Part shown: in pieces, positions 1 to 64,000 of the stretch
Numbering within the stretch: position 1 is the first letter of the stretch
How the letters are laid out: the number at the start of each line of letters is the position of its first letter
Virus record (IMG/VR): IMGVR_UViG_3300044612_001159
Location: 1 to 64,000 of that record
Length of the DNA stretch: 64,000 nt
Strand: one strand, 5' to 3'
From: a virus
The notes under the pieces: generated by a model
Database searches by the model: none
Told to the model about the DNA's origin: nothing
Seen by the model: only the letters and a program-made list of their open reading frames with translations
Made by a program: the position numbers and the translations under genes

Positions 1-744
1 TAACTCCTCAGCCCTATACTTATTTCCATTAGCATCAAGTTTCCAGCCTTGCTTTAGCAGTTCTTGCCACTCTGCTCTTTCAACCTCTTGATGTGCTCTG
101 GTCTGCTTCATTTCTTCAGCCCATGCGTCTCTGACCTCTTGCGGATATGCATCTTCTTCACGATCATCCCAAAATGAACCTATTGTATATCTAACTCCCT
201 TGGTTATAACTGTTACCTCGTGCATATTATTAAACCCACCGTCAAAAGCAGCAAGCATTCCTACTTTTGGCTTAATGCTAATATCTTGATCAGGGAACTG
301 TAAAAGTCCTCCCTCAAAATCATCATTCAAGTATAAAAATGCTGCATATCTACTTCTAGTAAAAGCCCCAGACTTTCCATGCTCATCTGTGTTATCTGAA
401 TGTTTTCTAGCATATGCTCCTGGCTCCCACTTTTGTGTATGATATCCAATTTGACAAATTACCTTTGGATCTAAATCATGTACGCTTGCAACAGCCTCTA
501 TTATTCCCTGCTTCATTTGTGAAAAAATATCAGAAGGCAAACCTTCAGAAATTACATGTTCATCATCATCTTGAGGAAGGACAGACGAATAAGATTCATA
601 GAATGATATTGGCATCCATGTAATTGTTCCAACTTCAACATGCTTGTCTAAAACTTTTACAAGTTTTTCTGCAACTTCTGGAGATATAAAGTTTTCATAA
701 ACAACTATATCTTTTGTTATCCTTGATTTGTTTTCTAGGTTCAT
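1..744 (-). CDS. 2OG-Fe(II) oxygenase (prolyl-4-hydroxylase-like), runs off window start
   Basis: Hand-translated (not in ORF track): ATG at 744 overlaps the upstream stop (ATGA); MNLENKSR...HSD...FLYLNDDFEGG...HEV...RY. Confidence 0.85.
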   Translation of the reverse strand, partial: MNLENKSRITKDIVVYENFISPEVAEKLVKVLDKHVEVGTITWMPISFYESYSSVLPQDDDEHVISEGLPSDIFSQMKQGIIEAVASVHDLDPKVICQIGYHTQKWEPGAYARKHSDNTDEHGKSGAFTRSRYAAFLYLNDDFEGGLLQFPDQDISIKPKVGMLAAFDGGFNNMHEVTVITKGVRYTIGSFWDDREEDAYPQEVRDAWAEEMKQTRAHQEVERAEWQELLKQGWKLDANGNKYRAEEL

Positions 745-1604
745 CTTACTCTAACTCCTTCTGGTATTTCAAACCTGTTTGGCAGCGTCTGCCAATATTC
801 CTGATTTATGTTATCCTGCATATCATACCATTCTTTTTTCCCAAACTCGGCCTCTTTTTTAAACCATTCTTCGCTTCCCAGACTATACTTTCTCCAATAC
901 ATTCTTGCAAAATATTTTTCATTTCCAGACGAAGGAAATACCCCATGTAGGTAAACACTGTCATTTTTTTTCAACACCTCTGGATGGCCCGAAGGAAATA
1001 CCAGCCAGTCTCCAGCCTCTGGCTTATACTTTATCAACTCTCCTCCTACATAAAAATCAATCTCTCCCCCGTCATAATCATCATTAAAGTAAGCATTTGC
1101 AGTAATTGCAAACTTATATCCTGGACTTGGAATTGGCTCTCTAATGAAATCAGAATGATATGTCATTGACATTTTGTCTAATATATCTTTATGATAACTA
1201 CATATTGATGGGCCATACATTTTCCATAAAGGAAATCTTTCTCCGTCCCTGTTTTCAACAATTTCTTTACTATCAAAATTAAAATCGTTACCATATCTAA
1301 GAATGTAATCTTGAGTTACTTTATCAAAGCCGCCTGCTAACTCTAAAAGAAAATATTTTTGATCCTCTTGATTCTTAGTTTCAGTCTTTATTTCTTTTAA
1401 ATTTTCATAACTCCACTCTTTGCCAAAAGTGTTTCCTGCTGGATAGTTTATGTATTTACCAAATTGTGCCCACTGTGACCATTCTCCAAATATTCTGTCC
1501 GTATTATCATTTGAAGATTCTTTTAAAATTTGATACATTTTTTCTACATTTTCAAAAATGTTTTTATAAACTAAAATGTTTGGATATATTTCTATAAAAT
1601 TCAT
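741..1604 (-). CDS. 2OG-Fe(II) oxygenase
   Basis: HSD, YFNDDYDGGEIDF, KP..GD...FPS, HGV motifs. Confidence 0.85.
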   Translation of the reverse strand: MNFIEIYPNILVYKNIFENVEKMYQILKESSNDNTDRIFGEWSQWAQFGKYINYPAGNTFGKEWSYENLKEIKTETKNQEDQKYFLLELAGGFDKVTQDYILRYGNDFNFDSKEIVENRDGERFPLWKMYGPSICSYHKDILDKMSMTYHSDFIREPIPSPGYKFAITANAYFNDDYDGGEIDFYVGGELIKYKPEAGDWLVFPSGHPEVLKKNDSVYLHGVFPSSGNEKYFARMYWRKYSLGSEEWFKKEAEFGKKEWYDMQDNINQEYWQTLPNRFEIPEGVRVR

Positions 1605-2362
1605 TAGTTATTCCTAATTCCATTATCTGGATCCCAGGCCCTTATTGACTCGTCATTAGGAAAAATTCTATGATAATCTTTAGTAAAGTCTGGTTTTATT
1701 TCTCCAGTATGCTCAAGAATCTCCCAAAAAAATGGACAGGTATACCTAATACCATTTTTAATTTTTGTTACCCCATGCACATAGTTCATGTCCCCTGGGA
1801 AAAAATATGCAGATCCACGCTTTGGCTTAAACTGTATTCCTTGATTTGGAAAATACAATTCTCCACCTTCATAGTCATCGTTAATATAAAATAAACTTGC
1901 TATGTCATAGTTTGGGAAATCGTTTGGTTTTCCAGCATCTGGTCCAGAGTGTAACTCTTTATCTGCATGCGGTAATTGATACTGTCCTGGATTCCACTTT
2001 ACAATTGTTTGTCCAGTTGGCCTAACTTTTACATTAAAAAATTCTTCAATAACTGGCTGTAGTTTGTTAAACAATCCTATAATTACTGGAACAATATTTG
2101 GATCATTTTGATTTAATGATGGAGCACTTGCTACTCGATCTTTCCAATAATCTGCATCATAAATAATTACTCCGTTTTCATTCTTATGGCTTTGTGTTAT
2201 ATCCCAAATTGTTATGCTTCTTGCTGCTTTATCTAAGAAATCGACCTCTTCCTGGGTCATAAAATTTTCTAGTTCAATGATGTTTTCTGGACCACTTCCA
2301 AAAAACCCAGAGGGTGTGCTGGAGGGCTTTCTTACTACTGTAACTGCATCTTGTGGATTCAT
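1604..2362 (-). CDS. 2OG-Fe(II) oxygenase
   Basis: HAD, YINDDYEGGELYF, HGV...RY; leaderless TATAAT-N6-ATG. Confidence 0.9.
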   Translation of the reverse strand: MNPQDAVTVVRKPSSTPSGFFGSGPENIIELENFMTQEEVDFLDKAARSITIWDITQSHKNENGVIIYDADYWKDRVASAPSLNQNDPNIVPVIIGLFNKLQPVIEEFFNVKVRPTGQTIVKWNPGQYQLPHADKELHSGPDAGKPNDFPNYDIASLFYINDDYEGGELYFPNQGIQFKPKRGSAYFFPGDMNYVHGVTKIKNGIRYTCPFFWEILEHTGEIKPDFTKDYHRIFPNDESIRAWDPDNGIRNN

Positions 2363-2390
2363 GTTTGAATTATATCATAGGACTTTTATC

Positions 2391-2846
2391 CTACAATTTT
2401 CCCTCTACTTCTAATTTTTTCAAAAACCTTTCAACATTAAACCTCCAGTTATCTTTTCCAAATGATGTAGCAATTTTTAAGCAAAGGTCTTCGTAGTCTT
2501 TTTTGTCTAACTTATCCTTTATTTGATAAAGGGCATCCGTGGTATCAATGTAGTTTTGTCTTACAAAAGATGGATCTCCAGCATGATTTCTTTTTAATAC
2601 TTTTGTTGTTACTTTTCCGCAGGGCTCATACAAAGAAACAGTTAGATAGTCTTTTGCAAAACCTGCATCCTGATACATTCTATAGCCATCTACAGCATCT
2701 TCTATATTTTGAAAAGATATAATAGATCTTACTGGGTCTTCTCCATCTCTTGCCACTGTAATCATATAGTGACCAATTTTCCTGTCTTTGGCATCCTGCA
2801 AATATTTATTTATTATGTCAGAGTGTGATGGATTTAATTCATTCAT
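2391..2846 (-). CDS. two-domain hypothetical protein (fusion of homologues of the 30939 and 28569 ORFs)
   Basis: By-eye alignment with two small ORFs in this window. Confidence 0.7.
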   Translation of the reverse strand: MNELNPSHSDIINKYLQDAKDRKIGHYMITVARDGEDPVRSIISFQNIEDAVDGYRMYQDAGFAKDYLTVSLYEPCGKVTTKVLKRNHAGDPSFVRQNYIDTTDALYQIKDKLDKKDYEDLCLKIATSFGKDNWRFNVERFLKKLEVEGKL

Positions 2847-3560
2847 TTATTTAGTGCTCCTATTATCTTTTACATTTAGCCTAAGAGTTTTTACTTCATG
2901 AGACCCGAGCGAATTTCCGTTTTCATCTACGGCATCTCGATACCAATCAGTCCACCCACCAGTAGAATTAATTTTTTGTGCAGCCTCTCCATAAGAAATG
3001 TTGGCATTCATTCTTGACTTATCTTCATCTTTATATTCAAAAACCTCTATCGTGCTATTATTTAAATTTGTTAATGATATAGGAATAATTGTTGCCAACG
3101 GAGTGCCAGATTTTATAACTATATTTTGATTAGCCTTCTTTGCTTTAATTGCTAAAGGCAATGGATTGTCATAGAATGAAGTTGTAATTAAGTTTGACAT
3201 AGTTTCAAAATCTTCATTAAAATAGTTAACTGGATTTATAGTAAAAATGCTAACATCAGAATCTGTTCTAAATATAAGTCCAGTATTTAAACTGATTGAA
3301 GACTGCCCTCTGCCTGCATAAGATCCTTGTGGACTAGAGATTATATTTATGTGTTTATCGGTTTGGTCATTTATTCCGTCCCAAATAAACTCAATATCTT
3401 CTTCACAAAAAATATTCCAGCCTATTACATTTGCCTGAGTAACAGGAAAACACCTATATGCATGCTTTTCTGATGTAACATCCATCCAATCTCTTTTTAT
3501 TGACATTGGGGATATTGAAAATGGTGCCCCATGCATTTTTTCGACTGAAATATTAAACAT
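2847..3560 (-). CDS. DUF6065-like protein
   Basis: RDWMD...HAYRCFPVTQAN..GW signature. Confidence 0.6.
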   Translation of the reverse strand: MFNISVEKMHGAPFSISPMSIKRDWMDVTSEKHAYRCFPVTQANVIGWNIFCEEDIEFIWDGINDQTDKHINIISSPQGSYAGRGQSSISLNTGLIFRTDSDVSIFTINPVNYFNEDFETMSNLITTSFYDNPLPLAIKAKKANQNIVIKSGTPLATIIPISLTNLNNSTIEVFEYKDEDKSRMNANISYGEAAQKINSTGGWTDWYRDAVDENGNSLGSHEVKTLRLNVKDNRSTK

Positions 3561-4246
3561 TATTCGTTATCCCATTTTGGGTCATACATATCTGGTGTAT
3601 GATACTTTTTACTGTAATCAAGCATTGTTACAATAGAATACTTTGTTCCAGAATGAACTGGCATTGCTTGATGTGGATACATAAAGTTAGAAGGAAATAT
3701 ATACAGATCTCCAGCCTTTGGCTTAATGTTTAGGCCCTGAAGTCTAAAGTATAACTCCCCACCATCATAATCATCATTTACATATGCAACCAAAGAAACC
3801 GTGCAATTATATGAGTATCCGTGATCGTGATGTTCTTTAAAGTGTTGTCCTGGACCATACTTAATAAAGTTAAAAGCCTCCCAATATTTAAGAGGCATTA
3901 TATTATAGTCTCTACGATAATCTTCTACTGCTGCTGACTGGGCGTCATAAACATCTTGCCAAAGTGCTTGAAGTTTTAATGAATCCTCGCTCTTGTCTGC
4001 CTCTATATCTGTTTTCTTAAACTTAAAATCAACACAATCTCTATAATCTGGCATTAATTGCTGATATCCAACATATGCAGGCATCCAGTGATATCTTTTT
4101 CCTTCTGCAGACAATTCTCCATATCCAGCAACAGATCCTAGTATATTTTCAAGTCTATTAATAACATCAATTTCTTTTTTTATAACATTTCTATAGCATG
4201 TAATACCATTGCCAAGCACTTCTTTTTCTGTCCAAGTTTGCATCAT
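3560..4246 (-). CDS. 2OG-Fe(II) oxygenase
   Basis: HHD, YVNDDYDGGELYF, FPSNFMYPH; start trimmed to MMQTW. Confidence 0.9.
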   Translation of the reverse strand: MMQTWTEKEVLGNGITCYRNVIKKEIDVINRLENILGSVAGYGELSAEGKRYHWMPAYVGYQQLMPDYRDCVDFKFKKTDIEADKSEDSLKLQALWQDVYDAQSAAVEDYRRDYNIMPLKYWEAFNFIKYGPGQHFKEHHDHGYSYNCTVSLVAYVNDDYDGGELYFRLQGLNIKPKAGDLYIFPSNFMYPHQAMPVHSGTKYSIVTMLDYSKKYHTPDMYDPKWDNE

Positions 4247-4251
4247 TTCTC

Positions 4252-5019
4252 CTATTTGTATTCTCTTCTTGACCAAACACTTTTTATATATACCCCGCCA
4301 TCTGGCTGGCGATAGGTTTTTGCATTATCCATTATTTTACCATAGATCTTGGAAGAATCGCTTATCTCTATTTCATGGTCCCAGTTATCTCTTTTAAAAG
4401 GAAGAATTTGCAGATACGGAGTCCCTGCTGGGATAGTTCCTTCCCATCCTTCTACAATAAAAAATGGAAAACTTCCAAGCAGGTGGACTTTGTCACTATC
4501 TACAATTCCAGTTGTATTTAGAAATGGTAAATCAAATCTATTCATTGGAGTCATAAACAAAGCACTATATCCTTCTGGTAACTCCAACCCCCAGTCAGCA
4601 GACCAGGCAAAATGGTTAGAATAATACCCCTTTGGATGCTCAAACTGTGGCATTGGTGGTCTTTGTGTACAAAAATCTTGACACTTTGGATCCTCTACTT
4701 TAACACTTATAATTCCTTGAGCATTTTTAAAAAATGTTAAATCACATGGAGTTCTAAAAACATATCCCGTTGCAAAAGCATCCATAATTGCTGGACATGC
4801 TTTCCATGTTGGAACCTTGCCAAAGTCGTCTGTTGTTCCTTCTTTTGGAAAGGGACAAACCTCTTTTGGCGCCTTATAATATTCACCATTAGGCATTTTA
4901 GCAAACCTGTCTGCATCCTTGTACCAATCTGGCATTTCTTTTTGTGTTGGGACTGGAACAGACTTGCTTTCTTTGTTTAGCCAAGGTCTGTAAGAAACAA
5001 ATTTGGCAATAAGCGACAC
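4252..5019 (-). CDS. DUF6065-related protein (TWKxCP..D..GY family)
   Basis: TWKACPAIMDAFATGY, GIVDSD, IPAGTP..Q..PFKR. Confidence 0.55.
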   Translation of the reverse strand: MSLIAKFVSYRPWLNKESKSVPVPTQKEMPDWYKDADRFAKMPNGEYYKAPKEVCPFPKEGTTDDFGKVPTWKACPAIMDAFATGYVFRTPCDLTFFKNAQGIISVKVEDPKCQDFCTQRPPMPQFEHPKGYYSNHFAWSADWGLELPEGYSALFMTPMNRFDLPFLNTTGIVDSDKVHLLGSFPFFIVEGWEGTIPAGTPYLQILPFKRDNWDHEIEISDSSKIYGKIMDNAKTYRQPDGGVYIKSVWSRREYK

Positions 5020-5735
5020 TACTTATGTCCTAGTTCATTAATGTCTGTCATAACGACAACGCAATATTTTGCTCCCGATTTCATTGGTAAAGATGCATGT
5101 TCGTATATGTAATTAGATGGACAAAGAAGAATATCTCCAACCTTTGGTGTATGTGTATATCCATCAAGTCTTGGGAACTTAATCTCTCCGCCTTCGTAGT
5201 CTTCATTTATGTATATTACCGCAGAAACCGTACAATTATACATTGGACCATGGTCTGCATGAATATTGAAGTGCTTTCCTTCACCCTCATACTTTACAAA
5301 ATTAAATGCCTCATAATATATAACGTGAATTCCCCAATATTTTGCATAATCATCAACACATATTTTTAGTTTTTGATATATTTCTTCATGAAGGTCAAGA
5401 AGTTCAGCATTATGTTCATCTCTTGGCCCCAAGTTTTCTTGCTTATATTTAAAGTCTACACAGTCTCTTGCTTTTTTGATTGGCACATCTGAATTTGTAA
5501 CCTTTGCGTCTGACCAGGTATATTTTCCATTACCGCCTAAGTTTGACTCAAGCATATTTATATATCTTTCCGAATCTTCTTTTGAAAATGTATTCCTGTA
5601 TAAATTTATTCCTAGTGCTGGATTTTCAACTATAAAGCCATTGCTCATAGTTCTTGTTGGATATCTATTTAATGCTGTTTCTGATCTATCTTTTGTAAAC
5701 CATGGATTTTGATTTTCATCATAAACTTCGTACAT
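5019..5735 (-). CDS. 2OG-Fe(II) oxygenase, paralogue of 3560-4246
   Basis: HAD, RDCVDFK, EAFNF.KY, YNCTVS shared with the paralogue. Confidence 0.9.
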   Translation of the reverse strand: MYEVYDENQNPWFTKDRSETALNRYPTRTMSNGFIVENPALGINLYRNTFSKEDSERYINMLESNLGGNGKYTWSDAKVTNSDVPIKKARDCVDFKYKQENLGPRDEHNAELLDLHEEIYQKLKICVDDYAKYWGIHVIYYEAFNFVKYEGEGKHFNIHADHGPMYNCTVSAVIYINEDYEGGEIKFPRLDGYTHTPKVGDILLCPSNYIYEHASLPMKSGAKYCVVVMTDINELGHK

Positions 5736-5822
5736 ATTAGTACCACTTTCTTTTCAATAAGCCTAGATAAAAGTATACCACACCATTTCTGATGTGGTAT
5801 ATCTTTTATTTATTATTTTATA

Positions 5823-6779
5823 TTATGTCGCTCTTGGACCGAACTTGTTTCCACCGAATGATGGGAAGAATGGGAAGAACGGTGGGAAGAATGGTGGGAA
5901 GAATGGGAAGAATGGGAAGAACGGTGGGAAGAATGGGAAGAATGGGAAGAATGGGAAGAACGGTGGGAAGAATGGGAAGAATGGGAAGAACGGTGGGAAG
6001 AATGGGAAGAATGGGAAGAATGGGAAGAACGGTGGGAAGAATGGGAAGAATGGGAAGAACGGTGGGAAGAATGGGAAGAATGGGAAGAATGGGAAGAACG
6101 GTGGGAAGAATGGGAAGAATGGTGGGAAGAATGGGGGGAAGAATGGGAAAAACGGTGGGAAAAATGGCGGGAAGAACGGAGCAATAGTAGTTACGCTACC
6201 AGAAGACGCAGATGCAGCAGAATTTCCATTAGCGTTAGTTGCATAAACAGTATATGTTTGAGAAGTATTTGCTTCTTGAGAAACTACCACTGATGTTGAA
6301 GCAGTTGAATTAGTTTTTCCATCTGAAGATGTCCATGTATATCCAGTAATCGCCTTACCACCATTTGCTGGGGCGGTCCAAGAAACCGTATCTTGATCTA
6401 CTCCCGCTGTTGCAGTTGGAGCACTTGGTGTTGCTGGAACAGTTGTTGCTGTCACAGAAGACGATGCTGATGAAGCAGCAGAAGTTCCTGCGGCATTTGT
6501 TGCAGTCATTGTAAAGGTATAGGAAGTATTAGATGCTAAACCTGTTACTCTAACTGGAGATGATGCGCCAGTTCCAGTAAATCCTCCAGGGGAAGATGTA
6601 ACTGTAAAAGATGTTGCTGCTGGAGAAAGCGCAGGTAATGTAAAAGATACATCAACTGCTCCATCATTAAATGCACGACCTGTTCCTACATCTGTCGCAC
6701 CAGTAATAGTTGGTGTTAATGGCTCCAAAAAGTCATTTGATGCTTGGGACTTTCTACCTGTCTTCTTGCCTGCTGCCAT
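5823..6779 (-). CDS. fibronectin type III domain protein with about 105-aa C-terminal Pro/Phe repeat; probable virion accessory protein
   Basis: Two FN3 repeats (VTGL...TSYTFT..ATNAAG; VSWTAP..GG..ITGY) followed by (PFFP/PPFF)n. Confidence 0.8.
   Translation of the reverse strand: MAAGKKTGRKSQASNDFLEPLTPTITGATDVGTGRAFNDGAVDVSFTLPALSPAATSFTVTSSPGGFTGTGASSPVRVTGLASNTSYTFTMTATNAAGTSAASSASSSVTATTVPATPSAPTATAGVDQDTVSWTAPANGGKAITGYTWTSSDGKTNSTASTSVVVSQEANTSQTYTVYATNANGNSAASASSGSVTTIAPFFPPFFPPFFPFFPPFFPPFFPFFPPFFPFFPFFPFFPPFFPFFPFFPPFFPFFPFFPFFPPFFPFFPFFPPFFPFFPFFPFFPPFFPFFPFFPPFFPPFFPFFPSFGGNKFGPRAT
5857..6180. repeat. coding tandem repeat of 9-nt AATGGGAAG and 12-nt AACGGTGGGAAG units encoding PFF/PPFF
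   Basis: Directly visible. Confidence 0.95.
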
Positions 6780-6809
6780 TTTATCTCCTAGTTTCTATTA
6801 AATTTTGTA

Positions 6810-8585
6810 CTACGCTGTTAGATCGCCGTAAACGACCCAAGTGTTTGCTGCTCTCTTTAGGAGGGTAGCAGAAGACCATCTTGTTCTTAATTTCAAACCA
6901 GGTGTTGCGTTTACTGTAACTGAACCAGAAACTGGAGCAATTGTAACCTGTCCTGTGTTTGTTTGTAGAATATCAATAGTTGTTCCTACTGGATAGTTTA
7001 CTGTTGAATCCAATGGAATTGTGAGAGTTGTTGCTGATGTAGAATCTACCTCAATCAACGAGTCTCTATGTGTTAATTGTGAAAGAGCATATGATGCTGT
7101 CTTTTGTACAATTGGAGTTCTTGATGGAACGCCTTCCTTTGTTTGTGTACCGTCTGAGAACACAACACCTGCAGATGGAGTTACTGTAGTTGCTTCAAGA
7201 GCGCCTACTGCAAGTGCATCAAGAGATCCTTCTCCAAATGCTACAACTGTTGAAGGCTCTGTTGCTACATCCTTAAATAACTTCCACTTAGCATCAGATA
7301 CGTCTCTTACGAGGCCTGAGTGCTTTGCTGTACCGTCGTTGTAAGCAACTACTAGACCAAGGTCGACTGTGTTTGCTGCATTCTGGTGAGCAAGTTGAAC
7401 CATGTTATCTTCAATTGTGATAGATGTTGCTGATGCTGAGAAGTTGGTTCCGTTAACTGTAAAGTCTCCGTCTACTACAAGGTTTCCGTCAACTTCTACG
7501 CTACCTGTAAATACTGCGCCTGCAAGAGAAGCCTTTGCATCAAGTGCTGTTTGTGTAGCAGTTGATACTGGCTTATTTGCATCTGAAGTATTATCAACAT
7601 TTGCGAGGCCTACTGAAGACTTTGTAAGTGCTGCTACTGCTGTTGCTATCTTTGTATCTGCTGCTGCTCCTGCTGCTGTTATTGCGTCTGCTTCTGCATT
7701 ATCCGCATATTCTTTAGTTGCAAGAAGTGCTGTATCAGCAATACCGTGTACGTTAGTTGTATCGTCGTTGTGTGTACTTACTGCATCGTCTGCATAAGTC
7801 TTTGTAGCAATTGTGTTATCAATATCAAATCTTTCGTCTACTGCGTTCCAGTCAATACCAGTTCCTGCAAGTGCTTGCTGATCTACGGTTGCTGCAGTAA
7901 TTGCATTTGCTATGTCTGTTTGTGTTGCAAGAACAGAAGTATCAAGAATTCCGTGAACATTTTCTGTTAGATTTTCGTGTGCTGTTAATGCTCCAGCAGC
8001 ATTGTTTGCTGCTGTCTGAACATCAGTTTGTGTAGCAAGAACGGATGTGTCAGCAATTCCATGAACCAGAGTTGTATCTGAAGCGTGTGTAGACAATGCT
8101 GAAGCAGCATCATCTGCTGCACCCTGTACGTCTGTAAGTGTTGCAAGAACAGAAGTATCTGCAATTCCATGAACCAGAGTTGTATCTGAAGCATGTGTAG
8201 ATAGTGCTGAAGCAGCATCGCTTGCTGCTGCATTAACATCTGACTTCAGTGCAAGGGCTGCTGTATCTGCAATTCCATGAATCATTGTTGAGTCATTTAT
8301 GTGATTTGTAAGATTTTGTCCAACTGTTGCAAAAAATTGTGGATCGCCATTAATTGCGCCTGCTAGTTCATTTAGGGTATTAAGAAGATCTGGAGCACCG
8401 TCAACAATTGCTGCGAGTTCGGCTGCATTGGCAAAGTACTGTAGTGCAGACCAGGCTGAGGAGCCGTTACCCATTTTAAATTTATTTGTATCAGTTTCAA
8501 AACCGATTTCACCTGCTGCGAGAACTGGGTTAGCAGCCGTCCATTGTGCTGCAGTTCCTCTGCGCTGTTGCATTCTTGTTGCCAT
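6810..8585 (-). CDS. tail fibre-like protein with Mtd N-terminal-type domain
   Basis: RRGTAAQW...NPVLAAGEIGFETDT.KFK.G.G; repeated H..DTT.VHGIADT; APDLLNTLNELA.A. Confidence 0.75.
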   Translation of the reverse strand: MATRMQQRRGTAAQWTAANPVLAAGEIGFETDTNKFKMGNGSSAWSALQYFANAAELAAIVDGAPDLLNTLNELAGAINGDPQFFATVGQNLTNHINDSTMIHGIADTAALALKSDVNAAASDAASALSTHASDTTLVHGIADTSVLATLTDVQGAADDAASALSTHASDTTLVHGIADTSVLATQTDVQTAANNAAGALTAHENLTENVHGILDTSVLATQTDIANAITAATVDQQALAGTGIDWNAVDERFDIDNTIATKTYADDAVSTHNDDTTNVHGIADTALLATKEYADNAEADAITAAGAAADTKIATAVAALTKSSVGLANVDNTSDANKPVSTATQTALDAKASLAGAVFTGSVEVDGNLVVDGDFTVNGTNFSASATSITIEDNMVQLAHQNAANTVDLGLVVAYNDGTAKHSGLVRDVSDAKWKLFKDVATEPSTVVAFGEGSLDALAVGALEATTVTPSAGVVFSDGTQTKEGVPSRTPIVQKTASYALSQLTHRDSLIEVDSTSATTLTIPLDSTVNYPVGTTIDILQTNTGQVTIAPVSGSVTVNATPGLKLRTRWSSATLLKRAANTWVVYGDLTA

Positions 8586-8640
8586 TTATCTCTCCTTATG
8601 GGTTCTGCCCATGAACTTATCTTATTATAACATCAATTTT

Positions 8641-9096
8641 TTAATTGAAATTATCTACTACACTACCGCCATCAAACACGACTGTCCACTCTGTTGTATC
8701 TGGTCCACCTGCGTCTATTCCTATTCCAAGCGGGCTGTTAAAAGATCCACCTTCATAGAATTGAGACACGATAAATCCAGTTCCATCAATTGCGGTATCG
8801 TGAATGTGCTGCGGAAGATTATTTGTATCATCAATAGTTGCTTGGGTATACCAAGTACCATTGTAATAGAAGTTAACTCGATTTGTTAGAGTATCTAACC
8901 ACTGAGTTCCATTAGTTGGGGATGAAGGAGCAGTTGAGCCTACAGCCATAGATCCTGTTAGGGAGTCTACATACTCCTTGGTTGCTGCATGTGAAGCAAG
9001 AGTTGGTGCCCCTACTGTTACTGCGCCTCCGAATGTACCGCCGTTAGTTACGGCTAATCCATTCTTTACCTTGAAGTCTTTATCGACTGTTGCCAT
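8641..9096 (-). CDS. virion/fibre-associated protein
   Basis: MATVDKDFKVKNGL N-terminus shared with the 9129 gene; HAATKEYVD fibre motif. Confidence 0.6.
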   Translation of the reverse strand: MATVDKDFKVKNGLAVTNGGTFGGAVTVGAPTLASHAATKEYVDSLTGSMAVGSTAPSSPTNGTQWLDTLTNRVNFYYNGTWYTQATIDDTNNLPQHIHDTAIDGTGFIVSQFYEGGSFNSPLGIGIDAGGPDTTEWTVVFDGGSVVDNFN

Positions 9097-9128
9097 TTAC
9101 TGCTCCTTCTTCCAACTATTTATTTTTT

Positions 9129-10748
9129 TTACTTCAAAAGAGTTCCGATAACAGCAACTGTTGAGTTGTTGTTAAGGGTTGCGACACGAAGACGAACATC
9201 GTTGCCAGAAACATCTGCTGAAACTGATCCAAGATCACCGTTTGTTCCAACCATTGCGTATTCTGTGATTGCGATATTATCTGATGTGTCAAGTGTCAAG
9301 ATAACTTTTGAAACCTCTGTATGAGATCCGTTAGCAATCTTAACAAGGAATTCGGCAGAACGATAGTTTGCCTTGGCCCATGAAACTGCTGTGTTTGTGC
9401 TTGCAGTAGGAACAGATGCTTCTGCTGCTACCTGCTTTGCTACAGAGGCAATCTCTACTGCAGGGAAATCTGGAGTTACTGCTTCAAGAGCAGAAACTGC
9501 ACGAGCATCTGTGAAGTAAAGGTTTGTTCCTTCTACAAGGTCAGTTGTTGTAGAATCTGCAACACCGTTTTCTGCGGTAATTGTAAGATTGTTTGATCCG
9601 TCCTTTGTGATTACAATGTTTGTCTTTGTTGCATTTGCAAGAAGCGTTGCTGCTTCTGCCTTTGCACGAGCATCAGTGTAATAAAGGTTTGAACCTTCTG
9701 CTACATCGTCTGTATCAAGTGCTGCAATAGTTCCATTTATTGTTGAAGCAAGTCCATCTGCATATGTCTTAGCATCTGCTTCTGCTGTGTCAGCGTATGA
9801 CTGATAAGCAGTTGTAATTGCTGTCTCACGAGTATCTGTATATGCTTTTGCGTCAACTTCAGCCTGATCTGCATATGCATTAGCATCTGCCTCTGCTGCA
9901 TCAACATATTGCTTTGTTGCTGCACCAAGGTTTGCTGATGGATCTGCTGAAAGGACAAGAAGTCCAGTCATTGTATCGCCAGCCTTAGAAACCTTTTCTC
10001 CTACTGAAGTAGCGAGGTTTGCTGCAAAGTTGGCGTCATCGCCAATTGCTGCAGCCAATTCGTTGAGTGTATCAAGAAGTGCTGGTGCAGAATCTACAAG
10101 ATCTGCAACCTTTTGATCAGCATAAGCCTTTGCGTCTGATTCTGCTGTATCTGCATATGATTGATATGCTGTTGTAATAGCAGTCTCACGAGTATCTGTG
10201 TAAGCCTTTGCATCTGCTTCTGCAGTATCTGCATAAGACTTAAGAGAAGCATCAAGTGAAGAAATTTCTCCATCTGTGTAATCATTTGCATCTTCAAGTG
10301 CTGCGTTAGCCTTTGAAGTAGCATCTGCTGCTGCGTCTGCAATTGCTTCTCCCTTAGCGGTAGCAACTTCTGCATCTGTTGCAAATGAACCATTTAGGGT
10401 TGTAGAAATTTGTACATTTTGTGTACCATTAAAATTAACTTGACCAGTTACATCACCAGTAAGTTCAATTGTGCGAGAAGCCTCAAGCGCTGTTGCTGTA
10501 TCTGCATTACCAGTTACATCACCAACGAGGTCTGCTGTTACTACTCCCGCTGCAAAGTTGCCAGAAGCATCACGCTTTACAACCTTGTTTGCTTCGTTTT
10601 CTGAGGTGGCTGTTCCACCAATTAAATTGACGATATAGTTTTGATCGTCTGTCTTCTTTGTAAGAACGTCAAAATTGTTTACTGTTGCTGTTGTGCCTTC
10701 GACAATGAGACCATTCTTTACTTTAAAGTCTTTTGTTACTGTTGCCAT
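9129..10748 (-). CDS. tail fibre shaft-like coiled-coil protein
   Basis: A.AYAD repeats, APALLDTLNELAAA, TDD..EG.NLY.T.AR repeats. Confidence 0.7.
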   Translation of the reverse strand: MATVTKDFKVKNGLIVEGTTATVNNFDVLTKKTDDQNYIVNLIGGTATSENEANKVVKRDASGNFAAGVVTADLVGDVTGNADTATALEASRTIELTGDVTGQVNFNGTQNVQISTTLNGSFATDAEVATAKGEAIADAAADATSKANAALEDANDYTDGEISSLDASLKSYADTAEADAKAYTDTRETAITTAYQSYADTAESDAKAYADQKVADLVDSAPALLDTLNELAAAIGDDANFAANLATSVGEKVSKAGDTMTGLLVLSADPSANLGAATKQYVDAAEADANAYADQAEVDAKAYTDTRETAITTAYQSYADTAEADAKTYADGLASTINGTIAALDTDDVAEGSNLYYTDARAKAEAATLLANATKTNIVITKDGSNNLTITAENGVADSTTTDLVEGTNLYFTDARAVSALEAVTPDFPAVEIASVAKQVAAEASVPTASTNTAVSWAKANYRSAEFLVKIANGSHTEVSKVILTLDTSDNIAITEYAMVGTNGDLGSVSADVSGNDVRLRVATLNNNSTVAVIGTLLK

Positions 10749-10764
10749 TTTTTTATCTCCTTAG

Positions 10765-11211
10765 TTATGCCTTAAGTCCAATTCGTGCATAACGAACTGT
10801 GACTGGCTTAATCGCAGGATCTGGAGTAACCGTTAAGGATACTGTATTTCCAGCCCTGGAGACGCTAATGGTGCCAATATTCCCATCATTGTCTATCGTG
10901 CCATACTCAGAGACGTTTACATTTGTACCGTCTACAAGTATGGTCAACTCTGTTGCGTAGAATTTATTGTCCCCTGCTGTTGTCTTAGCAATAGAAACAA
11001 TATATTTAATCATTCGCCATTCTGTGGCGTCAAAATTATCAATTACTGTGGCATTTTCAATACCAGAAATTGTATTTTCATTATTACCCATTGAACCAAG
11101 GTCGGTTGAACGGGCTGAGGCAGAATCAATTAAGTCCTCATAGTCTTGCTGCGTGGGGCGATCCCCAGTCTCAAACTTTGTCTTTAGATTAGGTATTGAT
11201 ATCTTGGCCAT
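10765..11211 (-). CDS. virion structural protein
   Basis: LK..FETGDRPTQQDY.DLIDS; C-terminus resembles that of the 9129 protein. Confidence 0.55.
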   Translation of the reverse strand: MAKISIPNLKTKFETGDRPTQQDYEDLIDSASARSTDLGSMGNNENTISGIENATVIDNFDATEWRMIKYIVSIAKTTAGDNKFYATELTILVDGTNVNVSEYGTIDNDGNIGTISVSRAGNTVSLTVTPDPAIKPVTVRYARIGLKA

Positions 11212-11234
11212 GGTGATATTATAACTCCTTTTTA

Positions 11235-11483
11235 TTATAAAATATAATTGCTATATCCTATAATTTGCAACGGTATTGGGGGTGGATTATTCTTAGAATA
11301 CCCAAACACGCTAACATTAATAAACTGAACACGAAAAGGCAAAACCTCTTCTATTTTTGCTTTTGGTTGTATATAGTTAATTCTGACATATTTTTTGTCT
11401 AACTCTTTTATTTGAGCATGTGCTACTTTGTGAGTTGTATTATAGACTTGTTCACTTATTGGAAGTAAATTTTGATTGATCAT
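11235..11483 (-). CDS. hypothetical protein
   Basis: ORF in structural operon. Confidence 0.5.
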   Translation of the reverse strand: MINQNLLPISEQVYNTTHKVAHAQIKELDKKYVRINYIQPKAKIEEVLPFRVQFINVSVFGYSKNNPPPIPLQIIGYSNYIL

Positions 11484-11869
11484 TGTGTAACATCTTCAAG
11501 GATAACCATAGAACCTTTGGCTACCGTCCAGACTCTTCCCTCAGACAAAAGTTCTGTGAGTTGAATATCAAAGATATCTCCTGTCTCTAAAAGTTCTGAT
11601 TGTGAAGATGTTAGGTTTACCGTGAAACTTCCTTCTGTGTCTTGAAATTCAATTGGCTCTGGCAATAATGTAACAATTACATCATCAGTTGATGGACGAT
11701 AAATATCCATCTTAATTTCCCAGTCTTCTAAATATAATGGCTCTCTTGCATCATTTGTTACATATACTCTAAATGCTGCAGAGTCTCCTCTAACTACCGT
11801 CCAACGTACCTCTGGTGGTGCTGCGCCAAGAGCGTAAGAATCTGTGGGTTGATTTCTGAAGGTAGCCAT
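11480..11869 (-). CDS. BppU-N-like baseplate/fibre adaptor protein
   Basis: RGD...F; FDIQ; G...I.EDVT pattern shared with the 19327 and 22132 genes. Confidence 0.5.
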   Translation of the reverse strand: MATFRNQPTDSYALGAAPPEVRWTVVRGDSAAFRVYVTNDAREPLYLEDWEIKMDIYRPSTDDVIVTLLPEPIEFQDTEGSFTVNLTSSQSELLETGDIFDIQLTELLSEGRVWTVAKGSMVILEDVTQ

Positions 11870-11881
11870 AATTGTATTATA

Positions 11882-12454
11882 TCACGACAACCCGTCTTTA
11901 AGGGCTCCCCATGTTCCGTTTCCTTTTGTCTGAACAACAATCATACCGCCATTTGGTTTTGTTGCTTGGATTGCAACTACGCCAACATATCTTGCTGGTC
12001 CAGTTGAGGGTCTTCCTCCAATAATGTTTCCAGTTTCGTTTATATAAATTTTTGTTCCAGCAGGACCAAACTCAGTTGTGTTAATTTGTATAATTCCAGA
12101 TACTACAGCGATTCCATCTCCACCATTTGCACCTGCAGGAAGCATGTCTGCTTGCAATAAACCAAGGATTGGGAAATTTGGATTGTGATCAACACTTGAT
12201 GGATTATATCTTTGCACAAGTGGTTTTAATTTTCCATCATGTGAAATGCTACCAGAAATAAACACTGGTGTTCCTGCGGGTAGTGTAAGAGAAGAACTTG
12301 CATTTCTTACAGGAGAAGCAACACTTGTCATTCCAAGCGGTGGAAGAATATTGTTCAAAGCATCAACTAATACTTTAAAATCTCCGTGTACATTAACGGG
12401 ATCTGAAGCAAGCGGGTACTTCATAGTAGGATAATTAGATGAACCTTGTGGCAT
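11882..12454 (-). CDS. virion structural protein (putative)
   Basis: YP..SDPVNVHGD..L N-terminus typical of actinophage minor tail proteins. Confidence 0.5.
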   Translation of the reverse strand: MPQGSSNYPTMKYPLASDPVNVHGDFKVLVDALNNILPPLGMTSVASPVRNASSSLTLPAGTPVFISGSISHDGKLKPLVQRYNPSSVDHNPNFPILGLLQADMLPAGANGGDGIAVVSGIIQINTTEFGPAGTKIYINETGNIIGGRPSTGPARYVGVVAIQATKPNGGMIVVQTKGNGTWGALKDGLS

Positions 12455-12557
12455 AATCTTTATTATACCACCCTATCAAGTTGACTTTTGACATAATTTT
12501 GTGTTATACTAGGTAGTAACACCTACCAAGGTGTTATTGTTTTCTAAGGAGGAAACT

Positions 12558-13121
12558 ATGATTAAATTTATCGAAAGAAACAAAGAGATCATTAGCACAC
12601 TCAGTATATTGGCTTTAGTAGTGACTTTATCGAATGCTGCTAATGCTGAAGAAATAACAACTAAGAACAATTTAAGTACTGAACAGGCTCAGAAGACAGA
12701 AGATACCTCGAAAGAGGTTTTTTTGGTTTCTAAGGCTAAAAAATTAGAGAGTTTTGAAAATAAAACTTCTCTTACAGATATTGAACTAAAGCAACTCCTA
12801 CACCTTGTTGGTTTTAGGGGTCAAGACTTGGTTGTAGCCTGGGCTATCGCCAAGAAGGAATCTAATGGTCGCCCACTTGCATTTAATGGCAACCATAAGA
12901 CTGGAGACTCTTCTTATGGGGTCTTTCAAATTAATATGATTGATAACTTGGGTCCAGACCGTAGAACTAGGTTTGATTTGGACTCTAATGCTGAACTATT
13001 CAATCCCGTAAAAAATGCAGAAATTGCATACTATATGTCACAAGGTGGTGACGACTGGTCTTCTTGGAAAGGCATTACTCCAAGAACTAAAGAGTGGATG
13101 AAGAAATTTCCACGTAACTAA
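12558..13121 (+). CDS. secreted lysozyme-like lytic transglycosylase
   Basis: N-terminal hydrophobic segment; AIAKKES.G, GVFQIN, NP..NA..A, W..W; own promoter and GGAGG RBS. Confidence 0.8.
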   Translation: MIKFIERNKEIISTLSILALVVTLSNAANAEEITTKNNLSTEQAQKTEDTSKEVFLVSKAKKLESFENKTSLTDIELKQLLHLVGFRGQDLVVAWAIAKKESNGRPLAFNGNHKTGDSSYGVFQINMIDNLGPDRRTRFDLDSNAELFNPVKNAEIAYYMSQGGDDWSSWKGITPRTKEWMKKFPRN

Positions 13122-14065
13122 TTTATAACAATTTGTCTCAGTTCTTGATGGTTATACATCCAATGCGGTGTGTTTCCATCAAAGAACTGGACATCAACTT
13201 CTTCAAACTTATCATTTCTTCCATATATAGATTGACGATCCATTACTGGACTGTAGATTTTTGCCGTTGGGGATAGAAAACAAGCCCACCAACTAAAACT
13301 ACTGTTTGCACGAAAAACAGTTCTAGCAAAATAAATCTTTAAAAAATCTTCAAGCCAATCAAATATTTTATCTTCTTTATAAGTTGATCCTACTGGATAA
13401 GACCAGCCAAACCTTTCTGATTTTGGTCTATCCTTATGCCATTTATTTATATAATCATCAGACACCCAAATTATTTTTTCTGGATCAAATCCTCTTTGTT
13501 TAAAAGCATTTAAATACGAATTCATAGAAATTACCGAATAGCCTTGAACATTATTCTTATTAAAATCTGGATTAGAGATATCGTCTCTTCTCAAATGAGC
13601 CAAATCATATGTTCCTTGAAGCGCTGACCAATATTTATAAGATTCAGTATTTTTTACTTCATCAGAAAACTCAAACACATCTAGCAAATGATTTTTTAAC
13701 ATTGGATAATAAATATCGTTTCCATAAGCACAAACGCTATCAAAATATACTGGATAATCATACTTTAAATAATTTTCTGGGCTTTGCTCTGGATTAATTA
13801 ATTTAATATTTTTAAAAGAATTATCTAGTACATTTTTAATTCTGTCTGGATTATTTGCACCAGGAAAACTCTGATTAAGTTCAAACCTAACATTATCGTT
13901 TTCCAATACTCTGTGGTGTTGATTTTTAAATAGTCTGGTTCCTTCCCAATCAGACGGCAACAAAAACTCAGTTCCAGTTACCCTAGAATATGTTGCTCCG
14001 TAGGCATATTGATGCATTCTGTTGCCAAACCTGCCATGCCAATGGGATAGGAGGATAAAACTCAT
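13118..14065 (-). CDS. GT11-like (alpha-1,2-fucosyltransferase family) glycosyltransferase
   Basis: GRFGNRMHQYA, HLRRDD, VSDD, NSSFSWW motifs. Confidence 0.8.
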   Translation of the reverse strand: MSFILLSHWHGRFGNRMHQYAYGATYSRVTGTEFLLPSDWEGTRLFKNQHHRVLENDNVRFELNQSFPGANNPDRIKNVLDNSFKNIKLINPEQSPENYLKYDYPVYFDSVCAYGNDIYYPMLKNHLLDVFEFSDEVKNTESYKYWSALQGTYDLAHLRRDDISNPDFNKNNVQGYSVISMNSYLNAFKQRGFDPEKIIWVSDDYINKWHKDRPKSERFGWSYPVGSTYKEDKIFDWLEDFLKIYFARTVFRANSSFSWWACFLSPTAKIYSPVMDRQSIYGRNDKFEEVDVQFFDGNTPHWMYNHQELRQIVIN

Positions 14066-14072
14066 GAACTAA

Positions 14073-15089
14073 TTATATCTTAGTCTTTATCCAATTATAT
14101 GTTTTTGTAATACCATCTTTTAATGATATAGAATAGTCCCATTGAAGTTTTTCTCTGACTAGATCGTTATTTGAGTTTCTGCCACGAACACCAGTTGGAC
14201 CATCTACATGCTTTTTACTTAAAGTCTTGCTCTCAACTGATGAGGCAATGTCAACAAGATCATTTATAGTTACCATTTCTTCGGATCCAATATTGACTGG
14301 ACCAGTAAAATCAGACTTCATTAGTCTTCTTGTTGCCTCTATGCATTCGTCTATATACAGAAATGAACGAGTTTGCTCTCCATCCCCCCAAATTTCTATA
14401 GAGTCTGTTCCAATAATAACTTTTCTACAAATTGCTGCAGGAGCCTTTTCTCTACCGCCGTTCCATGTTCCTTCTGGGCCATAGATATTATGATATCTTG
14501 CAACTGCAACTGGAATATTGTAGTTTTTGTTAAATGCTAAGAACAGTCTCTCGCTAAATAATTTTTCCCATCCGTACTCGCTGTCAGGATTTGCTGGGTA
14601 TGCATCTGATTCTTTAAGTCCAGGATTATCTGTAGACTCTTGAATATGGGAGGGATACATGCATGCAGAACTACTGTAAAAAATTTTTGTTTTGTTTACA
14701 TTATTTTTTTGATTTAATCTTAGTTGTGCTCTTAATAAGTTAAGATTAATCAATGCAGAATTTTCCATTATGTTTGCATCATTTTCACCTGTAAAAATAT
14801 ATCCTGCTCCGCCCATATCTGCAGCAAACTGATATATCTCATCAAAAGTATCTATAAACTTTGGTGCCAAGTCTACATAAAAATTTCCCTGATATCCTTT
14901 AAATTGAATTACTTTTTCCATATTAGAATATTCAGAAAGATCTCTAATTATAAACTCATCTGCTTTTGTTTCAGAAAATTCTGGATTTTTTATATCAACT
15001 CCACGAACCCAGTATCCTTCCGACTTAAGTCTTTTGACCATGTGGGATCCTATAAACCCCCCTGCACCAAAAACTAAAGCAGTCTTCAT
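14073..15089 (-). CDS. NAD-dependent epimerase, GDP-mannose 3,5-epimerase-like
   Basis: GAGGFIG, AADMGGAGYI, YSSSACMYP, YGWEK, REKAPAAICRK, GVRGRNS. Confidence 0.85.
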   Translation of the reverse strand: MKTALVFGAGGFIGSHMVKRLKSEGYWVRGVDIKNPEFSETKADEFIIRDLSEYSNMEKVIQFKGYQGNFYVDLAPKFIDTFDEIYQFAADMGGAGYIFTGENDANIMENSALINLNLLRAQLRLNQKNNVNKTKIFYSSSACMYPSHIQESTDNPGLKESDAYPANPDSEYGWEKLFSERLFLAFNKNYNIPVAVARYHNIYGPEGTWNGGREKAPAAICRKVIIGTDSIEIWGDGEQTRSFLYIDECIEATRRLMKSDFTGPVNIGSEEMVTINDLVDIASSVESKTLSKKHVDGPTGVRGRNSNNDLVREKLQWDYSISLKDGITKTYNWIKTKI

Positions 15090-15700
15090 TATCTTAGCCA
15101 ACTCACAACAGAATACCTTGTTCCTTCTTGTACTGGAAGAACGGAGTGATTATATACATAAGTTGATGGGAAAATAACCATTTGGTTTGCCTTTGGTTTT
15201 AGAGTAACATTAAATCTTGGGAAAAACAGTTCTCCTCCAGAGTAATTGTCATTTATGTAATAAAGGGTAGATATTCTTCTATGATATTCTGGATGATCGT
15301 CTATATGATTAACAAATTTTTGACCAACTCCGTATTTTAAAATACCATAAACATCATGCCATGTTGTAAATATTCCATAATTGTTTTTATAATCATTTTC
15401 TAATGGACCAAAACTTTCTAAAAAAATATTAGACAAACTATTTTGAAATGCATCTATTAGATTTGTATGATCATTTACTATGGTATCAGAATAACGAATT
15501 CCAATCTTCATTGTATCTCTTTTGGTTTGATCTGTTTGTTCCACATCACCATTTTCTTTTCTTCCAGAATAAACACCTGCCAAACTCCATTGAATATTTG
15601 CAGACTTCATTCCTTCCTCTATATCATCAACTAGCGTTTCTGAGTCTTTTATAACATTATCATAAATCATAATTCCTGGAGCAATTTCATTTTTTATCAT
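15089..15700 (-). CDS. 2OG-Fe(II) oxygenase (P4H-like)
   Basis: HID, YINDNYSGGEL.F, FPS.Y.Y.H, RYS.V.W. Confidence 0.9.
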   Translation of the reverse strand: MIKNEIAPGIMIYDNVIKDSETLVDDIEEGMKSANIQWSLAGVYSGRKENGDVEQTDQTKRDTMKIGIRYSDTIVNDHTNLIDAFQNSLSNIFLESFGPLENDYKNNYGIFTTWHDVYGILKYGVGQKFVNHIDDHPEYHRRISTLYYINDNYSGGELFFPRFNVTLKPKANQMVIFPSTYVYNHSVLPVQEGTRYSVVSWLR

Positions 15701-15701
15701 A

Positions 15702-15938
15702 TTACCACTTTCCTAATGGACAGGTTGCTGCCTGTAATTTAGTCTTAACAGCCATAAAGCAGCCACACTTTTTGCACTGTTTTGTTAATTTGATCAATTC
15801 TGGACATGACTGACAAATAGAGTATCTATTTACGGCTATTTCAGAAGAGGCCCACTCAGTTGTTGGATTAACCAAATCCCAAGGTCTGGTTTCTCCTAAA
15901 TTTTCTTTATATTTTTGCCAGGCAGATTTTTCATTCAT
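15702..15938 (-). CDS. small Cys-rich protein
   Basis: RYSICQSC...QCKKCGCFM..KT.L...CPLGKW. Confidence 0.7.
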   Translation of the reverse strand: MNEKSAWQKYKENLGETRPWDLVNPTTEWASSEIAVNRYSICQSCPELIKLTKQCKKCGCFMAVKTKLQAATCPLGKW

Positions 15939-15945
15939 GAAAAAA

Positions 15946-16152
15946 TCACCCTTCTATAAAATTAGTTCCATCCCATTTCCAACCTAAATTAACATTCAGA
16001 TCAGACGGAATTTCAATAAATGTTGGTTGAGAACTAAGTCCAGCGATTATTCTTTCTCCTGCTTCGCCATCTTCTCCTTGATACTCGCTATCAATTACAA
16101 ATATTGTAAAAATATCTCCATCAACAATTCCTGCAAACTTTTTAATTGACAT
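15946..16152 (-). CDS. hypothetical protein (fibre-associated)
   Basis: GW.WDG..F C-terminus; GGAGG RBS. Confidence 0.55.
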   Translation of the reverse strand: MSIKKFAGIVDGDIFTIFVIDSEYQGEDGEAGERIIAGLSSQPTFIEIPSDLNVNLGWKWDGTNFIEG

Positions 16153-16194
16153 AACTACCTCCCTTTAAATAAAGTATACCATAATCAAAGCAAA

Positions 16195-18711
16195 TTAGTA
16201 AGCGCAACTAGATCCAGTCCAGAATCCACCACTATTTACACAGGATGTACAGTTACTGCATGCCACCGATGTTGCTGTATATTCTGGGCAGGCAGCACAT
16301 TGATTTGCTGGTGTCGGAGTTGGGCTAGGTGTAGGCGTTGGAGTTGGGGTAGGCGTTGGCGTTGGGGTTGGAGTTGGAGTTGGGGTAGGAGTTGGAGTTG
16401 GGGTAGGAGTAGGTGTTGGGGTTGGTGATGGCGTTGGTGTAAAAGTTGGGAAGAACGGGAAGGACGGTGGGAAGAACGGGAAGGACGGGAAGAATGGTGG
16501 TGCAGGTGTAGGTGTCGGAGTTGTCCATGGTGTTGTCGAGCATTCTCCAAATGTTGTTGAATAATAATATCCGCAAGCCTGGCATTGAGACTGGTTATAG
16601 GCCCATGCATTGTCTGGGCTACATGTTGGTGTCGGAGTCGGTGTCGGAGTTGGTGTCGGAGTTGGTGTTGGTGTTGGTGTTGGTGTTGGTGTTGGTGTTG
16701 GGGTACAAGGAACACTCTGGAAGTATTCTCCACAACTTCCATTTGCATAAACACCAATTCTACTTCCATTAGAACATGGAGAATCCCAAGCAATAAATGT
16801 TCCAGAAGGTGGGCACGTTGAAGTTGGAGTAGGTGTTGGAGTTGGTGTAGGGGTAGGTGTAGGGGTAGGTGTTGGAGTTGGTGTTGTCCATGGTATTGTT
16901 GAACATTCACCAAATGTTGTTGAGTAGTAATATCCGCAAGCCTGGCATTGAGACTGGTTATATAAATATGCATTGTCTGGTACGCAACTAGAGGTTGGTG
17001 TTGGGGTAGGTGTTGGGGTAGGTGTTGAGCATCCAAGGCCTATATAAAACTTAATAGAACTTGTTGATCCATCAGAACACTTATACCATGCTTCTTGATA
17101 ATTACTACATCCTGAGCAAGATCCATCTGGACAGGATCCACTATAAACTCCACCTAGAGTTTGTCCATATTGAGATCCACAGGAAACTGTTGTAGTTGGA
17201 GTAGGAGTTGTTGGGGTTGGTGTTGGTGTTGGAGTTGTCGGTGTTGGAGTTGGGGTAGATCCACAATTTGCTGCCGATACTGAAGGCGTGTTTGAATTTC
17301 CTGGAGCACAGTTCCAACCACTTCCAACCTCACCTAAAGCGGTGTGGTACTGTAGTGCTTGTGAGCAAGTTCTTGTGTCGTCAAAATTAGGTCCCATAAC
17401 TGTTCCTGGATCATATCCTGCTCCAACATTAGCACAATATGTATACCAAACTCCAGAAGTTCCTGGAGTAACACATGGAGTTGTTCCAGCACCGCCACTA
17501 CCTCCACAAGAACTTACGTTAGTTGCAAGACAGTTTCCAAATCCAAGGAATGTTCCAGTCCCTGGTGCTGCTTCAACACAAACTTGGTATGAGCCATCGG
17601 AGCATGTTTTTCTTGTTCCTTGGAAAATTCCTTCATAAGAGTCCTCACCATTACATGTTGGAATTGTTACTGTATATGCTTCACATGGTCCACAGGTGAC
17701 TGTTTCTGTTGGTGTAGGAGTTGTTGGGGTTGGAGTTGGTGTTGTTGGGGTTGGAGTAGGAGTTGTTGGGGTTGGTGTTGTTGGGGTTGGAGTAGGAGTT
17801 GTTGGGGTTGGAGTAGGCGTTGGGGTTGGAGTAGGCGTTGGGGTTGGTGTTGGTGTTGGTGTTGGAGTTGGAGTAGGCGTTGGTGTTGGTGTTGGAGTTG
17901 GAGTTGGAGTTGTAGGCGTTGCCACACCTTCATAGATATCTCCGTATAAAACCCACGAGTCGGTATCTACTTTTATTAATGTTGCTTTGCCGTATTCTGC
18001 ATCAATCCATTTTTGATTATTTTTACTATTTACCATTACTCCGCTTGCTGGGCTAAATAATGTTCTTCCATAATTAAACTGTATAAAATTATATTGATAT
18101 CCTATAGGAATTTGTACAGAGGTATTGTTTGGAACAGTTACAGTCACTGTTACTGGTGGATTTGGGTCACCAGGAATTGGAGATATAACTGGTCCTGAAT
18201 ATGAAAGCAATATAGTTTTTGCAACATCACCAAGTTCTAATGTAAAATTATTATCTTTTGTTATTACTGTATTTATATTTGCAATTCTTGGCTCAAGATC
18301 AAACTGTTCATCAACAGAATTCCAATCAATACCATTTCCTGCAAGGGCTGGGTATCCTCCAGTAGCACCACTTATTGCATTAGTTATTGCTGTATTAACA
18401 AATGATTGCGTTGCTAAATCTGCTGTATTTGATATACCGTGGACATCTGTGGTATCTGAGTTGTGTGCTGAAATTGCTGCATTTCTATTTACTATTTCTG
18501 CAGCATCTGCATCTACAAGATTTTGAAGGTGTTTTGCAATTGACGGGGTAACAAGATTATTGGGGTTTGTATTTGCCCCATCATAAACATATGATCCATA
18601 GTGATATAGTCTTAAGGCTGCCTGAATGTCGGCTGCGTCTGAAAGACCTGGAATTTTAGTATTGAAGAGTCCACTACCGTTGACGGTATTATCGATATTC
18701 TCTTCTGCCAC
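16195..18711 (-). CDS. 838-aa fibre-like protein with Cys-rich modules separated by (PT)n linkers
   Basis: N-terminal third shares motifs with the 6810 fibre; several PT tracts; duplicated [21 protein letters not shown] module; short PFFP tract. Confidence 0.8.
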
Positions 18712-18730
18712 TATAAATCACCTCTCGCCA

Positions 18731-19327
18731 TTATACCACTGTAATAAACAAATGAACACGCTTAGGACCAGCCATTGGCTGCCAGGCGTTATCAATATAT
18801 TCTACACCCTTTATTTCAAGTGGTAATGCCAAAAACCCCTGGCTGGTAATTAAATCTTTTATTATAAGATTTGTAGCCAAAGGCCCAGAGGAATCTGATG
18901 ACGATATGGAATACTGAACATTAAAAACCTGAGATGTTGCAGATGTGATACCAGAAGAGCCGTATATCTCTGCTACATTTATTGGGGGTACTGTAAGTGT
19001 TCCATTAACAGCAGTAACATCTTTAATAGATGAATAATAGTTTGTTTTTAAACTAACAAGTGGTGTCCACTGTAATGAACCTCCACTAGAAACTTTTTGA
19101 AAAACTGTTTTATACGTTGTAGATGCTGGCTGATAATCTATAGCAATATCTAGGGCCTGGGTATCTTGAACAATTGTAGAAGCAACATTTGCATCTCTGG
19201 GGTCTCCAAGTACTCCAATAATTATGCTACCACGATCTCCTTGTGGGCCAATATCTAGGTCTAAACTTATGCTTTCTGGACCACCAAAAATTGTTAAATC
19301 GTCATTAGATAAAAGTATATCTGCCAT
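18731..19327 (-). CDS. virion-associated hypothetical protein
   Basis: GPQGDRGS; structural context. Confidence 0.5.
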   Translation of the reverse strand: MADILLSNDDLTIFGGPESISLDLDIGPQGDRGSIIIGVLGDPRDANVASTIVQDTQALDIAIDYQPASTTYKTVFQKVSSGGSLQWTPLVSLKTNYYSSIKDVTAVNGTLTVPPINVAEIYGSSGITSATSQVFNVQYSISSSDSSGPLATNLIIKDLITSQGFLALPLEIKGVEYIDNAWQPMAGPKRVHLFITVV

Positions 19328-19809
19328 TATGCACCTGGCTGAGTAGCAGAAGTAGCACCAGTAACCTGATCTGTAACAGTTATTGTACCTGTAAGTAAGG
19401 TTTGAACAACTTCATATTGACCACTTCCTGGTAATCCTGCTGGCTTTCTAACTTCGACGTCATAAACATATTCTGTTCCCGCAACCAATTGATTTCCCTC
19501 TGCTGGTCTAATTGCACATTGAACAAAGGTATTATCATCCGATACTCTAGCAAAACATTTAATTGGAACTGCTGGCTGTACAACTCCATTAACGGTCCTT
19601 GTTGCACCACGAAATTCTGCAATAGTAAACTGTGCACTATCGTATGGTGCTGTAGTATCCGTTACATCATCTGGGTTATTTGCAAAATTAGTTGGCACAT
19701 AAAATTGGCTTAAGTCAAAAACCGTACCATCATTCTTTTTAGGATAGATACGAAACTCAAAGGTGTCACCCTTATAATAGTTAAAGTCATAGGTCGATGG
19801 AAATGCCAT
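19327..19809 (-). CDS. BppU-N-like adaptor protein
   Basis: KGDTF, YVYDVE, LLTGTITV..QVT. Confidence 0.5.
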   Translation of the reverse strand: MAFPSTYDFNYYKGDTFEFRIYPKKNDGTVFDLSQFYVPTNFANNPDDVTDTTAPYDSAQFTIAEFRGATRTVNGVVQPAVPIKCFARVSDDNTFVQCAIRPAEGNQLVAGTEYVYDVEVRKPAGLPGSGQYEVVQTLLTGTITVTDQVTGATSATQPGA

Positions 19810-19816
19810 GCAATTA

Positions 19817-20536
19817 TTATACCACGCTGACGTAGATAGAATTCATAATTACGGATGAGTCGTAGTCGGTTCTAATTTGAGGCACCGCTCCAGAATTCCA
19901 CATAGCGTCATCCTCTATAAAGAAGTGCTGCGTGACATACATATTATAGACATACTGATATTTTAGGGATGCCACGAACTGCGAAATTTCGGTGGTAGAT
20001 TTAGGGAAAAACGTCCTCATCCAAACCTCTGTATTGTTAGACTCAGTAGTGAGTTCAAAGTTATAGGTTACGAATACCTGTGATCCAACCTTAAGGCCAT
20101 GGAAGTTAAGCATTCTTTGTTCTGCATTCCAGAGGCTGGTACATCCTTCTGGCAGGTATTTTTCATTTGTATTGCTACCCTTGGAATCTACCCAAACCTT
20201 TACCCATCCATCATCTCCATAATTGACACCAAGGTTTATAGGTTTTCTATTTAAGTTAAAGTAAGAAGCCCATCCTGCTTGTTGTCCAGAAGAAGACAAG
20301 GAACTTAGTCCGTCTTTTCCAGGAGTTCCTCTTTCTCCTTTTGGTCCTGGTAACCCATCTTTACCTGCAGGGCCTTGCGGTCCAGGCATACCAGCAGGTC
20401 CAACTGGACCCATAGGACCAGGGACAGGAACATAATTAATTAATACATCGGTATTTGTTGTCTGTGTTTCTACAACCTGCGCTGCGTAACTTGATTTTTT
20501 GCTTGTGGGAAAGTCCATGGATTTAGAAACTGGCAT
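19817..20536 (-). CDS. collagen-like (Gly-X-Y) protein
   Basis: About 12 GXY triplets rich in GP. Confidence 0.75.
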
Positions 20537-20553
20537 GTAGACATTATCTCACA

Positions 20554-20997
20554 TTATTCAGAAATATAAGAAAAGGACATATGGAACTTATCATCAGTAG
20601 ATGCATTAAACGGAACATTTTTTGTCATTGGAACATCTTCTGAAGATCCAGCATGCTGCCAAAGAGTCATTATAGAACTTGATGGAGTTAAATGCCCTTT
20701 TAAACTATAGTGTTTTAAATTTGGCAGGGTATCATGAGCAGACCCACCATAAACATCTGTGTGATACTTAGAAGCAAACGGAAGTGTTAAAGAATACTGA
20801 CCAGTTCCAAAGTTTGTAACATTAGTATACAAAACATCTATTTGAACAATTACTAAATTACCAATTTTTACATAAGAACCAGTTGCTGGAGAGTTTGTAA
20901 ATGTTAATCCTGTACCAGACCAAACTGGATTATAAGAATTAATTTTTGTAGTAAGCCCACCTACATCACCAAATGCGGGATGCGTAAATCTTGCCAT
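20554..20997 (-). CDS. tail fibre C-terminal-type beta domain protein
   Basis: GSYVKIGNLV...LPF pattern. Confidence 0.5.
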   Translation of the reverse strand: MARFTHPAFGDVGGLTTKINSYNPVWSGTGLTFTNSPATGSYVKIGNLVIVQIDVLYTNVTNFGTGQYSLTLPFASKYHTDVYGGSAHDTLPNLKHYSLKGHLTPSSSIMTLWQHAGSSEDVPMTKNVPFNASTDDKFHMSFSYISE

Positions 20998-21278
20998 TAG
21001 TTCTGACTCTCTAGACCAGTCTGAATTATTGCTAGATTCATTGATGTTGAGCCTATAGCATACAACGCATCAAAACTTGGAAGTTCAAAAGAGATTGAGT
21101 GGTTTGGCATAATCCTAAAACCATAATTTGTTGAAGAAAGATTTTCATTACCTCCAACATAAATATATCCTGTATCATTTACGTTTTGTAGAGTTATATC
21201 CATACCACCATGCTTACCGTTTGGAGTAAGTCTTACTGGTGTTACACTTGTTAATGCTACGATAGAATGTTGTGCCAT
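20997..21278 (-). CDS. hypothetical virion protein
   Basis: LQN....IYVG......G...P pattern; operon context. Confidence 0.5.
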   Translation of the reverse strand: MAQHSIVALTSVTPVRLTPNGKHGGMDITLQNVNDTGYIYVGGNENLSSTNYGFRIMPNHSISFELPSFDALYAIGSTSMNLAIIQTGLESQN

Positions 21279-22132
21279 TATGATGCTGTCCTATATGTTC
21301 CAGAAATTCTTAACCTACTTGCTCCTAGTCCAGTTTGTATATTTGCTGGTTGTGTAAAATCTTTTGGATAAACAGAAGTAACTGCTCTAAGTTCTCCTGG
21401 TGAATAGCCAGCATATTGAGATTGAGAAACAGTGTGAAGATATACGTAAGTATTGCCACCATATTGCTCAAGTTGTCCAAATACTATATTTTGTCCACCA
21501 TCATTAGCAGTTCTTTCAGCAACGTCTTCTGCAAGTGAAGAGTCATGTATCATACCAGTAAAAGAAAGATTTGTAGATGAAGAATTATGCATACTTCCAG
21601 AAGAATGAACTGGGAATGGAAGTTTAAATTGCCAGTGTGGCCACAAAATAGTGCCATTATTGTCTATTGGTGTTCCCCAATCTGAAACATGTCCCAAATT
21701 AACACTTAAGTCAAAATATACCAACTCACCAATTTTGTAGTAATCAGCAAGCACATCGTATGTGCTGGTTGTTAAAGAACTTAGTTCAAAAAAATCATGA
21801 CCCCAACTTCCTGAAGTTGGAGTTATTTCGCTTGAAGATCCTTCTGCGTCAGCACCCTTTGCTGCAATTAAATCAAATTTTGTAGTATCAGTTGGAAGTG
21901 TTCCTACAGTTGTAGTTGCTTTTGTATAATATAGTTGTCCTTGATAAGTTACTAAATCTCCAACTGCATAGGAAGCGTTTGATTGCCATGCACCGTTATA
22001 GTGCCATAGGGCATCTGCACCTGCTGGTCCAGTTGCACCGATTGGTCCCTGTGGTCCTTGTGCGCCAGTTGCACCAGCGTCTCCTTTTTGTCCTTCTGCG
22101 CCTGGCATAGGAACAATCTTAATAACTGCCAT
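21278..22132 (-). CDS. collagen-like protein with CBM5/12-like carbohydrate-binding module
   Basis: GXY run, then W.SN.SY.VGDLVTYQG.LY. Confidence 0.7.
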   Translation of the reverse strand: MAVIKIVPMPGAEGQKGDAGATGAQGPQGPIGATGPAGADALWHYNGAWQSNASYAVGDLVTYQGQLYYTKATTTVGTLPTDTTKFDLIAAKGADAEGSSSEITPTSGSWGHDFFELSSLTTSTYDVLADYYKIGELVYFDLSVNLGHVSDWGTPIDNNGTILWPHWQFKLPFPVHSSGSMHNSSSTNLSFTGMIHDSSLAEDVAERTANDGGQNIVFGQLEQYGGNTYVYLHTVSQSQYAGYSPGELRAVTSVYPKDFTQPANIQTGLGASRLRISGTYRTAS

Positions 22133-22527
22133 TATAGTGTACCCCCTGGTGTAACGTCACCTAAAACTTGTATTGTGCCTATAACTGGAGTCCAAACAAT
22201 ATCTTCAATTTCTTCTGGAATAATTACCTGCAAATCAAAAGGTAGTTGAGCCACGACTGAAGAATATTTTGATCCCCAATTTTTTGTAACAGAAGGATAA
22301 GCAGTAATGTCGACAAATCCTTCACCAGGTTCACAATCTAAGGCATCTAGGACATTTCCAGATTGATCATAAGCGGTTGCTCTAAAAATCCATCCAGTTG
22401 TATCATAAAAATCTATTTCGTTAGACTCGTAGAATTCCACACGAAGGGTTCCTGTATCTCCTCTAACAACGCTCCACTGCATAGTGACAGGATCTGCACC
22501 AAAAGCAAGGGTATTGTGAATAGGCAT
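22132..22527 (-). CDS. BppU-N-like adaptor protein, paralogue of 11480
   Basis: WSVVRGDT, FDLQ, G.I.V..DVT; start set by TATAAT-N6-ATG. Confidence 0.55.
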   Translation of the reverse strand: MPIHNTLAFGADPVTMQWSVVRGDTGTLRVEFYESNEIDFYDTTGWIFRATAYDQSGNVLDALDCEPGEGFVDITAYPSVTKNWGSKYSSVVAQLPFDLQVIIPEEIEDIVWTPVIGTIQVLGDVTPGGTL

Positions 22528-22778
22528 ACTGCGATTATACCATAAAAATTGACTAATACCAAGGCTGGTGGGTATGAGACAAACCAAGGTATTAGCCAAC
22601 AATAAAATTATACCATAAAGGACAAAACGGACATCTAGATAAAAGTTTACCAAATTGTTACAATACCAAATGTCCGATTTGTCATGTTATGTCTTTTATG
22701 CCAGGATTGGGATGGTGTATACTTTAATATATATAAAGAAAAAGAATATCTTTATAGTTTTAAAAACTATCTTATATA

Positions 22779-23450
22779 TTATATATAGTATATAGGGAAA
22801 TTATTATTTTCGCAAAGAGTTTTATAGTTTATTATCTTACCATTAAAACTAACATGCCTATTTATATCAAAAGACGTTTTATGCACTTCTGAGTGAGAAA
22901 AATATTTATTATTAAAATATATAAGATTTTCATTGTCTTGTGCTATTTTTGAAAATGTATAGTTTTCTGGAAAACCGAAACCAAGTTTTGGAACATCTTC
23001 TATTTTTATATCCTTAAACTGTAAAATCAAAGAGTCTATTATTGACTTTATTATTTTACTATTTTTAATTGCTCCAAAATTTGAATTATTAATTCCAGAG
23101 TGCTGAAATCCTTTCGAAGAACATATAAGTTCTTCTCCTTTGTAGCCTTTGCCTATTGAGTACTCTATTGTCTCTAAGCATATAGAATCCATATCAGCGT
23201 AGAATCCTCCGTGTGTGTATATAGCAATTAATCTCCAGATATCTGATTTATGAATATTATCCAATTCTATGTAGCAACTGTATAAAAAATCATTATATTT
23301 TTTTACAGTTTCGCATCTTTCTTCAGCGTCAACATAACTGTGTTCCCAGCCAGGATTTAGGTTTTTCCATGTACCTATTATATTTTTTTGAAATGCTGGC
23401 AAATCGTTATATTTTTTTTCGTGAGTTTGCCAAATAATTTTTGGTATCAT
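22779..23450 (-). CDS. GT32 / DXD sugar-binding glycosyltransferase
   Basis: IPKIIWQT, W...NP.W, SD.WRL, GG.YADMD. Confidence 0.8.
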   Translation of the reverse strand: MIPKIIWQTHEKKYNDLPAFQKNIIGTWKNLNPGWEHSYVDAEERCETVKKYNDFLYSCYIELDNIHKSDIWRLIAIYTHGGFYADMDSICLETIEYSIGKGYKGEELICSSKGFQHSGINNSNFGAIKNSKIIKSIIDSLILQFKDIKIEDVPKLGFGFPENYTFSKIAQDNENLIYFNNKYFSHSEVHKTSFDINRHVSFNGKIINYKTLCENNNFPIYYI

Positions 23451-23454
23451 TATG

Positions 23455-23718
23455 CTACTTAGACTTAGAAATATGCTCAATTAAAATCTTGTACATTTCG
23501 TCAAGTTTCTTTTCTTGACGTTCTCTAGATCTTGCAGATTCTTCTTTTTGTTCGTTCAAACCATTTTCAAGTCGTGAAACTGCATCTCTAAGGCTGGATC
23601 CCGAATTCGGCTTAAGTTCGACTAGATAATGTTTTACTAGCCACTTGATTGCTAGGGCAACTGATGATACAATTGTTAGGATGGCGACAATTAATGCTGC
23701 CCAATCTTGAATTGTCAT
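23455..23718 (-). CDS. single-TM membrane protein with coiled coil (holin/spanin-like context)
   Basis: TM helix then ELKPNSGSSLRDAV.RLE. Confidence 0.55.
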   Translation of the reverse strand: MTIQDWAALIVAILTIVSSVALAIKWLVKHYLVELKPNSGSSLRDAVSRLENGLNEQKEESARSRERQEKKLDEMYKILIEHISKSK

Positions 23719-23752
23719 AACTGAAATATTATAAGGGGTATATTTAATAAAA

Positions 23753-24523
23753 ATGAAAACGGACATACTTAGCACACTAGAGCATTCTCGAAATCTAATA
23801 ATATCCCCAGATATGGATGGCTTTATGTCCGCAAAATTATTGGAGCGTTTTAACGGTTCGCAAATAGTCGGTTCGTATGACAAGAATCTTTTATGTCTCG
23901 CCGACGGGATAGATCCAGAAGATTGCCTGTTCCTGGACTGCGACATGAATAGATATAACTTTGTTTCGCTCGGAAATCACATGCGCTTACTAGAAGATAG
24001 TATGTCATATAAGTCTTTCAATCCGAATGTACACTTCGGCGTAACGACATATAGCGACAAGTTTCCTTTCGCAACCGCTTTTTTGATTTCGTTCGCAACA
24101 GAGGTTCAAACCTCCAATACAGACCTAACACGCATGGCTTTTGCTGACTCAACTCTCAAGAACATGGAGAAGTACAGCAACAACATGCGAAACTGGTCTG
24201 ATAGGATGGATCACCCTGCAGTTCGGTACATAATGGACAATTCGGACATTGCAAGAGCAAATGATGCACAGGCAAGGTTTGACTATGTTGATCAATCTTT
24301 CACCTCAAAACGGTATGGCAAGGAACGATATCTGAATACCCTAAATAGGGCCCTAGAAGCGCAGGGGATGAAGTTTCAAACCTTAACTAGGGGTAACAAA
24401 TACCTTTGCGACAAAGTGGGCCTAAACACCCTTACAAGGTATAATAAGGATATAATTTCATATGCGGAAATATTCACAGGAGAATATAGCGTAACATATG
24501 ACCAGGAGATAGAGTGGAGATAA
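23753..24523 (+). CDS. DHH-superfamily phosphoesterase-like protein
   Basis: SPDMDG, FLDCD, GNH, NPN, K.PFAT. Confidence 0.55.
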   Translation: MKTDILSTLEHSRNLIISPDMDGFMSAKLLERFNGSQIVGSYDKNLLCLADGIDPEDCLFLDCDMNRYNFVSLGNHMRLLEDSMSYKSFNPNVHFGVTTYSDKFPFATAFLISFATEVQTSNTDLTRMAFADSTLKNMEKYSNNMRNWSDRMDHPAVRYIMDNSDIARANDAQARFDYVDQSFTSKRYGKERYLNTLNRALEAQGMKFQTLTRGNKYLCDKVGLNTLTRYNKDIISYAEIFTGEYSVTYDQEIEWR

Positions 24524-25197
24524 AGTTTTATTGTCAGGACGCCAGAAAACCTTTTTTGGAGCCAGATAGCGTAGATTTGTTTTTGACACACCCACCTTTT
24601 TTAAATAGACTAGTGGCTGAGTATGGTGGAGATTTGTCTAGTCAAATACAAAATTCTGATACCGTCGAAAATTTTGCCAAATCGATTTCTGATTTTGTCG
24701 GCAATATGGAAACTGCTTTGAAGGATAGTGGGGCGATACTTTTAATCTTGCCAAACACCCGTACCTTTTTTCATATAGTTAAATTTATAATTCAAAATAC
24801 AAACTTGGTGATTAATCGTGACATCATTTGGAATTTTGAACAAAGTGAGTTTATAAATGAATTATCTGGAAACGAAATAAATCATATTTTGTATATGACT
24901 AAGAACAAAGATGTTAGCCAACCGCTCAAAAACCTTAAAAGCCTTGTTATAGATCAGGACTGGACTACTTTTGATAATTTTGACTCTTTGCCCGAAAAAA
25001 TGATAGAAGAACTTATCTTGGTATTTTCCAAAGAGGGCGATGTCGTTGTAGATCCTATGGGAGGAACTGGCACTGTGGCTGCTGTATCTTTAAAAAATAA
25101 CAGAAAGGCAATATACAACGACGTTTCGCCTTTACAGGTTGATTTGGCAAAAAAGAGACTTTATGATACAATTGGATATAAAGAAATACTAGACTAG
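24514..25197 (+). CDS. N4/N6 DNA methyltransferase-like protein (beta arrangement, atypical HPPF motif IV)
   Basis: SVDL..THPPF at N-terminus; GD.V.DPMGGTGT motif I. Confidence 0.65.
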   Translation: MEIKFYCQDARKPFLEPDSVDLFLTHPPFLNRLVAEYGGDLSSQIQNSDTVENFAKSISDFVGNMETALKDSGAILLILPNTRTFFHIVKFIIQNTNLVINRDIIWNFEQSEFINELSGNEINHILYMTKNKDVSQPLKNLKSLVIDQDWTTFDNFDSLPEKMIEELILVFSKEGDVVVDPMGGTGTVAAVSLKNNRKAIYNDVSPLQVDLAKKRLYDTIGYKEILD

Positions 25198-25203
25198 AAA
25201 GGT

Positions 25204-25395
25204 ATGCTAATGACAAAAGATGAAGCAGTAGCGCTAATGCTAGAGAGCATTAATGCAGATAATCGTGAGATGGGTAAGCAGGCTGGAATTAATGAATCAG
25301 ATTTAGAGACACAGATCTCTCAGAGTCAGCCAAGTCTATCTTTTATGATGTCAAACATCTATGACAAGTTGAAGGCGAGTGGTGTAATTGCCTAA
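25204..25395 (+). CDS. hypothetical protein
   Basis: ORF with RBS. Confidence 0.5.
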   Translation: MLMTKDEAVALMLESINADNREMGKQAGINESDLETQISQSQPSLSFMMSNIYDKLKASGVIA

Positions 25396-25591
25396 GTATT
25401 ATTACAAGCCAGTTCTTAGTGTTATTGAAGAAATGTATTTAAAGAATGCTGGAACAGACTTCAAACCATCTATCAATATCGAAGAAAGTGTTCGTATTGT
25501 AGTTGAAGCAGACTCACAAGAGGCTGCAGACAACTCAAGAATTGGCTACGTAGATATTCGTATGTGGGAACTAGATAAGGTTGAAGACTAA
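25388..25591 (+). CDS. hypothetical protein
   Basis: ORF overlapping previous stop. Confidence 0.45.
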   Translation: MPKYYYKPVLSVIEEMYLKNAGTDFKPSINIEESVRIVVEADSQEAADNSRIGYVDIRMWELDKVED

Positions 25592-25744
25592 GATCCTTTA
25601 CGGATGAATTGTGCTATATCGTGTGATGCGTTATGGTACATACCGTGAAATTTTTGCTCAACTTGTTTTGCTATAACAGATCTTAGTTTTTGTTCAATCT
25701 GAAATAATAGAATGGCCTGTACCTGCTCTGGCGTTAATTGCTGC

Positions 25745-25939
25745 TCATCCATTTTTGCAACTACAATCCTGACAGCAGGTTTCTGAAAATATTTTTGCAG
25801 CCAAGTTTGGATATTCTGGTCTTCCTAAATCTTCCCAAAATTTTTCTCTGCCCATAGCATCTGTTTCTGGAATTGGTTTTGACTCTAGCGATAAGTTGTC
25901 ATCCCATGCATTTTCTAAATTTTCTAAAAACCCCATCAT
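25745..25939 (-). CDS. hypothetical protein, Cys-rich C-terminus
   Basis: CCQDCSC. Confidence 0.5.
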   Translation of the reverse strand: MMGFLENLENAWDDNLSLESKPIPETDAMGREKFWEDLGRPEYPNLAAKIFSETCCQDCSCKNG

Positions 25940-26565
25940 CTTGATTCCTCTTTATAGTATCTTTCATATAGTTTGTCTATTTTTGATTGTATGCTATCTA
26001 ATTCATTTTTATAATTAGATAGAAACATCTGCTTTATATCCTCATGTTCTTTTGCCAAAGGACGAGGAAAGTTGCTTAGATATGTATTTCTTGATCCATA
26101 ATGTTGATCACAAACATCTAATATTTCTTCCGCAGTAAGTTTTTGCTTAATCGAATATTGAGGATATTTTTTTACTATTGTCTCAACTACCCTTAGTGGG
26201 TTTTTTGTAAATTCATGAAATGGTGCAATGAACAATTCTTCGTGCTTAACCAGGTAATCTATATACTCTGTGTATCTTTCAATAAGTTCTTTTGGGTCCC
26301 CCGTTCTTTCGTGCTTTCTTCCCATAATCTTATCTTGTCTTGGAAGGTTATTTGCCCATTGGTAATCTCTATATAGTTTTGCAGAAATTATGGAAGGCAG
26401 AACGTCTCTAACTGGAATAATATATATAGAATCTTTTTCTCTTTCTTCAAGAGCAGAGACAAGGTGATATTTTTCAGCAACTGCATCAGACTCAGTAGTT
26501 AGGCCTATGGCAAATGCAAGGAATGTGTTTCCTGATCTTTCTAGCCCATCTATATGTATTGTCAT
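25936..26565 (-). CDS. sulfotransferase-like protein
   Basis: GLERSGNTF (5'-PSB loop-like), RD...I.S. Confidence 0.55.
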   Translation of the reverse strand: MTIHIDGLERSGNTFLAFAIGLTTESDAVAEKYHLVSALEEREKDSIYIIPVRDVLPSIISAKLYRDYQWANNLPRQDKIMGRKHERTGDPKELIERYTEYIDYLVKHEELFIAPFHEFTKNPLRVVETIVKKYPQYSIKQKLTAEEILDVCDQHYGSRNTYLSNFPRPLAKEHEDIKQMFLSNYKNELDSIQSKIDKLYERYYKEESR

Positions 26566-26846
26566 TTAAAATACAAATATTCTGGGTTATTCTTCGTCTG
26601 AATTTGGTAGTGGAGGAACTGAACTGTGACTGTTGGTGCATGTACAGGTGTCGCAGCACAATTTCAACTTTATAGTTTCTTCTGTCATGGATCCATTATA
26701 GCACAATTCTGAATATTTTTATAAAACCCAGTACCCCCAAAATCTGAATATTTTGTCCAGATGCATGATACATAAATAAACAAAAAATGATCAAAAAAAA
26801 TAGTGCGCCCATAACTGGACACACTTTTAGATTTTGTGTTTATTGC

Positions 26847-26963
26847 CTATTGTGGCTCTGTGCAACCACAAGGCTCTACTGCGTAGTCTTCGTTATCACC
26901 ATAAAAGATGACTCCTACGCCATTGCAATCAGAACAATCTATAACCTGTACCGAGTTTATCAT
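26847..26963 (-). CDS. 38-aa Zn-ribbon protein, paralogue of 30284
   Basis: Hand-translated MINSVQVIDCSDCNGVG...EPCGC; GGAGG RBS. Confidence 0.6.
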   Translation of the reverse strand: MINSVQVIDCSDCNGVGVIFYGDNEDYAVEPCGCTEPQ

Positions 26964-27110
26964 TTACTTGACCTCCATACTTAGAACATCATAGCCATGA
27001 GCAACAAGGCTATCCATGAGGTCATTTATTTGACGCTCATTTATCATGAGTTTATTTATTTCGGAAAGTTCAATTCCGTCTTTTTCAATTGTGTAATTTA
27101 GTGTTAGCAT
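26964..27110 (-). CDS. 48-aa hypothetical early protein
   Basis: Hand-translated MLTLNYTIEKDG...; GAAAGG RBS; TGTCGG-type promoter upstream. Confidence 0.6.
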   Translation of the reverse strand: MLTLNYTIEKDGIELSEINKLMINERQINDLMDSLVAHGYDVLSMEVK

Positions 27111-27140
27111 TTTTGCTACCTAACCTTTCTTAGTAATCTA

Positions 27141-27162
27141 ATCTTATCTTATCCCGCCGACA
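27141..27162 (-). promoter_or_regulatory. RecA-NDp/PafBC-type promoter
   Basis: TGTCGG-N10-TAAGAT. Confidence 0.65.
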
Positions 27163-27201
27163 TTTTGGGGAGGCGTATCGGCGTGTCGCCTGTGAAGTGT
27201 A

Positions 27202-27294
27202 TCACTTGTGGATACATTCACTCTCAATCTCGTGACCGAACTCCTCAACGAGTTCCTCATAGATTTCATCCATATAATCTAAATAGTCTGACAT
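27202..27294 (-). CDS. 30-aa acidic early peptide
   Basis: MSDYLDYMDEIYEELVEEFGHEIESECIHK; GAAAGGA RBS. Confidence 0.55.
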   Translation of the reverse strand: MSDYLDYMDEIYEELVEEFGHEIESECIHK

Positions 27295-27322
27295 ATTTTG
27301 TCCTTTCTAACTAACTAATACT

Positions 27323-27344
27323 ATCCTAACATAGACCACTGACA
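27323..27344 (-). promoter_or_regulatory. RecA-NDp/PafBC-type promoter
   Basis: TGTCAG-N10-TAGGAT. Confidence 0.7.
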
Positions 27345-27382
27345 TTTTTGGGTGTTTTTCGGGTGTGTCGCAAAACTATTTT

Positions 27383-27398
27383 TGTGATGTCTATCACA
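27383..27398. promoter_or_regulatory. CRP/GlxR-type site
   Basis: Perfect TGTGA-N6-TCACA. Confidence 0.65.
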
Positions 27399-27433
27399 TG
27401 TCCGAAATGTCCGATTTTATACAGCACGGGCGG

Positions 27434-27454
27434 TTTTCCACAGGCTGTGGATAA
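27434..27454. promoter_or_regulatory. inverted DnaA box pair
   Basis: TTTTCCACA-ggc-TGTGGATAA. Confidence 0.7.
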
Positions 27455-27458
27455 CTAA

Positions 27459-27474
27459 TGTGATAAGAATCACA
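27459..27474. promoter_or_regulatory. CRP/GlxR-type site
   Basis: Perfect TGTGA-N6-TCACA. Confidence 0.65.
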
Positions 27475-27567
27475 CTAAAAATGTCCGATTTGTACGCATT
27501 TTGGATTTGCTTTTTTGGGGTAAGTGTGTTAGACTTACAGAGTAAGAAAATAAAGAAAGGGGCTAAA

Positions 27568-27735
27568 ATGCTCACTGAAAAAACACTAAATAAAATCGTC
27601 TATGAATACCAGCATGGTGGTGTCCAAAATTATCACCCTGAAATCTCACTATCTGAGCGCATGGCGTTGATAAAGTATCTCGCCAAAATGCCCTCTAAGT
27701 GTGCGCCTGAGTGTGAGGCAAGTCACACAAACTGA
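27568..27735 (+). CDS. hypothetical early protein
   Basis: GAAAGGG RBS before MLTEKT. Confidence 0.55.
   Translation: MLTEKTLNKIVYEYQHGGVQNYHPEISLSERMALIKYLAKMPSKCAPECEASHTN
27712..27727. promoter_or_regulatory. CRP/GlxR-type site
   Basis: Perfect TGTGA-N6-TCACA. Confidence 0.6.
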
Positions 27736-27809
27736 TCGGCGTGTCGCCTTGACTTTTACAAGTAAATATGAAATAATAGCACTATAACAAAATGAAAGAA
27801 GGTAGCAAA

Positions 27810-28004
27810 ATGTCTGCTAATCTATATAATATCGAAAGCCTGCTAATTGGTAAGGCTTACCGCTCTCGCTCTGTTGAGGGTATCATTCAGGACGCTGAAA
27901 AATCAGATGTCTTCTACGCTGACGCTGAGGCGTATCGTGTTCGTATCCGCCCTACTCATGGGCTTCGTGATACTTATCGCATAGTGGCGGTGAGTGTGGC
28001 GTAA
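27810..28004 (+). CDS. hypothetical early protein, paralogue of 29125
   Basis: Y.IE.LL.G..YR ... AY...; RBS. Confidence 0.6.
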   Translation: MSANLYNIESLLIGKAYRSRSVEGIIQDAEKSDVFYADAEAYRVRIRPTHGLRDTYRIVAVSVA

Positions 28005-28038
28005 GTCACATTCCCAATACCCCCAAAATCCCCCAATT

Positions 28039-28060
28039 TGTCAGACCCCCCTGCTAGACT
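28039..28060 (+). promoter_or_regulatory. RecA-NDp/PafBC-type promoter
   Basis: TGTCAG-N7-TGc-TAGACT. Confidence 0.7.
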
Positions 28061-28090
28061 TACTAAATAACAAAACGAAAGGAAGTCAAA

Positions 28091-28288
28091 ATGACTTACA
28101 CTATGACACTAGAAACCTTCAATGGTTCTACTAAAAAAATTAGCCTGCCTTCTAAAGGTGCGGTTGCTCAATTCATAACAACTTACCCAAGCCAACTACC
28201 TGTCGGCGTAGCGGTAAAAGTATCCTGCGACACTCTCGCAATTCGTGGCACAATTCGTGGCACACTTATCCCAACAAACTCAAACTAA
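28091..28288 (+). CDS. hypothetical early protein
   Basis: GAAAGGA RBS. Confidence 0.6.
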   Translation: MTYTMTLETFNGSTKKISLPSKGAVAQFITTYPSQLPVGVAVKVSCDTLAIRGTIRGTLIPTNSN

Positions 28289-28305
28289 GAATAGGAAAAT
28301 AATAA

Positions 28306-28569
28306 ATGACTAACACAAATTTCAAAAACTATCCCTTCAATTTCAAGGGCATAAACTTTATTTCAAAAGTAGATACCACTCACCCTATCTACAACGCAAT
28401 TAGCAAACTAACTGAACAAGAATTCGTGAATATAAATTCAATGGCTCTTTCAGAATATCTTTCAGATGTAGAAATTTCAATTGATAACCTTCAACAAATT
28501 CAAGATGAACTAAACAAACTAAACGACGGTGGAACTTATGCGTTTATTGCATTAGGAGAAAATAAGTAA
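28306..28569 (+). CDS. hypothetical early protein
   Basis: ORF with RBS. Confidence 0.55.
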   Translation: MTNTNFKNYPFNFKGINFISKVDTTHPIYNAISKLTEQEFVNINSMALSEYLSDVEISIDNLQQIQDELNKLNDGGTYAFIALGENK

Positions 28570-28760
28570 TGATGACTAGAAAAGACTATATCAAAACTTC
28601 AAACATTCTAAAAGGATTTGCTGATGAAATTCATCCGCAAGTTTTTGAAGATTTAGTTGAAGAATTCGCACAATACTTTCAAGCAGATAACGAAAGATTT
28701 GATAAAGCAAAATTCGAAAAGGCTTGCGGAATTGACGAGTTAGGACTAATACCAGCATGA
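28569..28760 (+). CDS. small phage protein (MTRKDY...DN.RFD..F..ACG family)
   Basis: Recognisable motif. Confidence 0.65.
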   Translation: MMTRKDYIKTSNILKGFADEIHPQVFEDLVEEFAQYFQADNERFDKAKFEKACGIDELGLIPA

Positions 28761-28949
28761 GCAGATTTCTAACAACACTTGTTCAAATTTCTTTGTTGCT
28801 TTCTATTTATTGGATAATTAGAATTGCCAAAAAAGAAATTTAGATTTGAAACATGTAAGGTCTGCGGTAGAATTTTTATCGCAGATCTAAAATGTTTTGT
28901 GTGCGCTGCTAAACAATAATTGAAATTTCAACAAAAAGCCCCCGTGGGG

Positions 28950-28970
28950 TTTTCCACAGGTTTATCCACA
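28950..28970. promoter_or_regulatory. tandem DnaA box pair
   Basis: TTTTCCACA-ggt-TTATCCACA. Confidence 0.7.
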
Positions 28971-29071
28971 GGGCGATTTTGTGATATTTATCACTTTACG
29001 CAGCGATGTGATTTTTCCCACAAAAATATTTTTTCAAAATGTCCGATTTGTTATGATTTTCGATTTGAAAA

Positions 29072-29093
29072 TGTCAGACCAAAATGATAGGCT
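29072..29093 (+). promoter_or_regulatory. RecA-NDp/PafBC-type promoter
   Basis: TGTCAG-N7-TGa-TAGGCT. Confidence 0.7.
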
Positions 29094-29124
29094 GGAAGCC
29101 TAGAAAGTAAGAAAGGAGTTTTCA

Positions 29125-29322
29125 ATGAGAAGTTATTCAATTGAAGATTTATTAGTAGGACAATTTTACAGACCTACTTCGTTGGCTCGCCGTTATCAAG
29201 GTGGAGAAATAAACTACGCTACTAAGCGTGATGACATTTGGGTAGGAGAGAATTTTCAAGCCTACGCTATTCGCTTCAATGGTCATAAATGGGCGACTAT
29301 TGCGGTCAGGGTGTCCGACTAA
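29125..29322 (+). CDS. hypothetical early protein
   Basis: GAAAGGAG RBS. Confidence 0.6.
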   Translation: MRSYSIEDLLVGQFYRPTSLARRYQGGEINYATKRDDIWVGENFQAYAIRFNGHKWATIAVRVSD

Positions 29323-29323
29323 A

Positions 29324-29345
29324 TGTCAGACCCCAATGCTAGGAT
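29324..29345 (+). promoter_or_regulatory. RecA-NDp/PafBC-type promoter
   Basis: TGTCAG-N7-TGc-TAGGAT. Confidence 0.7.
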
Positions 29346-29370
29346 TAGAAAAGAAAGAAAGGATAACTAA

Positions 29371-29559
29371 ATGAAAACTAATATGTCGCTTAGAGAAATT
29401 GAAGATTTAGGTTTCTCACTTCAGGATAATATCTGCGTGTTTTGTTCAGCAACAATGAATAAGGAAATGCGAATTTGCTTCGGTTGCGGAGAATATAAAG
29501 GTGTAATAAATATTGTTGAGGCAGTAGGATACTATGGAAAGGAAGTTCTACCACTATGA
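29371..29559 (+). CDS. Zn-ribbon early protein
   Basis: CVFC...CFGC.EYKG. Confidence 0.6.
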   Translation: MKTNMSLREIEDLGFSLQDNICVFCSATMNKEMRICFGCGEYKGVINIVEAVGYYGKEVLPL

Positions 29560-29714
29560 AAAAAAATGTTCTAATTAGTTTTGTTACTGAGGCTGATACC
29601 GATTTACAGGCGGTATTCAACCTAAATAAAATTTTGTTCCAATTGTCTGATAGCGATTTGGTAAAATTTGATGTTTTTGATGTTGTTGAGTGTGACGGAG
29701 TAGGAGTAAAGTAA

Positions 29715-30212
29715 ATGGGATTAGATATGTATCTTCATGCTAAGAAGTATGTTGAAAAAATCGACTGGACTAAGTTAGATCGAGATAATGGTCTAGGTAT
29801 GGATAGTCCAGAAGTGGTAAATCCACTTTGGAATGAAATTGTCGATACCGCTGGAATGTCAGATGTCGCTACCGATATCTATGGCGTTCATGTTGAAGTA
29901 ACTTGTGCCTATTGGCGTAAGTCTAATCAAATTCATAAATGGTTTGTTGATAATGTTCAAGGCGGTAACGATAACTGCGGTGAATACTATGTTTCTAATG
30001 AGAAACTAAATCAACTTAGAGAAACTTGTCGTCAAGCCTTATTTGCTAAAGACCCTTCACTATTGCCACCACAGGCAGGATTTTTCTTTGGCTCATACGA
30101 TATAGATGAATGGTATTGGCAGGATATCAAGGACACTATCAAGAAAATCGACAGAGTTTTGGCTCTGCCCGATATGTCCAAATTGTCCTTTTACTACACT
30201 TCATCGTGGTAA
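29715..30212 (+). CDS. conserved phage protein (MGLDMYL...YWRK.NQIH.WF family)
   Basis: Motif recognition. Confidence 0.7.
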   Translation: MGLDMYLHAKKYVEKIDWTKLDRDNGLGMDSPEVVNPLWNEIVDTAGMSDVATDIYGVHVEVTCAYWRKSNQIHKWFVDNVQGGNDNCGEYYVSNEKLNQLRETCRQALFAKDPSLLPPQAGFFFGSYDIDEWYWQDIKDTIKKIDRVLALPDMSKLSFYYTSSW

Positions 30213-30233
30213 AGGCTTCGGGGGATTTGATTT

Positions 30234-30255
30234 TGTCAGTCCCCCATGATAGGCT
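30234..30255 (+). promoter_or_regulatory. RecA-NDp/PafBC-type promoter
   Basis: TGTCAG-N7-TGa-TAGGCT. Confidence 0.7.
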
Positions 30256-30283
30256 CTAGGTATTGAACGAAAGGAAATGAAAA

Positions 30284-30496
30284 ATGGATAAATTAGAATA
30301 CGCACTAAGGACTATTGCTAACTGCGACCTATGCTACGGCAAGGGTTATCAAGGTTGGGCTAATGGCGAGGACTTTGATATTGAGGACTGCGAGTGTAAT
30401 ATTTATGGAATTATTTTAGATGATGACGGCTCAGTAATCTATGATAATGGTTTGCTAAGTGAGCCAGAATTATTTTTGACTAGAGAGGCTAACTAA
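30284..30496 (+). CDS. Zn-binding early protein
   Basis: CDLCYGKG...CEC. Confidence 0.6.
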   Translation: MDKLEYALRTIANCDLCYGKGYQGWANGEDFDIEDCECNIYGIILDDDGSVIYDNGLLSEPELFLTREAN

Positions 30497-30497
30497 A

Positions 30498-30797
30498 ATG
30501 GGAAGTAATTTTGCTAACGAAATGGCTAGTGGCGTGTTAGATGATTTAGGTATTCACTTAGATTTGGAAACTCAGATAGGAATTCACTTGTCGTCTAATC
30601 ACTATCCGCCAGTGCCTAAATTTATGGTTCCAATTTGTATTGAAGCGATAGATGCCGTCAATGATGCGGGACTTTGGGATTTAGAAATTCCTATGCCTGA
30701 AGGAGTGACCTATAAAGGTTTGACTGCTGCGCCAGCATGGGCTATTATTGAACAACACCACTTACAGGCTTGGCTAATTGAAAGAGAGGAAGTCTAA
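30498..30797 (+). CDS. hypothetical early protein
   Basis: HL..NHYPPVP; GAGG RBS. Confidence 0.6.
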   Translation: MGSNFANEMASGVLDDLGIHLDLETQIGIHLSSNHYPPVPKFMVPICIEAIDAVNDAGLWDLEIPMPEGVTYKGLTAAPAWAIIEQHHLQAWLIEREEV

Positions 30798-30938
30798 TGA
30801 AATTTGATGAAATGCTAGGAAAGGTGCTTGAAATATTCCCTGAAGCACTATTCCATGATGATGAAACAGGTGAGGTAGTAATCTCAACAGGCTTCAGACT
30901 TGTAAATGACGAATTAGTAGCAATGGAGGAAATCTAAA

Positions 30939-31148
30939 ATGGAATACACTTATTCACTTACCACTTCCTATGACGGAAGCCTTGTAAATACCCTGCGAGT
31001 TTCAGACTTACTTGAAGCCGTAAATGCGTGGGATAAATGCGTAGACTTTGGCGATGCTAATGAATACGCAACCTATAATCTTTCAGACCCAACAGGAAAA
31101 ATGTATACTAAAACTTTTTATCGTAATGGAGAGGTAGTGGTGCGCTAA
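30939..31148 (+). CDS. hypothetical early protein
   Basis: GGAGG RBS; homologous to N-half of the 2391 ORF. Confidence 0.65.
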   Translation: MEYTYSLTTSYDGSLVNTLRVSDLLEAVNAWDKCVDFGDANEYATYNLSDPTGKMYTKTFYRNGEVVVR

Positions 31149-31391
31149 ATGTCTGATACAATAAATAGCATGAAGTTAGTTCCAGCGGATCTACTAAAGC
31201 CAGACCAACTAATGGAGGGCGACCTAATAAAAATCGGTGAAGATATTGTAGAAGTAATTGAAATATCTAGCGATGGCGCTGCCGATAATTGGTTTATTGA
31301 AACTAAAGATGAGTTTGGTGAAAAAGAAACTTTTACTTTTCACTATACTGAATCTATTCCGCTTTATGTATTTATTGAAACAATGGAATAA
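31149..31391 (+). CDS. small beta-barrel-type early protein
   Basis: L.EGD.I.......V..I pattern. Confidence 0.5.
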   Translation: MSDTINSMKLVPADLLKPDQLMEGDLIKIGEDIVEVIEISSDGAADNWFIETKDEFGEKETFTFHYTESIPLYVFIETME

Positions 31392-31515
31392 ATAAAAAGT
31401 ATTTTGTGTGCTTCCCCGCACAAAATGCCCCCGTGCTGTCCGATTTGTACCAATTGTTCTCATGTGTTTAAGATCACATTAAAAAGCCCCCCGAAATCTC
31501 CCCCTGGATTGAAAT

Positions 31516-31537
31516 TGTCAGTCGCTTCTGATAAGAT
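31516..31537 (+). promoter_or_regulatory. RecA-NDp/PafBC-type promoter
   Basis: TGTCAG-N7-TGa-TAAGAT. Confidence 0.7.
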
Positions 31538-31562
31538 TATTTATCTAAACGAAAGGCAAGAA

Positions 31563-31835
31563 ATGTTATCAACCGCATTAGCAATACAGACCGCAACAAA
31601 AGACGCAGTTCATGACGAGGAAGTTATGGGAATGGCGTCTGCTATATTTCACCATAGAAACGAAATGAGCGATGAAGCATTTGCTCAAGCAATGTATATG
31701 TATTCTGCTCATCTATCAGCGATGACTGCTACTCTAGTTACTCATGCCTGCTTGACTGAAAGTCAGATAGGCGATATGCTAGAAACTATCAAAGAATTTG
31801 ACTCACTAGGAAAGGACATAACAAATGGAAACTAA
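31563..31835 (+). CDS. hypothetical early protein
   Basis: GAAAGG RBS before MLSTAL. Confidence 0.6.
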   Translation: MLSTALAIQTATKDAVHDEEVMGMASAIFHHRNEMSDEAFAQAMYMYSAHLSAMTATLVTHACLTESQIGDMLETIKEFDSLGKDITNGN

Positions 31836-32265
31836 TGAAACAGTAGCGCCTGAGCATTATAACCCCAACCAACTCGTAACCTATAAAGTTATTGAGAGTG
31901 GTACTGCAAAATATCCAACTGTAAAGGTTGTAGATCTTGAATGGGATTTACATCAGAATCGTTCGAATGTTGCAAACCTATCTCAATATATTTCTAAAGT
32001 AAATCAGTTAGAGAATCAACTTGCTAACTATCTTGAAATGGATTCAGAAGAAATTGTTTCAGATATTTGTAGCATCTTTGGATTCAATCCAACTAAGGAA
32101 ATTGAATTTGAAGCAACTGCAACAATTACTGGTCGTGTATTAGTTGCACTATCAGACCTTGCAAACTTTGATATTGATGACATTGATTTGACTGTTTATG
32201 CAGATTCACACTCACATGATGTTGAAGTTGATGTGGAGGTTGACCACATTAGTCGCATAGACTAA
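31825..32265 (+). CDS. acidic hypothetical early protein
   Basis: ORF with RBS. Confidence 0.6.
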   Translation: METNETVAPEHYNPNQLVTYKVIESGTAKYPTVKVVDLEWDLHQNRSNVANLSQYISKVNQLENQLANYLEMDSEEIVSDICSIFGFNPTKEIEFEATATITGRVLVALSDLANFDIDDIDLTVYADSHSHDVEVDVEVDHISRID

Positions 32266-32270
32266 AAAAA

Positions 32271-32297
32271 AGACCTGAGCAAGTCTATAAACTGCTC
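32271..32297 (+). ncRNA. H-type pseudoknot element (copy A)
   Basis: AGAC-CT-GAGCA-A-GTCT-ATAAAC-TGCTC. Confidence 0.7.
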
Positions 32298-32311
32298 CTG
32301 CCCACGGGCGG

Positions 32312-32327
32312 TGTGATCTTTATCACA
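32312..32327. promoter_or_regulatory. CRP/GlxR-type site upstream of a TTGACA-N17-TAAGAT promoter
   Basis: Perfect TGTGA-N6-TCACA. Confidence 0.65.
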
Positions 32328-32470
32328 TTTGAGATTTTGACATTTTTTTGTGTTTATGATAAGATTATTTTATGAAGAAAACACCAGAGGAATTACGCAG
32401 GCTTATGGAATTACGCCGTAGCAATGCTGCCTCTGCCGTACCCTCAAAAAAGAAATACAATAGAAAGAAA

Positions 32471-32492
32471 AGTCAGTCCTCGCTGATACAAT
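32471..32492 (+). promoter_or_regulatory. RecA-NDp/PafBC-type promoter (variant)
   Basis: AGTCAG-N7-TGa-TACAAT. Confidence 0.55.
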
Positions 32493-32513
32493 TGAGGAAA
32501 GAAAGGGCCCCCC

Positions 32514-33236
32514 ATGACTAAACTAAAACGCTCTAATGATAGGAAAGTGGCTAATGCTGTATCAAAAAACGGAAAGACCCCAACAATTGCCAACACTTTT
32601 GGATTGCCTAGTGGTAAGGCTTACTCATGTCCTGGTGAAACCTCTGTATGCAGCAAAGTATGCTACGCAGGAAAACTCGAAAAGATCTACAAAGGTGTAA
32701 GAGATAATCTATTACACAATTGGAATTTACTAAAAGACGCTAACTATGAAGAGATGTATGACTTACTTTCTGCAATGATAAAAGAGTTTATTGTTGATTG
32801 TGAAAAGAAAGACGCTCCTAAACTATTCCGCATTCACTGGGACGGAGATTTCTTCAATGATGAATACGCAAGGGCCTGGAAGCATGTCATTCTAAATAAT
32901 CCTGATGTTCAATTCTGGGTATACACTAGAGTGAAATCTGCTGCCCTAATTCTCAAGGGTATGGATAATTTGTCTCTATACTACTCTGCAGATAGCGAAA
33001 ATGTCAAAACTGCTGTAGACCTAAAACTAAATCATGGTGTACGCATGGCATACCTTGCACAAAACTTTGCAACTGGTAAAGCAGATGTAAAAGAAATGAT
33101 TGGAAGACCTGCTGCTAAGTGTCCTGAAAATGCAAAACAAATTCCACTAATCTCAACTAAGGGCTCGGCTTGCGTTTCTTGCTCACTTTGTGTATACTCT
33201 AAGAGCGACATAATTTTCTCTGCGAGTAAGAAATGA
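32514..33236 (+). CDS. GP88-family protein (mycobacteriophage L5 gp88-like)
   Basis: CPG....C...CYA, FRIHWDGDF, FWVYTR, C-terminal C..C..C. Confidence 0.75.
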   Translation: MTKLKRSNDRKVANAVSKNGKTPTIANTFGLPSGKAYSCPGETSVCSKVCYAGKLEKIYKGVRDNLLHNWNLLKDANYEEMYDLLSAMIKEFIVDCEKKDAPKLFRIHWDGDFFNDEYARAWKHVILNNPDVQFWVYTRVKSAALILKGMDNLSLYYSADSENVKTAVDLKLNHGVRMAYLAQNFATGKADVKEMIGRPAAKCPENAKQIPLISTKGSACVSCSLCVYSKSDIIFSASKK

Positions 33237-33464
33237 GATAAATGGATACCAAACAAGTTATTTTATTATTGATGTTTTTATTTATTTTCTTTTTATATCA
33301 GTGAAAGGGCGGCACGTCCGCAAAATCTTTGGTTTGTCAAGTCATTATAATGTGATTATAAACACTTTATAAATCCCCCCGCAGATCCCCGCTGAATTGT
33401 ATTTTTGACATTTTTCTGCTAGACTTATACTATAAGAAATAACCCCACAACGAAAGGAAACACA

Positions 33465-33635
33465 ATGACCCTCGGAGGATACACTTATCAGATTGGTGAC
33501 CTATTCACCACCAGCAAGACAGGCGTTACAGGTCGTATCGCAAGTTTCGCACCAATGTCTAACAGTGTTACTAGAGTTAGTCTTGTCTTGGCAAATGGCT
33601 CTCGCCGTTTGGCTATGGTAAAGACCAGCAAGTAA
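33465..33635 (+). CDS. 56-aa SH3/KOW-like early protein
   Basis: Hand-translated MTLGGYTYQIGDLFTTSKTGVTGRI...; paralogue of next gene. Confidence 0.65.
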   Translation: MTLGGYTYQIGDLFTTSKTGVTGRIASFAPMSNSVTRVSLVLANGSRRLAMVKTSK

Positions 33636-33734
33636 TCTCAAAATGTGAGAAATGTCAGACCTAGATTTGACATTTTTCTACAATAATGTCATAATTATAC
33701 AATAAGCAATAACCCCTAACAGAAAGGCAACACA

Positions 33735-33899
33735 ATGTCAGTAGCAACAGCAACATACAAGGTAGGCGACACCTACACCACACAGAAGTCAAAGGTCACA
33801 GGAGTAATCACAGAGATTACACCACAAGCCAATGGTAATGTTCGTGTGAAACTTGATGTCAATGGTAAGTCACGCTATACCACTTGGACAGCAAAGTAA
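33735..33899 (+). CDS. 54-aa SH3/KOW-like early protein
   Basis: Hand-translated MSVATATYKVGDTYTTQKSKVTGVI... Confidence 0.65.
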   Translation: MSVATATYKVGDTYTTQKSKVTGVITEITPQANGNVRVKLDVNGKSRYTTWTAK

Positions 33900-33915
33900 T
33901 TCCTAATACAGGAAA

Positions 33916-33944
33916 AGTCCTGAGCACGACTACTAAAACTGCTC
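33916..33944 (+). ncRNA. H-type pseudoknot element (copy B)
   Basis: AGTC-CT-GAGCA-C-GACT-ACTAAAAC-TGCTC. Confidence 0.7.
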
Positions 33945-33952
33945 AACAAGAT

Positions 33953-33974
33953 TGTCAGCGCAAAGTGCTAGACT
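33953..33974 (+). promoter_or_regulatory. RecA-NDp/PafBC-type promoter
   Basis: TGTCAG-N7-TGc-TAGACT. Confidence 0.7.
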
Positions 33975-34004
33975 AAATACCCCACAAACGAAAGGACAGA
34001 CCCA

Positions 34005-34430
34005 ATGGCAAGAGGACAAAAAGCCATTAGTGTAAAGATTGCTACAACCAAAGTAATCAAGGCACTAGAAACTAAGTTAGACCAAATCAAGAAAGATAAG
34101 GCTAACCAAAAAACTAACGAGGAGAAGTATCAGAAGGCTTACGAAAAGTGGCTAAAAGATGTTGCTAAACTTTCTCTCGCTCAAATCTCAAAGGCAGAAA
34201 ACCTACGAGCAAGTGTTCGCTATAATGGCAACATAAATGTAGATTTTGATTTGCCTAAGTCTGCGGTAGCAGATTTCCCTGCTGAACCTGAAAAGGATTT
34301 TGAGACTTTTCACGATTGGCAATACAAGGAAATGGTAGAAGAAATTGAGAACGCAATTCGTATTCTCAAGATGACAGATGAGGAAGTAGTTTCCACATCT
34401 ACTTACAACGCTATCGCAAGATACTTGTAA
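34005..34430 (+). CDS. coiled-coil early protein
   Basis: GAAAGGA RBS. Confidence 0.65.
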   Translation: MARGQKAISVKIATTKVIKALETKLDQIKKDKANQKTNEEKYQKAYEKWLKDVAKLSLAQISKAENLRASVRYNGNINVDFDLPKSAVADFPAEPEKDFETFHDWQYKEMVEEIENAIRILKMTDEEVVSTSTYNAIARYL

Positions 34431-34436
34431 TAAAAC

Positions 34437-34463
34437 TTTCCTGAGCAAGAAATAAAACTGCTC
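34437..34463 (+). ncRNA. H-type pseudoknot element (copy C)
   Basis: TTTC-CT-GAGCA-A-GAAA-TAAAAC-TGCTC. Confidence 0.7.
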
Positions 34464-34542
34464 ACCAATAAAACTAAATAAAATTGGGTGACAGCCTGCG
34501 TTCAAGGCAGATCTATCTGCGAAAGTCCCCTGGCACTCCCTA

Positions 34543-34584
34543 ACACCTGAGTATGGAGGAAATCCTTTAGTGTCTAAACTGCTC
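34543..34584 (+). ncRNA. H-type pseudoknot element (copy D, with inserted hairpin)
   Basis: ACAC-CT-GAGTA-[insert]-GTGT-CTAAAC-TGCTC. Confidence 0.6.
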
Positions 34585-34607
34585 CACCTCAAAATCCCCC
34601 CGTGCCG

Positions 34608-34627
34608 TTATCCACAGGTTATCCACA
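34608..34627. promoter_or_regulatory. tandem DnaA box pair
   Basis: TTATCCACA-gg-TTATCCACA. Confidence 0.75.
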
Positions 34628-34629
34628 GG

Positions 34630-34645
34630 TGTGAATTTGATCACA
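34630..34645. promoter_or_regulatory. CRP/GlxR-type site
   Basis: Perfect TGTGA-N6-TCACA. Confidence 0.65.
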
Positions 34646-34694
34646 TTTACGATATGTCCGATTTATCCCTTATCTAACTATCCAGATTTGCATT

Positions 34695-34716
34695 TGTCAG
34701 ACTAGACTGCTATACT
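34695..34716 (+). promoter_or_regulatory. RecA-NDp/PafBC-type promoter
   Basis: TGTCAG-N7-TGc-TATACT. Confidence 0.7.
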
Positions 34717-34748
34717 TGAAATTCAACAAACAATAAGGAGAAAAACTC

Positions 34749-35765
34749 ATGGCACATGACCTAGAAACACAAAACGGCAAGACATCTTTCGCATCTTTCC
34801 GTGAACCCGCATGGCATGGATTGGGTACTGTCTTTACAGAAGAAAAAACAACTGCAGAAATGCTAGAGGCTGCAAACCTCAATGGTTGGAATGTTCGTCT
34901 TGAAGATATGTCTATTCCATCTCATCTAACAAGCGACAAGCAATACCAATATGTTGTTCGCACTAACCCTACCGATAACACACAAACCGACATTCTTGGT
35001 GTCGTTGGTGAGCGTTATCATGTTCTGCAGAATGAAGACCTATTTTCATTCGGTGATAATATTCTTGACGGCGGAGGTCGTTGGGAAACTGCTGGTGCAA
35101 TCAAGGGTGGTCGTGTTGTATTCGGCTCACTTGCACTAGAGCGTGAAACCGTATTAGACCCTAGCGGTGTTGCAGATAAGGTAAAGACTTATCTTCTCAT
35201 CAATACCTCACATGACGGCTCAATCGCTATTCAAGCATCAATCACACCTGTTCGTGTTGTATGCGCTAATACTCTCAATCTTGCACTAGGTGGCAAGAAA
35301 AAGAAGAATGGCATCAAGCAATCATTCAAGATTCGCCACACACAAACTGCCAATGGTAAAGTGCAGATTGCTCGTGAAACTCTTGGTCTTGCTAATGCAT
35401 ACATGGACGAATTCGACATCATGGCTAAGGCTATGTTCGAGAAGGAAGTCAATGCTCAACAATTCAATGACATCATTCTTGCTGCGTATCCAAAGCCTGA
35501 TAAAGATGCTAAGGGTTCAATCAAGAAGTGGGAAAACAAGGTTGATGTTATCAATGACATCTATACTGGCGAATTCAATGGTATGATTGCTGGTAATGCT
35601 TGGGGTGCTTTCAATGCACTAACCGAACGCCTTGATTGGTATCGTACCGCAAGAGGTGGTTCTAACGAATCAATTCTTGCATCTGCGAGTGGATTTGACC
35701 CTGCTATCAATGCAGAAAAAAATCGTTTGCTAAAAGTTGTGCAAAATGTAATGCAGATTGCATAA
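34749..35765 (+). CDS. DUF932/DUF945 phage/plasmid protein (TIGR03299-like)
   Basis: PAWHGLG, LGVVG.RY..LQN, ETAG...GG, SHDGS, TPVRVVC.NTL. Confidence 0.85.
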   Translation: MAHDLETQNGKTSFASFREPAWHGLGTVFTEEKTTAEMLEAANLNGWNVRLEDMSIPSHLTSDKQYQYVVRTNPTDNTQTDILGVVGERYHVLQNEDLFSFGDNILDGGGRWETAGAIKGGRVVFGSLALERETVLDPSGVADKVKTYLLINTSHDGSIAIQASITPVRVVCANTLNLALGGKKKKNGIKQSFKIRHTQTANGKVQIARETLGLANAYMDEFDIMAKAMFEKEVNAQQFNDIILAAYPKPDKDAKGSIKKWENKVDVINDIYTGEFNGMIAGNAWGAFNALTERLDWYRTARGGSNESILASASGFDPAINAEKNRLLKVVQNVMQIA

Positions 35766-35773
35766 ATAAAAAA

Positions 35774-35800
35774 ATTCCTGAGCAAGAATAAAAACTGCTC
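35774..35800 (+). ncRNA. H-type pseudoknot element (copy E)
   Basis: ATTC-CT-GAGCA-A-GAAT-AAAAAC-TGCTC. Confidence 0.7.
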
Positions 35801-35807
35801 ACCAATT

Positions 35808-35883
35808 GGTTCCGTAGATTAGTCTGGTTTAAATCGCTACACTGTCACTGTAGAGATCGTGGGTTCAAATCCCATCGGAATCG
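35808..35883 (+). tRNA. tRNA-Asp(GTC)
   Basis: GGTTCCG/CGGAATC acceptor, CTACA-CTGTCAC-TGTAG anticodon arm, GGTTCAAATCC. Confidence 0.9.
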
Positions 35884-36201
35884 CAAAGAAAATCGGGACG
35901 TGGGGATTCGGACATTTCGGACATAAAAATATCAATCTTAAATTAAATTACGAAGAACGAAATAAATCCCCAAAAATATCAAAACCAAAAACAATTACGA
36001 TAGAGTTGACATTTCCCTGATTTTCTGCCATAATTTATACATGACCCAAACATACAAACCATACACCATAGATGAACTGGTGACAGAAATCTATGAGGAC
36101 AACCTGTCACACTTTGAATTTGAGGAAAACATGGGTGGAGAGCCCTGTGACTGCTATCTACATAACACTATGAATACTATCATGAAATACTGGGGGGAAT
36201 A

Positions 36202-36402
36202 ATGAACCAACTAATTGAATATATAAAGATACATATCATTAGCCTAGAGCAAGACCTAGAGCAAATCTCTAATGAAATGGAAGCACTTGACCCTGCCTCT
36301 AAGGATTATACTGAGTTAGATTTTGAATATAATCATATGAGTGGACAACTTCTTTCTGCCCGCCATATTTTGTCAGTGGCCGACGGTATACTAGAGGTAT
36401 GA
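36202..36402 (+). CDS. hypothetical protein
   Basis: ORF; overlaps next start. Confidence 0.55.
   Translation: MNQLIEYIKIHIISLEQDLEQISNEMEALDPASKDYTELDFEYNHMSGQLLSARHILSVADGILEV
36371..36392 (+). promoter_or_regulatory. RecA-NDp/PafBC-type promoter, leaderless to ATG 36399
   Basis: tTGTCAGTG-N8-TATACT-N6-ATG. Confidence 0.75.
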
Positions 36403-36686
36403 TGAACACTACACAACTAGAACCAAGACTGCAGAAACTAATAGACCTAGGGGAATCAGGCACTGACATCCTCCATGGTGAACTCAAAAACCTTATGTAT
36501 GAGGCTGAAAAGGAATTGATTGAGGCCCAACGCATTGAGGAAGACAATGACTACAGCGACGCCATGGAATCTATGGAGCGAAAGTACTGGGAGGGACAGT
36601 TAGACGCTATGTCTCATGTATATGGTTTGACCTATGCCCTGGCCTTTGCAATCTCAGAGCGAAGGAGCAAGCAATCTAATGAGTGA
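36399..36686 (+). CDS. hypothetical protein
   Basis: YWEGQLDA motif; acidic helical. Confidence 0.6.
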   Translation: MMNTTQLEPRLQKLIDLGESGTDILHGELKNLMYEAEKELIEAQRIEEDNDYSDAMESMERKYWEGQLDAMSHVYGLTYALAFAISERRSKQSNE

Positions 36687-36910
36687 TGTAATAATCTTAA
36701 CAGATAGAGATGAGATTGAGGACCTGATAGGGGATCAGATCTCTGACGAGCAATGGCTAACTATCAAAGAAAAGATTGCTAGAAATAAACATATCTGGCA
36801 AGTTATTGATGAGGCCCTCAACGATATCATCTCTGAATGACATTAAGAAGGCTTGATTTATTTTCCCGATTCTGCTAGAATTGGATTACGACCACTAGAA
36901 AGGACCCCAC

Positions 36911-37645
36911 ATGCCAAACTGGGTATATAACTCGTTAGCAATAGAAGCAATAGAGGCTGACCCTAGTCAGATTACTAAACTAGTTTCTCAAGTCAATCAA
37001 CCATTTCAACGACAGCATGACCAATGGAACTCTGATACACATCAAATGGAATTGTTAGATGTTGAGTATTCCAATCCTGTCTTTGCATTCTGGAACATTG
37101 TCAAACCTACAGACCTAGAGACTTATGCTTTGCAGAAAGACCCAAACCATGATGATTCTATTATAGATTTTCAAGGTAACAACTGGTATGACTGGAATGT
37201 GCGTAACTGGGGAACTAAATGGGATGTTGCTGTTCATGATAAGGAACAGTATCCTGAAACTACTATGGAGCATGGTGATAAGTCAGTTATTTATAGTTTC
37301 AATACTGCTTGGTCCCCTCCGATTCCTGCGGTGCTTGCCCTATCAGAGCAGTATCCTGATTTAGTCTTTCATCTGTTCTACCAAGAAGAAACAGGGTGGG
37401 GTGGAGACATGCAGATTATGGGTGGTGCCACAATCAGAGAGCAACACTATGAATCACAGTGTAGAGATTGTGATGCAACTGACTGCATGGAGTATTGCGA
37501 TAACGACTGCGGTGAGATTTGTAATGAGTGTAACTATCTAGGTGAGGCTGACCTTGATGCAGTATCAGAATGTGAGATTCACAAGGCATACCTAGACGAG
37601 GAACATGTGCCCGAATACCGCAGACTTGACAAAGCCAACGCATAA
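36911..37645 (+). CDS. YubB/DUF1281-type ferredoxin-like fold protein with Cys-rich tail
   Basis: MPNW..N, WYDW...NWGTKWD, F.TAWSPP. Confidence 0.75.
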   Translation: MPNWVYNSLAIEAIEADPSQITKLVSQVNQPFQRQHDQWNSDTHQMELLDVEYSNPVFAFWNIVKPTDLETYALQKDPNHDDSIIDFQGNNWYDWNVRNWGTKWDVAVHDKEQYPETTMEHGDKSVIYSFNTAWSPPIPAVLALSEQYPDLVFHLFYQEETGWGGDMQIMGGATIREQHYESQCRDCDATDCMEYCDNDCGEICNECNYLGEADLDAVSECEIHKAYLDEEHVPEYRRLDKANA

Positions 37646-37679
37646 TGAGATAATTGAACAAACGACCCAAGGAGATAAT

Positions 37680-38006
37680 ATGGCAAAAATAGATATGGAT
37701 AAACTAGAACTAATCGGCAGTTTCGGTGTCGACAGTGGACAAGCAATGGTAGGTGACCCCTGCTATCTTGATGAGTGGAAAACTAATCGTGATGAGGAGT
37801 GGGACTTGGCAGGCAAGATAGGCCAATACTCCTATCAAGGTGCTAGTGCCACCACTATTGATAGTTCTGCTGGAGTATTAGGCAACGGTAGGTCAGTAGT
37901 ATTCAACACAGGCTACGGCGACGGCGTCTACCCTGTTTATGCTGAATTCAATGATGACGGCAGAGTTGCTCGTATTGTTATTGAATTTGTTAGTGATGAG
38001 GAGTAA
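37680..38006 (+). CDS. DUF4241-like protein
   Basis: VDSGQ...DPCY, TGYGDG.YPVY. Confidence 0.6.
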   Translation: MAKIDMDKLELIGSFGVDSGQAMVGDPCYLDEWKTNRDEEWDLAGKIGQYSYQGASATTIDSSAGVLGNGRSVVFNTGYGDGVYPVYAEFNDDGRVARIVIEFVSDEE

Positions 38007-38101
38007 TTAATGGAAATCATTCTAGTAGTACTATTTGTAATCTGGTGCCTAGGTGCACTATCAGGTGGCCTAACTGGATACACAGGAGAGGTAAAGAAAT
38101 A

Positions 38102-38461
38102 ATGGGAGCCCGCTGTAATTTCGTTTTTAAACAATCAGAGGACCTAGCAGTTACGTTGTACAGCCACTGGGACGAAGACCATATGCATGAACTCCTGGCA
38201 GCAGCCCTGCAGCATGCAATGCCACGCATTCAAATGGGTGACACAGCCTATGCGACTCGTATGGCCATTAGTTACATCATCAAGGATTCCATTCTGGATG
38301 AGACAGGTTATGGTATTACAGCCATGGACCCCTCAGACCAGGGATTCTTGGACCATCCAATCACAATTGATTTAACTGATATGACAGTAGGCAGCGGTGA
38401 AGACTGGCACAATATCGAGGACTTCATTCACTACCACACAGGTTTAATTGCGAAGGTCTAG
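38102..38461 (+). CDS. hypothetical phage protein (MG.R...LY.HW family)
   Basis: Motif; GAGG RBS. Confidence 0.6.
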   Translation: MGARCNFVFKQSEDLAVTLYSHWDEDHMHELLAAALQHAMPRIQMGDTAYATRMAISYIIKDSILDETGYGITAMDPSDQGFLDHPITIDLTDMTVGSGEDWHNIEDFIHYHTGLIAKV

Positions 38462-38548
38462 GTTGGGTCACCTGGATCTTGGGTGGAGGGGGCAGCGTGG
38501 GGTTGCCCTTTCCACCAACTTTTGGTACAATGATAATGGAGGAGGACT

Positions 38549-38755
38549 ATGCGTATCAGACGAATACTAACTGAAGAAGAAAAAGTTGCTAAGAAGATTG
38601 GCAATGAGATTGCTGACCTCAGAGTAGACTTAGAACTAGTAGGTCAGTATATGGCACAGTCACAGCCTTATGTGGTGTATAATCGTTTACAGGTAATAGC
38701 AGAAGCAGCCAAGGAAACCAAGGAGGGCACCAACTATGCCAGAAACAACTTTTGA
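38549..38755 (+). CDS. hypothetical protein
   Basis: GGAGG RBS. Confidence 0.55.
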   Translation: MRIRRILTEEEKVAKKIGNEIADLRVDLELVGQYMAQSQPYVVYNRLQVIAEAAKETKEGTNYARNNF

Positions 38756-38999
38756 GAACAAGGCCCTTATATTGGGACAACTCTGGTTAAACTATAAATC
38801 AGATGATGAGTTAGCAGATTTCTTTGAGTACAACGACTTGGGGCTGCCGCTTGCCTTTGCATTTGCCGAGGGGATAATTAATAGTACTCCTACACTAGAG
38901 CAGTATATCAACGAGTCCTGGTTCTTATTGCTAGAGGGACTGGGTGTTGAGGATACAGGGTTTGAAGACATCACCGATCTTCTGGAGGAGGAGGCGTAA
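38736..38999 (+). CDS. acidic hypothetical protein
   Basis: YNDLGLPLA motif; GGAGG RBS. Confidence 0.6.
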   Translation: MPETTFENKALILGQLWLNYKSDDELADFFEYNDLGLPLAFAFAEGIINSTPTLEQYINESWFLLLEGLGVEDTGFEDITDLLEEEA

Positions 39000-39025
39000 A
39001 ATCGCCCGTGCCATACTTTTATCTG

Positions 39026-39700
39026 TTTGTCAAACCTTCAAACCTTATTACGAAAAGGCATTACGAACCCCTAAACCGTAGCCCCCACTGAAAGATTACG
39101 ATCCAAACCTTTATATCCCCAAACCTTATACCATGGATATCCTGGTTTGTCAAATAGGTGTATAATTGTATTATGCCAAGACACTTTGCAAACCTTTATA
39201 GCCAGAGATCTCATAGGCATGACTCTAAAAGAGATTACGATCAATTCACTGAAGACATGAATACTCTAACAGGTATGTTGTATTCTATTGTTACCCTTAA
39301 GGGTTTCTTTCCTTTCTTTAGATCCCCCGCCAAAAACGCAGATCTTGCGGGCGGGCCCGCTCCCTATCCTACCCCGCTCGAAAATGCGGGGGATAAAGAG
39401 TAACCAAACTACCCCCTATAGAATAACAAACCTTTTCTCCTGGTTTCCTATATATTTTATAAAGTTTTGTTAAAAAACATTACGATATTGGCAAATTTTC
39501 CCCTGGTTTTGGTAGATTTTTATGGGCAATTTCATGCATATAAGACACTTGACAAACCACTATTTTGCATGTATAATGCCCAAACCTTATATCAGGATAT
39601 GATGGTTTGACAATATCGGGCATATGTGGTACAAAGGTTTGAAGGTTTGGGATATGAAGGTTTTTCGATTTGACATTACGAACGCCATATGGTAAAGGGT
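39026..39700. repeat. mostly non-coding repeat array (ATTACGA, AAACCTT, 16-bp inverted repeat); candidate origin or terminal-repeat boundary
   Basis: CAAACCTTCAAACCTT at 39031-39046 is the exact reverse complement of 39634-39649; six ATTACGA copies. Confidence 0.55.
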
Positions 39701-39770
39701 TCCCTACTCCACTATCCTCCACAATCCTCCACTTTAACCCTATCTAATAATATCATCAGTAACATTTTTC

Positions 39771-39791
39771 TGTGGATAAACCTGTGGATAA
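39771..39791. promoter_or_regulatory. tandem DnaA box pair
   Basis: TGTGGATAA-acc-TGTGGATAA. Confidence 0.75.
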
Positions 39792-39830
39792 CATACTTGA
39801 CAAACCATCCAAACCAGATATAATTGATAT

Positions 39831-40274
39831 ATGAACAAACCATTCAGTCCTAAACTATACGCCGATAACGATGATGCCAAGATACTTGTAATAGATTATC
39901 TAGAGGCTAATGGATTTTCGGCGGGGATCAATTCAGATGACTACGGCATAGACCTATTGGCCAAACACCTTAAAACCAACAAAGACTATGAACTTGAAGT
40001 TGAGGTTAAGCATAACTGGAAAGGCCATATGTTCCAATATAAAACCTTACACTTTCCTGGCCGTAAACTTAAATTTGTCAAGGATTCCGACCAAACCGTA
40101 TTCTTCATTCTAAACCATGAGAGAACCCATGCCTATTGGGTAAAAGGCAGTGTATTGGCCAAATGCCCTATAGTGGTAAAGGACACCATCTATACCAGAA
40201 ATGAAAGGTTTATAGAGGTGGCCATAGATAACTGCCATCTCCTAGACCTTAGCAAACCCCTATCCCTGATATAG
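39831..40274 (+). CDS. PD-(D/E)XK nuclease-like protein
   Basis: YGIDL...ELEVEVKH. Confidence 0.55.
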   Translation: MNKPFSPKLYADNDDAKILVIDYLEANGFSAGINSDDYGIDLLAKHLKTNKDYELEVEVKHNWKGHMFQYKTLHFPGRKLKFVKDSDQTVFFILNHERTHAYWVKGSVLAKCPIVVKDTIYTRNERFIEVAIDNCHLLDLSKPLSLI

Positions 40275-40373
40275 GCACTATAGACGATACTAACCGATAG
40301 TGCTCTTATAGAGCATATGAAAGTTTGTTATTCTATTTTCCGCCGAACTTTACATACCGCCGAAATTTGAACC

Positions 40374-40394
40374 TGTGGATAAACCTGTGGATAA
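40374..40394. promoter_or_regulatory. tandem DnaA box pair
   Basis: TGTGGATAA-acc-TGTGGATAA. Confidence 0.75.
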
Positions 40395-40680
40395 CTATGA
40401 TACAATGGGATTATTATGATTAGAATACTATGCTACAAGTGCGGAGTCGTATTTGAAAAAGATTACGATACCAAGACTTTATGCCCGAACTGCGAAGATA
40501 AACTATTCGAGCAACAATCCTCTTTTGAAGAATAATACAGTGCTATAATATTTTTGTATATGGATCAAGAAATGCTAGACAAGATAGCCAAGATCATATC
40601 TCCCTATCTTAAGACAAAGCACAAAGAAAAAGAGTCTCACGACTTGGCAAAACGAATATTTGAGGAGTTGAAAGAAAATT

Positions 40681-41235
40681 ATGACAACATTAGAAGTTTT
40701 CAATGAATCTCCATACAAACTTGTAAAAAACTATTTTAAGATAAATACAGATTGGGAGACAGCGCTTACTCTTTTGTATAAAAATTCTGACAAATCTCAG
40801 CATAGTCCTGGCGTTCTGTGGTTTAAGATTAAAAACCGTAAAATATTTAAAGAAATACCAGACCTAAAAACTTTTTGTGAAAATATAAATAAAGATTCTA
40901 ACTCAGAGTTTTTTGAAAATTGTTCGTTCAATGACGATTGGTATTCAGGATATTGTGATTGCTCTGGTTTATGGCATCTAGATGGACCTGTTTTATCTTT
41001 AGACTATCAAGGCATGCAATCTCACAAAGATGTATTCGATACAGCATATATTCAAATTTTGGGAAATTCTTTTTGGACACTTGGAGGAGAAATAGAGGTA
41101 ACACTAAACCCAGGAGATCTTCTATATGTATCTAAAAAAATAACTCACGCAGTAAAAGGCGAAGGACCAAGATTTGGTGCGCTAATTGTTGCCCCCAGAT
41201 ATAAGGGCAGTACAAACCTCAAAAACTCCATGTGA
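40681..41235 (+). CDS. cupin/JmjC-like protein
   Basis: H.D, QILG...W, L.PGDLLYV....H. Confidence 0.65.
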   Translation: MTTLEVFNESPYKLVKNYFKINTDWETALTLLYKNSDKSQHSPGVLWFKIKNRKIFKEIPDLKTFCENINKDSNSEFFENCSFNDDWYSGYCDCSGLWHLDGPVLSLDYQGMQSHKDVFDTAYIQILGNSFWTLGGEIEVTLNPGDLLYVSKKITHAVKGEGPRFGALIVAPRYKGSTNLKNSM

Positions 41236-41561
41236 CACAAAATGACCGCAAGGGCACGGCTCTGTTTTGCATGTGCAATCTTCTGGTTTAGGCAAATACT
41301 GTTTGTCGTTAGCAGTTTCAATAACATTGCAAGGCTTATTTGATTGATGTGCAACATATTCACCGCATGGACAAAACCCTATTTTACCCCATTGGCCTGT
41401 ATGACCACCACCACCAACCTGAACTACCTGACCATCATCACCAACATTGGCACTTCCAGAACATGTTCTAATATCTGTGCTATATTGCTGATTGGGGTGC
41501 TTATTTCGTTTCATAATCATAGTCTACCATACAGACCAAATGATGGTATAATTAAATCAAC

Positions 41562-42143
41562 ATGGAAAATTTCAACAAAATCTACTTAGAAGAAAATATC
41601 TTTTACATAGAAAATTTTATATCAGATACTGACATAGAAGAGGTTCTTGCTAATGTCGGATCTTGGACTCTCAGAAGACAAGATCATCATGAAAAGATAT
41701 CATTTTCTATATTTGAGTCAGAAGAGGCGATTAATAAATTTAAAAAACTCGTCGAGGATAAAGTTTCTATTGTAACAAACAATAAAGATCAAAAACTAAG
41801 AAAGATATCCATGTTGCAAAAATATAGCCCTACCGACTCATCTCCATTGGCTTTAGGGTATCACTACGAAAACCACCCAGAATGTGATTACGAATCTAGA
41901 TGGATCACCCTTGGTGTTGTACTATACCTAAATGATGGATACGCAGGTGGAGAGTTAATATTTGAACACAAACCTATTGAGTTTGCCCCTAAGAAGGGAA
42001 CACTAATAGTGTTTCCAGCAAGTGAAGAATATAGTCATGCTGTAAAACAGGTCACAGGCAAGGATCGTATTGTATATTCTGCATTCGTATATGCTAAACA
42101 ATATTGGGACATATTAAATAGAGCAGGGTTTACTGACTTTTAA
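41562..42143 (+). CDS. 2OG-Fe(II) oxygenase
   Basis: HYE, YLND.Y.GGEL.F, H.V..V.G..R. Confidence 0.8.
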   Translation: MENFNKIYLEENIFYIENFISDTDIEEVLANVGSWTLRRQDHHEKISFSIFESEEAINKFKKLVEDKVSIVTNNKDQKLRKISMLQKYSPTDSSPLALGYHYENHPECDYESRWITLGVVLYLNDGYAGGELIFEHKPIEFAPKKGTLIVFPASEEYSHAVKQVTGKDRIVYSAFVYAKQYWDILNRAGFTDF

Positions 42144-42684
42144 TAGCATTATCAAGAAACATCTGCAAAGTAACTCTTAGGTTATTACCTAAAACTGGGG
42201 TTGTATAGTGCAATTCAAACTTATCGTTGTAGACCAATAGCCCACGCTTAGGGGTTATTATGTTCCACTCTTGAGTCTGTTCATCCTTGTAGTGAAACAT
42301 ACCACCGTTATTAATACTCCACTCTTGGTTAAGATATACTGTTATTGGCTTTCTGCTATCTCCTACTTTGCCATCCTTATGAGGAGGTATATAGGATCCA
42401 GGGGTAAATAGGGTTACCTGTGCACCCACAGCATCACCTTTCTTTATAATTCCAAGGTCAATCAACTCATCTGATATTAAATCACACAACAAATCAGGGA
42501 CTATGTAGAGTATGGCTATGTGACTGTGCTCTCTTACATTTTCAGGCCAAGACATATTCGTAGTGGTTACAACTGGATTGGGGTATCCAAACTTAGATAT
42601 TTCTGAGGCATTATAGTAACTCATAGCAAAATTGTATAGTTCCTCACACAGGCTATCGCTAAGGCCTTTATCGTATATCTTCAC
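42130..42684 (-). CDS. 2OG-Fe(II) oxygenase
   Basis: HKD, YLN..W...GG, H..TPV...R. Confidence 0.8.
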   Translation of the reverse strand: MKIYDKGLSDSLCEELYNFAMSYYNASEISKFGYPNPVVTTTNMSWPENVREHSHIAILYIVPDLLCDLISDELIDLGIIKKGDAVGAQVTLFTPGSYIPPHKDGKVGDSRKPITVYLNQEWSINNGGMFHYKDEQTQEWNIITPKRGLLVYNDKFELHYTTPVLGNNLRVTLQMFLDNAIKSQ

Positions 42685-42687
42685 GCC

Positions 42688-43002
42688 TTATTGTACCATT
42701 TTGATCGCTTTATTAATCATGCGTATCAAACCTCGTCTGGTTATCTTTGAGGCATCAAAGGTCTCTGTATAGCCTCCCTGTGGCATATATTCCTTGTCTA
42801 GGAAAGAACCATGTTTTTCCCTTAGTGTTCTTAGTACTAGTGTTTCTACGGCTCTTGCCTTATCCCGTTCGGAAAACCACCAATACTTAATCAATACCCA
42901 ACCCTTAGTCCTATGGCTTGCAAACCTTCTTCCGCTTACATCTGATATACCTATCTTGACAGCCTTATATACAGGGCTATAAAGTATATAAAGTAAAGTC
43001 AT
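42688..43002 (-). CDS. GIY-YIG/T5orf172-like nuclease
   Basis: LYIL...KIGIS...R...H ... E. Confidence 0.55.
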   Translation of the reverse strand: MTLLYILYSPVYKAVKIGISDVSGRRFASHRTKGWVLIKYWWFSERDKARAVETLVLRTLREKHGSFLDKEYMPQGGYTETFDASKITRRGLIRMINKAIKMVQ

Positions 43003-43029
43003 GTCTTTATTATACCCCGTCGAAAATGA

Positions 43030-43659
43030 CTATTTAAAAAGCACTTCTCTTGTTGAGTCTTTGGTAAACCACATGGGGATAGTATATCTGTCTTCGTTTG
43101 TAATATTTATTTGATGAACCATATCAACATTGTGCGATGGAAAAATTACTAAATTCCCTAAACTTGGCTTGATTGACAAATTCATAGTTGGAAAATAAAG
43201 TTCTCCACCATCATTTACTGTATTTAAATATAAAATAGAACTATAAGCAAAATGTTGTTGATACCCACTTCCCACATCAGAATGAACCCTTAGCCAATCA
43301 CCCTTTAAATGTTTAGCCAACCACAAAGAGGTCAGATACTGGGTCTCTTTTTCCTCATATAATTCTTTTATATTTGTTTTTGCTTTTTCAACTATACTTT
43401 TGATTAAATCCTCTATGTCTTCAAGCCTTGTTATAAATTTTTCTGGTTTATACGTTTTCATTTCGTCGTCTTGTCCAAACCTTCTTTTATAAAATCTATT
43501 TTCAAGATAAACAAAGTTTGGACTTGATCCATCGCTCATCCAAGGTTCGGCATTAATAATATTACGATTTATATAATTAATTATTTTATTTGATTCTTCC
43601 GTGTTTATAAAATTTTCAACGATTTTTACTTTTTCTTCTGGATCTTGAAATGCTGTCAT
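43030..43659 (-). CDS. 2OG-Fe(II) oxygenase
   Basis: HSD, YLN...GGELYFP, H...RY. Confidence 0.85.
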   Translation of the reverse strand: MTAFQDPEEKVKIVENFINTEESNKIINYINRNIINAEPWMSDGSSPNFVYLENRFYKRRFGQDDEMKTYKPEKFITRLEDIEDLIKSIVEKAKTNIKELYEEKETQYLTSLWLAKHLKGDWLRVHSDVGSGYQQHFAYSSILYLNTVNDGGELYFPTMNLSIKPSLGNLVIFPSHNVDMVHQINITNEDRYTIPMWFTKDSTREVLFK

Positions 43660-43818
43660 TTATCTATTGTATCATAGGGTATAATTAATATATGAATGAA
43701 CAAAAAATAAAACAAAGCGTTAGGGCTTTAACAGTCCTATTTGGAATATTTATTGCCGTAACCATAATTGCAGCCATATTTGCTTGACATATAGCCATAA
43801 ACCTGTCATACTAGTAGT

Positions 43819-44334
43819 ATGCAAACATTTCTACCATCTCAAGACTTTACCCAGTCTGCCCAAATACTAGACTCAAAGCGCCTTAACAAACAAATATTAG
43901 AGTGCTACCAGATTCTCAATGTTCTATCTGGCAAGTCGCCTACAGGTGGATGGCGTAATCATCCAGCAGTATTGATGTGGCGTGGCTTTGAGCGAGGTCT
44001 ATGGGCGTATGTGCAGGCTATGATTGTGGAAGCCAAGTATCGTGGTATCAAGACAGAAAACAATGAGACAAACCTGAACAGACTTAAAGACCAGTGTTGG
44101 GATGATTGGGGTAGCGATGCTCCAGCATTTTGGTTTGACAACAACAAATTGTCTAGGGTTACTACTACACACAAGGTAAGTTTGTTTAACAAAGATCCTT
44201 TGTATTATGCAAGGTTTCAGCCACATGTTAATAGTTTCTTTAACTCCCCTTGCTGTCCTGAGCGTAAGTTGCCGTGTAAGTATTATTGGCCAACACACGA
44301 AAAAGTAACCGATAGTGCCCTTGTAGGGAATTGA
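43819..44334 (+). CDS. MSMEG_6728 / pyrimidine-dimer DNA glycosylase (DenV-like) family
   Basis: MQTFLP, LD.KRL.KQ..E..QIL, GW.NHPAV.MW.G. Confidence 0.8.
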   Translation: MQTFLPSQDFTQSAQILDSKRLNKQILECYQILNVLSGKSPTGGWRNHPAVLMWRGFERGLWAYVQAMIVEAKYRGIKTENNETNLNRLKDQCWDDWGSDAPAFWFDNNKLSRVTTTHKVSLFNKDPLYYARFQPHVNSFFNSPCCPERKLPCKYYWPTHEKVTDSALVGN

Positions 44335-44533
44335 TAAGTTTTTTTTATTTTCCGCCAAAATTTAAAACATGATATAATCTAGATATGGAAAAATCAAGGT
44401 GTCATTTTTGCGATAAAGAAGCACAATACTACGATGTTGTGCTAAAAAACGCCGAATACATTGTGGGCGATGTTTGCGTAGATCACCTTTCCGTAGAATT
44501 TGTATCCTAGAAACTGGATGGTATAATAAAAAA

Positions 44534-45304
44534 ATGACATATAGTGCTGAAGACTACAAAGAAAGAAATGTAACTAAACTGGTAGAGATTTGGGAGCCAA
44601 GAAAAGAATACATTGAAAAAGACCTGTGGGTAATAAGAAACTTTCTTTCAGATGAAGAATTGGTTTGGTTAAATAAAGAAGCAAATAATCCAGTTGGGTG
44701 GTACACCACAATGAGATCACCTTATGGGGGTAATACTAAAAACAAATTTTTAGGTTATATACCAGATTACGATCCCGTCAGTGGGGCTATGCTTGTTCCT
44801 AAAGACAACTCTAGGTGGGGATACAAAGATCCCGTAGGATATTTTGAGCCTAGATTAGAGGCTGTAATGCCTAAGTATTTTGCTGGTGCTGGTGCACTTC
44901 AATCTTTTTTTGAAGTTCCTGAAGAGCAGATTATTGCAGAACTTGGCAGTACTGTTGACTATGCTATGGACTGGCACTGGGAAAGAGACGATAATGACGA
45001 TGAAGAGCAGCAAAGAACAATTGTAGTAAATTCAAAAACTCAAGGGAAAAGAATATTAAGTGAAGCAAAGATTTCTGCATCTTTGAGCATTTATATAAAT
45101 GATAACTTTGATGGTGGAGTTCTTGAGTTTAAGAATAAAGATTATGTAATCAATCCAGAGCCAGGCATGCTAGTTAATGTTCCTTTATATAAAGAGTTTG
45201 AGCATAGAGTTACAAAAGTTACTAATGGAAATCGACACACTATATATGGAAGATGTTGGGATAGTTTAGAAGGAATCTACAAGTCAACAGATGAAGACTG
45301 CTAA
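44534..45304 (+). CDS. 2OG-Fe(II) oxygenase, W.TMRSPY subfamily ending in DC
   Basis: HWE, YIND.F.GG.LEF, HRVTKV..G.RHT. Confidence 0.8.
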   Translation: MTYSAEDYKERNVTKLVEIWEPRKEYIEKDLWVIRNFLSDEELVWLNKEANNPVGWYTTMRSPYGGNTKNKFLGYIPDYDPVSGAMLVPKDNSRWGYKDPVGYFEPRLEAVMPKYFAGAGALQSFFEVPEEQIIAELGSTVDYAMDWHWERDDNDDEEQQRTIVVNSKTQGKRILSEAKISASLSIYINDNFDGGVLEFKNKDYVINPEPGMLVNVPLYKEFEHRVTKVTNGNRHTIYGRCWDSLEGIYKSTDEDC

Positions 45305-45535
45305 ATGAATAAAAGAATATTAAAAGATGGATCAGAAGTAGATTCATATGATAAGCCAGTTGATTTAATTATTCATACAAAAGCACCTGGAAAATGGAAA
45401 TTAATAGATTTAGAAACTGGTCAAGAATATCTTGGATCAGAAATACCGCATGGTACATTTTCAGAAGTTTTAAGAAACAAAGTTTTAAATGGTATCATCG
45501 GCTCTTGGTTCAAAACCAAGGGTAGAGATATTTGA
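45305..45535 (+). CDS. hypothetical protein
   Basis: TK.P.KW.L.D.ETG.EY.G. Confidence 0.55.
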   Translation: MNKRILKDGSEVDSYDKPVDLIIHTKAPGKWKLIDLETGQEYLGSEIPHGTFSEVLRNKVLNGIIGSWFKTKGRDI

Positions 45536-45566
45536 CAAACCAATCACAGTAAGGTATACTTAAAAT

Positions 45567-45818
45567 ATGGAACAATGGGTAAACGACTACGCATCATATG
45601 TGCTTGTTTTAAGCGGTGCTGCTGCTATGTTTGTAATTGGCAGAAAGAAAAGATTTGGCTGGCTTTGGTTTATATTTAATGAATTTATGTGGACTGCATA
45701 TGCTCTAATTACAAAGCAGTATGGGTTTATACTTGGTGCTATCCTGTATGGTGTAGTGGGAGTTAAGTCTTTCATTCATTGGAAAGAAAAAGATAAAACA
45801 GAAAGGTTAATGCATTAA
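45567..45818 (+). CDS. small 3-TM membrane protein (PnuC-half-like)
   Basis: Hydrophobic helices, GW, W..Y. Confidence 0.5.
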   Translation: MEQWVNDYASYVLVLSGAAAMFVIGRKKRFGWLWFIFNEFMWTAYALITKQYGFILGAILYGVVGVKSFIHWKEKDKTERLMH

Positions 45819-45914
45819 TTATGATTAGTTTATTTTTTTTAATTCCAGCATTTGTTGCTGGATATATAGTTTGTTACCTAGTTATGACCTGGGGAGTTGA
45901 TCAAAACTAAGTTT

Positions 45915-46556
45915 TTAAGAAAGGCTATTTCTAAATTCACAAATATTTTTAAAAACTTCATCATTTGGCCATAATTTTTGTAAATCAGAATAGTCAGTCG
46001 GATTTTCTTTTTTTGCAAATCTAAAAAAAATCATTTTTACAAAATCTCCATCATTAAATATTTTGTTGGGTCGCCAGTGTGCAGTTTTATTTGGATTAAA
46101 AACTAGGGCAGAGTTGTTTTTAATTTCATAAGTTTCAAAATTTACACCAATATCCCATCTTGTGTTTGAGTCAAATTGATAGTTAACTATTAAGTCGTTA
46201 TTGTCACCATCATAATGCGGAGGCAGACTTGGTGTTCCATACCTAGAACTATATTCTACATATGTGATAGAGGATAGCGTTAGATCAAGGCCAGAGATAT
46301 AGTTTGCAAGTTTTGTCAATCTTATAGTGAGTGATTTGTCCGCAAGTTCTAAGTTTTTAACAGGAAATAAATCTGAAATATTATTGATATTAAATTGTAT
46401 TCTTCCGAGATACTTTGAAACAGAAATATATGAATCTTGATCATCAAATATAAAATTTCCATATTCGTCTTTTGGTGCTTCAAGATCTTTTGTTATATTA
46501 TTAAATATTGAAATTTCTTTTTCAGAAAGTAAATTATCAATAATTTTTGTATCCAT
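45915..46556 (-). CDS. 2OG-Fe(II) oxygenase-like protein
   Basis: LPPHYD, HWRP; paralogue of 47811. Confidence 0.65.
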   Translation of the reverse strand: MDTKIIDNLLSEKEISIFNNITKDLEAPKDEYGNFIFDDQDSYISVSKYLGRIQFNINNISDLFPVKNLELADKSLTIRLTKLANYISGLDLTLSSITYVEYSSRYGTPSLPPHYDGDNNDLIVNYQFDSNTRWDIGVNFETYEIKNNSALVFNPNKTAHWRPNKIFNDGDFVKMIFFRFAKKENPTDYSDLQKLWPNDEVFKNICEFRNSLS

Positions 46557-46715
46557 TCTGTAATTATATCATGCAGAATTTGACAAAACTGCTATTTTAC
46601 GATAAAATTATATTATGAGTAGACATATAACATGCCCAATTTGCAAAAAAGAGTGGGAACTAAGGTGGGGAATTATGGCAAATGAGTCCTTATCCAGACA
46701 TATGAAGGAGCATAA

Positions 46716-47165
46716 GTGAAACCACTAGCACACATATACGATGTTGACGGAACTCTTGCGAATGTAGATCCATTTTTACACCATGTTCGTGGTGGCAACA
46801 AAGATTACGATGCTTTTCACTATTCTTCCATTGATGCCCTGCCAAATTTTGATGTAATTGAAATGTTAAATAATTCTTATAATGATAAATATTCAGTCAT
46901 CATTGTTACATCAAGAAAAGAAAAGTATCGTGGAATCACATCTCTATGGTTGCAAAAAAACAATGTAAGAAGCCATGCCCTGTTTATGAGAGCGGACAAT
47001 GACAACAGACCAGACTATGAAGTTAAAAAAGACATACTAGATAAAATAAATGAACTATGGAACGTAACACATGCAGTTGATGATAACCCACATGTAATAA
47101 AACTATGGGAAGAAAATAATATCCCTACCACAAAAATAGGCACATGGGACGGAGATCGTAGTTGA
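46716..47165 (+). CDS. HAD-family phosphatase (PNKP 3'-phosphatase-like)
   Basis: DVDGTL, TSR, LFMR...D.RPD..VK, DD. Confidence 0.8.
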   Translation: MKPLAHIYDVDGTLANVDPFLHHVRGGNKDYDAFHYSSIDALPNFDVIEMLNNSYNDKYSVIIVTSRKEKYRGITSLWLQKNNVRSHALFMRADNDNRPDYEVKKDILDKINELWNVTHAVDDNPHVIKLWEENNIPTTKIGTWDGDRS

Positions 47166-47356
47166 CCTCAAGAGTTGGCTATGGTATGATTACTATATGA
47201 AAAAAACTAACAACAAAGTATCACAACATAAGGCAAAGCGTTACGCTAAAAATAAAAAGAGGCTTAAAGATAAACCACATCTTTCTAAGTTTGAGCGCCA
47301 ACAAATTGCAAAAAGGGCAGAAATTTTAGGCGCATCGTTGCAAAGCATGACTAACC

Positions 47357-47620
47357 ATGCTAGATAATATAATCAAACTTATATTTTCTTGGGAAAAACT
47401 TAGGCTTGCAGTTTTTGCTGAAGTAGATTGGTATAATTCAATTACCAGAACACTAAACGATCCAGACTCTATGAAAACTGCTTCCGCTTTTTGGTGTGAA
47501 GAAGATGGATGGCGTGGCTGGGGCATTAAAGATGATGGCTCATATTATTTTCACGATGTACCAGAAAAACACCTTAGTGATATATTTGATATAATAATAG
47601 ATAAAGAAACAGTATACTAA
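47357..47620 (+). CDS. hypothetical protein
   Basis: ORF. Confidence 0.45.
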   Translation: MLDNIIKLIFSWEKLRLAVFAEVDWYNSITRTLNDPDSMKTASAFWCEEDGWRGWGIKDDGSYYFHDVPEKHLSDIFDIIIDKETVY

Positions 47621-47632
47621 AGGAGATGCAGT

Positions 47633-47818
47633 ATGGCATGTGGATGTGGATTTTCAACTGAGTACCCAGCCTGTAACGGAACTCATAAAGTTGTAAAGGC
47701 TGTAAAAGATAAAATTATTGCTGACATTGAGGCAATCGATATATCTGATGGAAAGTTAAACGGCTTGGGCATGAAAATGCTTGTGATTGAAGCGGTTAAA
47801 AAGGTAAAGGGTGTATGA
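47633..47818 (+). CDS. CDGSH-type [2Fe-2S] protein
   Basis: CGCG.S..YP.CNGTH. Confidence 0.75.
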   Translation: MACGCGFSTEYPACNGTHKVVKAVKDKIIADIEAIDISDGKLNGLGMKMLVIEAVKKVKGV

Positions 47819-48764
47819 CTTGACTATTTTTTACAACGAATGCGTAAAAAATAAAAATGTTTGGAAAATAGAAAATGTTTTTTCAGATACAGAATTAAAA
47901 AACATTTATGAAAAAGTTAATCAAAAAAGAAACGAGTTTGATGAAAATTTTGTTTTTCATGGAGACTCTAGCCTAGAAGATGTAAGCGGAATAGGACCAG
48001 ATCCAGACCTTGGCAGGTTTAGAATTGGAAGAATAGAAATAACACAAGAAGTTTTTAAAAAAATAAACGATTTATTAAAAGATAAAACAAATAAAAATTT
48101 AAAACTAAGCGGTATAAGTTGTGTTGAATACAGCAATGAATACGGGGATCCAAATTTACCACCACACTTCGATTCTTGCGAAACAGATTTAATTATAAAC
48201 TTTCAATTACAATCTAATACCGAATGGGAGTTAGGATTAAATTTAGAAGTTTATAAACTCGAAGACAATTCAGCATTAATTTTTAATCCTAATGAAATAA
48301 TTCACTGGAGGCCTTTTAAAAAATTTAAAGATCAAGAGTTTGTCAAGATGATTTTTTTTAGATTTACAGATTACAAAACAGACAATAGTCATTTAATGCT
48401 AAGTCAAGACGACGAAATTTTTAGCGAAGTTCTTAAATATAGAATGAGTTTGTGTCATAACTTACAAGACTGTGACTGCTTTTGTGATGATTGCAAAAAG
48501 GCACAAAAAAATATTATAGATAAAATTATTGAAGAGTATAGAACTTGTCCAAATATAGTTCAATCAGAAGACAGACTATTTTGTTATACATGGTGGAGAC
48601 ATGACGATTGTGAAAGAATTAGAGAGTTGTTGTATAGGATTACTAAAAATCGTTTATATACCCTGCCAGAAATAAGACCATCAGTTAGTACTGCCATAGA
48701 AGAAATGATTAATGATCCAGATACCGCAGAAATATTACGAAGACTTGAAGACAGCGGTATTTGA
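47811..48764 (+). CDS. 2OG-Fe(II) oxygenase-like protein with Cys-rich C-terminal extension
   Basis: LPPHFD, HWRP, MIFFRF. Confidence 0.65.
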   Translation: MYDLTIFYNECVKNKNVWKIENVFSDTELKNIYEKVNQKRNEFDENFVFHGDSSLEDVSGIGPDPDLGRFRIGRIEITQEVFKKINDLLKDKTNKNLKLSGISCVEYSNEYGDPNLPPHFDSCETDLIINFQLQSNTEWELGLNLEVYKLEDNSALIFNPNEIIHWRPFKKFKDQEFVKMIFFRFTDYKTDNSHLMLSQDDEIFSEVLKYRMSLCHNLQDCDCFCDDCKKAQKNIIDKIIEEYRTCPNIVQSEDRLFCYTWWRHDDCERIRELLYRITKNRLYTLPEIRPSVSTAIEEMINDPDTAEILRRLEDSGI

Positions 48765-48797
48765 CAAGCAGTACAATACAAACTATAATTAAATAAT

Positions 48798-48874
48798 GGA
48801 GCAGTAGCCAAGTTGGTCAAGGCCCCGAACTCATAATTCGGCTATCGTAGGTTCAAGTCCTACCTGCTCTACCA
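48798..48874 (+). tRNA. tRNA-CAT (elongator Met or Ile2), CCA encoded
   Basis: CCGAA-CTCATAA-TTCGG arm; lacks the initiator GGG/CCC pairs. Confidence 0.85.
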
Positions 48875-48875
48875 T

Positions 48876-48948
48876 GTCTCCATCGTCTAGTGGCCTAGGA
48901 CTCTGCCCTTTCACGGCAGCAACACGGATTCGAATTCCGTTGGAGATA
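48876..48948 (+). tRNA. tRNA-Glu(TTC)
   Basis: CTGCC-CTTTCAC-GGCAG; cloverleaf. Confidence 0.9.
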
Positions 48949-48952
48949 CAAT

Positions 48953-49024
48953 ACCTCTGTAACTCAGCGGAAGAGTAGCGGACTTCTAATCCGTTTGTCG
49001 CAGGTTCGATTCCTGCCAGGGGTG
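48953..49024 (+). tRNA. tRNA-Arg(TCT)
   Basis: GCGGA-CTTCTAA-TCCGT; GGTTCGATTCC. Confidence 0.9.
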
Positions 49025-49046
49025 CTATAATAGTTTTGGAGGAATA

Positions 49047-49805
49047 ATGATTATACAAATTATAGGTTTGCCTGGATCTGGCAAGACTGCATTAGCGACG
49101 GCACTTAAAGAAAGAATTAATGCCATACATCTTAATGCTGATGAGGTAAGGTCTACAGTTAATTCTGATCTTGGTTTTACCGCCGAAGATAGGATTGAGC
49201 AGGCTCGTCGCATGGGAGAGATGGCAAGGTTAATTGCAAATCAAGGTGTTGCTCCTGTCATTGTTGACTTTGTTTGTCCTACTAATGAAACTAGAGAAGC
49301 CTTTGGTCCAGCAGATGTTGTTGTTTGGGTAGATAGAGTTAAGCAGGGCAGGTTTGAAGATACAAACAAAATGTGGCAAGACCCAGAAAGATTTGATATC
49401 AGAATTCTAGACGGATACACATTAGATCAGGAAGTAGACACTGTAATACAGGCTGGTGCCTTGTTTGATTGGTCTGCCCCAACAACTCTTCAGTTAGGAA
49501 GATATCAGCCTTGGCATGAAGGGCATCAGGCTCTCAAAGAAGAGGCTCACAAAAGAACTAAGCAGGTATTAGTAGGTGTTCGCAATACATACAAGACATC
49601 AGAAAAGGATCCATTGAAGTATGATGAGGTTGCAACATATATTCAGCAAGATAATCCATTTAAGGATACATTAGTATTACGACTGCCAAATATTACAAAT
49701 ATTGTTTATGGTCGTGATGTAGGCTATAAGATTGAACAAGTAGATTTGGGAGCAAACATTCATGCTATATCGGCTACGCAAAAGCGTAAAGAAATGGGCA
49801 TCTAA
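49047..49805 (+). CDS. cysC: adenylylsulfate kinase fused to a HxGH nucleotidyltransferase domain
   Basis: GLPGSGKT, L.AD.VR...DLGF..EDR....RR; GRYQPWHEGH. Confidence 0.75.
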   Translation: MIIQIIGLPGSGKTALATALKERINAIHLNADEVRSTVNSDLGFTAEDRIEQARRMGEMARLIANQGVAPVIVDFVCPTNETREAFGPADVVVWVDRVKQGRFEDTNKMWQDPERFDIRILDGYTLDQEVDTVIQAGALFDWSAPTTLQLGRYQPWHEGHQALKEEAHKRTKQVLVGVRNTYKTSEKDPLKYDEVATYIQQDNPFKDTLVLRLPNITNIVYGRDVGYKIEQVDLGANIHAISATQKRKEMGI

Positions 49806-49847
49806 AATATTAGATAAAATAGGCAATGATAAAATTGAGTGGCCTTC

Positions 49848-50051
49848 GTGAAAGTAACTAGGGCAAGATCATTTGTTAAGGCACTAAGTTACCGCATATG
49901 GGGAACTCTTTCTTCATTTGTTGTTGCCTTTGTGATTACAAAAAATGCTACAATATCAGGAGCAATCGCTTTTTGGGAAACAGTAATTAAAGTATTTATC
50001 TACTATGCCCATGAGCGTGGCTGGAACTATATACAGTGGGGGAGAAGGTAG
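49848..50051 (+). CDS. DUF2061 membrane protein
   Basis: RS.VKA.SYR...YY.HER.W. Confidence 0.75.
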   Translation: MKVTRARSFVKALSYRIWGTLSSFVVAFVITKNATISGAIAFWETVIKVFIYYAHERGWNYIQWGRR

Positions 50052-50095
50052 TTTTTCTGATCTAATCAGAAACAAAACTATGGTATCATATCCAT

Positions 50096-50779
50096 ATGGA
50101 AAAAATATATCTAGATGAAGATAAACAGGTTTGGGTCATTGAAGACTTTTTAACAAAAGAAGAACTAGAATGGTTCAAAACACAAACAGACGATGAACTT
50201 GGCTGGTATCCAACAATGAGGTCGCCTTATAAAAATATACTAAATAAATTTTTAAATGTTGTTCCTAAATATGATGAAAACGGAAATATAGAATTTCCAA
50301 ATGAAGCATCTGAGGTTATAGACCTTCCAGTATTTACAAGACCAAATGGCGTATGGCAAAGACTTGAGTCTGTTCTTCCTCCATCATACCGCAGACATGC
50401 CACACTTCAAAGTTTTAAATATATGACAGATGATCAAATAAAAGAAAATTTAAATATGGATATAATAAATTCATATAACATAGATGATAAAAATATAGAC
50501 TTTGCTATGTATTGGCATGAAGATCCAGGCCATGAGCAAAATATTGTATGCTCCTTTAGTTTGTATCTTAATGATGATTACGAGGGCGGAGAATTAGAGT
50601 TTGCTGAAGTTCCGATTAAGTTAAAGCCAAAGGCTGGAACGCTTGCCGTAATTCCTGGAGGACATAAATATAGGCACAGAGTTAATAAAGTGTTAGGCCC
50701 AAATTCAAGACATACTCTTTACGGAAACTCTTATATAGACCCCTCAATAGTTGTTGCAAGCACAAAGGATGACTGTTAA
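50096..50779 (+). CDS. 2OG-Fe(II) oxygenase, DC-ending subfamily
   Basis: HED, YLNDDYEGGELEF, HRV. Confidence 0.85.
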   Translation: MEKIYLDEDKQVWVIEDFLTKEELEWFKTQTDDELGWYPTMRSPYKNILNKFLNVVPKYDENGNIEFPNEASEVIDLPVFTRPNGVWQRLESVLPPSYRRHATLQSFKYMTDDQIKENLNMDIINSYNIDDKNIDFAMYWHEDPGHEQNIVCSFSLYLNDDYEGGELEFAEVPIKLKPKAGTLAVIPGGHKYRHRVNKVLGPNSRHTLYGNSYIDPSIVVASTKDDC

Positions 50780-50782
50780 ATT

Positions 50783-51490
50783 ATGGAAAAAGTATATTTA
50801 GATGAAGGCCTATGGTATATAGAAAACTTTTTAAAAGAAAATGAATTGTTTTTGTTAAAAAAATATTGTGATGATCCAAACCATTGGTACACGACTATGC
50901 GTTCTCCATATAAGAACATATTAAACAAATGGCCTATGAGTGAACCTAGATATGATGAAGATGGCACACTTGCAATTCCAAACCAAGATGATCCAGTTAT
51001 AGAAGAAGTTTTTAATATTTTTAGCGGCCCAGAAGGGATATTTGAAAGACTGAGATCTGTGCTTCCAGAAGGATACGCACCAAACAGCGGGATTCAAACA
51101 TTCAAATATTGTACAGACGAAGAAATAAAAAGAGATAGAGACGAAAGTATGTCTCTTGGCAATGCAGAAATGTTTGCAGTTAGATCTAATCCCGATAGCG
51201 CAGAAGATATTGACTATGCTATGGATTGGCACTGGGAAGATACAGGTGCTACTGGTAGTAGGATTGCATCACACTCAATATACTTGAATGATGACTTTGA
51301 AGGTGGCTACATAGAATTTAAAAAAGGCTATATAGTAAAGCCAAAGGCTGGCATGTTAATAAATATTCCGATTGGCAAAGAATTTACCCACAGAGTAACA
51401 AAAGTTCTTGGACCAAACTCAAGGCACACGCTATACGGTCAGTGCTGGTCTGATAATAATATAGTACTTAGTACAAAAGACGATTGCTAA
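50783..51490 (+). CDS. 2OG-Fe(II) oxygenase, DC-ending subfamily
   Basis: HWE, YLNDDFEGG, HRV. Confidence 0.85.
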   Translation: MEKVYLDEGLWYIENFLKENELFLLKKYCDDPNHWYTTMRSPYKNILNKWPMSEPRYDEDGTLAIPNQDDPVIEEVFNIFSGPEGIFERLRSVLPEGYAPNSGIQTFKYCTDEEIKRDRDESMSLGNAEMFAVRSNPDSAEDIDYAMDWHWEDTGATGSRIASHSIYLNDDFEGGYIEFKKGYIVKPKAGMLINIPIGKEFTHRVTKVLGPNSRHTLYGQCWSDNNIVLSTKDDC

Positions 51491-51531
51491 AAGGGTGCTA
51501 TAATAATCTCATAACCTATAGGAGGTAATCG

Positions 51532-52335
51532 ATGAAATCTATATATGATATCGAATTGGAGTCTGCTGAAGGAGAATCACACTTCTTGCAGCAATTTAAA
51601 GGCAAAGCAGTATTGCTTATCAACACAACAGTTGGTTGTGGAAACGCTGGTCAAATGGAGTCTATTCAGTGGATTCAAGAAGATCTTGCTGGAGATGACT
51701 TTACTGTTGTTGCAATTCCAACAAATGACTTCTGTGGTCCTAGCATTACAAAAGGAAAGTGGTCAAAAGGTATCACTTGTGGTTTAGACTCAAAGAATTA
51801 CGGAATAGATGTGTATGGTGTTACATTCCCATTCTCAGAAATGATTACATCTAATCCCGCAGATATTCCACTAGAAGCCCCTTGGCTTGGTAAAGGTCCA
51901 GGACTTAACGGAAATGGTCAACCATTTGGAGAAAGACATGAACTTTATCTAGAAGTTTCAAGACAAATTTTGGAAATAATGAATAAGAAAAAAGAACTTG
52001 GTATAGTTGAAAAAACAGATTATGAGTCAAGATATTTAAACGAACATAATGGCGGATTCATGATGAATGCTAACTTTGAAAAATATCTAATTGATAAAGA
52101 TGGATATGTGGTTAAGCATTATCCTGCTACAACATTGAACTGGGATGTTGAGCGCACACTCAAAGAAGATCTAATAGCAAAAGGACAAGATCCAAAAATG
52201 GGTCCAGATAGATCTGAATACATTTTCAATGAGGAAAATGCTGTTATCCGTGACCATATCGAAAGATTGATGGCTGGAGAAAAATCAATCATTAATCCAG
52301 CATATGTCGATGCAGACGAACTAGTTGCTGTTTAA
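51532..52335 (+). CDS. glutathione peroxidase-family protein with insertions
   Basis: GK.VL.IN....CG, V.AIPTNDF, NFEKYLIDKDG. Confidence 0.75.
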   Translation: MKSIYDIELESAEGESHFLQQFKGKAVLLINTTVGCGNAGQMESIQWIQEDLAGDDFTVVAIPTNDFCGPSITKGKWSKGITCGLDSKNYGIDVYGVTFPFSEMITSNPADIPLEAPWLGKGPGLNGNGQPFGERHELYLEVSRQILEIMNKKKELGIVEKTDYESRYLNEHNGGFMMNANFEKYLIDKDGYVVKHYPATTLNWDVERTLKEDLIAKGQDPKMGPDRSEYIFNEENAVIRDHIERLMAGEKSIINPAYVDADELVAV

Positions 52336-52405
52336 TAAATTAGTTATTAATAAAAACTATTCTCTCCTATGATATACTTAGTATAGAACATAGGAGAGAA
52401 TTTTT

Positions 52406-52840
52406 ATGAACATATATGATTTATCATTTATAGACAACAATAAAAATGTTGTAGAATTAAAAAACTTTAAGGATAAAAATATTCTTATTGTAAACACAGC
52501 AAGCAAATGTGGATACACCTCACAATATGCAGACTTGCAAAAGGCACAAAGTGATTCGCTAGTCGTTATTGGATTTCCTTGTAATCAGTTTGGCAACCAA
52601 GAGCCAGACTCCAATGAAGTTATTAAACAATTTTGTACAACTAACTTCGGAGTAACATTTCCCATCTCTGAAAAAATAGAAGTAAATGGTCCAAATGCAC
52701 ACCCAATATATAAATACTGTAAAGATCAGGCTACTGAAGGTAGGGACATTGGCTGGAATTTTGAAAAATTTTTAGTGTCTACTGATGGGTCTATTAGACA
52801 TTATCCTAGTTCATATAAAGTATCCGATATTGCAGTATAG
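52406..52840 (+). CDS. glutathione peroxidase
   Basis: NTASKCGYT.QY, GFPCNQFG.QEP, WNFEKFLV. Confidence 0.9.
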   Translation: MNIYDLSFIDNNKNVVELKNFKDKNILIVNTASKCGYTSQYADLQKAQSDSLVVIGFPCNQFGNQEPDSNEVIKQFCTTNFGVTFPISEKIEVNGPNAHPIYKYCKDQATEGRDIGWNFEKFLVSTDGSIRHYPSSYKVSDIAV

Positions 52841-52962
52841 CCCCTATAATGCTATAATAGTAGTAAGGGTGTAGTTAGCCTATATTTGTCGGGAAACACT
52901 TATAGCCTATGTTGCAACACTACACCCCCTATTTTTGATCAAACATAAAAGAAAGAGATATA

Positions 52963-53535
52963 ATGAAAACAATTGGATATAAATTAAATCCGTTTCGCAT
53001 TGTTGGTGTAAAGCCAGGAAGACTAGATGGTGCTGATGATGTTTTTGAAACATTAAACGAGAAATGGTTTCCAGGAAAATGGAAAGTTCTTGTGTATTAC
53101 CCTAAAGATTTTACCTTTGTGTGTCCCACAGAAATTGTTGCTTATGACAAACTTGTAAATGATTTTAATGATCGTGATGCAGTATTACTGACAGGATCAA
53201 CAGATAATGAATTCTGTAAGGTTGCGTGGCGCAATGCCCATGAAGATCTGAAGAAAACCAACTCGTGGTCTTTTGCTGACCAGGTTCGCAATTGGCAATA
53301 TAATGGAGATGATGAAGGGTACACTGGTTTAGCAGAACAACTTGGAGTTCTCAATGAAGACGGAGTTGCCCTTCGTGCAACCTTTATTATTGATCCAGAC
53401 AATATTATTCAGCATGTTACAGTCAACAATCTAAATGTTGGTCGTAGTCCTGAAGAAACATTGCGTATTCTTGATGCTCTTCAAACAGGAGAACTCTGTG
53501 CTTGCAATAGAAGTCTCGGTGGAGAAACCTTGTGA
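52963..53535 (+). CDS. ahpC: alkyl hydroperoxide reductase C (peroxiredoxin)
   Basis: YPKDFTFVCPTE, STDNEF, ELCACN. Confidence 0.9.
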   Translation: MKTIGYKLNPFRIVGVKPGRLDGADDVFETLNEKWFPGKWKVLVYYPKDFTFVCPTEIVAYDKLVNDFNDRDAVLLTGSTDNEFCKVAWRNAHEDLKKTNSWSFADQVRNWQYNGDDEGYTGLAEQLGVLNEDGVALRATFIIDPDNIIQHVTVNNLNVGRSPEETLRILDALQTGELCACNRSLGGETL

Positions 53536-54044
53536 GTTGGGTAGACGAAGTAAAGGAAATTGTTCCTGAGTATGCTAAAGATATTAAATTAAATCTTGAT
53601 GCTGTAATCAACAGAAGTGCTTTTGATTACGATTATTCTTCATCTCTCGCACTTGCAGCAGCCCTTGCAACAGGTAATCAGGACATTGTCGCTATGGTTT
53701 CTGCTGGTGTTACAGATGAGGTAGAAAAAAATGCAGCCTTTACTGCAGCAGCATTGATGGCACAGAATAATGTTTGGTATCCATATACAGAGATGGCAGA
53801 TGATCCTAATTTAACTGGATTGCCTGCACAACTTAGAATGAATGCCATAGCGTCTCACGGTGGTACAACAAAAGATAAGTTTGAAGCATATGCATTAATA
53901 GCATCAATTATTGGTAAGTGTCATTTTTGTGTTAAGGCTCACTACGAGACCTTAAAGAAAGAAGGATACACAACTGAACAACTTCGTGATATTGGGAGAA
54001 TTGCTGCAACGATTAATGCTATTGCTAAAGTCGTAGTAGCGTAA
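53532..54044 (+). CDS. ahpD: alkyl hydroperoxidase D
   Basis: PEYAKD.KLNL, M..NNV.Y, LRMN, C..C...H. Confidence 0.85.
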   Translation: MSWVDEVKEIVPEYAKDIKLNLDAVINRSAFDYDYSSSLALAAALATGNQDIVAMVSAGVTDEVEKNAAFTAAALMAQNNVWYPYTEMADDPNLTGLPAQLRMNAIASHGGTTKDKFEAYALIASIIGKCHFCVKAHYETLKKEGYTTEQLRDIGRIAATINAIAKVVVA

Positions 54045-54050
54045 TGGATT

Positions 54051-54122
54051 GCCTCCTTAACTCAGGGGTAGAGTACCCGCCTTGTAAGCGGGTTGTCGTA
54101 GGTTCAAATCCTACAGGAGGCT
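54051..54122 (+). tRNA. tRNA-Thr(TGT)
   Basis: CCCGC-CTTGTAA-GCGGG; GCCTCCT/AGGAGGC. Confidence 0.9.
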
Positions 54123-54269
54123 CAAATGAATTTAGAAAATGAAATAAAAGACATATTATTTGAAATTGGCAAGGAAATAAAAGTTCACAAACTAATAGAT
54201 GGTAATCTTATTATTGAAATAGATTATGATAAATACACAATTCAAATTATGGAACTAATAAAAGATTAT

Positions 54270-54521
54270 TTAACCAAACATTGATTTTAATTTAAATTCA
54301 GATACAACACCAGAAACACGATCATAGATTTTGCCGTCAATTTTTGATATTAAAGTTGGAACTGACTGGACATTATATTGCTCGGCCTTATAAAATTCTG
54401 TATCAACATCAACCTTATCGTAATGAATATCTGTATTATTTTTTAAAAACTCATCTATAACTGGTGCCATTCTTTTGCATGGATTACACCATTCTGCTGT
54501 AAAATGTATTAGTTCTTTCAT
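54270..54521 (-). CDS. thioredoxin
   Basis: WCNPC, VPT. Confidence 0.85.
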   Translation of the reverse strand: MKELIHFTAEWCNPCKRMAPVIDEFLKNNTDIHYDKVDVDTEFYKAEQYNVQSVPTLISKIDGKIYDRVSGVVSEFKLKSMFG

Positions 54522-54660
54522 TACTTATCTTTCTTGTTATACTCGCCGTACTTACCAAGAACTGCTTTAACTGTCCCGTCTTTTCTCAAACGCACTATCA
54601 TGCCATCTTTAATCTGTATTGGATTAAAGGGGTGCTTTGTTTTATATTTACCAGATGACA

Positions 54661-55323
54661 TTATTTTCTCTTTCTATCAAAAGCAGATCCTTCCCAAATT
54701 GTTTTCTCAACTGGAATACAATTAGGAACCATTTTGCCATTTTGTTCTTTCATACCACGCTGAACATATCCATCCCAACATGGTGCTTGTTTGTTTACAC
54801 TAGCACAGCAATCTGATTTCATTTCTCCAGATTGACATTGAGGACATTGCTCACATGTTACATTTAATTCTTTACACATTGGACATCCACATCCTTCATA
54901 TGCTTTGTCCATTCCCACATTTGACTCTAATGAAGGCATAGCCATTACTTCTGATGCTTTTGCTCCAACAAAATATTCAGTCTCTTCAAGACCGCCCTCT
55001 TCCATTTCAAATAATTGTATTAGTATGGCAGGATCTTCTGCACTTGCTTCTAGAGCATACTCTGATCCTGGGGTTCCAAGCATACCTTCTGTCATTACAT
55101 GAACAACACGACCAACATACATTTCTTCTTCATGTGGGGCCATTACCATGTCGCCCTCTTTGACCATAGCCTTGCCTATATTGCCCTCAGAACGGTTTAT
55201 AGCGTAGATCTGTGCTGCAGCCTCAGAACGAGTCTTATGGCACCCCATAACCTCTCCTGTGTCCTTTAAAGCAGGGTATCCAGAACAACCATTAGACCCC
55301 TTAGAACCTATACGATACGGCAT
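54661..55323 (-). CDS. conserved phage protein with Cys-rich motifs
   Basis: GCH.T...A.AQ; PCWDGY...GMK...GK.VPNC.P. Confidence 0.6.
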   Translation of the reverse strand: MPYRIGSKGSNGCSGYPALKDTGEVMGCHKTRSEAAAQIYAINRSEGNIGKAMVKEGDMVMAPHEEEMYVGRVVHVMTEGMLGTPGSEYALEASAEDPAILIQLFEMEEGGLEETEYFVGAKASEVMAMPSLESNVGMDKAYEGCGCPMCKELNVTCEQCPQCQSGEMKSDCCASVNKQAPCWDGYVQRGMKEQNGKMVPNCIPVEKTIWEGSAFDRKRK

Positions 55324-55346
55324 AAAACTATTATAGCATAGAGTAT

Positions 55347-55373
55347 GAGCAGTTTATACACATGCTCAGGTGT
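55347..55373 (-). ncRNA. H-type pseudoknot element (copy F)
   Basis: ACAC-CT-GAGCA-T-GTGT-ATAAAC-TGCTC. Confidence 0.7.
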
Positions 55374-55389
55374 TTGATAGTATTATTAC

Positions 55390-55809
55390 TTACTTGATTT
55401 TGATTGTTTTTGGTTTCTTTTCTTCGGGGATGTTTCTCTCCACAAAGACGCTAAGAATACCGTCTGCCATTTCAGCACGATCTACCTCCATATACTCTCC
55501 AAGAGCAAAGGTGCGTGTGAACTTTCTGGTTGCGATACCCTTATGCAGGACATTACTTGCGTCCTCTTCGGCTTTCTCACCCTTTACAATAAGACTTCCA
55601 TTATCCACAGAAACCTCTACCTCATCTTTGCTGAAGCCAGCAATAGCCAGAGATAGTTTGTAAGTATCTTCATCAATCTTCACCACATCATATGGTGGAT
55701 ACGATTGACGAGTTGCCTCACGATGGATATTATAGAAGCGGTCCAACTCTCTGTTGAAACCAATAAAAAATGGATCCTTAAAAAGATCCAATGACCATGA
55801 ACTTACCAT
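55390..55809 (-). CDS. small heat-shock protein Hsp20 (IbpA-like)
   Basis: YPPYD, LA.AGF, L.KGIA.R.F.R.F.L, DG.L. Confidence 0.9.
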   Translation of the reverse strand: MVSSWSLDLFKDPFFIGFNRELDRFYNIHREATRQSYPPYDVVKIDEDTYKLSLAIAGFSKDEVEVSVDNGSLIVKGEKAEEDASNVLHKGIATRKFTRTFALGEYMEVDRAEMADGILSVFVERNIPEEKKPKTIKIK

Positions 55810-55863
55810 TATTTCCTCCTTGTTAAGCGAGTTCAATTTGTACCCCCCTTTGGGCAGGCACAA
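55810..55863 (-). promoter_or_regulatory. ROSE-like RNA thermometer candidate in the hsp20 5' UTR
   Basis: CUCGCUU can pair with the SD AAGGAG, leaving a bulged G; preceded by a second hairpin. Confidence 0.5.
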
Positions 55864-55927
55864 CTAAATTATAGCATAATAAAACAGGGATGTCAAGTAC
55901 CCATCCCTGTCCTATAAACAAATACTA

Positions 55928-56227
55928 TTAAAGCATTTGCTGTGGCTTTCCGCCACCGCCAGACTTCTTCTTTGCTGGAGCCTTCTTTGCAGGCTTCTTT
56001 ACAACCTTTGCAGACTTAACTGCAGCGTCTACATCTTCTACAGATGGTAGGCGACCAAACGCTGTGTCGTTTGGATTTGCTGCTCTCAATACTACTGGCA
56101 CAATTGCACCAAGCAATGAGTATGCTAGTGTCTGTGGATCAGTTACTCCAGAAGCATACATTGCTGTTGCTGCTCCAAGAACTGATCGACCATAAGACGC
56201 TAGTGCTGCCTTAATTTGTTCATTCAT
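55928..56227 (-). CDS. holin-like membrane protein with basic tail
   Basis: SY.RS, two hydrophobic segments, NP.D..FG. Confidence 0.5.
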   Translation of the reverse strand: MNEQIKAALASYGRSVLGAATAMYASGVTDPQTLAYSLLGAIVPVVLRAANPNDTAFGRLPSVEDVDAAVKSAKVVKKPAKKAPAKKKSGGGGKPQQML

Positions 56228-56237
56228 TTTTTTCCTC

Positions 56238-56423
56238 CTAGGATATGAACTTCGATATGGCTACCCAAACTGGTTGAGCAAGCCATAATCCAATTATACC
56301 AGCAACGCCAGCGAATACTGGAGGGGCTGGAATTGGAATCTTAACTGGGGATATTGCGCTTATTGATAGGATTATTAAGCCTAAAGTAAGGCCTACTGAT
56401 AGTGATAACAAGATTTCTTTCAT
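56238..56423 (-). CDS. XapX/DUF1427 small membrane protein
   Basis: PIPAPP..AG..GI.G. Confidence 0.7.
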   Translation of the reverse strand: MKEILLSLSVGLTLGLIILSISAISPVKIPIPAPPVFAGVAGIIGLWLAQPVWVAISKFIS

Positions 56424-56581
56424 TTATTCCCTCACATTTTGTAGTTGTGTATAATGGTTTAAACAAACATCTAGCACCCTTGTTTCTGTGCCAAACAGTT
56501 TTTCTCCGTCTTCTTTACAATTAAGAACATTACAGTGTCCAACTGGATCCAAAAATATTTGATCATAGGTTTTAAATTCTA

Positions 56582-57457
56582 TCATTTTTGTGACTCGACA
56601 TACTGATTAATAAAAGATATAATAATTTCTGATTCAGATCTTGGAACAGCATTAATTAAAAGATGATGTATATTGTCTTCTTCAAGAGTCTGGACAAATT
56701 CATGAAAACTATCATATGTGAAATATTCCACATCGCTTACTACCGCTGGTATCTCTCCCTTTTTCCAGACTGGCCTCATTGCATGTTTTGCCAGTGGCTC
56801 TAACTCTTCTTTTGTTTTTCTAATAATTGGTGTCATTGCCAGCATAACTTCTGTATTTTTAATATCAAGATTAATCATCATTGATGGATCTTTTAAAACA
56901 TCTGACCAAAATCCACGTTTATAAATATGGTAAGGCAAAATTATTTTATTTTTGTATTTTTTAACAGTATCAAAAACATAACTGTTTGTAGTTGATATAT
57001 AAACATCTAAAGTGTTCTCTAATTGCTTTCCTTCTGCAGTTTGAGTAGCCATTATGCCATTATTTATTTCATCAAGTTTTTTAATAAATTCAATTGTGTA
57101 TTTTGATCTTTCTAAAGATTCTGATAAATCATTTACCTCCCCCAAAATACCACCAATATTTTTTTCATGATCTTTGATATATCCAGGAACAACATTTATT
57201 TGAAGCCTATTTGGAGCAATCTCATTTATTGATTGAGTTATTGTATATAGATATTGTGGAGATATCGTGTATGGCCTAATTGCAACAAGATATTTAATCT
57301 TACCGTCTGTTTTGATTTCTCTTGCAACTCTTGTAAACATGTCTCCTTCTGTAGGATCATATGTATACATTACCCCAGAAAAATTATTTTTTTCAAGAAT
57401 AGGTGCTGTCTCCATGCTGTTTTCATGAAACACACCGCCAAAATAATAAAAATTCAT
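56582..57457 (-). CDS. luciferase-like flavin monooxygenase family protein (divergent)
   Basis: KYLVAIRP..ISP.Y, RL.INVV.G. Confidence 0.6.
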   Translation of the reverse strand: MNFYYFGGVFHENSMETAPILEKNNFSGVMYTYDPTEGDMFTRVAREIKTDGKIKYLVAIRPYTISPQYLYTITQSINEIAPNRLQINVVPGYIKDHEKNIGGILGEVNDLSESLERSKYTIEFIKKLDEINNGIMATQTAEGKQLENTLDVYISTTNSYVFDTVKKYKNKIILPYHIYKRGFWSDVLKDPSMMINLDIKNTEVMLAMTPIIRKTKEELEPLAKHAMRPVWKKGEIPAVVSDVEYFTYDSFHEFVQTLEEDNIHHLLINAVPRSESEIIISFINQYVESQK

Positions 57458-57867
57458 TATAACATTTTACCATAATCTTCGGGAAGTAATTTTTTTAATT
57501 GTTTAAATTCTGAAGATATTTTCTTCAGAGCAAAATCATGGGGAGAAACCATCCCCTCAATAGCAGCCCCATACTTGTCATAATAGTCAATCTGTGGCTC
57601 AATCTCATCGATAAACTTTTGTAGTCCAGCCTGAACAGACTCTATATACTCATATGCTAAATCACGAGAATCTGAAACAAATTTTAAAAAATCTTCATTT
57701 GCTTTTTCTTTATCTGTTTTGTTTTCTTTGTGCTGAATTTCTTGCTCTAACAAAGTCTTTAAAGTATTTGCAAGAATAGAAATGTTAATTCTTTTTTGCA
57801 CAATATATAAATAAATAAATAATAATGAAGTGATAGACAAAGCAACTATAGCAAACATTTCTATCAT
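57457..57867 (-). CDS. membrane-anchored hypothetical protein
   Basis: N-terminal TM; FLKFVSDSRD.AYEYIE. Confidence 0.6.
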   Translation of the reverse strand: MIEMFAIVALSITSLLFIYLYIVQKRINISILANTLKTLLEQEIQHKENKTDKEKANEDFLKFVSDSRDLAYEYIESVQAGLQKFIDEIEPQIDYYDKYGAAIEGMVSPHDFALKKISSEFKQLKKLLPEDYGKML

Positions 57868-58145
57868 AATTCTTTTCCTCCCTCTCTAACTAACTGAACA
57901 ATTGCCCCATTCTGCTCAAGAGCCTTCTTTGTTTTAATCATATAGTTTGCAGCACGAATCTTGTCATCATGACTTAAAAGCATAAAAGATTTTTCAGACG
58001 CACGAACAGTTAAAAATCCTTCTTGATGCTCAACTATCTGTAATGAAAAACCTTTAGGCGCTAAATGATCTAGTGACCTAAACGCCCTTCTCATTGCATC
58101 TGTATATACTAGTCCATTGTTAGAGACTGCCATGTTACACCCCAA
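57864..58145 (-). CDS. hypothetical protein
   Basis: ORF; start uncertain. Confidence 0.5.
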   Translation of the reverse strand: MGCNMAVSNNGLVYTDAMRRAFRSLDHLAPKGFSLQIVEHQEGFLTVRASEKSFMLLSHDDKIRAANYMIKTKKALEQNGAIVQLVREGGKEL

Positions 58146-58390
58146 TCAGCCTTTGTTTTATGATTAGAGAACTCTTTTGATATTTCGCCGTTTTCTAAGT
58201 ATACCCCGCCCCAAACTCCCCACTCTTTGCCAGAAATGCCCACAGAAAAACACTCTTTTCTTACTGGACATTCAGAACATAACAGGTCTACAGCAGGCCT
58301 TAACAACTCATCTTCTTCGTATTTATCAAAAAAAACATTAGTATCATAATCTAGGCATGCAGCATTATCTTTCCATTCATACCTATTCAT
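58109..58390 (-). CDS. whiB: WhiB-family transcription factor
   Basis: W...A.C, C..CPV...C, GVWGG. Confidence 0.9.
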   Translation of the reverse strand: MNRYEWKDNAACLDYDTNVFFDKYEEDELLRPAVDLLCSECPVRKECFSVGISGKEWGVWGGVYLENGEISKEFSNHKTKADWGVTWQSLTMD

Positions 58391-58392
58391 AG

Positions 58393-58605
58393 TTATGCTA
58401 CATACTTGTCAGGTATTTCCCATCCGTTTCTAGAGACGACAAAAATCTTTTTTAGGTACCAAGCACCGTTTTTAAGTGCTCCGTACTTTGATGTCATTGC
58501 CTTATCTGACCTTGACATTTCAACAACATTCCAACCGTCCCAAGACAAGTTTTTGTTCTTGGAAACAATTGTCTCCATTTGTTCAAGAGAATCTATTGTT
58601 TTCAT
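58393..58605 (-). CDS. hypothetical protein
   Basis: ORF with GGAG RBS. Confidence 0.55.
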   Translation of the reverse strand: MKTIDSLEQMETIVSKNKNLSWDGWNVVEMSRSDKAMTSKYGALKNGAWYLKKIFVVSRNGWEIPDKYVA

Positions 58606-58615
58606 TTTATACTCC

Positions 58616-58969
58616 TTAAAAGTTGTATACGTTTGTATTAATATTTTTTGACTTTGACAAACTAACTAGATTCGACACTCTTTCTTTTGGATTTGCAACA
58701 AAAGCAAAGTGATCAAAACTATCAATATTTTCTTCAAGCCATTGAGGAGTAACCCTAAATAGTTTGATAGACTTTCCTCTAGACTTCATACCTCTTTCAG
58801 AAAGATTTACAAACTCCATCGCCATATCATTAACATTTCCTGGACCAACAGAGTACAAGTAAAACTCTTTTTCATTATCTTTTAATTCAGACAAAGCAAC
58901 AGCCATTGCTCTAAGGAAAATATTATAGTTGTTGAAATTAGGCGTTCCCTGAACCCCTACTATCATCAC
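58616..58969 (-). CDS. SLOG/DUF2493-like protein
   Basis: I.V.GT..F.NY..F pattern. Confidence 0.4.
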   Translation of the reverse strand: MMIVGVQGTPNFNNYNIFLRAMAVALSELKDNEKEFYLYSVGPGNVNDMAMEFVNLSERGMKSRGKSIKLFRVTPQWLEENIDSFDHFAFVANPKERVSNLVSLSKSKNINTNVYNF

Positions 58970-59354
58970 TTGTCCCTTCTGTTAGTTTGTCTACTATGAA
59001 CAACATCTTATCTAATTGTACCTTATCCATGTTGGTTGTGTCAACTTTTTCTGCAGAATCTTTGTCAATTTTTTCATTTACTAAAGGGGCTTTATAAAAT
59101 GTATTATTTTTAATCCAATACGCTACATCATCTACAACTATTACCTTGGTTGTAGATTCATCTTGATGCTTACTAGACTGGGTTTTTGGCTTAAGCCTTC
59201 TCTTATGCTTTTTAGACCCTGAATATCTGTGATGAAGTCTAGCCTGACTTACAATCTGCACACTTTTTTTATGCCTACGAGCCTTGAATAGATAAAAGAA
59301 AATAGAGAGCAGCATTACTGCCGTCAAAAGGATTGCTCCAAAAATATCGTTCAC
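58938..59354 (-). CDS. membrane-anchored hypothetical protein
   Basis: N-terminal TM. Confidence 0.55.
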   Translation of the reverse strand: MNDIFGAILLTAVMLLSIFFYLFKARRHKKSVQIVSQARLHHRYSGSKKHKRRLKPKTQSSKHQDESTTKVIVVDDVAYWIKNNTFYKAPLVNEKIDKDSAEKVDTTNMDKVQLDKMLFIVDKLTEGTSDDSRGSGNA

Positions 59355-59377
59355 TGATGCCCCCTAAACTTATTTTA

Positions 59378-59710
59378 TCACTTTTTGTTAAAAAGAAGTT
59401 TGATCAACTGTTTTAGGGCTGACCTTTCATTTGCATCCAATTTTTTTACCTGCTCTGGATCAAGAGATTTTTTATTAAGACTAACAATGGGGTTGGCATC
59501 TGTCACATCCATATCAATAAAACCTTTTTCCCACAACCTCATTGACATTTCTGAAAAATATTTTCCCAATGCTACATCAAGTTTTGGATCTATGTCTTTC
59601 AACATTTCTGTTTTAACATACATGTTTTCCCCTGTTTCTGGATCCTTGCCAGCAAACCTTAGACCACCAGTTAAAACTAACTTATTGAATATTTCATTCG
59701 ATTCGTTCAT
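59378..59710 (-). CDS. hypothetical protein
   Basis: G.D.ETGE..Y; LWEKGF. Confidence 0.55.
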   Translation of the reverse strand: MNESNEIFNKLVLTGGLRFAGKDPETGENMYVKTEMLKDIDPKLDVALGKYFSEMSMRLWEKGFIDMDVTDANPIVSLNKKSLDPEQVKKLDANERSALKQLIKLLFNKK

Positions 59711-60114
59711 TTTCCAGATTTCTTTCTAGCCTTTGCCAAAGCATCAAAATCTTTTACCTTAGTATCTCCAAGGTAGCCCCATGCATAACCATTATTAATC
59801 ATGTGATCGTTTACAGAAACGGTGTCTTCGTCTACATAAAGCCAGCCAAGAATTCGACCATACTTTTCAGAAGAGTCCATCTTCTCTGTCTTAATTACTA
59901 CAGACTTTGCATCCTTCAAAAACTTCTTTAGGTACTCTTTGGACTCTAGGCCCAAAGCCTTTTCCTTAAGGTCTTTTGTACGAGATTCTGGGGTATCAAT
60001 GCCAGCCAGCCTTACACGAGATGCAAACAAAATATCAAACCCTAAATCAATTAGAACGTCAATGGTATCCCCATCTACTACGTTCTCTACTTTTCTTACA
60101 TAGTATGTATACAT
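59707..60114 (-). CDS. staphylococcal nuclease (SNase) homologue
   Basis: VVDGDT, VRLAGIDTPE, KYGRIL. Confidence 0.85.
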   Translation of the reverse strand: MYTYYVRKVENVVDGDTIDVLIDLGFDILFASRVRLAGIDTPESRTKDLKEKALGLESKEYLKKFLKDAKSVVIKTEKMDSSEKYGRILGWLYVDEDTVSVNDHMINNGYAWGYLGDTKVKDFDALAKARKKSGK

Positions 60115-60365
60115 TAGTAATCTTGCCCCTTTGCTTTATTTTCAATCAGTTTATTTCTTTCATCAAGAATGGTAATTGCAAACTTCATCATTTTGTCGTA
60201 ACCAACAGCATTGTCCATAACCTTGTTATAGTGATGACCACAAAACAACAAGTCTCCGTTTAAGCCAGTTACTCTCACTAGGGCCTCAGCACCACATCTA
60301 TCACACCTGTCAATTGGGGATAGTTGCCACTCTGCCTTAGCCTCATCTTTAACCATTGTAAACAT
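60114..60365 (-). CDS. small Zn-binding actinobacterial-type protein
   Basis: DRCDRCGA...L.FCGHH. Confidence 0.65.
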   Translation of the reverse strand: MFTMVKDEAKAEWQLSPIDRCDRCGAEALVRVTGLNGDLLFCGHHYNKVMDNAVGYDKMMKFAITILDERNKLIENKAKGQDY

Positions 60366-60366
60366 A

Positions 60367-60552
60367 TTATACCTTCCGATTGTCAGTAGAATAAAATCCA
60401 CTACCGTTGAATACTGCTCCTACATTAGAGTATACACGAATTAGATCTGAATTGCAAGCATCACATTTATACCCTGGATCGTTTTCGGACATAGACCTAA
60501 TCTTTGTATATCTTATTGCACAAGACATACAGTCATATTCATATGATGGCAT
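60367..60552 (-). CDS. FmdB-family zinc ribbon protein
   Basis: MP.YEY.C..C...C..C...F.GSGFYSTD. Confidence 0.8.
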   Translation of the reverse strand: MPSYEYDCMSCAIRYTKIRSMSENDPGYKCDACNSDLIRVYSNVGAVFNGSGFYSTDNRKV

Positions 60553-60661
60553 TATTTCTTTTTCGTTTTAGCCTTTACTTGCCAAACAGGAAGTTTAAGT
60601 TCGTCGCCAGACCATTCATAACCTAATGCTTTTACTACGAACTTGATAATTTTAATACGCA

Positions 60662-60880
60662 TTATTTAACCTTTCTGCCAAACTTGGCCCATACTCTTTC
60701 ATGCAAATAAAAGAATGTCATTTCTAGTGCTAGATATGATAGCCCATAAAGACCAACATATTCCCACTCTGCTTCTCCAGTATAATATTTAAGTACAAAA
60801 TAAATTATTCCAGAAACAAAAGTAAAATGTACAAACGGCCAACTAATAGTCTTCAACAAAGACTTCTTTTTTGATTCCAT
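60662..60880 (-). CDS. DUF2061 membrane protein
   Basis: SLLKTISW...FYLHERVW. Confidence 0.7.
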   Translation of the reverse strand: MESKKKSLLKTISWPFVHFTFVSGIIYFVLKYYTGEAEWEYVGLYGLSYLALEMTFFYLHERVWAKFGRKVK

Positions 60881-61521
60881 TATAGCGCTACCTGTGCCTT
60901 TCCTCCACCGCCACCAGCAACCTTCTTCTTCTTTTTCTTTGCAGCAGGCTCTGCAGATGTTGCAGTATCAGATGAACCAACCTTACTCAATAGCGGAAGG
61001 CTTTCTTCTCCAGCGTATACTGGTCTTCCCCATCCAACAACAGCATTAACCAACTTCTTCTTGTTGTTCTTAACATATGCACGAGTTTTCTCTACACACA
61101 TTCCACCATTGCGCTGGTCTCCCTTTGCAGTTCCAGAGGTATTGCCTTCGATGACTTGAATAGTTCCATCACCATTATTCTTAATACAAAGACCAACATG
61201 CGAAATACGATTTACGCCATCTTCTGGGAAATCAAAATAAATCCAATCACCTGGAGTTGGATCGTCGTTTCTGGCATCTGCCCAACGATCATTCTTCTTA
61301 AACCAATCAGACGCTGCAACAGTTGCTGCGGTCTTTGGATATTTCTTTGGATCTAGCCCTGCAGTAAATGCACACCAAGAAACAAATGATTGACACCATG
61401 GCAAAAAGTTTGCACCTGTCCACTTACCATACTTTGTCTCATTATCTTTTGGACCCTCAATAGTTCCGAGTTCCTTTTTTGCAACCTCAATGATTGCTTC
61501 TAAACTACCTTTAACTGCCAT
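60880..61521 (-). CDS. CHAP-domain endolysin
   Basis: PWC..FVSW, PGD, HVG, IEGNT. Confidence 0.85.
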   Translation of the reverse strand: MAVKGSLEAIIEVAKKELGTIEGPKDNETKYGKWTGANFLPWCQSFVSWCAFTAGLDPKKYPKTAATVAASDWFKKNDRWADARNDDPTPGDWIYFDFPEDGVNRISHVGLCIKNNGDGTIQVIEGNTSGTAKGDQRNGGMCVEKTRAYVKNNKKKLVNAVVGWGRPVYAGEESLPLLSKVGSSDTATSAEPAAKKKKKKVAGGGGGKAQVAL

Positions 61522-61562
61522 AATATTCCTCCTTGTTGATATGACAATATAATTATATCACG

Positions 61563-61635
61563 CTGCCCCACCTGGTCTCGATCCAGGGACATCCGAATTA
61601 ACAGTTCGGCACTCTACCATCTGAGTTATAGGGCA
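61563..61635 (-). tRNA. tRNA-Asn(GTT), atypical T-loop ATCGAGA
   Basis: CCGAA-CTGTTAA-TTCGG; TGCCCTA/TGGGGCA. Confidence 0.8.
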
Positions 61636-61639
61636 ATGT

Positions 61640-61666
61640 GGGCAGTTTTTAGTCATACCCAGGACT
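61640..61666 (-). ncRNA. H-type pseudoknot element (copy G)
   Basis: AGTC-CT-GGGTA-T-GACT-AAAAAC-TGCCC. Confidence 0.7.
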
Positions 61667-61671
61667 ATTAA

Positions 61672-62544
61672 TTAATTACGAATATATGATGTATTGCCAA
61701 TTAAAATCTTTGACAAAGATGAAAAATACTCTGTAAAAGTTTTAAATGTATTACGGCTTACATATGAGGCAGCAGACACTGCAGTTGCTACTGAACTTCC
61801 AGCAGTTGATGTTGGAGATCCATTATATTTAGTAATTTTAACCGAACCAGGAGCAACCATATCAAGACCAGGGCCTGTATTTGTTGCTGCCTCTAGTTGA
61901 GTTGCGCTACCAAGTGCACCAACACCTGTCACTCCACTAACGCATGACGGAAACCCAACAACGTCTCGTCGTCGGTCATTTCCTACCGCAACAAATACTG
62001 GAACATTGCTTGCGGTTAAAGATGACACAGCATTGATGGTAACTGTATCGTTTGTACATAGTGCAAGGTTTCCTGCACTTACTGAAGACTGGCTAACTGA
62101 AAGAGCATCAATACTGTACTTAGCAGCATTCTTTGATACCCAGTCAAATGCTAATGCCAAGGCTCTTGCATCTCCCCTTGAATTTCCAAGTGATGTAACA
62201 TCATTAAATCTAATAAAAACAATCTTTAGATTTGGATTAACAGTTAGGGCAGACTTTACCATTGCATCGCCGTGGTATGTAGCATTGTTGATTGATGCTG
62301 GCCATGGGGCAGACGCTGCACCCTTGCCCTCCATAAACAACTCTCCATTAGGGCAAGACATGTTTTGAGAAGCAATCTTTGACTTTACAGTTGTAAAGCA
62401 AACCTCATGAATAATTTGAGGGAAGTTATTAGAATTGATAGCAGTATCAATAATTGCCAAAACTCTTTCATCGTTTGCTTGTACTGGCTGTACTGTGCTA
62501 ATTACGAATAGTGCTGATAGTATTGCTAGTAGTGCCTTTTTCAT
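61672..62544 (-). CDS. secreted S8 subtilase-like protease
   Basis: Signal peptide; AIIDT, HG, A.GN, FPSC, APG, GSS.A. Confidence 0.75.
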   Translation of the reverse strand: MKKALLAILSALFVISTVQPVQANDERVLAIIDTAINSNNFPQIIHEVCFTTVKSKIASQNMSCPNGELFMEGKGAASAPWPASINNATYHGDAMVKSALTVNPNLKIVFIRFNDVTSLGNSRGDARALALAFDWVSKNAAKYSIDALSVSQSSVSAGNLALCTNDTVTINAVSSLTASNVPVFVAVGNDRRRDVVGFPSCVSGVTGVGALGSATQLEAATNTGPGLDMVAPGSVKITKYNGSPTSTAGSSVATAVSAASYVSRNTFKTFTEYFSSLSKILIGNTSYIRN

Positions 62545-62569
62545 TTTTCTCCTTGTTATTTTTATTTGT

Positions 62570-62752
62570 TTATTCTTTTATTCTTACAACTAATTGGCAT
62601 GGGTCGCCTCCTGCTTCCCACTCTTCTTGTTCTTCTTCACTCATGTAGGGATCTCCATCATGAGTGTTACAGAATGGCTCTGTTATCCATCCTCGCTCAA
62701 TACCATTTGAAAGCCAGATACCGAACTCGTCTAGATCTTCATCTTCTATCAT
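62570..62752 (-). CDS. small acidic hypothetical protein
   Basis: GW....C.THDG...G.DPC; leaderless promoter. Confidence 0.6.
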   Translation of the reverse strand: MIEDEDLDEFGIWLSNGIERGWITEPFCNTHDGDPYMSEEEQEEWEAGGDPCQLVVRIKE

Positions 62753-62775
62753 ATTATAAGTATACCCAACAATAC

Positions 62776-63306
62776 CTAGTTTGTCAATTCGCCAATATAA
62801 TTTAAATTAATAATACATCTAATCTTAGAGTCTGTTTGTGATACTCCAGAATGCATTACATTTGAATCAAACATAACAAGCCTATTTTCTACACTGTCTA
62901 CTTTTGATCCGTCTTCAAAAATGGTATATCCATTATTACTATTTAAATAAAATATTGCTGTTGTATTATTAAACTCAGTATCTGAATGCATGCCACCAAC
63001 TACTGGGACGCTTGTCCTTGTGCCAAGATTCACCTTTACTCTATATATGTATGAAGGATTTATTTTTTTTATTAACGGATCTAATACATTATAAAAATCT
63101 GATTTAATTTCATTTTTTAGACATAGTGTATTAAAAAATTGAAACTTATCTAGTCCATACTCTTCGTCTGAAGACACCACAATTGGACTATAAAACCAAG
63201 GGAAATTACCACCTAGAACGGTATTCTGAATAGTTTTAAAATCATTTTCATTTAAAAAGTTATCTAAAATTTTAATTTTTTCTCCTAAAACTTTAAGCAG
63301 TAACAA
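62776..63306 (-). CDS. 2OG-Fe(II) oxygenase-like protein
   Basis: FPW.Y, H.D, YLN.NNG.T.F, NRL..FD...H, R...N.N. Confidence 0.7.
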   Translation of the reverse strand: MLLLKVLGEKIKILDNFLNENDFKTIQNTVLGGNFPWFYSPIVVSSDEEYGLDKFQFFNTLCLKNEIKSDFYNVLDPLIKKINPSYIYRVKVNLGTRTSVPVVGGMHSDTEFNNTTAIFYLNSNNGYTIFEDGSKVDSVENRLVMFDSNVMHSGVSQTDSKIRCIINLNYIGELTN

Positions 63307-63817
63307 CGTCTACTGGACCCATGCAAGATGGGCTAAACTTAATTGCTGCACTTACAGCCTGAAGCACTCTGTTTCTTGCATTTTTTTGCTTATCTGTTGC
63401 ATATAAAACACCATACGCATATTCCGCCCCAGATCCCATTGCGATATATGGGGTAGAGTATTTAGATAAAGACATGTCTACAGCACTGTGTTCATAAATC
63501 TCTCCACGAACTGCAATAATTAAACCAAGGTCTCCATCTTTTGTGGTATCAACCCAAAACTCATTATAGAACTCTCTCAGTTCTTTAATGAATTTAGTCT
63601 GCATAAATTTATCTGTATCCTTAATATTGGGTGCGGTTGGCTTAAAATTGTAACGAATTCTTTCTCCGTCTAATGCCCCAGCATATCCAATAAGGTATGG
63701 ACCTATCTTCCAAACCTTGGGTGCTTCAAGAGCAAGGATCGTTCCATCATCAGATGCACCACGATCTCCTGCCATGTAAACTTTACCTTCGTGTTTTAAT
63801 ACAGCAATACAGGTCAT
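63293..63817 (-). CDS. Ntn-hydrolase, proteasome beta/HslV-like protease
   Basis: N-terminal Thr (MTCIA), AGD, PKV, G.AG, A.GSG..YA.G. Confidence 0.75.
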   Translation of the reverse strand: MTCIAVLKHEGKVYMAGDRGASDDGTILALEAPKVWKIGPYLIGYAGALDGERIRYNFKPTAPNIKDTDKFMQTKFIKELREFYNEFWVDTTKDGDLGLIIAVRGEIYEHSAVDMSLSKYSTPYIAMGSGAEYAYGVLYATDKQKNARNRVLQAVSAAIKFSPSCMGPVDVVTA

Positions 63818-64000
63818 GCGAAAAGCCCCTCCAGATAGGTATAGTTAAGTATACCATTCCCTGAAGGGGCCGTCAAGTAGGCTCAATAATGACTAATTAG
63901 CCTTTTTATCTACCGTTTTAAACGCTTCATTTATTTCTGATATTGTGAGTTTTCCATCGTCCAAAAAAGCCCTTGCAAGCCTTTCAACAACAGAAGCAAC

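Follow-up and report, generated by a model that had tools for sequence, protein, structure and literature searches.

The last gene of the tail-fibre region of an uncultured lake phage encodes FN3-PF, a protein with a long proline and phenylalanine tract near its C-terminus, and an array of prolyl 4-hydroxylase (P4H)-like oxygenase genes lies behind it. Across related phages, the array and the Pro-rich stalk travel as one cassette. The single most likely specific mechanism is that the array hydroxylates the Pro/Phe stalk; we give this a probability of about 0.38, and it is more likely wrong than right. A sequence-only reading had put the pair forward as a candidate protein-tailoring system; its observation, the Pro/Phe tract with the adjoining array, was confirmed, and its interpretation was partly supported. 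The tail can be put to the test as a candidate substrate for phage oxygenases that have long lacked an assigned role.

The Pro/Phe tract of FN3-PF

The window is the whole stretch of 64,000 nucleotides that was analysed, and coordinates refer to it unless the record is named. The following features were identified at the end of the fibre genes:

6810..8585, minus strand: tail-fibre protein of 591 aa, directly upstream of the FN3-PF gene (many tail-fibre PHROG matches)
5823..6779, minus strand: FN3-PF gene, fibre-region protein (translation, 318 aa; Pfam fn3 6.5e-9)
5862..6179, minus strand: Pro/Phe tract, residues 201-306 (translation; DNA tandem repeat)
5774..5801, minus strand: intrinsic-terminator-like hairpin of 12 pairs followed by a T-run, 21 nt past the FN3-PF stop

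FN3-PF begins with a conserved N-terminal segment, continues through two FN3/Ig-like domains into the Pro/Phe polymer and ends with 12 further residues. The sequence-only reading had noticed about 105 residues of pure P and F at the C-terminus; the tract is real and by translation runs for 106 residues (201-306), with 62 F, 44 P, no other residue and no break. It is composed of 19 PFF and 12 PPFF units and is followed by SFGGNKFGPRAT and the stop codon. The same reading had counted two FN3 domains. One of them (residues 40-106) was over the Pfam cut-off, but the second Ig-like stretch (142-190) was under it, and two FN3 matches are present in relatives. The position of the gene, last after the tail-fibre genes and with oxygenase and DUF6065-like genes behind it on the same strand, had been described correctly.

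In the DNA of the tract, units of 9 and 12 nt, TTCTTCCCA(CCG), are repeated in tandem. The FN3-PF frame is fixed, since it is continuous with the FN3 part and about 2000 homologues keep the aromatic repeat in frame. All six reading frames are open over the repeat, which would agree with mere repetitive DNA read in an arbitrary frame or with an assembly artefact. However, the units are of 9 and 12 nt, the tract recurs in independent contigs from many samples, and we judge this explanation refuted by the in-frame homologues, in which conserved FN3 domains precede the repeat and conserved Hint or Cys-rich modules follow. As judged from translation and homologues, the tract is a genuinely translated Pro/Phe polymer forming the last third of a tail-fibre-module protein.

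The approximately 2000 homologues have the aromatic repeat after their FN3 domains, and many have a conserved domain beyond it. In the family plan, a conserved N-terminus is followed by 2-4 FN3 domains and a low-complexity aromatic stalk; the end is swappable and can be a short tail, a Cys-rich knot or a self-cleaving Hint domain. In many homologues a Hint (bacterial intein-like) domain stands straight after the repeat, with Cys or Ser at position 1 and often HN at the end. A profile of these Hint domains matched PDB 2lwy at 3.5e-8 and mini-inteins at 1e-7 to 1e-4. The Clostridium thermocellum BIL (PDB 2lwy) is like these ends and unlike FN3-PF, the translation of which has no C-terminal Hint domain and stops 12 residues past the tract. 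By sequence comparison, FN3-PF belongs to a very large lake-phage family, within which it represents the form that is Pro-rich and has no cap.

The oxygenase array

The genes of the array, in order from FN3-PF, were as follows:

5019..5735, minus strand: ox2, P4H-like 2OG/Fe(II) oxygenase, HADHG...H...K (PF13640 7e-9; motifs), coupled to duf3
4252..5019, minus strand: duf3, DUF6065-like, dUTPase/dCTP-deaminase fold predicted, invariant Cys (phrog_7084 5e-33; no Pfam match)
3560..4276, minus strand: ox4, P4H-like oxygenase, HHDHG...H...K (PF13640 1.3e-15; PDB 3itq P4H 3.7e-5), coupled to duf5
2847..3560, minus strand: duf5, DUF6065 protein, duf3 paralogue (PF19541 1.3e-27; alignment)
2391..2846, minus strand: ORF of 151 aa without a family (no Pfam or PHROG match), present only in some relatives
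1604..2362, minus strand: ox7, P4H-like oxygenase, HAD...H...R (PF13640; motif alignment)
741..1604, minus strand: ox8, divergent P4H-like oxygenase, HSD...H...K (phrog_61 2.5e-7; alignment)
1..744, minus strand: ox9, P4H-like oxygenase, last codons cut by the record start (PF13640)
114866-115528 and 114240-114857 of the record: array continuation, two oxygenases, at the opposite end of the 115,665-bp record
113487-114224 of the record: third DUF6065-like gene, then class II RNR

The window holds five P4H-type oxygenases, two DUF6065-like genes and one ORF without a family, on the same strand as FN3-PF. The record is circularly permuted and the array runs over its ends; in full it has seven oxygenases and fills the roughly 9 kb that separate the fibre gene from a DUF6065/class II RNR pair. 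The genes listed earlier stand, but the block passes the window start, with two oxygenases, a DUF6065-like gene and the RNR at the record end, and nothing was seen to support the "fusion ORF" proposed at 2391-2846. The reported stop/start overlaps were found as one-base overlaps, TAGTG at 5019 (ox2/duf3) and TAATG at 3560 (ox4/duf5). Translation of ox4 probably begins at the ATG at 4246, which lies 5 nt beyond the stop of duf3.

Four of the five window oxygenases exceeded the curated PF13640 cut-off, and the whole record gave 12 matches. The fifth, ox8, had no Pfam match and was assigned by phrog_61 and by alignment with the other oxygenases, which bears out the earlier count of five. The seven array oxygenases are mutually distinct (17-40% identity to ox2), and ox7 is the paralogue most widely retained among relatives. 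All 14 genomic paralogues have an intact HxD...H plus K/R motif. In the alignment the first His never varies, and the Asp and second His hardly do; the basic residue for the 2OG C5 carboxylate is Lys in ox2, ox4, ox8 and the oxygenase at 114240-114857 and Arg in most others. A PDB sequence search gave the Bacillus anthracis prolyl 4-hydroxylase as the nearest solved relative, with lysyl hydroxylase LH3 and PHD2 also among the nearest. Family match, motifs and nearest relative agree with the earlier placement in the 2OG-Fe(II) family that contains P4Hs, and the array oxygenases are predicted to be P4H-type 2OG/Fe(II) hydroxylases with intact catalytic motifs. The genome encodes seven further P4H-like paralogues outside the array, and six of these lie amid small early-type genes.

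Repeat type, array and candidate substrates

The comparison set comprised 92 non-redundant related loci with enough flank, in which repeats with a Pro fraction of at least 0.30 were classed as Pro-rich and those with at most 0.24 as Pro-poor. A P4H-like array (3-9 genes within 6-8 kb) was present in 56/56 Pro-rich loci and in 0/36 Pro-poor loci; the sole apparent exception, L138, was resolved on closer examination, and the co-occurrence that had been suggested as a check holds without exception. The sequence-only reading had named a block in phages lacking a Pro-rich repeat as evidence to the contrary; no such relative was found, although the array of Synechococcus phage Syn9, which lacks a Pro/Phe tract, comes close. 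Whole-record PF13640 counts were 6-12 in Pro-rich phages and 1-5 in Pro-poor phages. A second oxygenase-fold family, with 1-4 paralogues, occurred in 26 of the 36 Pro-poor (FG-type) cassettes but in only 2 of the 56 Pro-rich ones. The remaining ten Pro-poor cassettes had no oxygenase, and aromatic stalks can therefore work unmodified, which speaks against stalk hydroxylation.

All four contrasts on an FN3 tree agreed with the association of repeat and array, but they are not independent events because both lie between the same conserved homology anchors, the FN3 domains on one side and DUF-RNR on the other, and any exchange moves them together. Since repeat and array move as one cassette, linkage or host co-adaptation explains the co-occurrence equally well, and the two could be inherited together without any functional link. 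Host range is set by fibre type, and host-specific co-adaptation therefore predicts the same repeat-array pattern.

Under the stalk-hydroxylation mechanism, the array oxygenases would act on Pro-rich virion fibre proteins, with the Pro/Phe stalk as principal candidate. Pro would be hydroxylated, and possibly Phe at the beta position, and this would make an extremely hydrophobic stalk soluble or adhesive. In its favour are the tract itself, real and kept in frame across homologues, the P4H-type family with its HxD...H plus K/R motif and protein hydroxylases as nearest solved relatives, the distribution of array, PF13640 counts and second family described above, and a homologous array directly behind the fibre genes of the unrelated Syn9. 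Furthermore, a backbone whose RNR is 95% identical (L019, L097) has neither the Pro-rich repeat nor the array. On the other hand, the tract on direct reading lacks Gly as well as every known P4H target motif, the genome has the seven paralogues outside the array, and a strong, widely conserved terminator hairpin parts the FN3-PF gene from the array, with hairpins of the same or different stems at the equivalent site in about 24 Pro-rich relatives. The enzymes may be made in small amounts by read-through of this terminator; RNA-library contigs spanning it (5672-5890) are a weak hint only in that direction.

A wider form of the proposal is tentative and on balance doubtful: the aromatic stalks of this fibre family would be tailored by cassette-matched oxygenases, P4H-like for Pro/Phe and the second, unnamed family for Phe/Gly, giving a hydroxylated and perhaps glycosylated or cross-linked adhesive virion appendage, and in Hint-capped relatives the end would be released or ligated by autoprocessing. 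If true, this would give the 2OG oxygenase arrays that abound in aquatic phages their first assigned natural substrate.

The best-surviving alternative, itself rather unlikely, is that tract and array are neighbours by position only. The array would be an accessory island at the fibre/RNR-packaging junction, acting on host proteins or 2OG pools, with targets such as translation factors or ribosomal proteins, as with bacterial PHD and OGFOD-type enzymes, and the co-variation would come from one shared recombination cassette or from adaptation of both to one host clade. The conserved anchors, the 95% identical RNR in phages with the other cassette type, the terminator and the additional P4H-like paralogues among early-type genes are consistent with this, and cyanomyoviruses have numerous such oxygenases without PF tails (PMC3037559). 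However, none of the 56 diverged Pro-rich cassettes has lost the array, though its content varies from 3 to 9 oxygenases; a different oxygenase-fold family tracks the second repeat type; and arrays stand behind fibre genes in two unrelated phage groups.

For the Syn9 array, Iyer et al. proposed the tailoring of a small peptide or secondary metabolite (PMC2938197); that the present array does this, and does not act on a virion protein, is improbable. Several non-identical dioxygenases in tandem and partial homology to the Syn9 array, in which gp43 matches the DUF6065-like profile at 1.4e-20, would suit such a product. Among the window block proteins, Pfam and PHROGs gave no peptide synthetase, halogenase, precursor peptide, protease, RRE-type or transporter/exporter family, and the oxygenases are closest to protein hydroxylases. 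The RiPP-like layout suggested earlier is not supported either: an FN3 structural protein of 318 aa would have to serve as precursor, there is no short leader-core precursor, protease or exporter, and a terminator stands between.

Equally little weight falls on hydroxylation of other Pro-rich virion proteins of this phage instead of the Pro/Phe tract. The candidates were:

16195-18711: (PT)n protein, 838 aa
19817-20536: collagen-like protein
64387-65994 of the record: PxP-rich protein, 535 aa

The genome has four Pro-rich ORFs, a P4H-like gene (15089-15700) adjoins the PT-rich gene, and collagen-like Gly-X-Pro is a classical P4H target; as far as examined, though, the array tracks the FN3 repeat type and not other Pro-rich proteins.

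Action of the oxygenase and dUTPase-fold pairs on nucleotides or DNA is very unlikely. Of the DUF6065-like proteins, duf5 scored 97 bits against a PF19541 cut-off of 26.6, whereas the third copy (23.4 bits) was under it; duf3 aligns with duf5, and phrog_7084 is common to both. An AF2 model, the structure prediction that had been called for, gave only dUTPases as top structural matches, pointing to a dUTPase jelly-roll fold, and C75 is invariant in the alignment; the DUF6065-like proteins are accordingly modelled as dUTPase-fold proteins with an invariant Cys. By eye, the duf3 subfamily keeps only motif-I, -III and -IV-like remnants, and Gly-rich motif V appears to be absent; GI(I/V)D(S/T)D and GTP..Q are motif-like; the duf5 subfamily has lost the DxD motif. 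A nucleotide role would fit this fold and these remnants, the third copy abutting class II RNR, the haloarchaeal virus homologues that likewise adjoin an RNR, the lack of a canonical dUTPase in the genome (0 PF00692 matches) and a weak, below-cut-off Tet_JBP match (Pfam) of one oxygenase. Against it, PF13640 members of known substrate are protein hydroxylases, DxD is missing from the duf5 subfamily, the DUF6065-like proteins have no PDB sequence match to dUTPases, and Syn9 gp43 has halogenases and dioxygenases as neighbours, not nucleotide genes. The earlier view of the DUF6065-like proteins as partner enzymes is plausible because two of the genes are translationally coupled to one oxygenase subtype; the predicted fold and the gp43 homology weaken the tailoring interpretation. 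In the stalk-hydroxylation mechanism, the coupled proteins would be partners of the HxDHG-type oxygenases and not nucleotide enzymes.

Comparison with known systems

In plant extensins, collagen and mussel foot proteins, long Pro-rich repeats are made into fibre or adhesive material by P4H-type hydroxylation. These repeats are hydrophilic (Ser-Pro, Gly-X-Pro, Tyr/Lys-rich), unlike the Pro/Phe tract, and no P4H is known to act on a polymer of Pro and Phe alone. For the prolyl 4-hydroxylase of chlorovirus PBCV-1, Pro-rich viral proteins were proposed as substrates (Eriksson et al. 1999, as relayed in PMC7019647), but hydroxyproline was not detected in PBCV-1 virions (PMC7019647), which argues against stalk hydroxylation. 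PBCV-1 is a eukaryotic virus with a single enzyme, compared with the array of seven here, and has no aromatic polymer.

The closest published system is the tandem dioxygenase array of Syn9 (gp41-gp54; Iyer, Abhiman, de Souza and Aravind, Nucleic Acids Res 2010, PMC2938197). Because the DUF6065-like proteins are, by profile match, homologous to gp43, the present array is a variant of this Syn9-type array. Both have several non-identical 2OG/Fe(II) dioxygenases in tandem, a dUTPase-fold protein with a conserved Cys, and a place directly behind the tail-fibre genes, and the second oxygenase-fold family, seen in relatives, is matched by gp47 of Syn9 at 2.4e-9. Syn9 has tryptophan halogenases, whereas neither these nor a JmjC-type member was recognised in the window block by Pfam or PHROGs. 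The present array contains the dUTPase-fold protein three times, with two of the copies coupled to a single oxygenase subtype, and belongs to a siphovirus-type lake phage, to which the cyanophage is unrelated. Finally, Pro- or Phe-rich tracts are absent from the fibre-region proteins of Syn9, which argues against stalk hydroxylation, whereas here a Pro/Phe polymer protein is encoded directly upstream of the array.

The Pro/Phe tract and its protein family

The record, of which the window is the first 64 kb, is 115,665 bp long and was rated complete by CheckV. Its run of tail-fibre genes ends with the FN3-PF gene:

9129-10748, (-): tail-fibre gene, many tail-fibre PHROG hits
6810-8585, (-): tail-fibre gene, many tail-fibre PHROG hits
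5823-6779, (-): FN3-PF gene, last of the tail-fibre run, 318-aa product

Translation confirmed the C-terminal tract of Pro and Phe only that the sequence-only reading had noted on this FN3 protein. The N-terminal segment is conserved and is followed by one FN3 domain that exceeds the Pfam cut-off and a second Ig-like stretch that falls short of it. Residues 201-306 consist of 62 Phe and 44 Pro without interruption, with 19 PFF and 12 PPFF units, and are followed by 12 ordinary residues and the stop. The tract DNA is a tandem repeat with units of 9 and 12 bases and has no stop codon in any of the six frames, so that the frame had to be argued from relatives. A mere DNA repeat was excluded because, in the family, conserved in-frame domains flank repeats of varying length on both sides. 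A polymer of 106 Pro and Phe residues on a virion protein is an unusual protein material in its own right, independent of what the enzymes do.

The tract was found to belong to a large family, with about 2000 homologues in the protein search and 171 related loci in scans of viral contigs. The N-terminal 200 residues are kept at 45-95% identity in nearly all homologues and are followed, in the same frame, by an aromatic low-complexity repeat of the type PFFP, PYFP, PPGFFAPP, PFCPSFCP, FGFTP, FSVFGFSP, YSFVP or even NFYNFY. The end after the repeat varies: a short tail (the window copy and related loci L001, L010, L028 and L046), a Cys-rich knot of 20-45 residues, or a domain of about 160 residues that starts with Cys or Ser and often has HN at its end. 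Matches of the profile of this last domain to the solved bacterial intein-like domain 2lwy (3.5e-8) and to several mini-inteins point to a Hint domain, predicted to cut itself off the repeat end. The window's own FN3-PF copy does not contain it.

Several distinct Hint subtypes were seen, each capping different repeat types. In the variants of loci L014, L050, L093, L103-L105, L125, L136 and L152, Ser replaces Cys at position 1 and the domain ends in HD, FD or VIA, not HN. Cys-rich ends in place of Hint, with 6-9 Cys per 20-45 residues (e.g., CSGC.RSYCWQACP.CCG.CGC), occur in the FN3-repeat genes of L002-L007, L022, L025, L033, L052 and L071; they resemble small disulfide knots and may form distal tips. 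In the literature searches, no paper dealt with the PF stalk or with a family combining FN3, an aromatic stalk and a Hint or Cys-knot cap, and none of the top results was relevant to bacterial intein-like domains of tail fibres in phages. Cultured-phage records gave no match to positions 1-9000 (megablast) or to the FN3-PF protein (tblastn).

Oxygenases and DUF6065-like proteins of the array

Four of the five window oxygenases matched PF13640 above the Pfam cut-off, and the fifth was matched by alignment and phrog_61. The HxD...H iron triad and the Lys or Arg for 2-oxoglutarate are kept in all 14 paralogues of the genome, and among solved proteins they come closest to Bacillus anthracis prolyl 4-hydroxylase, collagen lysyl hydroxylase and PHD2. 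The array enzymes are of the protein-hydroxylase type. Two of them have in common the signature HxDHG..YNCTVS and a Lys, and the gene of each shares one base with the start of the DUF6065-like gene behind it (4252-5019 and 2847-3560).

The record start falls inside the last codons of oxygenase gene 1-744, and therefore the genome is circularly permuted or the start is arbitrary. At the other end (115665) the array goes on with two more oxygenases and a third DUF6065-like gene, and is thus split over the two record ends. Beyond the third DUF6065-like gene lie a class II (B12) ribonucleotide reductase (RNR), a 1238-aa protein, the portal and the prohead protease. The whole block comprises seven oxygenases, three DUF6065-like genes and one ORF of no known family. 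Seven P4H-like genes stand outside the array, and the genome encodes three other Pro-rich proteins, namely a (PT)n protein, a collagen-like protein and a PxP-rich protein. Collagen-like Gly-X-Y is a classical type of P4H substrate. The collagen-like protein has a genuine Gly-X-Y stretch:

19817-20536, (-): collagen-like protein, 239 aa

The DUF6065-like alignment has an invariant Cys, and one subfamily has remnants resembling dUTPase motifs (GIIDTD and GTP..Q). Sequence searches gave no link from these proteins to dUTPases, and the solved-structure sequences no match to a DUF6065-like protein or its profile. Among cultured-phage records, the 4252-5019 protein matched only haloarchaeal myoviruses (26-31% identity) and the 2847-3560 protein had no match by tblastn. 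A literature search for 'DUF6065' found no paper. The third gene directly adjoins the RNR gene (record 111359-114224, outside the window; L172:11359-14224 as a locus), and in the haloarchaeal myoviruses HF1, HF2 and HRTV-8 a DUF6065-like gene lies two genes from RNR, at the end of the tail module. In phages with Pro-poor repeats, an orthologue of the third gene lies 7-45 nt behind the fibre gene, within 9-45 nt in phages such as those of loci L019 and L097, and is followed by RNR. This gene was rejected as a fibre partner there, since it belongs with RNR.

Association of the tract with the array

For each related locus, the Pro content of the repeat was measured, and downstream oxygenase and DUF genes were counted by iterated profiles. 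Comparison was made among non-redundant loci with enough flank, classed as Pro-rich (>=0.30, n = 56) or Pro-poor (<=0.24, n = 36). The co-occurrence that the sequence-only reading proposed to test among related phages was borne out: an array of 3-9 P4H-like genes inside 6-8 kb was present at 56/56 Pro-rich loci versus 0/36 Pro-poor loci. Over whole records, PF13640 matches numbered 6-12 in Pro-rich and 1-5 in Pro-poor phages. Locus L138 (IMG/VR contig 3300042366_000756) has two FN3-PF genes, one elsewhere in the fibre region and one canonical before the array; the only apparent exception, it was rejected as a Pro-rich repeat lacking an array, which was found behind the second gene.

The association could not be stronger, but it does not tell apart an enzyme-substrate relation, linkage and co-adaptation to the host. 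On the FN3-part tree each trait changed about seven times, and the well-supported independent contrasts were concordant in 4/4 cases, too few for significance (sign test p = 0.125). The RNR of L019 and L097 (Pro-poor) is 95% identical to the RNR here, whereas that of L138 (Pro-rich, with array) is only 84% identical. Together with the anchor positions, this pattern shows that the array and the 3' part of the fibre gene form a cassette that moves between backbones and is bounded by conserved anchors, the FN3 domains on one side and the DUF-RNR pair on the other. Because any homologous exchange transfers the repeat along with the array, the contrasts do not count as independent trials. The fibre region also sets host range, so the same pattern is expected if both parts are co-adapted to a single clade of hosts.

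We consider hydroxylation of Pro-rich fibre proteins, chiefly of the PF tract, a tentative reading with a probability of about 0.38. The tailoring system proposed from the sequence is partly supported: its enzymes are of protein-hydroxylase type and the association is maximal, but not one that discriminates against linkage or co-adaptation, and the RiPP analogy does not hold. That tract and array are neighbours by position only is somewhat less probable; both lie within one cassette, and ten Pro-poor cassettes have no oxygenase of any kind. On the other side, every Pro-rich cassette has kept the array even though these cassettes have diverged much and vary in gene content, and in FG-type Pro-poor cassettes another oxygenase-fold family fills the same slot with 1-4 paralogues (26/36 Pro-poor versus 2/56 Pro-rich). 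Examples of these paralogues are:

L017:7374-9283: second-family paralogues
L032:8032-10027: second-family paralogues
L160:3795-5086: second-family paralogues
L014:14658-16845: second-family paralogues

These proteins of 200-235 aa (GWFN..HDH..HGYY..AEPS..SETGHPH..RITIAYD) are encoded in tandem right behind the FG-type repeat genes. They had no match in Pfam, in solved-structure sequences or, by hhalign, to the P4H-like alignment. The AF2 model (pLDDT 90) predicts a double-stranded beta-helix fold of oxygenase type, and the identity of the family was placed by fold search only. The closest structures were PDB 3bvc and 2rg4 (both uncharacterised), the peptide hydroxylase ThoJ, PHD2 and a bacterial P4H. 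The remaining probability is shared among metabolite tailoring, modification of other Pro-rich proteins and nucleotide chemistry, none of them likely.

A strong terminator-like hairpin lies at 5774-5801, 21 bases past the fibre-gene stop. About 24 Pro-rich relatives also have a hairpin at this position, in some cases with a clearly different stem. The fibre gene thus normally closes a transcription unit. RNA contigs from four lake metatranscriptome runs of four studies bridge the hairpin, which is compatible with read-through. Over the fibre genes (5600-11200), summed contig depth exceeded the depth over most of the array (1-5200) by a factor of up to about 1000, suggestive of strong late expression of fibre genes; as genes cannot be ranked by contig depth and the contigs pool related phages, only the bridging was taken as evidence. 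The hairpin core, ACCACA ... loop ... TGTGGTAT, is shared at the same place by many relatives (L001, L010, L012, L028, L035, L046, L080 and L085) despite an otherwise differing spacer, and the hairpin may be more than a terminator.

Comparison with the Syn9 array

Few 'auxiliary' genes are more common in aquatic phages than tandem arrays of 2OG/Fe(II) oxygenases. In cyanophage Syn9, which has a published tandem dioxygenase array, the array lies directly behind the fibre genes, as in this phage. The DUF6065-like profile matched Syn9 gp43 (1.4e-20), and gp47 is a homologue of the second oxygenase-fold family; the P4H-like alignment, which is very gappy, gave no match to Syn9 proteins as an HMM. 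The gp43 homology and the position behind the fibre genes make the block here a variant of this published kind of array, though in a different kind of phage and without the halogenases. That two unrelated phage groups both have homologous arrays behind their fibre genes speaks for a real link between tract and array, whereas the Syn9 fibre-region proteins, unlike the FN3-PF protein here, have no Pro- or Phe-rich tract, which speaks against one.

Since such arrays were described, proposals for their role have included secondary metabolites, DNA repair and a link to 2-oxoglutarate level (PMC3037559, PMC2938197). Over about 100 diverged relatives, the array of this phage goes together with a single candidate substrate of unusual simplicity, the pure Pro/Phe polymer carried by a fibre protein, and this tie makes the question of their substrates accessible to bench experiment.

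Follow-up and report, generated by a model that had tools for sequence, protein, structure and literature searches.

Putative promoters with the layout of the PafBC DNA-damage promoter cluster in the small-gene island of a predicted actinophage

Results

Layout of the small-gene island

The window analysed here (the whole stretch of DNA, 64,000 nt, of the 115,665-bp genome of an uncultured phage) contains a small-gene island that holds all 11 TGTCAG-type putative promoters (27141..36392). Two of them point leftward and nine rightward, diverging from a control region around 27.35-27.55 kb. On the leftward side, the weakest copy (27141..27162, - strand; TGTCGG-N10-TAAGAT without TG; 12.9 bits) has a 48-aa ORF downstream (27110-26964), and TGTCAGTGG...TGT-TAGGAT (27323..27344, - strand; 25.7 bits) precedes a 41-aa ORF (27269-27144). 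All other sites are on the + strand. The top-scoring copy, TGTCAGACCCC...TGC-TAGACT (28039..28060; 33.9 bits), is followed by ORFs 28091-28288, 28306-28569 and 28569-28760 and, beyond these, by a terminator-like hairpin (28858-28888). The site TGTCAGACC...TGA-TAGGCT (29072..29093), with ORF 29125-29322 downstream, carries TTGAAA at the -35 register and is immediately preceded by a pair of DnaA boxes, by a CRP-like half site and by AATGTCCGATTT; TGTCAGACCCC...TGC-TAGGAT (29324..29345; 32.6 bits) precedes ORFs 29371-29559, 29556-29714 and 29715-30212, and TGTCAGTCCCC...TGA-TAGGCT (30234..30255) precedes five ORFs between 30284 and 31391. Further rightward, TGTCAGTCG...TGA-TAAGAT (31516..31537), again with TTGAAA in the -35 register, is followed by ORFs 31563-31835 and 31825-32265 and a terminator-like hairpin beyond them (32291-32312), and the AGTCAG variant with TGA-TACAAT (32471..32492; 21.5 bits) by a 240-aa GP88-family gene (32514-33236). 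The last three are TGTCAGCGC...TGC-TAGACT (33953..33974; 141-aa ORF 34005-34430), TGTCAGACT...TGC-TATACT (34695..34716; 338-aa DUF932 gene 34749-35765) and TGTCAGTGG-N7-TATACT (36371..36392), which has the full RecA-NDp form without TG and a leaderless start (ATG 36399, 6 nt after the -10).

The genes downstream of the sites are phage genes without assigned function, not repair genes. DNA-binding Pfam domains were absent from the 30 island proteins searched, and about 30 had no recognisable domain. Perfect DnaA boxes and CRP/GlxR-type palindromes flank the TGTCAG-type promoters, and the phage therefore seems to draw on host regulator sites in general; no LexA boxes were found in the phage.

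A confined motif with a rigid spacer

The strict pattern TGTCRG-N10-TANNNT gave 11 matches in the window against 1.05 expected (0 of 100 shuffles reached 11). Ten of these are sites of the original prediction, whose eleventh site, the AGTCAG variant at 32471, lies outside the strict pattern and was confirmed separately. The remaining match, at 52887 (TGTCGG, without TG), scores below threshold on the lineage weight matrix, falls within a long hairpin with a T run after it, and is probably not a promoter. The weight matrix, derived from 461 sites in 80 related phages and used with a threshold of at least 12 bits, returned only the eleven predicted sites in the whole genome, all of them within 27.1-36.4 kb, and TGTCAG-N10-TANNNT alone occurs in 9 copies genome-wide, all between 27.3 and 36.4 kb (reversed control: 0).

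GTC is present in every site (nine TGTCAG, one TGTCGG and one AGTCAG), and a spacer of 10 nt to a TAnnnT -10 is likewise invariant. TG at -15/-14, i.e. an extended -10, occurs in nine of the eleven (exceptions: 27141(-) and 36371), and a weak TTGnnn lies in the 17-nt -35 register of four. GAAAGGA or AAGGAG and an ATG follow within about 20-35 nt, except at the leaderless 36371. The original prediction had described eleven sites with fixed 10-nt spacing, TG before the -10 in nine of them, the full RecA-NDp form in the rightmost copy, and a small gene ahead of each copy reached by a ribosome-binding site or a leaderless start, and the pattern scan, the weight matrix and the layout bear out each of these points. 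It is also correct that all TGTCAG-type sites lie in the island; they are, however, not its sole class of promoter, as at least seven canonical TTGACA-like-N17-(TGn)TAnnnT promoters are found there too. Judged by these features, the eleven sites are likely real promoters of a distinct class, in which a TAnnnT -10, usually with TGn, is combined with TGTCAG at -28 to -23 replacing a proper -35.

Conservation across the phage lineage

The phage has 388 relatives in IMG/VR. Exact copies of the motif number 599 in 80 relatives (1.37 Mb) against 5 for the reversed control, and 117 against 12 in 13 near-complete relatives, where they mostly form one block per genome. The motif is thus a lineage trait, and the enrichment that the prediction implied is seen in the island, in the genome and in the relatives, with the weight-matrix sites confined to the island in this genome. 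The spacer is N10 in 365 of 380 TGTCAG...TGnTAnnnT pairs of the relatives, and TGTCAG (365) far outnumbers TGTCGG (16) as the box. The extended -10 is common (G at -14 in 77%, T at -15 in 67%), and the logo holds little information upstream of the box, TTG being in the 17-nt -35 register in 101 of the 461 sites (about a fifth). At the 34695 promoter, compared among 37 distinct relatives, the box and the TA...T positions are kept and the spacer drifts.

The strict TGTCRG pattern had no match in the related phages BillNye and Coruscant, and megablast of the island against cultured phages gave none either; tail-fibre tblastn matches were discarded, being driven by low-complexity sequence. Of the words sampled from the island, 48-67% were present in four metatranscriptome runs, which come from four studies; DNA carry-over was uncontrolled, and we do not read these values as activity. 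Metatranscriptome contigs with 0-2 mismatches span, e.g., 27695-28708 and 33380-33911, and carry no start sites, strand or ranking.

Comparison with PafBC promoters and cellular genomes

The PafBC promoter, defined by ChIP-seq and cryo-EM, reads tGTCgg(N10)tA(N3)T, with contacts from -23 to -28, a strictly conserved GTC triplet in the -26 element and no -35 (PMC8635444). The phage box, its 10-nt spacer, its -10 and its position (-28 to -23) equal this promoter, and the likeness to PafBC (RecA-NDp) promoters originally proposed is therefore exact in box, spacing and position. The PafBC (RecA-NDp, recA P1-type) promoters known from Mycobacterium, Streptomyces and further Actinobacteria (PMC8635444, PMC11804915, PMC6789036) have in common with the phage sites tGTCRg at -28 to -23, the fixed 10-nt spacer, TAnnnT and, for most copies, the lack of a strong -35; the TGG flank of some phage copies and one leaderless start, as at radA of genome G312, are shared too. 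The phage sites differ in preceding small genes of no assigned function instead of repair genes, in a box that is almost always TGTCAG with A/T-CC(C) as the commonest flank, and in mostly carrying an extended -10, with the weak TTG in about a fifth.

In the actinobacterial genomes sampled, the motif upstream of recA goes along with a tandem pair of WYL genes: four of five genomes with such a pafBC-like pair have it, against 0 of 11 genomes that are devoid of WYL genes, at least seven of the latter having a -35 and a LexA box before recA instead. G312, which has the tandem WYL pair, showed 13 motif matches (control: 0); they precede recA, leaderless radA, ssb-like, comM-like, yraN-like and dnaN genes (named by eye from their N-termini) and include the TGTCAGACCC flank that the phage also uses. 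Among cellular repair promoters, too, the flank variants TGG and A/T-CC are found. In low-GC genomes with a pafBC-like pair, the box is TGTCGC, TGTCAC or TGTCGG, not TGTCAG, and genome-wide motif counts were not above the control; because the background is high there, only orthologous sites and recA are informative.

These comparisons bear on the question of whether the TGTCAG box is an activating element at all. The sites might be ordinary extended -10 promoters of sigma-A in which TGTCAG is an operator or spacer element, e.g. the site of a repressor for late shutoff. This would agree with the TGn, which is also present in nearly all other promoters of this phage, with the weak TTGnnn of some sites here and in the lineage, and with the other host-regulator-like sites that crowd the same regions. 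However, the box is not palindromic, its near-invariant N10 and its one fixed orientation are what one expects of an element recognised jointly with the polymerase, not of a free operator, and the same element accompanies WYL pairs and repair genes in cellular genomes; we consider an operator quite unlikely.

Identity of the phage and its host

The phage, of lytic type, is an actinophage despite a GC content of 37.6%: it encodes a WhiB protein, and its DnaE and portal are nearest to those of the Streptomyces BE phages (55% identity over 100% and 48% over 99% of the length, respectively). The WhiB-family gene (58109..58390, - strand; 93 aa; 45.9 bits vs a Pfam cut-off of 23.6) marks an actinobacterial host. 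WhiB-type proteins bind region 4 of sigma-A, so that the gene product is also a possible phage factor touching that region. The phage carries both a GP88-family and a DUF932 gene, the former 50-57% identical to mycobacteriophage and BE-phage genes. It appears related to the Stanwilliamsviridae (Streptomyces BE cluster), identities of this order denoting relatedness only and not family membership.

Searched against genome contigs, the phage WhiB matched nothing but phage contigs that had been mis-binned into MAGs of unrelated groups (Acidimicrobiaceae, Chitinophagaceae, Polynucleobacter, Saccharibacteria and others); no cellular match at E 1e-14 or better was obtained among 401 genomes of the phylum, and a protein atlas search returned viral WhiB clusters only. 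The phage Hsp20 had at most 36% identity in 30 small genomes, and names of RecA clusters were uninformative for the host, some of the small genomes being Humimicrobiia-like MAGs. An Acidimicrobiaceae MAG (G001; 70% GC, WYL pair) was considered as host and rejected, as it lacked motif enrichment (19 vs 17 in the control); some of its motif matches lie on contigs (C75, C89, C102 and C117) that resemble phage contigs.

Search for a phage-encoded reader of the box

The original prediction stated that the window encodes no WYL protein, and this holds for the entire phage genome; WYL domains were absent from the 13 near-complete relatives as well. Neither a sigma factor (sigma-70 region 2) nor a single-subunit RNA polymerase was found in the phage, and MotA and AsiA (PF09114, PF09010) had no match at E values up to 1, the control genomes for this search being without any phage. 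An activator or sigma factor of the phage's own, which would have spoken against the use of PafBC, thus did not appear among sigma, WYL, MotA or AsiA proteins, but the roughly 30 domainless island proteins and a looser TGTC box in the phage Mildred21 leave room for one.

A phage-encoded factor could read the TGTCAG box and redirect the host RNA polymerase, in the manner of MotA/AsiA at the middle promoters of T4 (a precedent cited in PMC8635444). Candidates would be the phage WhiB, through region 4 of sigma-A, and a small protein that is made early or carried in the virion; the likeness to PafBC promoters would then be a shared structural solution or chance. T4 middle promoters resemble the phage class in that the -35 is replaced by a box between -35 and -10, an extended -10 is frequent and a host polymerase of sigma-70 type is redirected. 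The T4 MotA box is TGCTT, centred at -30. The phage box differs from it in sequence and position, and the reader that we propose is a host protein.

Mildred21 (Stanwilliamsviridae, Samistivirus), a cultured, high-GC Streptomyces phage, has a homologous small-gene array in its terminal repeat, with TGTC at the same register (TGTC-N12-TAGA[CG]T; 13 matches vs 1 in the control) and confined to this array, which includes a homologue of the island's GP88-family gene; no description of its promoters was found in the literature search. It differs from our phage in that box positions 5-6 vary (CC, CT, TG, GC, AG, GT) and a TTGnnn -35 at 17 nt is usual. This looser TGTC-N12-TAGACT class is what vertical inheritance of a phage factor predicts, and would agree equally well with such a family-wide factor and with one supplied by the host. 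On the other side, the same-family phages BillNye and Coruscant lack the promoter class, and the TGG and A/T-CC flanks are shared with cellular repair promoters. For a phage-specific box to equal that of the host, for which one or two of the 4096 possible hexamers qualify, and to do so at the same single-nucleotide register, we roughly estimate a chance of about 1 in 10,000. A phage-encoded reader is, in our view, unlikely.

Discussion

We regard it as somewhat probable that the phage promoters are read by the housekeeping RNA polymerase of the host (sigma-A) together with the host PafBC heterodimer. According to this model, PafB would use its HTH to contact the GTC of the box, and PafC would engage sigma region 4 (sigma adaptation), with PafBC being switched on by single-stranded DNA. 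This host alarm would boost or gate about 60% of the island's transcription units, whereas the canonical sigma-A promoters of the island could fire without it. PafBC joins RNA polymerase already sitting on the promoter (PMC11804915), and an extended -10 would favour this step; since most of the eleven sites carry one, PafBC may boost rather than gate them. The promoter match, the actinophage nature of the virus and the absence of a phage WYL protein favour the use of PafBC as originally interpreted, but the dependence itself is something that we infer, namely that the host carries PafBC, that PafBC binds the sites, that the genes are early and that infection supplies single-stranded DNA.

Several observations argue against PafBC. 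Sigma-A alone may be sufficient, given the frequency of TGn in the eleven sites and of TTG in the lineage. PafBC is also not universal: of 21 small-genome actinobacteria, 5 had a tandem WYL pair and 11 no WYL gene at all, and if the host belongs to a WYL-less lineage, the PafBC model fails. Furthermore, BillNye and Coruscant are without the motif although their Streptomyces hosts are expected to have PafBC, the low-GC genomes with a pafBC-like pair do not use TGTCAG as their box, and the genes behind the phage sites are not repair genes.

The array might, in addition, act on PafBC itself. Taken as mainly a decoy, tens of PafBC sites on replicating DNA would titrate PafBC from repair and defence genes, with expression of the small genes being secondary. 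A decoy would be in keeping with eleven sites per genome, whose number grows as the DNA replicates, with the lack of a damage-induced increase in PafBC (PMC8635444), and with a link of PafBC to mycobacteriophage resistance cited in PMC12848934. Every site, however, is at the proper distance from a ribosome-binding site and gene or has a leaderless start, titration would be inefficient since PafBC binds only with promoter-bound polymerase (PMC11804915), and such a function would add to activation by PafBC, not replace it. A role mainly as decoy is therefore very improbable.

The broader proposal, to which we give an even chance, is that a globally abundant lineage of lake actinophages has placed most of its small-gene island under the PafBC single-strand sensor of the host, the alarm being perhaps triggered by the phage's own DNA and so serving as activator or timer, and that the array might also drain PafBC from repair or defence. 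PafBC and sigma adaptation are known solely from the response of cells to DNA damage, and, in agreement with the original statement that no description for a phage was known to its author, our literature search found no publication describing PafBC-type promoters in a phage. If true, a virus would here be seen to use sigma adaptation for the first time, and host transcription would be taken over in a new way, through a stress sensor and not through a sigma factor or appropriator of the virus itself. It would also link infection to the sensing of single-stranded DNA, and would suggest how a cell's WYL-type alarms can be made to work against it. With its looser form of the box, the cultured phage Mildred21 would make the idea testable at the bench. 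The promoters are short and modular. As the phage lineage is abundant in lakes and four studies have it in their RNA libraries, such a mechanism could be of ecological importance to freshwater actinobacteria.

A distinct promoter class in the small-gene island

The window contains 11 matches to the motif TGTCRG-N10-TANNNT, where 1.05 would be expected, and the TGTCAG form has nine copies in the whole genome, every one at 27.3-36.4 kb (reversed control: 0). We built a weight matrix from 461 distinct sites of the lineage; over the whole genome at a threshold of 12 bits it recovered exactly the eleven sites of the original prediction (27141(-), 27323(-), 28039, 29072, 29324, 30234, 31516, 32471, 33953, 34695 and 36371) and no others, which confirms the original observation. 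Each site also points into a gene as described, through GAAAGGA or AAGGAG followed by ATG, except for 36371, where the ATG (36399) comes six bases past the -10 in a leaderless arrangement. A match at 52887 was not counted as a promoter, since it fails the weight matrix and sits within an extended hairpin that ends in a run of T. Two related phage contigs conserve this hairpin sequence (52860-52940; GGGTGTAGT...ACTACACCC, then the T run), and the TGTCGG match inside it is taken to be a chance one.

The enrichment extends to the relatives: 80 related IMG/VR loci (1.37 Mb), fetched from 388 confirmed relatives, contained 599 exact copies versus 5 for the control, and 13 near-complete relatives had 5-14 copies each (117 in total versus 12), mostly grouped in one block of ~10 kb. 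The lineage logo reads A-W-W, TGTCAG, (T/A)(C/G)(C/G)C, followed by a variable part and then TGn and a TAnAAT-like -10, with little information at the -35 place. Of 380 spacers, 365 are 10 nt long, and the box reads TGTCAG 365 times and TGTCGG 16 times. In the orthologous promoter 5' of the DUF932 gene (37 distinct relatives), the positions of the box and of TA...T are conserved and the spacer drifts.

Outside the island, the phage promoters are of the form TTGACA-like-N17-TGnTATAAT. The TGTCAG sites thus form a separate, local class, though not the sole way into the island, because at least seven canonical promoters also lie inside it (near 27527, 27749, 32337, 33405, 33667, 36006 and 36853). 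The island genes are presumed to be early from their size and from homology to arrays of other actinophages that are themselves assumed to be early. The island is covered by contigs from the RNA libraries of four studies, and these carry no start-site, strand or level information.

Other regulator-like sites were also observed. The DnaA box TTATCCACA has 10 exact copies in the genome (~1 expected), arranged as five tandem pairs (27434-27454, 28950-28970, 34608-34627, 39771-39791 and 40374-40394), three of which immediately precede island promoters, among them the TGTCAG sites 29072 and 34695. Five exact CRP/GlxR-type palindromes, TGTGA-N6-TCACA (27383, 27459, 27712, 32312 and 34630; ~0.2 expected), all fall within the island and adjoin DnaA boxes and promoters. 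The sequence AATGTCCGATTT is repeated in control regions (27406, 27480 and 29038; also 22669 and, on the minus strand, 105613), and relatives conserve it strongly ahead of the DUF932 promoter.

Identity of the phage

The window makes up the initial 64 kb of an IMG/VR virus record (115,665 bp, CheckV 100% complete). It has six tRNA genes and encodes tail-fibre, glycosyltransferase, oxygenase, DnaE-type polymerase, DnaB, class II ribonucleotide reductase, portal and prohead protease proteins. The low GC content of the record (37.6%) first suggested a non-actinobacterial host. Nevertheless, we regard it as an actinophage, because it carries a WhiB-family gene (58109-58390(-); 45.9 bits versus a cut-off of 23.6), a standard phylum-level actinophage marker (PMC10202952, PMC6802176), because its DnaE and portal are nearest, over their full length, to those of Streptomyces BE-cluster phages (Stanwilliamsviridae; 55% and 48% identity), and because a GP88-family gene of the island (240 aa) is 50-57% identical to mycobacteriophage and BE-phage genes. 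In cluster-A-type mycobacteriophage genomes these genes sit close to one end, and in BE phages they sit within the terminal small-gene array. Elsewhere, 63293-63817(-) weakly resembles a proteasome subunit (PF00227, E 3e-5), and many 2OG-Fe(II) oxygenase genes are scattered across accessory regions (41562-44334 and 50096-50779).

Comparison with PafBC promoters

PafBC, the actinobacterial pair of WYL-domain activators, has the in vivo motif tGTCgg(N10)tA(N3)T. Cryo-EM of the complex, which has no -35, shows the PafB HTH touching -23 to -28 and PafC contacting sigma-A region 4; two arginines read the GTC triplet, which is near-invariant across actinobacterial recA promoters (PMC8635444). PafBC is turned on by ssDNA and joins a polymerase already seated on such a promoter (PMC11804915). 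The phage sites match PafBC promoters in box, register and -10.

The phylum was sampled evenly (401 genomes), and 21 members of this sample with small genomes were examined. G312 (~69% GC), which has a tandem WYL gene pair, showed 13 motif matches versus 0 for the control, upstream of genes identified by eye from their N-termini as recA (motif ~80-100 nt before the conserved RecA domain), leaderless radA, ssb-like, comM-like, yraN-like and dnaN; its boxes have two flank types, TGTCGGTGG and TGTCAGACCC, the same as those of the phage. In G361, G339 and G022 (37-42% GC, tandem WYL pairs), the motif lies 60-70 nt upstream of the conserved RecA domain. It was absent before recA in all 11 small genomes that lack WYL genes altogether; in at least seven of them a TTGACA -35 and a LexA box stand there instead. 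In cells, therefore, the motif follows the pafBC-like pair and does not belong to sigma-A promoters in general. Genomes of the sample that are marked as unpublished underlie none of these statements. The WYL-less genomes (11 of 21; G021, G051, G036, G066, G044, G007, G151 and others, loci L128-L156), at least seven of them with LexA-type recA promoters, suggest that many streamlined members of the phylum can do without PafBC; with half of the tested small-genome actinobacteria lacking a WYL gene, it cannot be taken for granted that a streamlined lake host has PafBC.

We lean towards the eleven promoters being read with host PafBC or a close WYL relative. The original interpretation is supported in part, by the match of box, register and -10 and by the actinophage identity; it is weakened by the low-GC cellular genomes with a pafBC-like pair, which use TGTCGC, TGTCAC or TGTCGG, unlike the phage TGTCAG, and by TGn at nine of the eleven sites. 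Such TGn elements might instead mark ordinary extended -10 promoters in which the box serves some other purpose, which we consider improbable; the motif accompanies WYL pairs in cells. Because of TGn, and of a TTG in the -35 register at one fifth of the lineage sites, PafBC may boost rather than gate these promoters. A paper cited in PMC12848934 links pafBC to mycobacteriophage resistance. Our literature search found no paper on PafBC-type promoters in a phage, in line with the lack of a known precedent remarked on originally.

A factor encoded by the phage itself could also read the box. Six-frame searches of the phage found no WYL (as originally noted for the window; likewise none in 13 relatives), sigma-70 region 2, single-subunit RNA polymerase, MotA or AsiA. 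Among 30 island proteins, not one carries a Pfam domain for DNA binding, and no LexA boxes were found in the phage. We judge such a factor unlikely, if slightly less so than plain extended -10 promoters. The situation in Mildred21, a cultured Streptomyces phage, fits a box whose reader has been passed down in the phage family. Its terminal small-gene array, homologous to the island, has a looser form of the -26 architecture, with TGTC-N12-TAGA[CG]T matching 13 times versus 1 for the control (seven distinct sites, six of them recurring in the second terminal repeat), and a GTC-offset histogram with its maximum at 12 nt; most sites are directly preceded by a TTGnnn -35. These TTGnnn-n-TGTCnn-N10-TAGACT promoters lie at 1.3-9.3 kb, 17.0 kb and 122-130 kb of MF155946.1. 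The class was not found in the related phages BillNye and Coruscant. The finding has a second side: Mildred21 offers a laboratory system, and its host genus, Streptomyces, is reported to use RecA-NDp promoters (PMC5087735), the PafBC-dependent class.

Follow-up and report, generated by a model that had tools for sequence, protein, structure and literature searches.

This study confirmed a small RNA fold that is missing from the RNA family catalogue: a compact H-type pseudoknot with covarying stems P1 and P2, strongly supported by the sequences compared, of which one phage carries seven copies, each in the same orientation as the genes around it. We propose, at a rough probability of 0.45, that the knot is a compact 3'-end element which would survive terminating ribosomes and, after a downstream cut, block 3'-to-5' exonucleases. 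The element is about 27 nt long and comprises a P1 of 4 bp, an L1 C(U), a P2 of 5-6 bp, an L2 of 1 nt, variable in identity, and an L3 of at least 6 nt ending in AAAC. Across copies, P2 is usually (U)GAGCA/UGCUC(A).

The window analysed corresponds to positions 1-64,000 of IMG/VR record IMGVR_UViG_3300044612_001159, the whole virus record being 115,665 bp long. A degenerate pattern (CCTGRGYA-N(1-30)-AAACTGCYC) matched seven times in it (+32274, +33919, +34440, +34546, +35777, -55347 and -61640), where chance would give none (0 matches in 100 dinucleotide shuffles of the window). A covariance model run with filters off recovered the same seven at E <= 0.0025 and only noise below them, so that the seven copies of the original prediction are real; extending the pattern search to the 115,665-bp record returned only these. 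Their common consensus is NNNC-CU-GRGYA-N-GNNN-(N)nAAAC-URCYC.

Five copies occurred on the plus strand. Copy 1 (32271..32297; P1 AGAC/GTCT, P2 GAGCA/TGCTC, 42.7 bits) begins 5 nt beyond the stop codon of ORF 31825-32265, spacings being counted from ORF end to first P1 base. A predicted sigma-70-type promoter (32337..32365, +; TTGACA-17-TAAGAT, TG-extended) follows 39 nt after it, which assigns this copy to the 3' part of the unit upstream. Copy 2 (33916..33944; P1 AGTC/GACT) has a longer L3, ACTAAAAC, and is separated from the stop of ORF 33735-33899 by 16 nt containing a small hairpin (33900-33914, +); a predicted TGTCAG-N10-TAGACT promoter (33953..33974, +) stands 8 nt behind it. Copy 3 (34437..34463; P1 TTTC/GAAA) starts 6 nt past the stop codon that closes ORF 34005-34430, and copy 4 (34543..34584; P1 ACAC/GTGT, P2 GAGTA/TGCTC with one G-U) 79 nt after copy 3, with no ORF end nearby. 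The hairpin that had been noticed between P2a and P1b of one copy corresponds to a 16-nt insert of copy 4 (34554-34569, +) forming 6 bp; 110 nt after this copy, upstream of the DUF932 gene, a TGTCAG-N10-TATACT promoter was predicted (34695..34716, +). Copy 5 (35774..35800; P1 ATTC/GAAT) is enclosed between the DUF932 gene (34749-35765), whose stop lies 8 nt upstream, and tRNA-Asp(GTC) (35808..35884, +), which begins 7 nt downstream.

The two remaining copies are on the minus strand. Copy 6 (55347..55373; P1 ACAC/GTGT) follows the stop of the Hsp20 gene (55390-55863) by 16 nt. A perfect sigma-70-type promoter (12/12, TG-extended) was predicted in front of Hsp20 (55868..55896, -), and promoter, gene and copy 6 would compose one promoter-gene-pseudoknot unit. 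Direct sequence reading gave an extended -10 element, TGCTATAAT (55330..55338, -), 8 nt after copy 6 and just upstream of the ATG of the next gene (55323, -). Copy 7 (61640..61666; P1 AGTC/GACT, P2 GGGTA/TGCCC with one compensated pair and one G-U) is enclosed between ORF 61672-62544, whose stop lies 5 nt upstream, and tRNA-Asn(GTT) (61562..61635, -), which begins 4 nt downstream. By these ORF-end spacings, six of the seven copies occur 5-16 nt downstream of a sense-strand stop codon and two end 4-7 nt before a tRNA, as originally described.

Both stems covaried well beyond this phage. Among 98 sequences picked by the fixed P2 only, P1 being ignored, P1 was paired in 98/98 and 97/98, with all four Watson-Crick types present, and none of 500 shuffles matched its covariation score. 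Conversely, selection by P1 only gave a fully paired P2 in 23 of 40 non-consensus copies; within this phage, P2 was GAGCA/TGCTC in five of seven copies, the variants of copies 4 and 7 occurring once each. The G-U pairs of P2 are viable on one strand only, which fixes the strand of action and indicates that the motif acts as RNA. The covariation and wobble pairs first noticed in seven copies were borne out in the wider alignment, and the RNA-level pseudoknot extends to hundreds of other phage sequences. About 17 positions were almost invariant across phages of different phyla.

The motif was found in at least 119 IMG/VR contigs, versus 23 for a reversed control, and in assemblies from many phyla. 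Cultured carriers are phages of Mycobacterium, Arthrobacter, Roseobacter, Lentibacter, Paracoccus (a T7-like phage), Clostridium and E. coli/Erwinia. They are unrelated (Patiencevirus, Zobellviridae, Autographiviridae, Chaseviridae and others), and no gene family common to the flanking genes was found. A cmscan against Rfam 15, a check named in the original prediction, returned no match either at gathering thresholds or at E <= 10, and thus gave no support to the link with STAXI or another Rfam family suggested there.

Gene context was surveyed on 129 copies, with ORFs and promoters called heuristically and many of the sampled loci belonging to related phages. A same-strand stop codon occurred within 25 nt before the start of 71 of them, with a sharp onset of the stop-to-knot distance at 5 nt and a mode at 5-10 nt. 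Same-strand tRNAs were recorded 4-14 nt downstream of 15/129 copies, whereas no copy was located 0-60 nt downstream of a tRNA; in Arthrobacter phage Amigo, the order is SSB gene, knot, 4 nt and tRNA-Gly. Two other mRNA-to-tRNA junctions of the present phage (48764/48798 and 54044/54051) are devoid of a knot, which counts against a 3'-end role.

Predicted promoters separate the knot from the next gene at copies 1, 2, 4 and 6, and further ones follow the tRNAs that adjoin copies 5 and 7; no intrinsic terminator is present after any of the seven. The TGTCAG-type promoter pattern matched 11 times in the window for 1.05 expected. Over all loci, promoter-like sites within 300 nt of the knot were more frequent downstream than upstream, both for the TGTCRG type (20 versus 3) and for the sigma-70 type (32 versus 15). 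The 9 nt after the knot were G-poor (2-17% G) and U/A-rich, and are thus likely single-stranded.

Several known structures resemble the phage motif. The compact frameshifting pseudoknots of luteovirus type (BWYV, PLRV, PEMV-1 and ScYLV) are likewise H-type and about 28 nt long, with a stem 1 of 4-5 bp, a loop 1 of 1-2 nt with C, a short stem 2 and an A-rich loop 3, possibly lining the stem 1 minor groove. Their location 5-9 nt downstream of the A-site codon is also comparable (PMC10321173). Yet, they follow a slippery heptamer in overlapping ORFs and act in recoding, of which the phage motif displays no sign; the latter is associated with a stop codon, a non-coding stretch or a tRNA junction, belongs to DNA phages of bacterial hosts and has a longer (5-6 bp), nearly fixed stem 2.

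The coremin motif (xrRNA-C) and xrRNA-WCC occur in plant and invertebrate RNA viruses (PMC6546385, PMC10520033, PMC10321173), and these pseudoknots stall Xrn1 and ribosomes (PMC10321173, PMC10520033). They share with the phage motif a short stem 1 and an AAAC(U) spacer pairing back to the hairpin loop, and the GAG/CUC loop pairing of xrRNA-WCC equals the outer three pairs of phage P2. All are small and protein-independent, the viral ones mechanically blocking both a processive enzyme and ribosomes. However, coremin depends on a loop of the form YGAD or YGNNAD and on another hairpin immediately downstream, whereas the phage loop opens with CU and such a hairpin was not enriched after the knots. 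Loop 1 must be G in xrRNA-WCC and is C(U) here, and coremin stops the eukaryotic Xrn1 from the 5' side while the phage context suggests the 3' side. The comparison gave no sign of common descent.

In the MALAT1/MEN-beta 3'-end module, a triple helix precedes the tRNA-like mascRNA, at which RNase P cuts. The tRNA-adjacent phage copies parallel this arrangement, with a compact, probably triplex-stabilised structure a few nt from a tRNA-shaped RNase P substrate, so that RNase P would make a 3' end shielded by structure. In MALAT1, though, a U-A-U triple helix clamps the genomically encoded A-rich tail of a eukaryotic nuclear RNA, whereas the phages have an H-type pseudoknot and genuine tRNAs, and most copies lack a tRNA. 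Bacterial 3' stabilisers (intrinsic-terminator hairpins and REP elements) hold the same place, immediately behind the final cistron of a unit, and the role proposed for the phage motif, to stop PNPase and RNase II, is also theirs; the phage motif differs in being a pseudoknot and not a GC-rich hairpin, in lacking a U-tract, in its sequence conservation across phyla and in being roughly half as large as a REP element. The acceptor pseudoknot of TYMV-type tRNA-like structures, like RNase P model substrates, builds a quasi-continuous helix. The phage knot would do likewise and ends in A, often ACC(A), with a U at -1 and a G-C first pair, but CCA is found in a minority of copies, the helix is shorter, no T-loop or anticodon-domain mimic exists, and the motif is internal to mRNAs instead of at a genome 3' end. 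Finally, the preQ1-I riboswitch resembles the motif in size and shares its P1-L1-P2-L2-P1'-L3(A-rich)-P2' topology; STAXI, a small pseudoknot, comes from mobile-element contexts. Neither produced a cmscan match, and in contrast to preQ1-I the ligand-reading loop position is variable here and the knot follows genes instead of occupying 5' leaders of queuosine genes.

Among other explanations, a bidirectional or 5'-side roadblock of the xrRNA/coremin kind, stopping 5'-to-3' decay by RNase J or RNase E scanning and thereby protecting the downstream cistron or insulating neighbouring ones, appears unlikely. It would suit the 38/129 copies whose 3' end precedes a start codon by 15-45 nt and so borders on a ribosome-binding region from the 5' side; these, 23 of them not near a called stop, may reflect a 5'-side role for the downstream cistron. 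The architecture, AAAC(U) and GAG...CUC of coremin and xrRNA-WCC also speak in its favour (PMC10321173, PMC10520033). Nevertheless, the predicted promoters beyond at least four copies of this phage imply that the knot is missing from those downstream primary transcripts, no copy follows a tRNA, where a fresh 5' end would need protection, and the hairpin required by coremin is not enriched. The motif also occurs in E. coli phages although this host, to our knowledge, has neither RNase J nor an mRNA 5'-to-3' exonuclease, which favours a 3'-side role. Rather less likely is a ribosome-directed element, with the knot at the mRNA entrance of a ribosome decoding the stop codon, where it would influence termination or recycling, or else prevent scanning and re-initiation after termination and so uncouple neighbouring cistrons. 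The stop-to-knot spacing indeed equals that between slippery sites and frameshift pseudoknots. In addition, knots of the coremin type cause ribosomes to stall and promote frameshifting (PMC10321173, PMC10520033). But the spacing had no strong frame preference, and stops ahead of the knots (UAA 50, UAG 15, UGA 6; control ORF ends 702/264/426) were enriched in UAA and depleted in UGA, the leakiest one, which favours efficient termination over read-through. Moreover, 58/129 copies have no called stop close by, copy 4 follows no ORF, and tRNA-adjacent copies leave nothing for re-initiation.

A specific ligand, protein or catalytic RNA (a site bound by a conserved protein of host or phage, a preQ1-I-like aptamer, a minimal self-cleaving ribozyme or an anti-defence decoy) is quite improbable. 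The near-invariant positions exceed what helix stability needs; the conservation of P2, L1 and AAAC in distant phages is also more than a mere roadblock would seem to require, a point against the 3'-end reading and a hint that a specific partner or an unusual tertiary fold is involved. Still, the flanking genes share no family, the unrelatedness of the carriers argues against a phage-encoded partner, L2, site of the ligand-reading C in preQ1-I, is variable, and the copies are dispersed, unlike tandem type III antitoxins. At 27 nt, the element is also shorter than every natural self-cleaving ribozyme that we know of. Very unlikely, too, is an RNase P substrate mimic, in which P2, stacked on P1, would mimic the acceptor arm of a tRNA, like the tRNA-like pseudoknot of TYMV (U at -1, G1-C72, A73, often CC(A)) and a cut between CU and GAGCA would separate cistrons. 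The U directly 5' of P2 is invariant, the first pair of P2 is G-C, 70% of copies have an A at +1, no tetramer follows the motif more often than ACCA (13/129 versus about 5 expected), and a universal enzyme would explain the host range. On the other hand, ACCA occurs in only about 10% of copies and ACC in about a quarter; the enzyme needs no fixed acceptor sequence, which leaves the conservation of GAGCA/UGCUC and AAAC unexplained; and in 68/98 copies the U ahead of P2 is able to pair with the A at +1, which would disfavour canonical cleavage. Such a cut would also remove any 3' structure from the upstream message, and a site 30 nt ahead of a genuine tRNA site seems redundant. A transcription termination or pause signal replacing hairpin-plus-U-tract terminators is just as improbable. 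The knot occupies the terminator position between units without canonical terminators, and a TTTTT run lies within 25 nt downstream of 17/129 copies (3.7-fold enrichment); most copies, however, lack a U-tract, carriers include both host-RNA-polymerase phages and phages with T7-like polymerases (Autographiviridae, Chaseviridae), and tRNA synthesis needs read-through of the copies directly upstream.

Of the functions initially offered, 3'-end protection or processing best fits the context, given the onset at least 5 nt after stops, the position ahead of tRNAs and never behind them, and the predicted promoters that follow; the different RNA polymerases of the carriers, and hosts that span several phyla, make a pure termination signal or a phage-specific protein tag less probable. 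As a 3'-end module, the knot would sit as near the stop codon as a terminating ribosome permits without melting it. The first paired base, at least 6 nt past the stop, would lie around position +12 relative to the P site, immediately beyond the helicase site of the ribosome. The 3' end of the upstream RNA may arise by RNase P cleavage where a tRNA follows 4-14 nt later (at tRNA-Asp, this would leave a 7-nt tail on copy 5), or elsewhere by an endonuclease or run-off in the 9 nt or so after the knot. With 9-10 bp the knot is small, and RNase R is able to unwind structured RNA, which weighs against this reading. Two interleaved helices would lock the knot torsionally, probably helped by loop-groove triples. 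The spread over hosts of many groups fits such a host-independent, RNA-intrinsic role, in which the knot would serve phage messages as a module at gene ends or 3' ends, halting 3'-to-5' exonucleases and giving the upstream cistron a defined, stable end.

Seven copies of a compact RNA motif occurred in the window, at 32271, 33916, 34437, 34543 and 35774 on the plus strand (copies 1 to 5) and at 55347 and 61640 on the minus strand (copies 6 and 7). The pattern CCTGRGYA-N(1-30)-AAACTGCYC matched these seven sites, which were those of the original prediction, and gave no match in 100 dinucleotide shuffles; the half-pattern AAACTGCYC by itself retrieved the same sites only. The window represents the initial 64 kb of a 115,665-bp IMG/VR record rated complete by CheckV, and the full record held the same seven copies and none additional. 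Likewise, a covariance model trained on unrelated copies and run with filters off recovered exactly these seven (E 3e-11 to 0.0025), below which only noise appeared. Six copies had been expected 5-16 nt past a sense-strand stop codon and two at 4-7 nt from a tRNA 5' end. The measured distances from the stop of the same-strand ORF to the knot were indeed 5, 16, 6, 8, 16 and 5 nt, while copy 5 ended 7 nt ahead of tRNA-Asp and copy 7 ended 4 nt ahead of tRNA-Asn. The hairpin thought to interrupt one copy was traced to copy 4, where a 16-nt insert between strands P2a and P1b folds into a small hairpin. This insert displays a strong Shine-Dalgarno-like GGAGG (34555-34559, plus strand) with a GTG 10 nt further, at which no ORF of at least 40 aa begins. 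Copies 3 and 4 border a 78-nt non-coding spacer (34465-34542, plus strand) holding a T-arm-like GTTCAAG loop. This spacer may be the remnant of a tRNA or else a small RNA; its predicted fold was not better than that of shuffles (z = -0.77).

The motif is an H-type RNA pseudoknot made of two interleaved helices, each with compensatory changes. Helix P1 (4 bp) and helix P2 (usually GAGCA/UGCUC) were each assessed on sequences selected without regard to that helix. For P1, IMG/VR was scanned with P2 and the loop sequences fixed, which yielded at least 119 loci. Among the matches listed, a 7-nt gap was found in 100 of 142 instances, and P1 was perfectly Watson-Crick paired, with many different sequences, in 99. 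The reversed pattern retrieved 23 loci with scattered gap lengths, and a chance origin was rejected on both counts. The two central P1 pairs were formed in 98/98 and 97/98 of the matches listed, with all four Watson-Crick types represented, and the outer pair in 76/98. None of 500 shuffles reached the P1 covariation score, 147 cells were changed on both sides, and pairing fell to 23-41% in slid registers. For P2, the same 1.2 Mb was scanned with only P1, CCU, G and AAAC required. All five pairs were formed in 23 of the 40 matches whose P2a differed from GAGCA (chance below 1% per match), with at least 10 distinct pair combinations and compensated changes at four of the five positions (GGGUA/UACCC, GGACA/UGUCC, AAGCA/UGCUU, GGCCA/UGGCC, AGACA/UGUCU and AAAUA/UAUUU). 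The covariation of both helices, initially proposed from the window copies, thus held in these wider samples. Many P2 pairs were G-U, as expected at the RNA level, and the opposite strand would have A-C mismatches at these positions. A DNA-level promoter or operator was rejected because of the free covariation of P1 and because only one of the strands can form the G-U pairs. When P2 was held fixed, CU (loop 1) and AAAC (the end of loop 3) were invariant on the sense strand. The base following P2b was A in 70% of copies and the U of loop 1 is able to pair with it, so that P2 grows to 6 bp and loop 1 becomes a single C.

We regard the motif as a new RNA family of a structural kind that is already known. 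At gathering thresholds, Rfam 15 reported only six tRNAs in the whole window. At E <= 10, no match fell on the motif in region 32000-36000, and the 61 nt around copy 1 gave chance matches only (6.7-12.5 bits, unrelated families). STAXI, to which a link had tentatively been drawn, was consequently abandoned as an identity, together with preQ1 and known ribozymes. Full-text literature searches on the motif sequence, on phage pseudoknots at message ends and on bacterial exonuclease-resistant RNAs returned no description; the motif could be among the candidate viral RNAs, about 10,000 in number, that were catalogued in 2023 (PMC10690425).

No close relative of the phage was found among GenBank phages by BLAST of its DNA. 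The product of its DUF932 gene is about 52% identical to Streptomyces phage proteins, and a low-GC actinobacterial host is plausible. The motif is not limited to this lineage and also occurs in cultured phages. In Mycobacterium phage Labelle (Patiencevirus) the knot lies 6 nt past a stop codon, in Paracoccus phage ParKuw1 (Autographiviridae) between two genes, and in Roseobacter phage SIO1 (Zobellviridae) 11 nt past the ribonucleotide reductase stop; Lentibacter and Celeribacter relatives of SIO1 were recorded as BLAST matches only, as were crAss-like phages cr7_1 and cr124_1. Arthrobacter phage Amigo (Amigovirus) displays an SSB gene followed by the knot and, 4 nt further, tRNA-Gly, and Clostridium tetani phage phiCT19406B (unassigned Caudoviricetes) carries the compensated P2 AAGCA/UGCUU. 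Labelle, ParKuw1 and Berlingot, an Erwinia Y2-like phage, hold one copy each. Berlingot and E. coli phage phiEcoM-GJ1 represent the Chaseviridae (retrieved loci L247, 1490-1530, and L254, 1190-1230, respectively). In their copies P1 position 3 is a G-A mismatch, beside a fourth pair that covaries (U-A versus A-U). The phiEcoM-GJ1 motif falls within the annotated 80-codon hypothetical gene gp30, which may be a mis-call. In bacterial genome contigs, matches with a gap other than 7 nt were mostly at chance level. Saccharibacteria, Lachnospiraceae, Anaerolineae, Calothrix and Polynucleobacter were among the labels of assemblies with true copies (gap of 7 nt, P1 paired), which probably belong to prophages or binned phage contigs. 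No copy was present in the chromosome of E. coli K-12.

The genomic context was analysed for 129 distinct, fully paired copies, with ORFs of at least 60 codons called heuristically. A same-strand stop codon lay within 25 nt upstream of 71 copies, with a sharp onset at 5 nt (exactly this spacing in 14 copies) and a mode of 5-10 nt. For these stop-proximal copies the next ORF was mostly more than 60 nt away, a long interval compared with usual intergenic regions of phages. Thirty-eight copies ended 15-45 nt ahead of a start codon, and 15 had stop and start features together. Stops ahead of the knot were predominantly UAA, and UGA was depleted (UAA 50, UAG 15, UGA 6, versus 702, 264 and 426 for control ORF ends). 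Three-frame stops ahead of the knot were weakly, not significantly, enriched, and the stop-to-knot spacing revealed no clear frame preference. The spacer 5' of the knot was A-rich and the nine bases 3' of it were G-poor (2-17%) and U/A-rich, with U at 37-45% from +3 to +9 and T5 runs after 17 copies. The 36 nt downstream were not enriched in hairpins (mean -3.55 kcal/mol, versus -2.99 for shuffles and -3.69 for windows 150 nt further downstream). In the 36 nt upstream, significantly stable hairpins were present in 29% of cases; windows placed another 150 nt upstream had them in 6%. These upstream hairpins often overlapped the stop codon (loci L008-L126; for example 35738-35764 and 33900-33914 in the window), and a few, as in L080, resembled complete intrinsic terminators ahead of the knot. 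Flanking genes were diverse (GP88, DUF932, Hsp20, peroxidase, ssDNA-binding proteins, ribonucleotide reductase, SSB), and a shared partner protein encoded alongside was rejected for this reason.

A same-strand tRNA followed 15 of the 129 copies at a distance of 4-14 nt, and the 60 nt downstream of tRNAs held no copy. Two gene-to-tRNA junctions of the window are free of the knot, at 48764/48798 (plus strand, ahead of a tRNA-Met/Glu/Arg cluster) and 54044/54051 (plus strand, ahead of tRNA-Thr), and the knot is therefore optional at junctions of this kind. Genes of about 335-350 codons recurred directly upstream of the pseudoknot (L013, L021, L028, L040, L068, L072, L073, L075, L107, L109 and window 34749-35765), in several cases with tRNA-Asp next. 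Relatives of this phage may thus share a conserved module of gene, knot and tRNA; DUF932 identity was confirmed only for the window gene (34749-35765) and a 316-codon gene in L020.

In this phage the knots lie where units end. Promoter prediction placed strong sites of the sigma-70 or TGTCAG type downstream of copies 1, 2, 4 and 6, and past the tRNAs that trail copies 5 and 7. Hsp20 (55347-55896, minus strand) forms a self-contained unit comprising a perfect TTGACA-17-TATAAT promoter (12/12), the gene and the pseudoknot; beyond this knot lies an extended -10 element for the next gene, which seems to be leaderless (ATG at 55323). Over all loci, promoter-like sites were more frequent in the 300 nt downstream than upstream of the knot (20 versus 3, and 32 versus 15). 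The pattern TGTCRG-N10-TANNNT had 11 matches versus 1.05 expected, at 27141-36392 and 52887 of the window, on both strands and mostly ahead of small early genes. Near-perfect CRP/FNR-type palindromes (TGTGA-N6-TCACA) occur at 32312-32327 and 34630-34645 (plus strand), each in the promoter region past a pseudoknot (copies 1 and 4), which suggests that a host Crp-family protein may regulate early units of the phage. Two tandem consensus DnaA boxes (TTATCCACA) at 34608-34616 and 34619-34627 (plus strand) lie directly upstream of the second palindrome, between copy 4 and the DUF932 gene.

Beyond its fold and positions, we infer that the element acts as a 3'-end module, a reading to which we assign a probability of about 0.45. 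Given the lower limit of 5 nt and a ribosome positioned on the stop codon, pairing in the knot would begin at about +12, counted from the P site. The helicase site of the ribosome ends just short of this position, so that terminating ribosomes would not need to melt the knot; it would otherwise be as near to the stop as possible, and the strong UAA stops are consistent with this. Where a promoter is predicted between knot and next gene, the knot cannot be in the downstream primary transcript. Ahead of tRNAs, RNase P cleavage would leave the knot with a tail of 4-14 nt, and 3' exonucleases need a longer tail to load efficiently. Such an RNase P-made 3' end is suggested by the strictly one-sided tRNA link, and the layout recalls the MALAT1 triple helix followed by mascRNA. 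At loci without a tRNA, the G-poor single-stranded tail might serve as an endonuclease site. Compared with an equally sized hairpin, the knot would be expected to be harder to unwind, whichever end is attacked. It resembles luteoviral triplex-stabilised knots in its two interleaved helices, the C in loop 1 and the AAAC in loop 3, and may contain C-(G-C) and A-minor triples. A broader proposal is more tentative: phages of most bacterial phyla would share a protein-independent, nuclease-proof knot of about 27 nt, equivalent in prokaryotes to the exonuclease-resistant RNAs known from eukaryotic viruses. Together with a downstream tRNA (RNase P) or endonuclease site, this knot would form a dedicated MALAT1-mascRNA-like mRNA 3'-end module, ending and stabilising individual messages without transcription terminators.

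A roadblock acting on the 5' side or in both directions, as in coremin, would agree with the copies located 15-45 nt ahead of starts and with a likeness to coremin and xrRNA-WCC, two Xrn1-stalling knots of plant and invertebrate RNA viruses. In xrRNA-WCC, three Watson-Crick pairs GAG/CUC join loop to spacer and the single loop 1 nucleotide is G (PMC10321173); the same GAG/CUC forms the outer pairs of phage P2, but phage loop 1 is C(U) and its P2 has 5-6 pairs. The hairpin 1 loop of coremin (xrRNA-C) is YGAD or YGNNAD (PMC6546385, PMC10520033), whereas the phage P1 loop is CUGAGCAN, with U rather than G as second base. The coremin spacer after hairpin 1 is GUUAAACUAC, of which the phage motif shares only AAACU, its loop 3 being (N)nAAAC followed by UGCUC. 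Both viral elements need a second hairpin directly downstream for Xrn1 resistance, an enrichment missing from the phage motif, and membership in coremin was rejected on loop and hairpin grounds. Given also the promoters predicted past the knots, the absence of copies downstream of tRNAs and the presence of the motif in E. coli phages, such a roadblock appears unlikely. A role directed at the ribosome is rather improbable: the stop-to-knot spacing fits, including the 5-9 nt of a -1 frameshift or read-through stimulator, but such a stimulator was rejected since stops are mostly UAA with UGA depleted, no clear frame preference was seen, and several copies adjoin tRNAs or trail no ORF.

The near invariance of about 17 positions across phyla keeps a specific protein, ligand or catalytic role among the candidates, at low odds. 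It is left unexplained if the knot mimics the tRNA acceptor arm as an RNase P substrate. Such a substrate would combine an acceptor-like helix, a 3' RCCA and an unpaired 5' leader. The U at -1, the initial G-C pair of the helix, the A at +1 (70%) and a 2.4-fold excess of ACCA speak for mimicry, yet cleavage would strip the 3' structure from the upstream message, and we consider mimicry very unlikely; ACCA followed the knot in 13 of 129 copies only, and the helix has 9-10 bp and no T-loop. A terminator is equally hard to credit, considering the missing U-tracts, the different polymerases used by carrier phages and the tRNAs downstream. The GC-rich hairpin with direct U-tract of an intrinsic (Rho-independent) terminator was not found, terminator scanning showed no enrichment over shuffles (5 versus 3.7 +/- 1.7; 8 versus 4.2 +/- 1.9), and the sole matches at a knot were two weak overlapping ones after copy 1 (32291-32312).

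Function aside, the motif is a strongly covarying RNA class missing from Rfam, and as a mark of unit boundaries it may assist the annotation of phage transcription units. Its carriers include cultivable phages whose hosts are E. coli, Mycobacterium smegmatis, Arthrobacter and Roseobacter, which makes direct testing possible. If the knot truly fixes and shields message ends, it would constitute a new and very compact route by which bacteria and phages obtain stable mRNA 3' ends, one that would depend on neither terminators nor the host. Synthetic biology would gain a natural 27-nt stabiliser part, and the knot would be the first bacterial relative in kind of the viral exonuclease-resistant RNAs.
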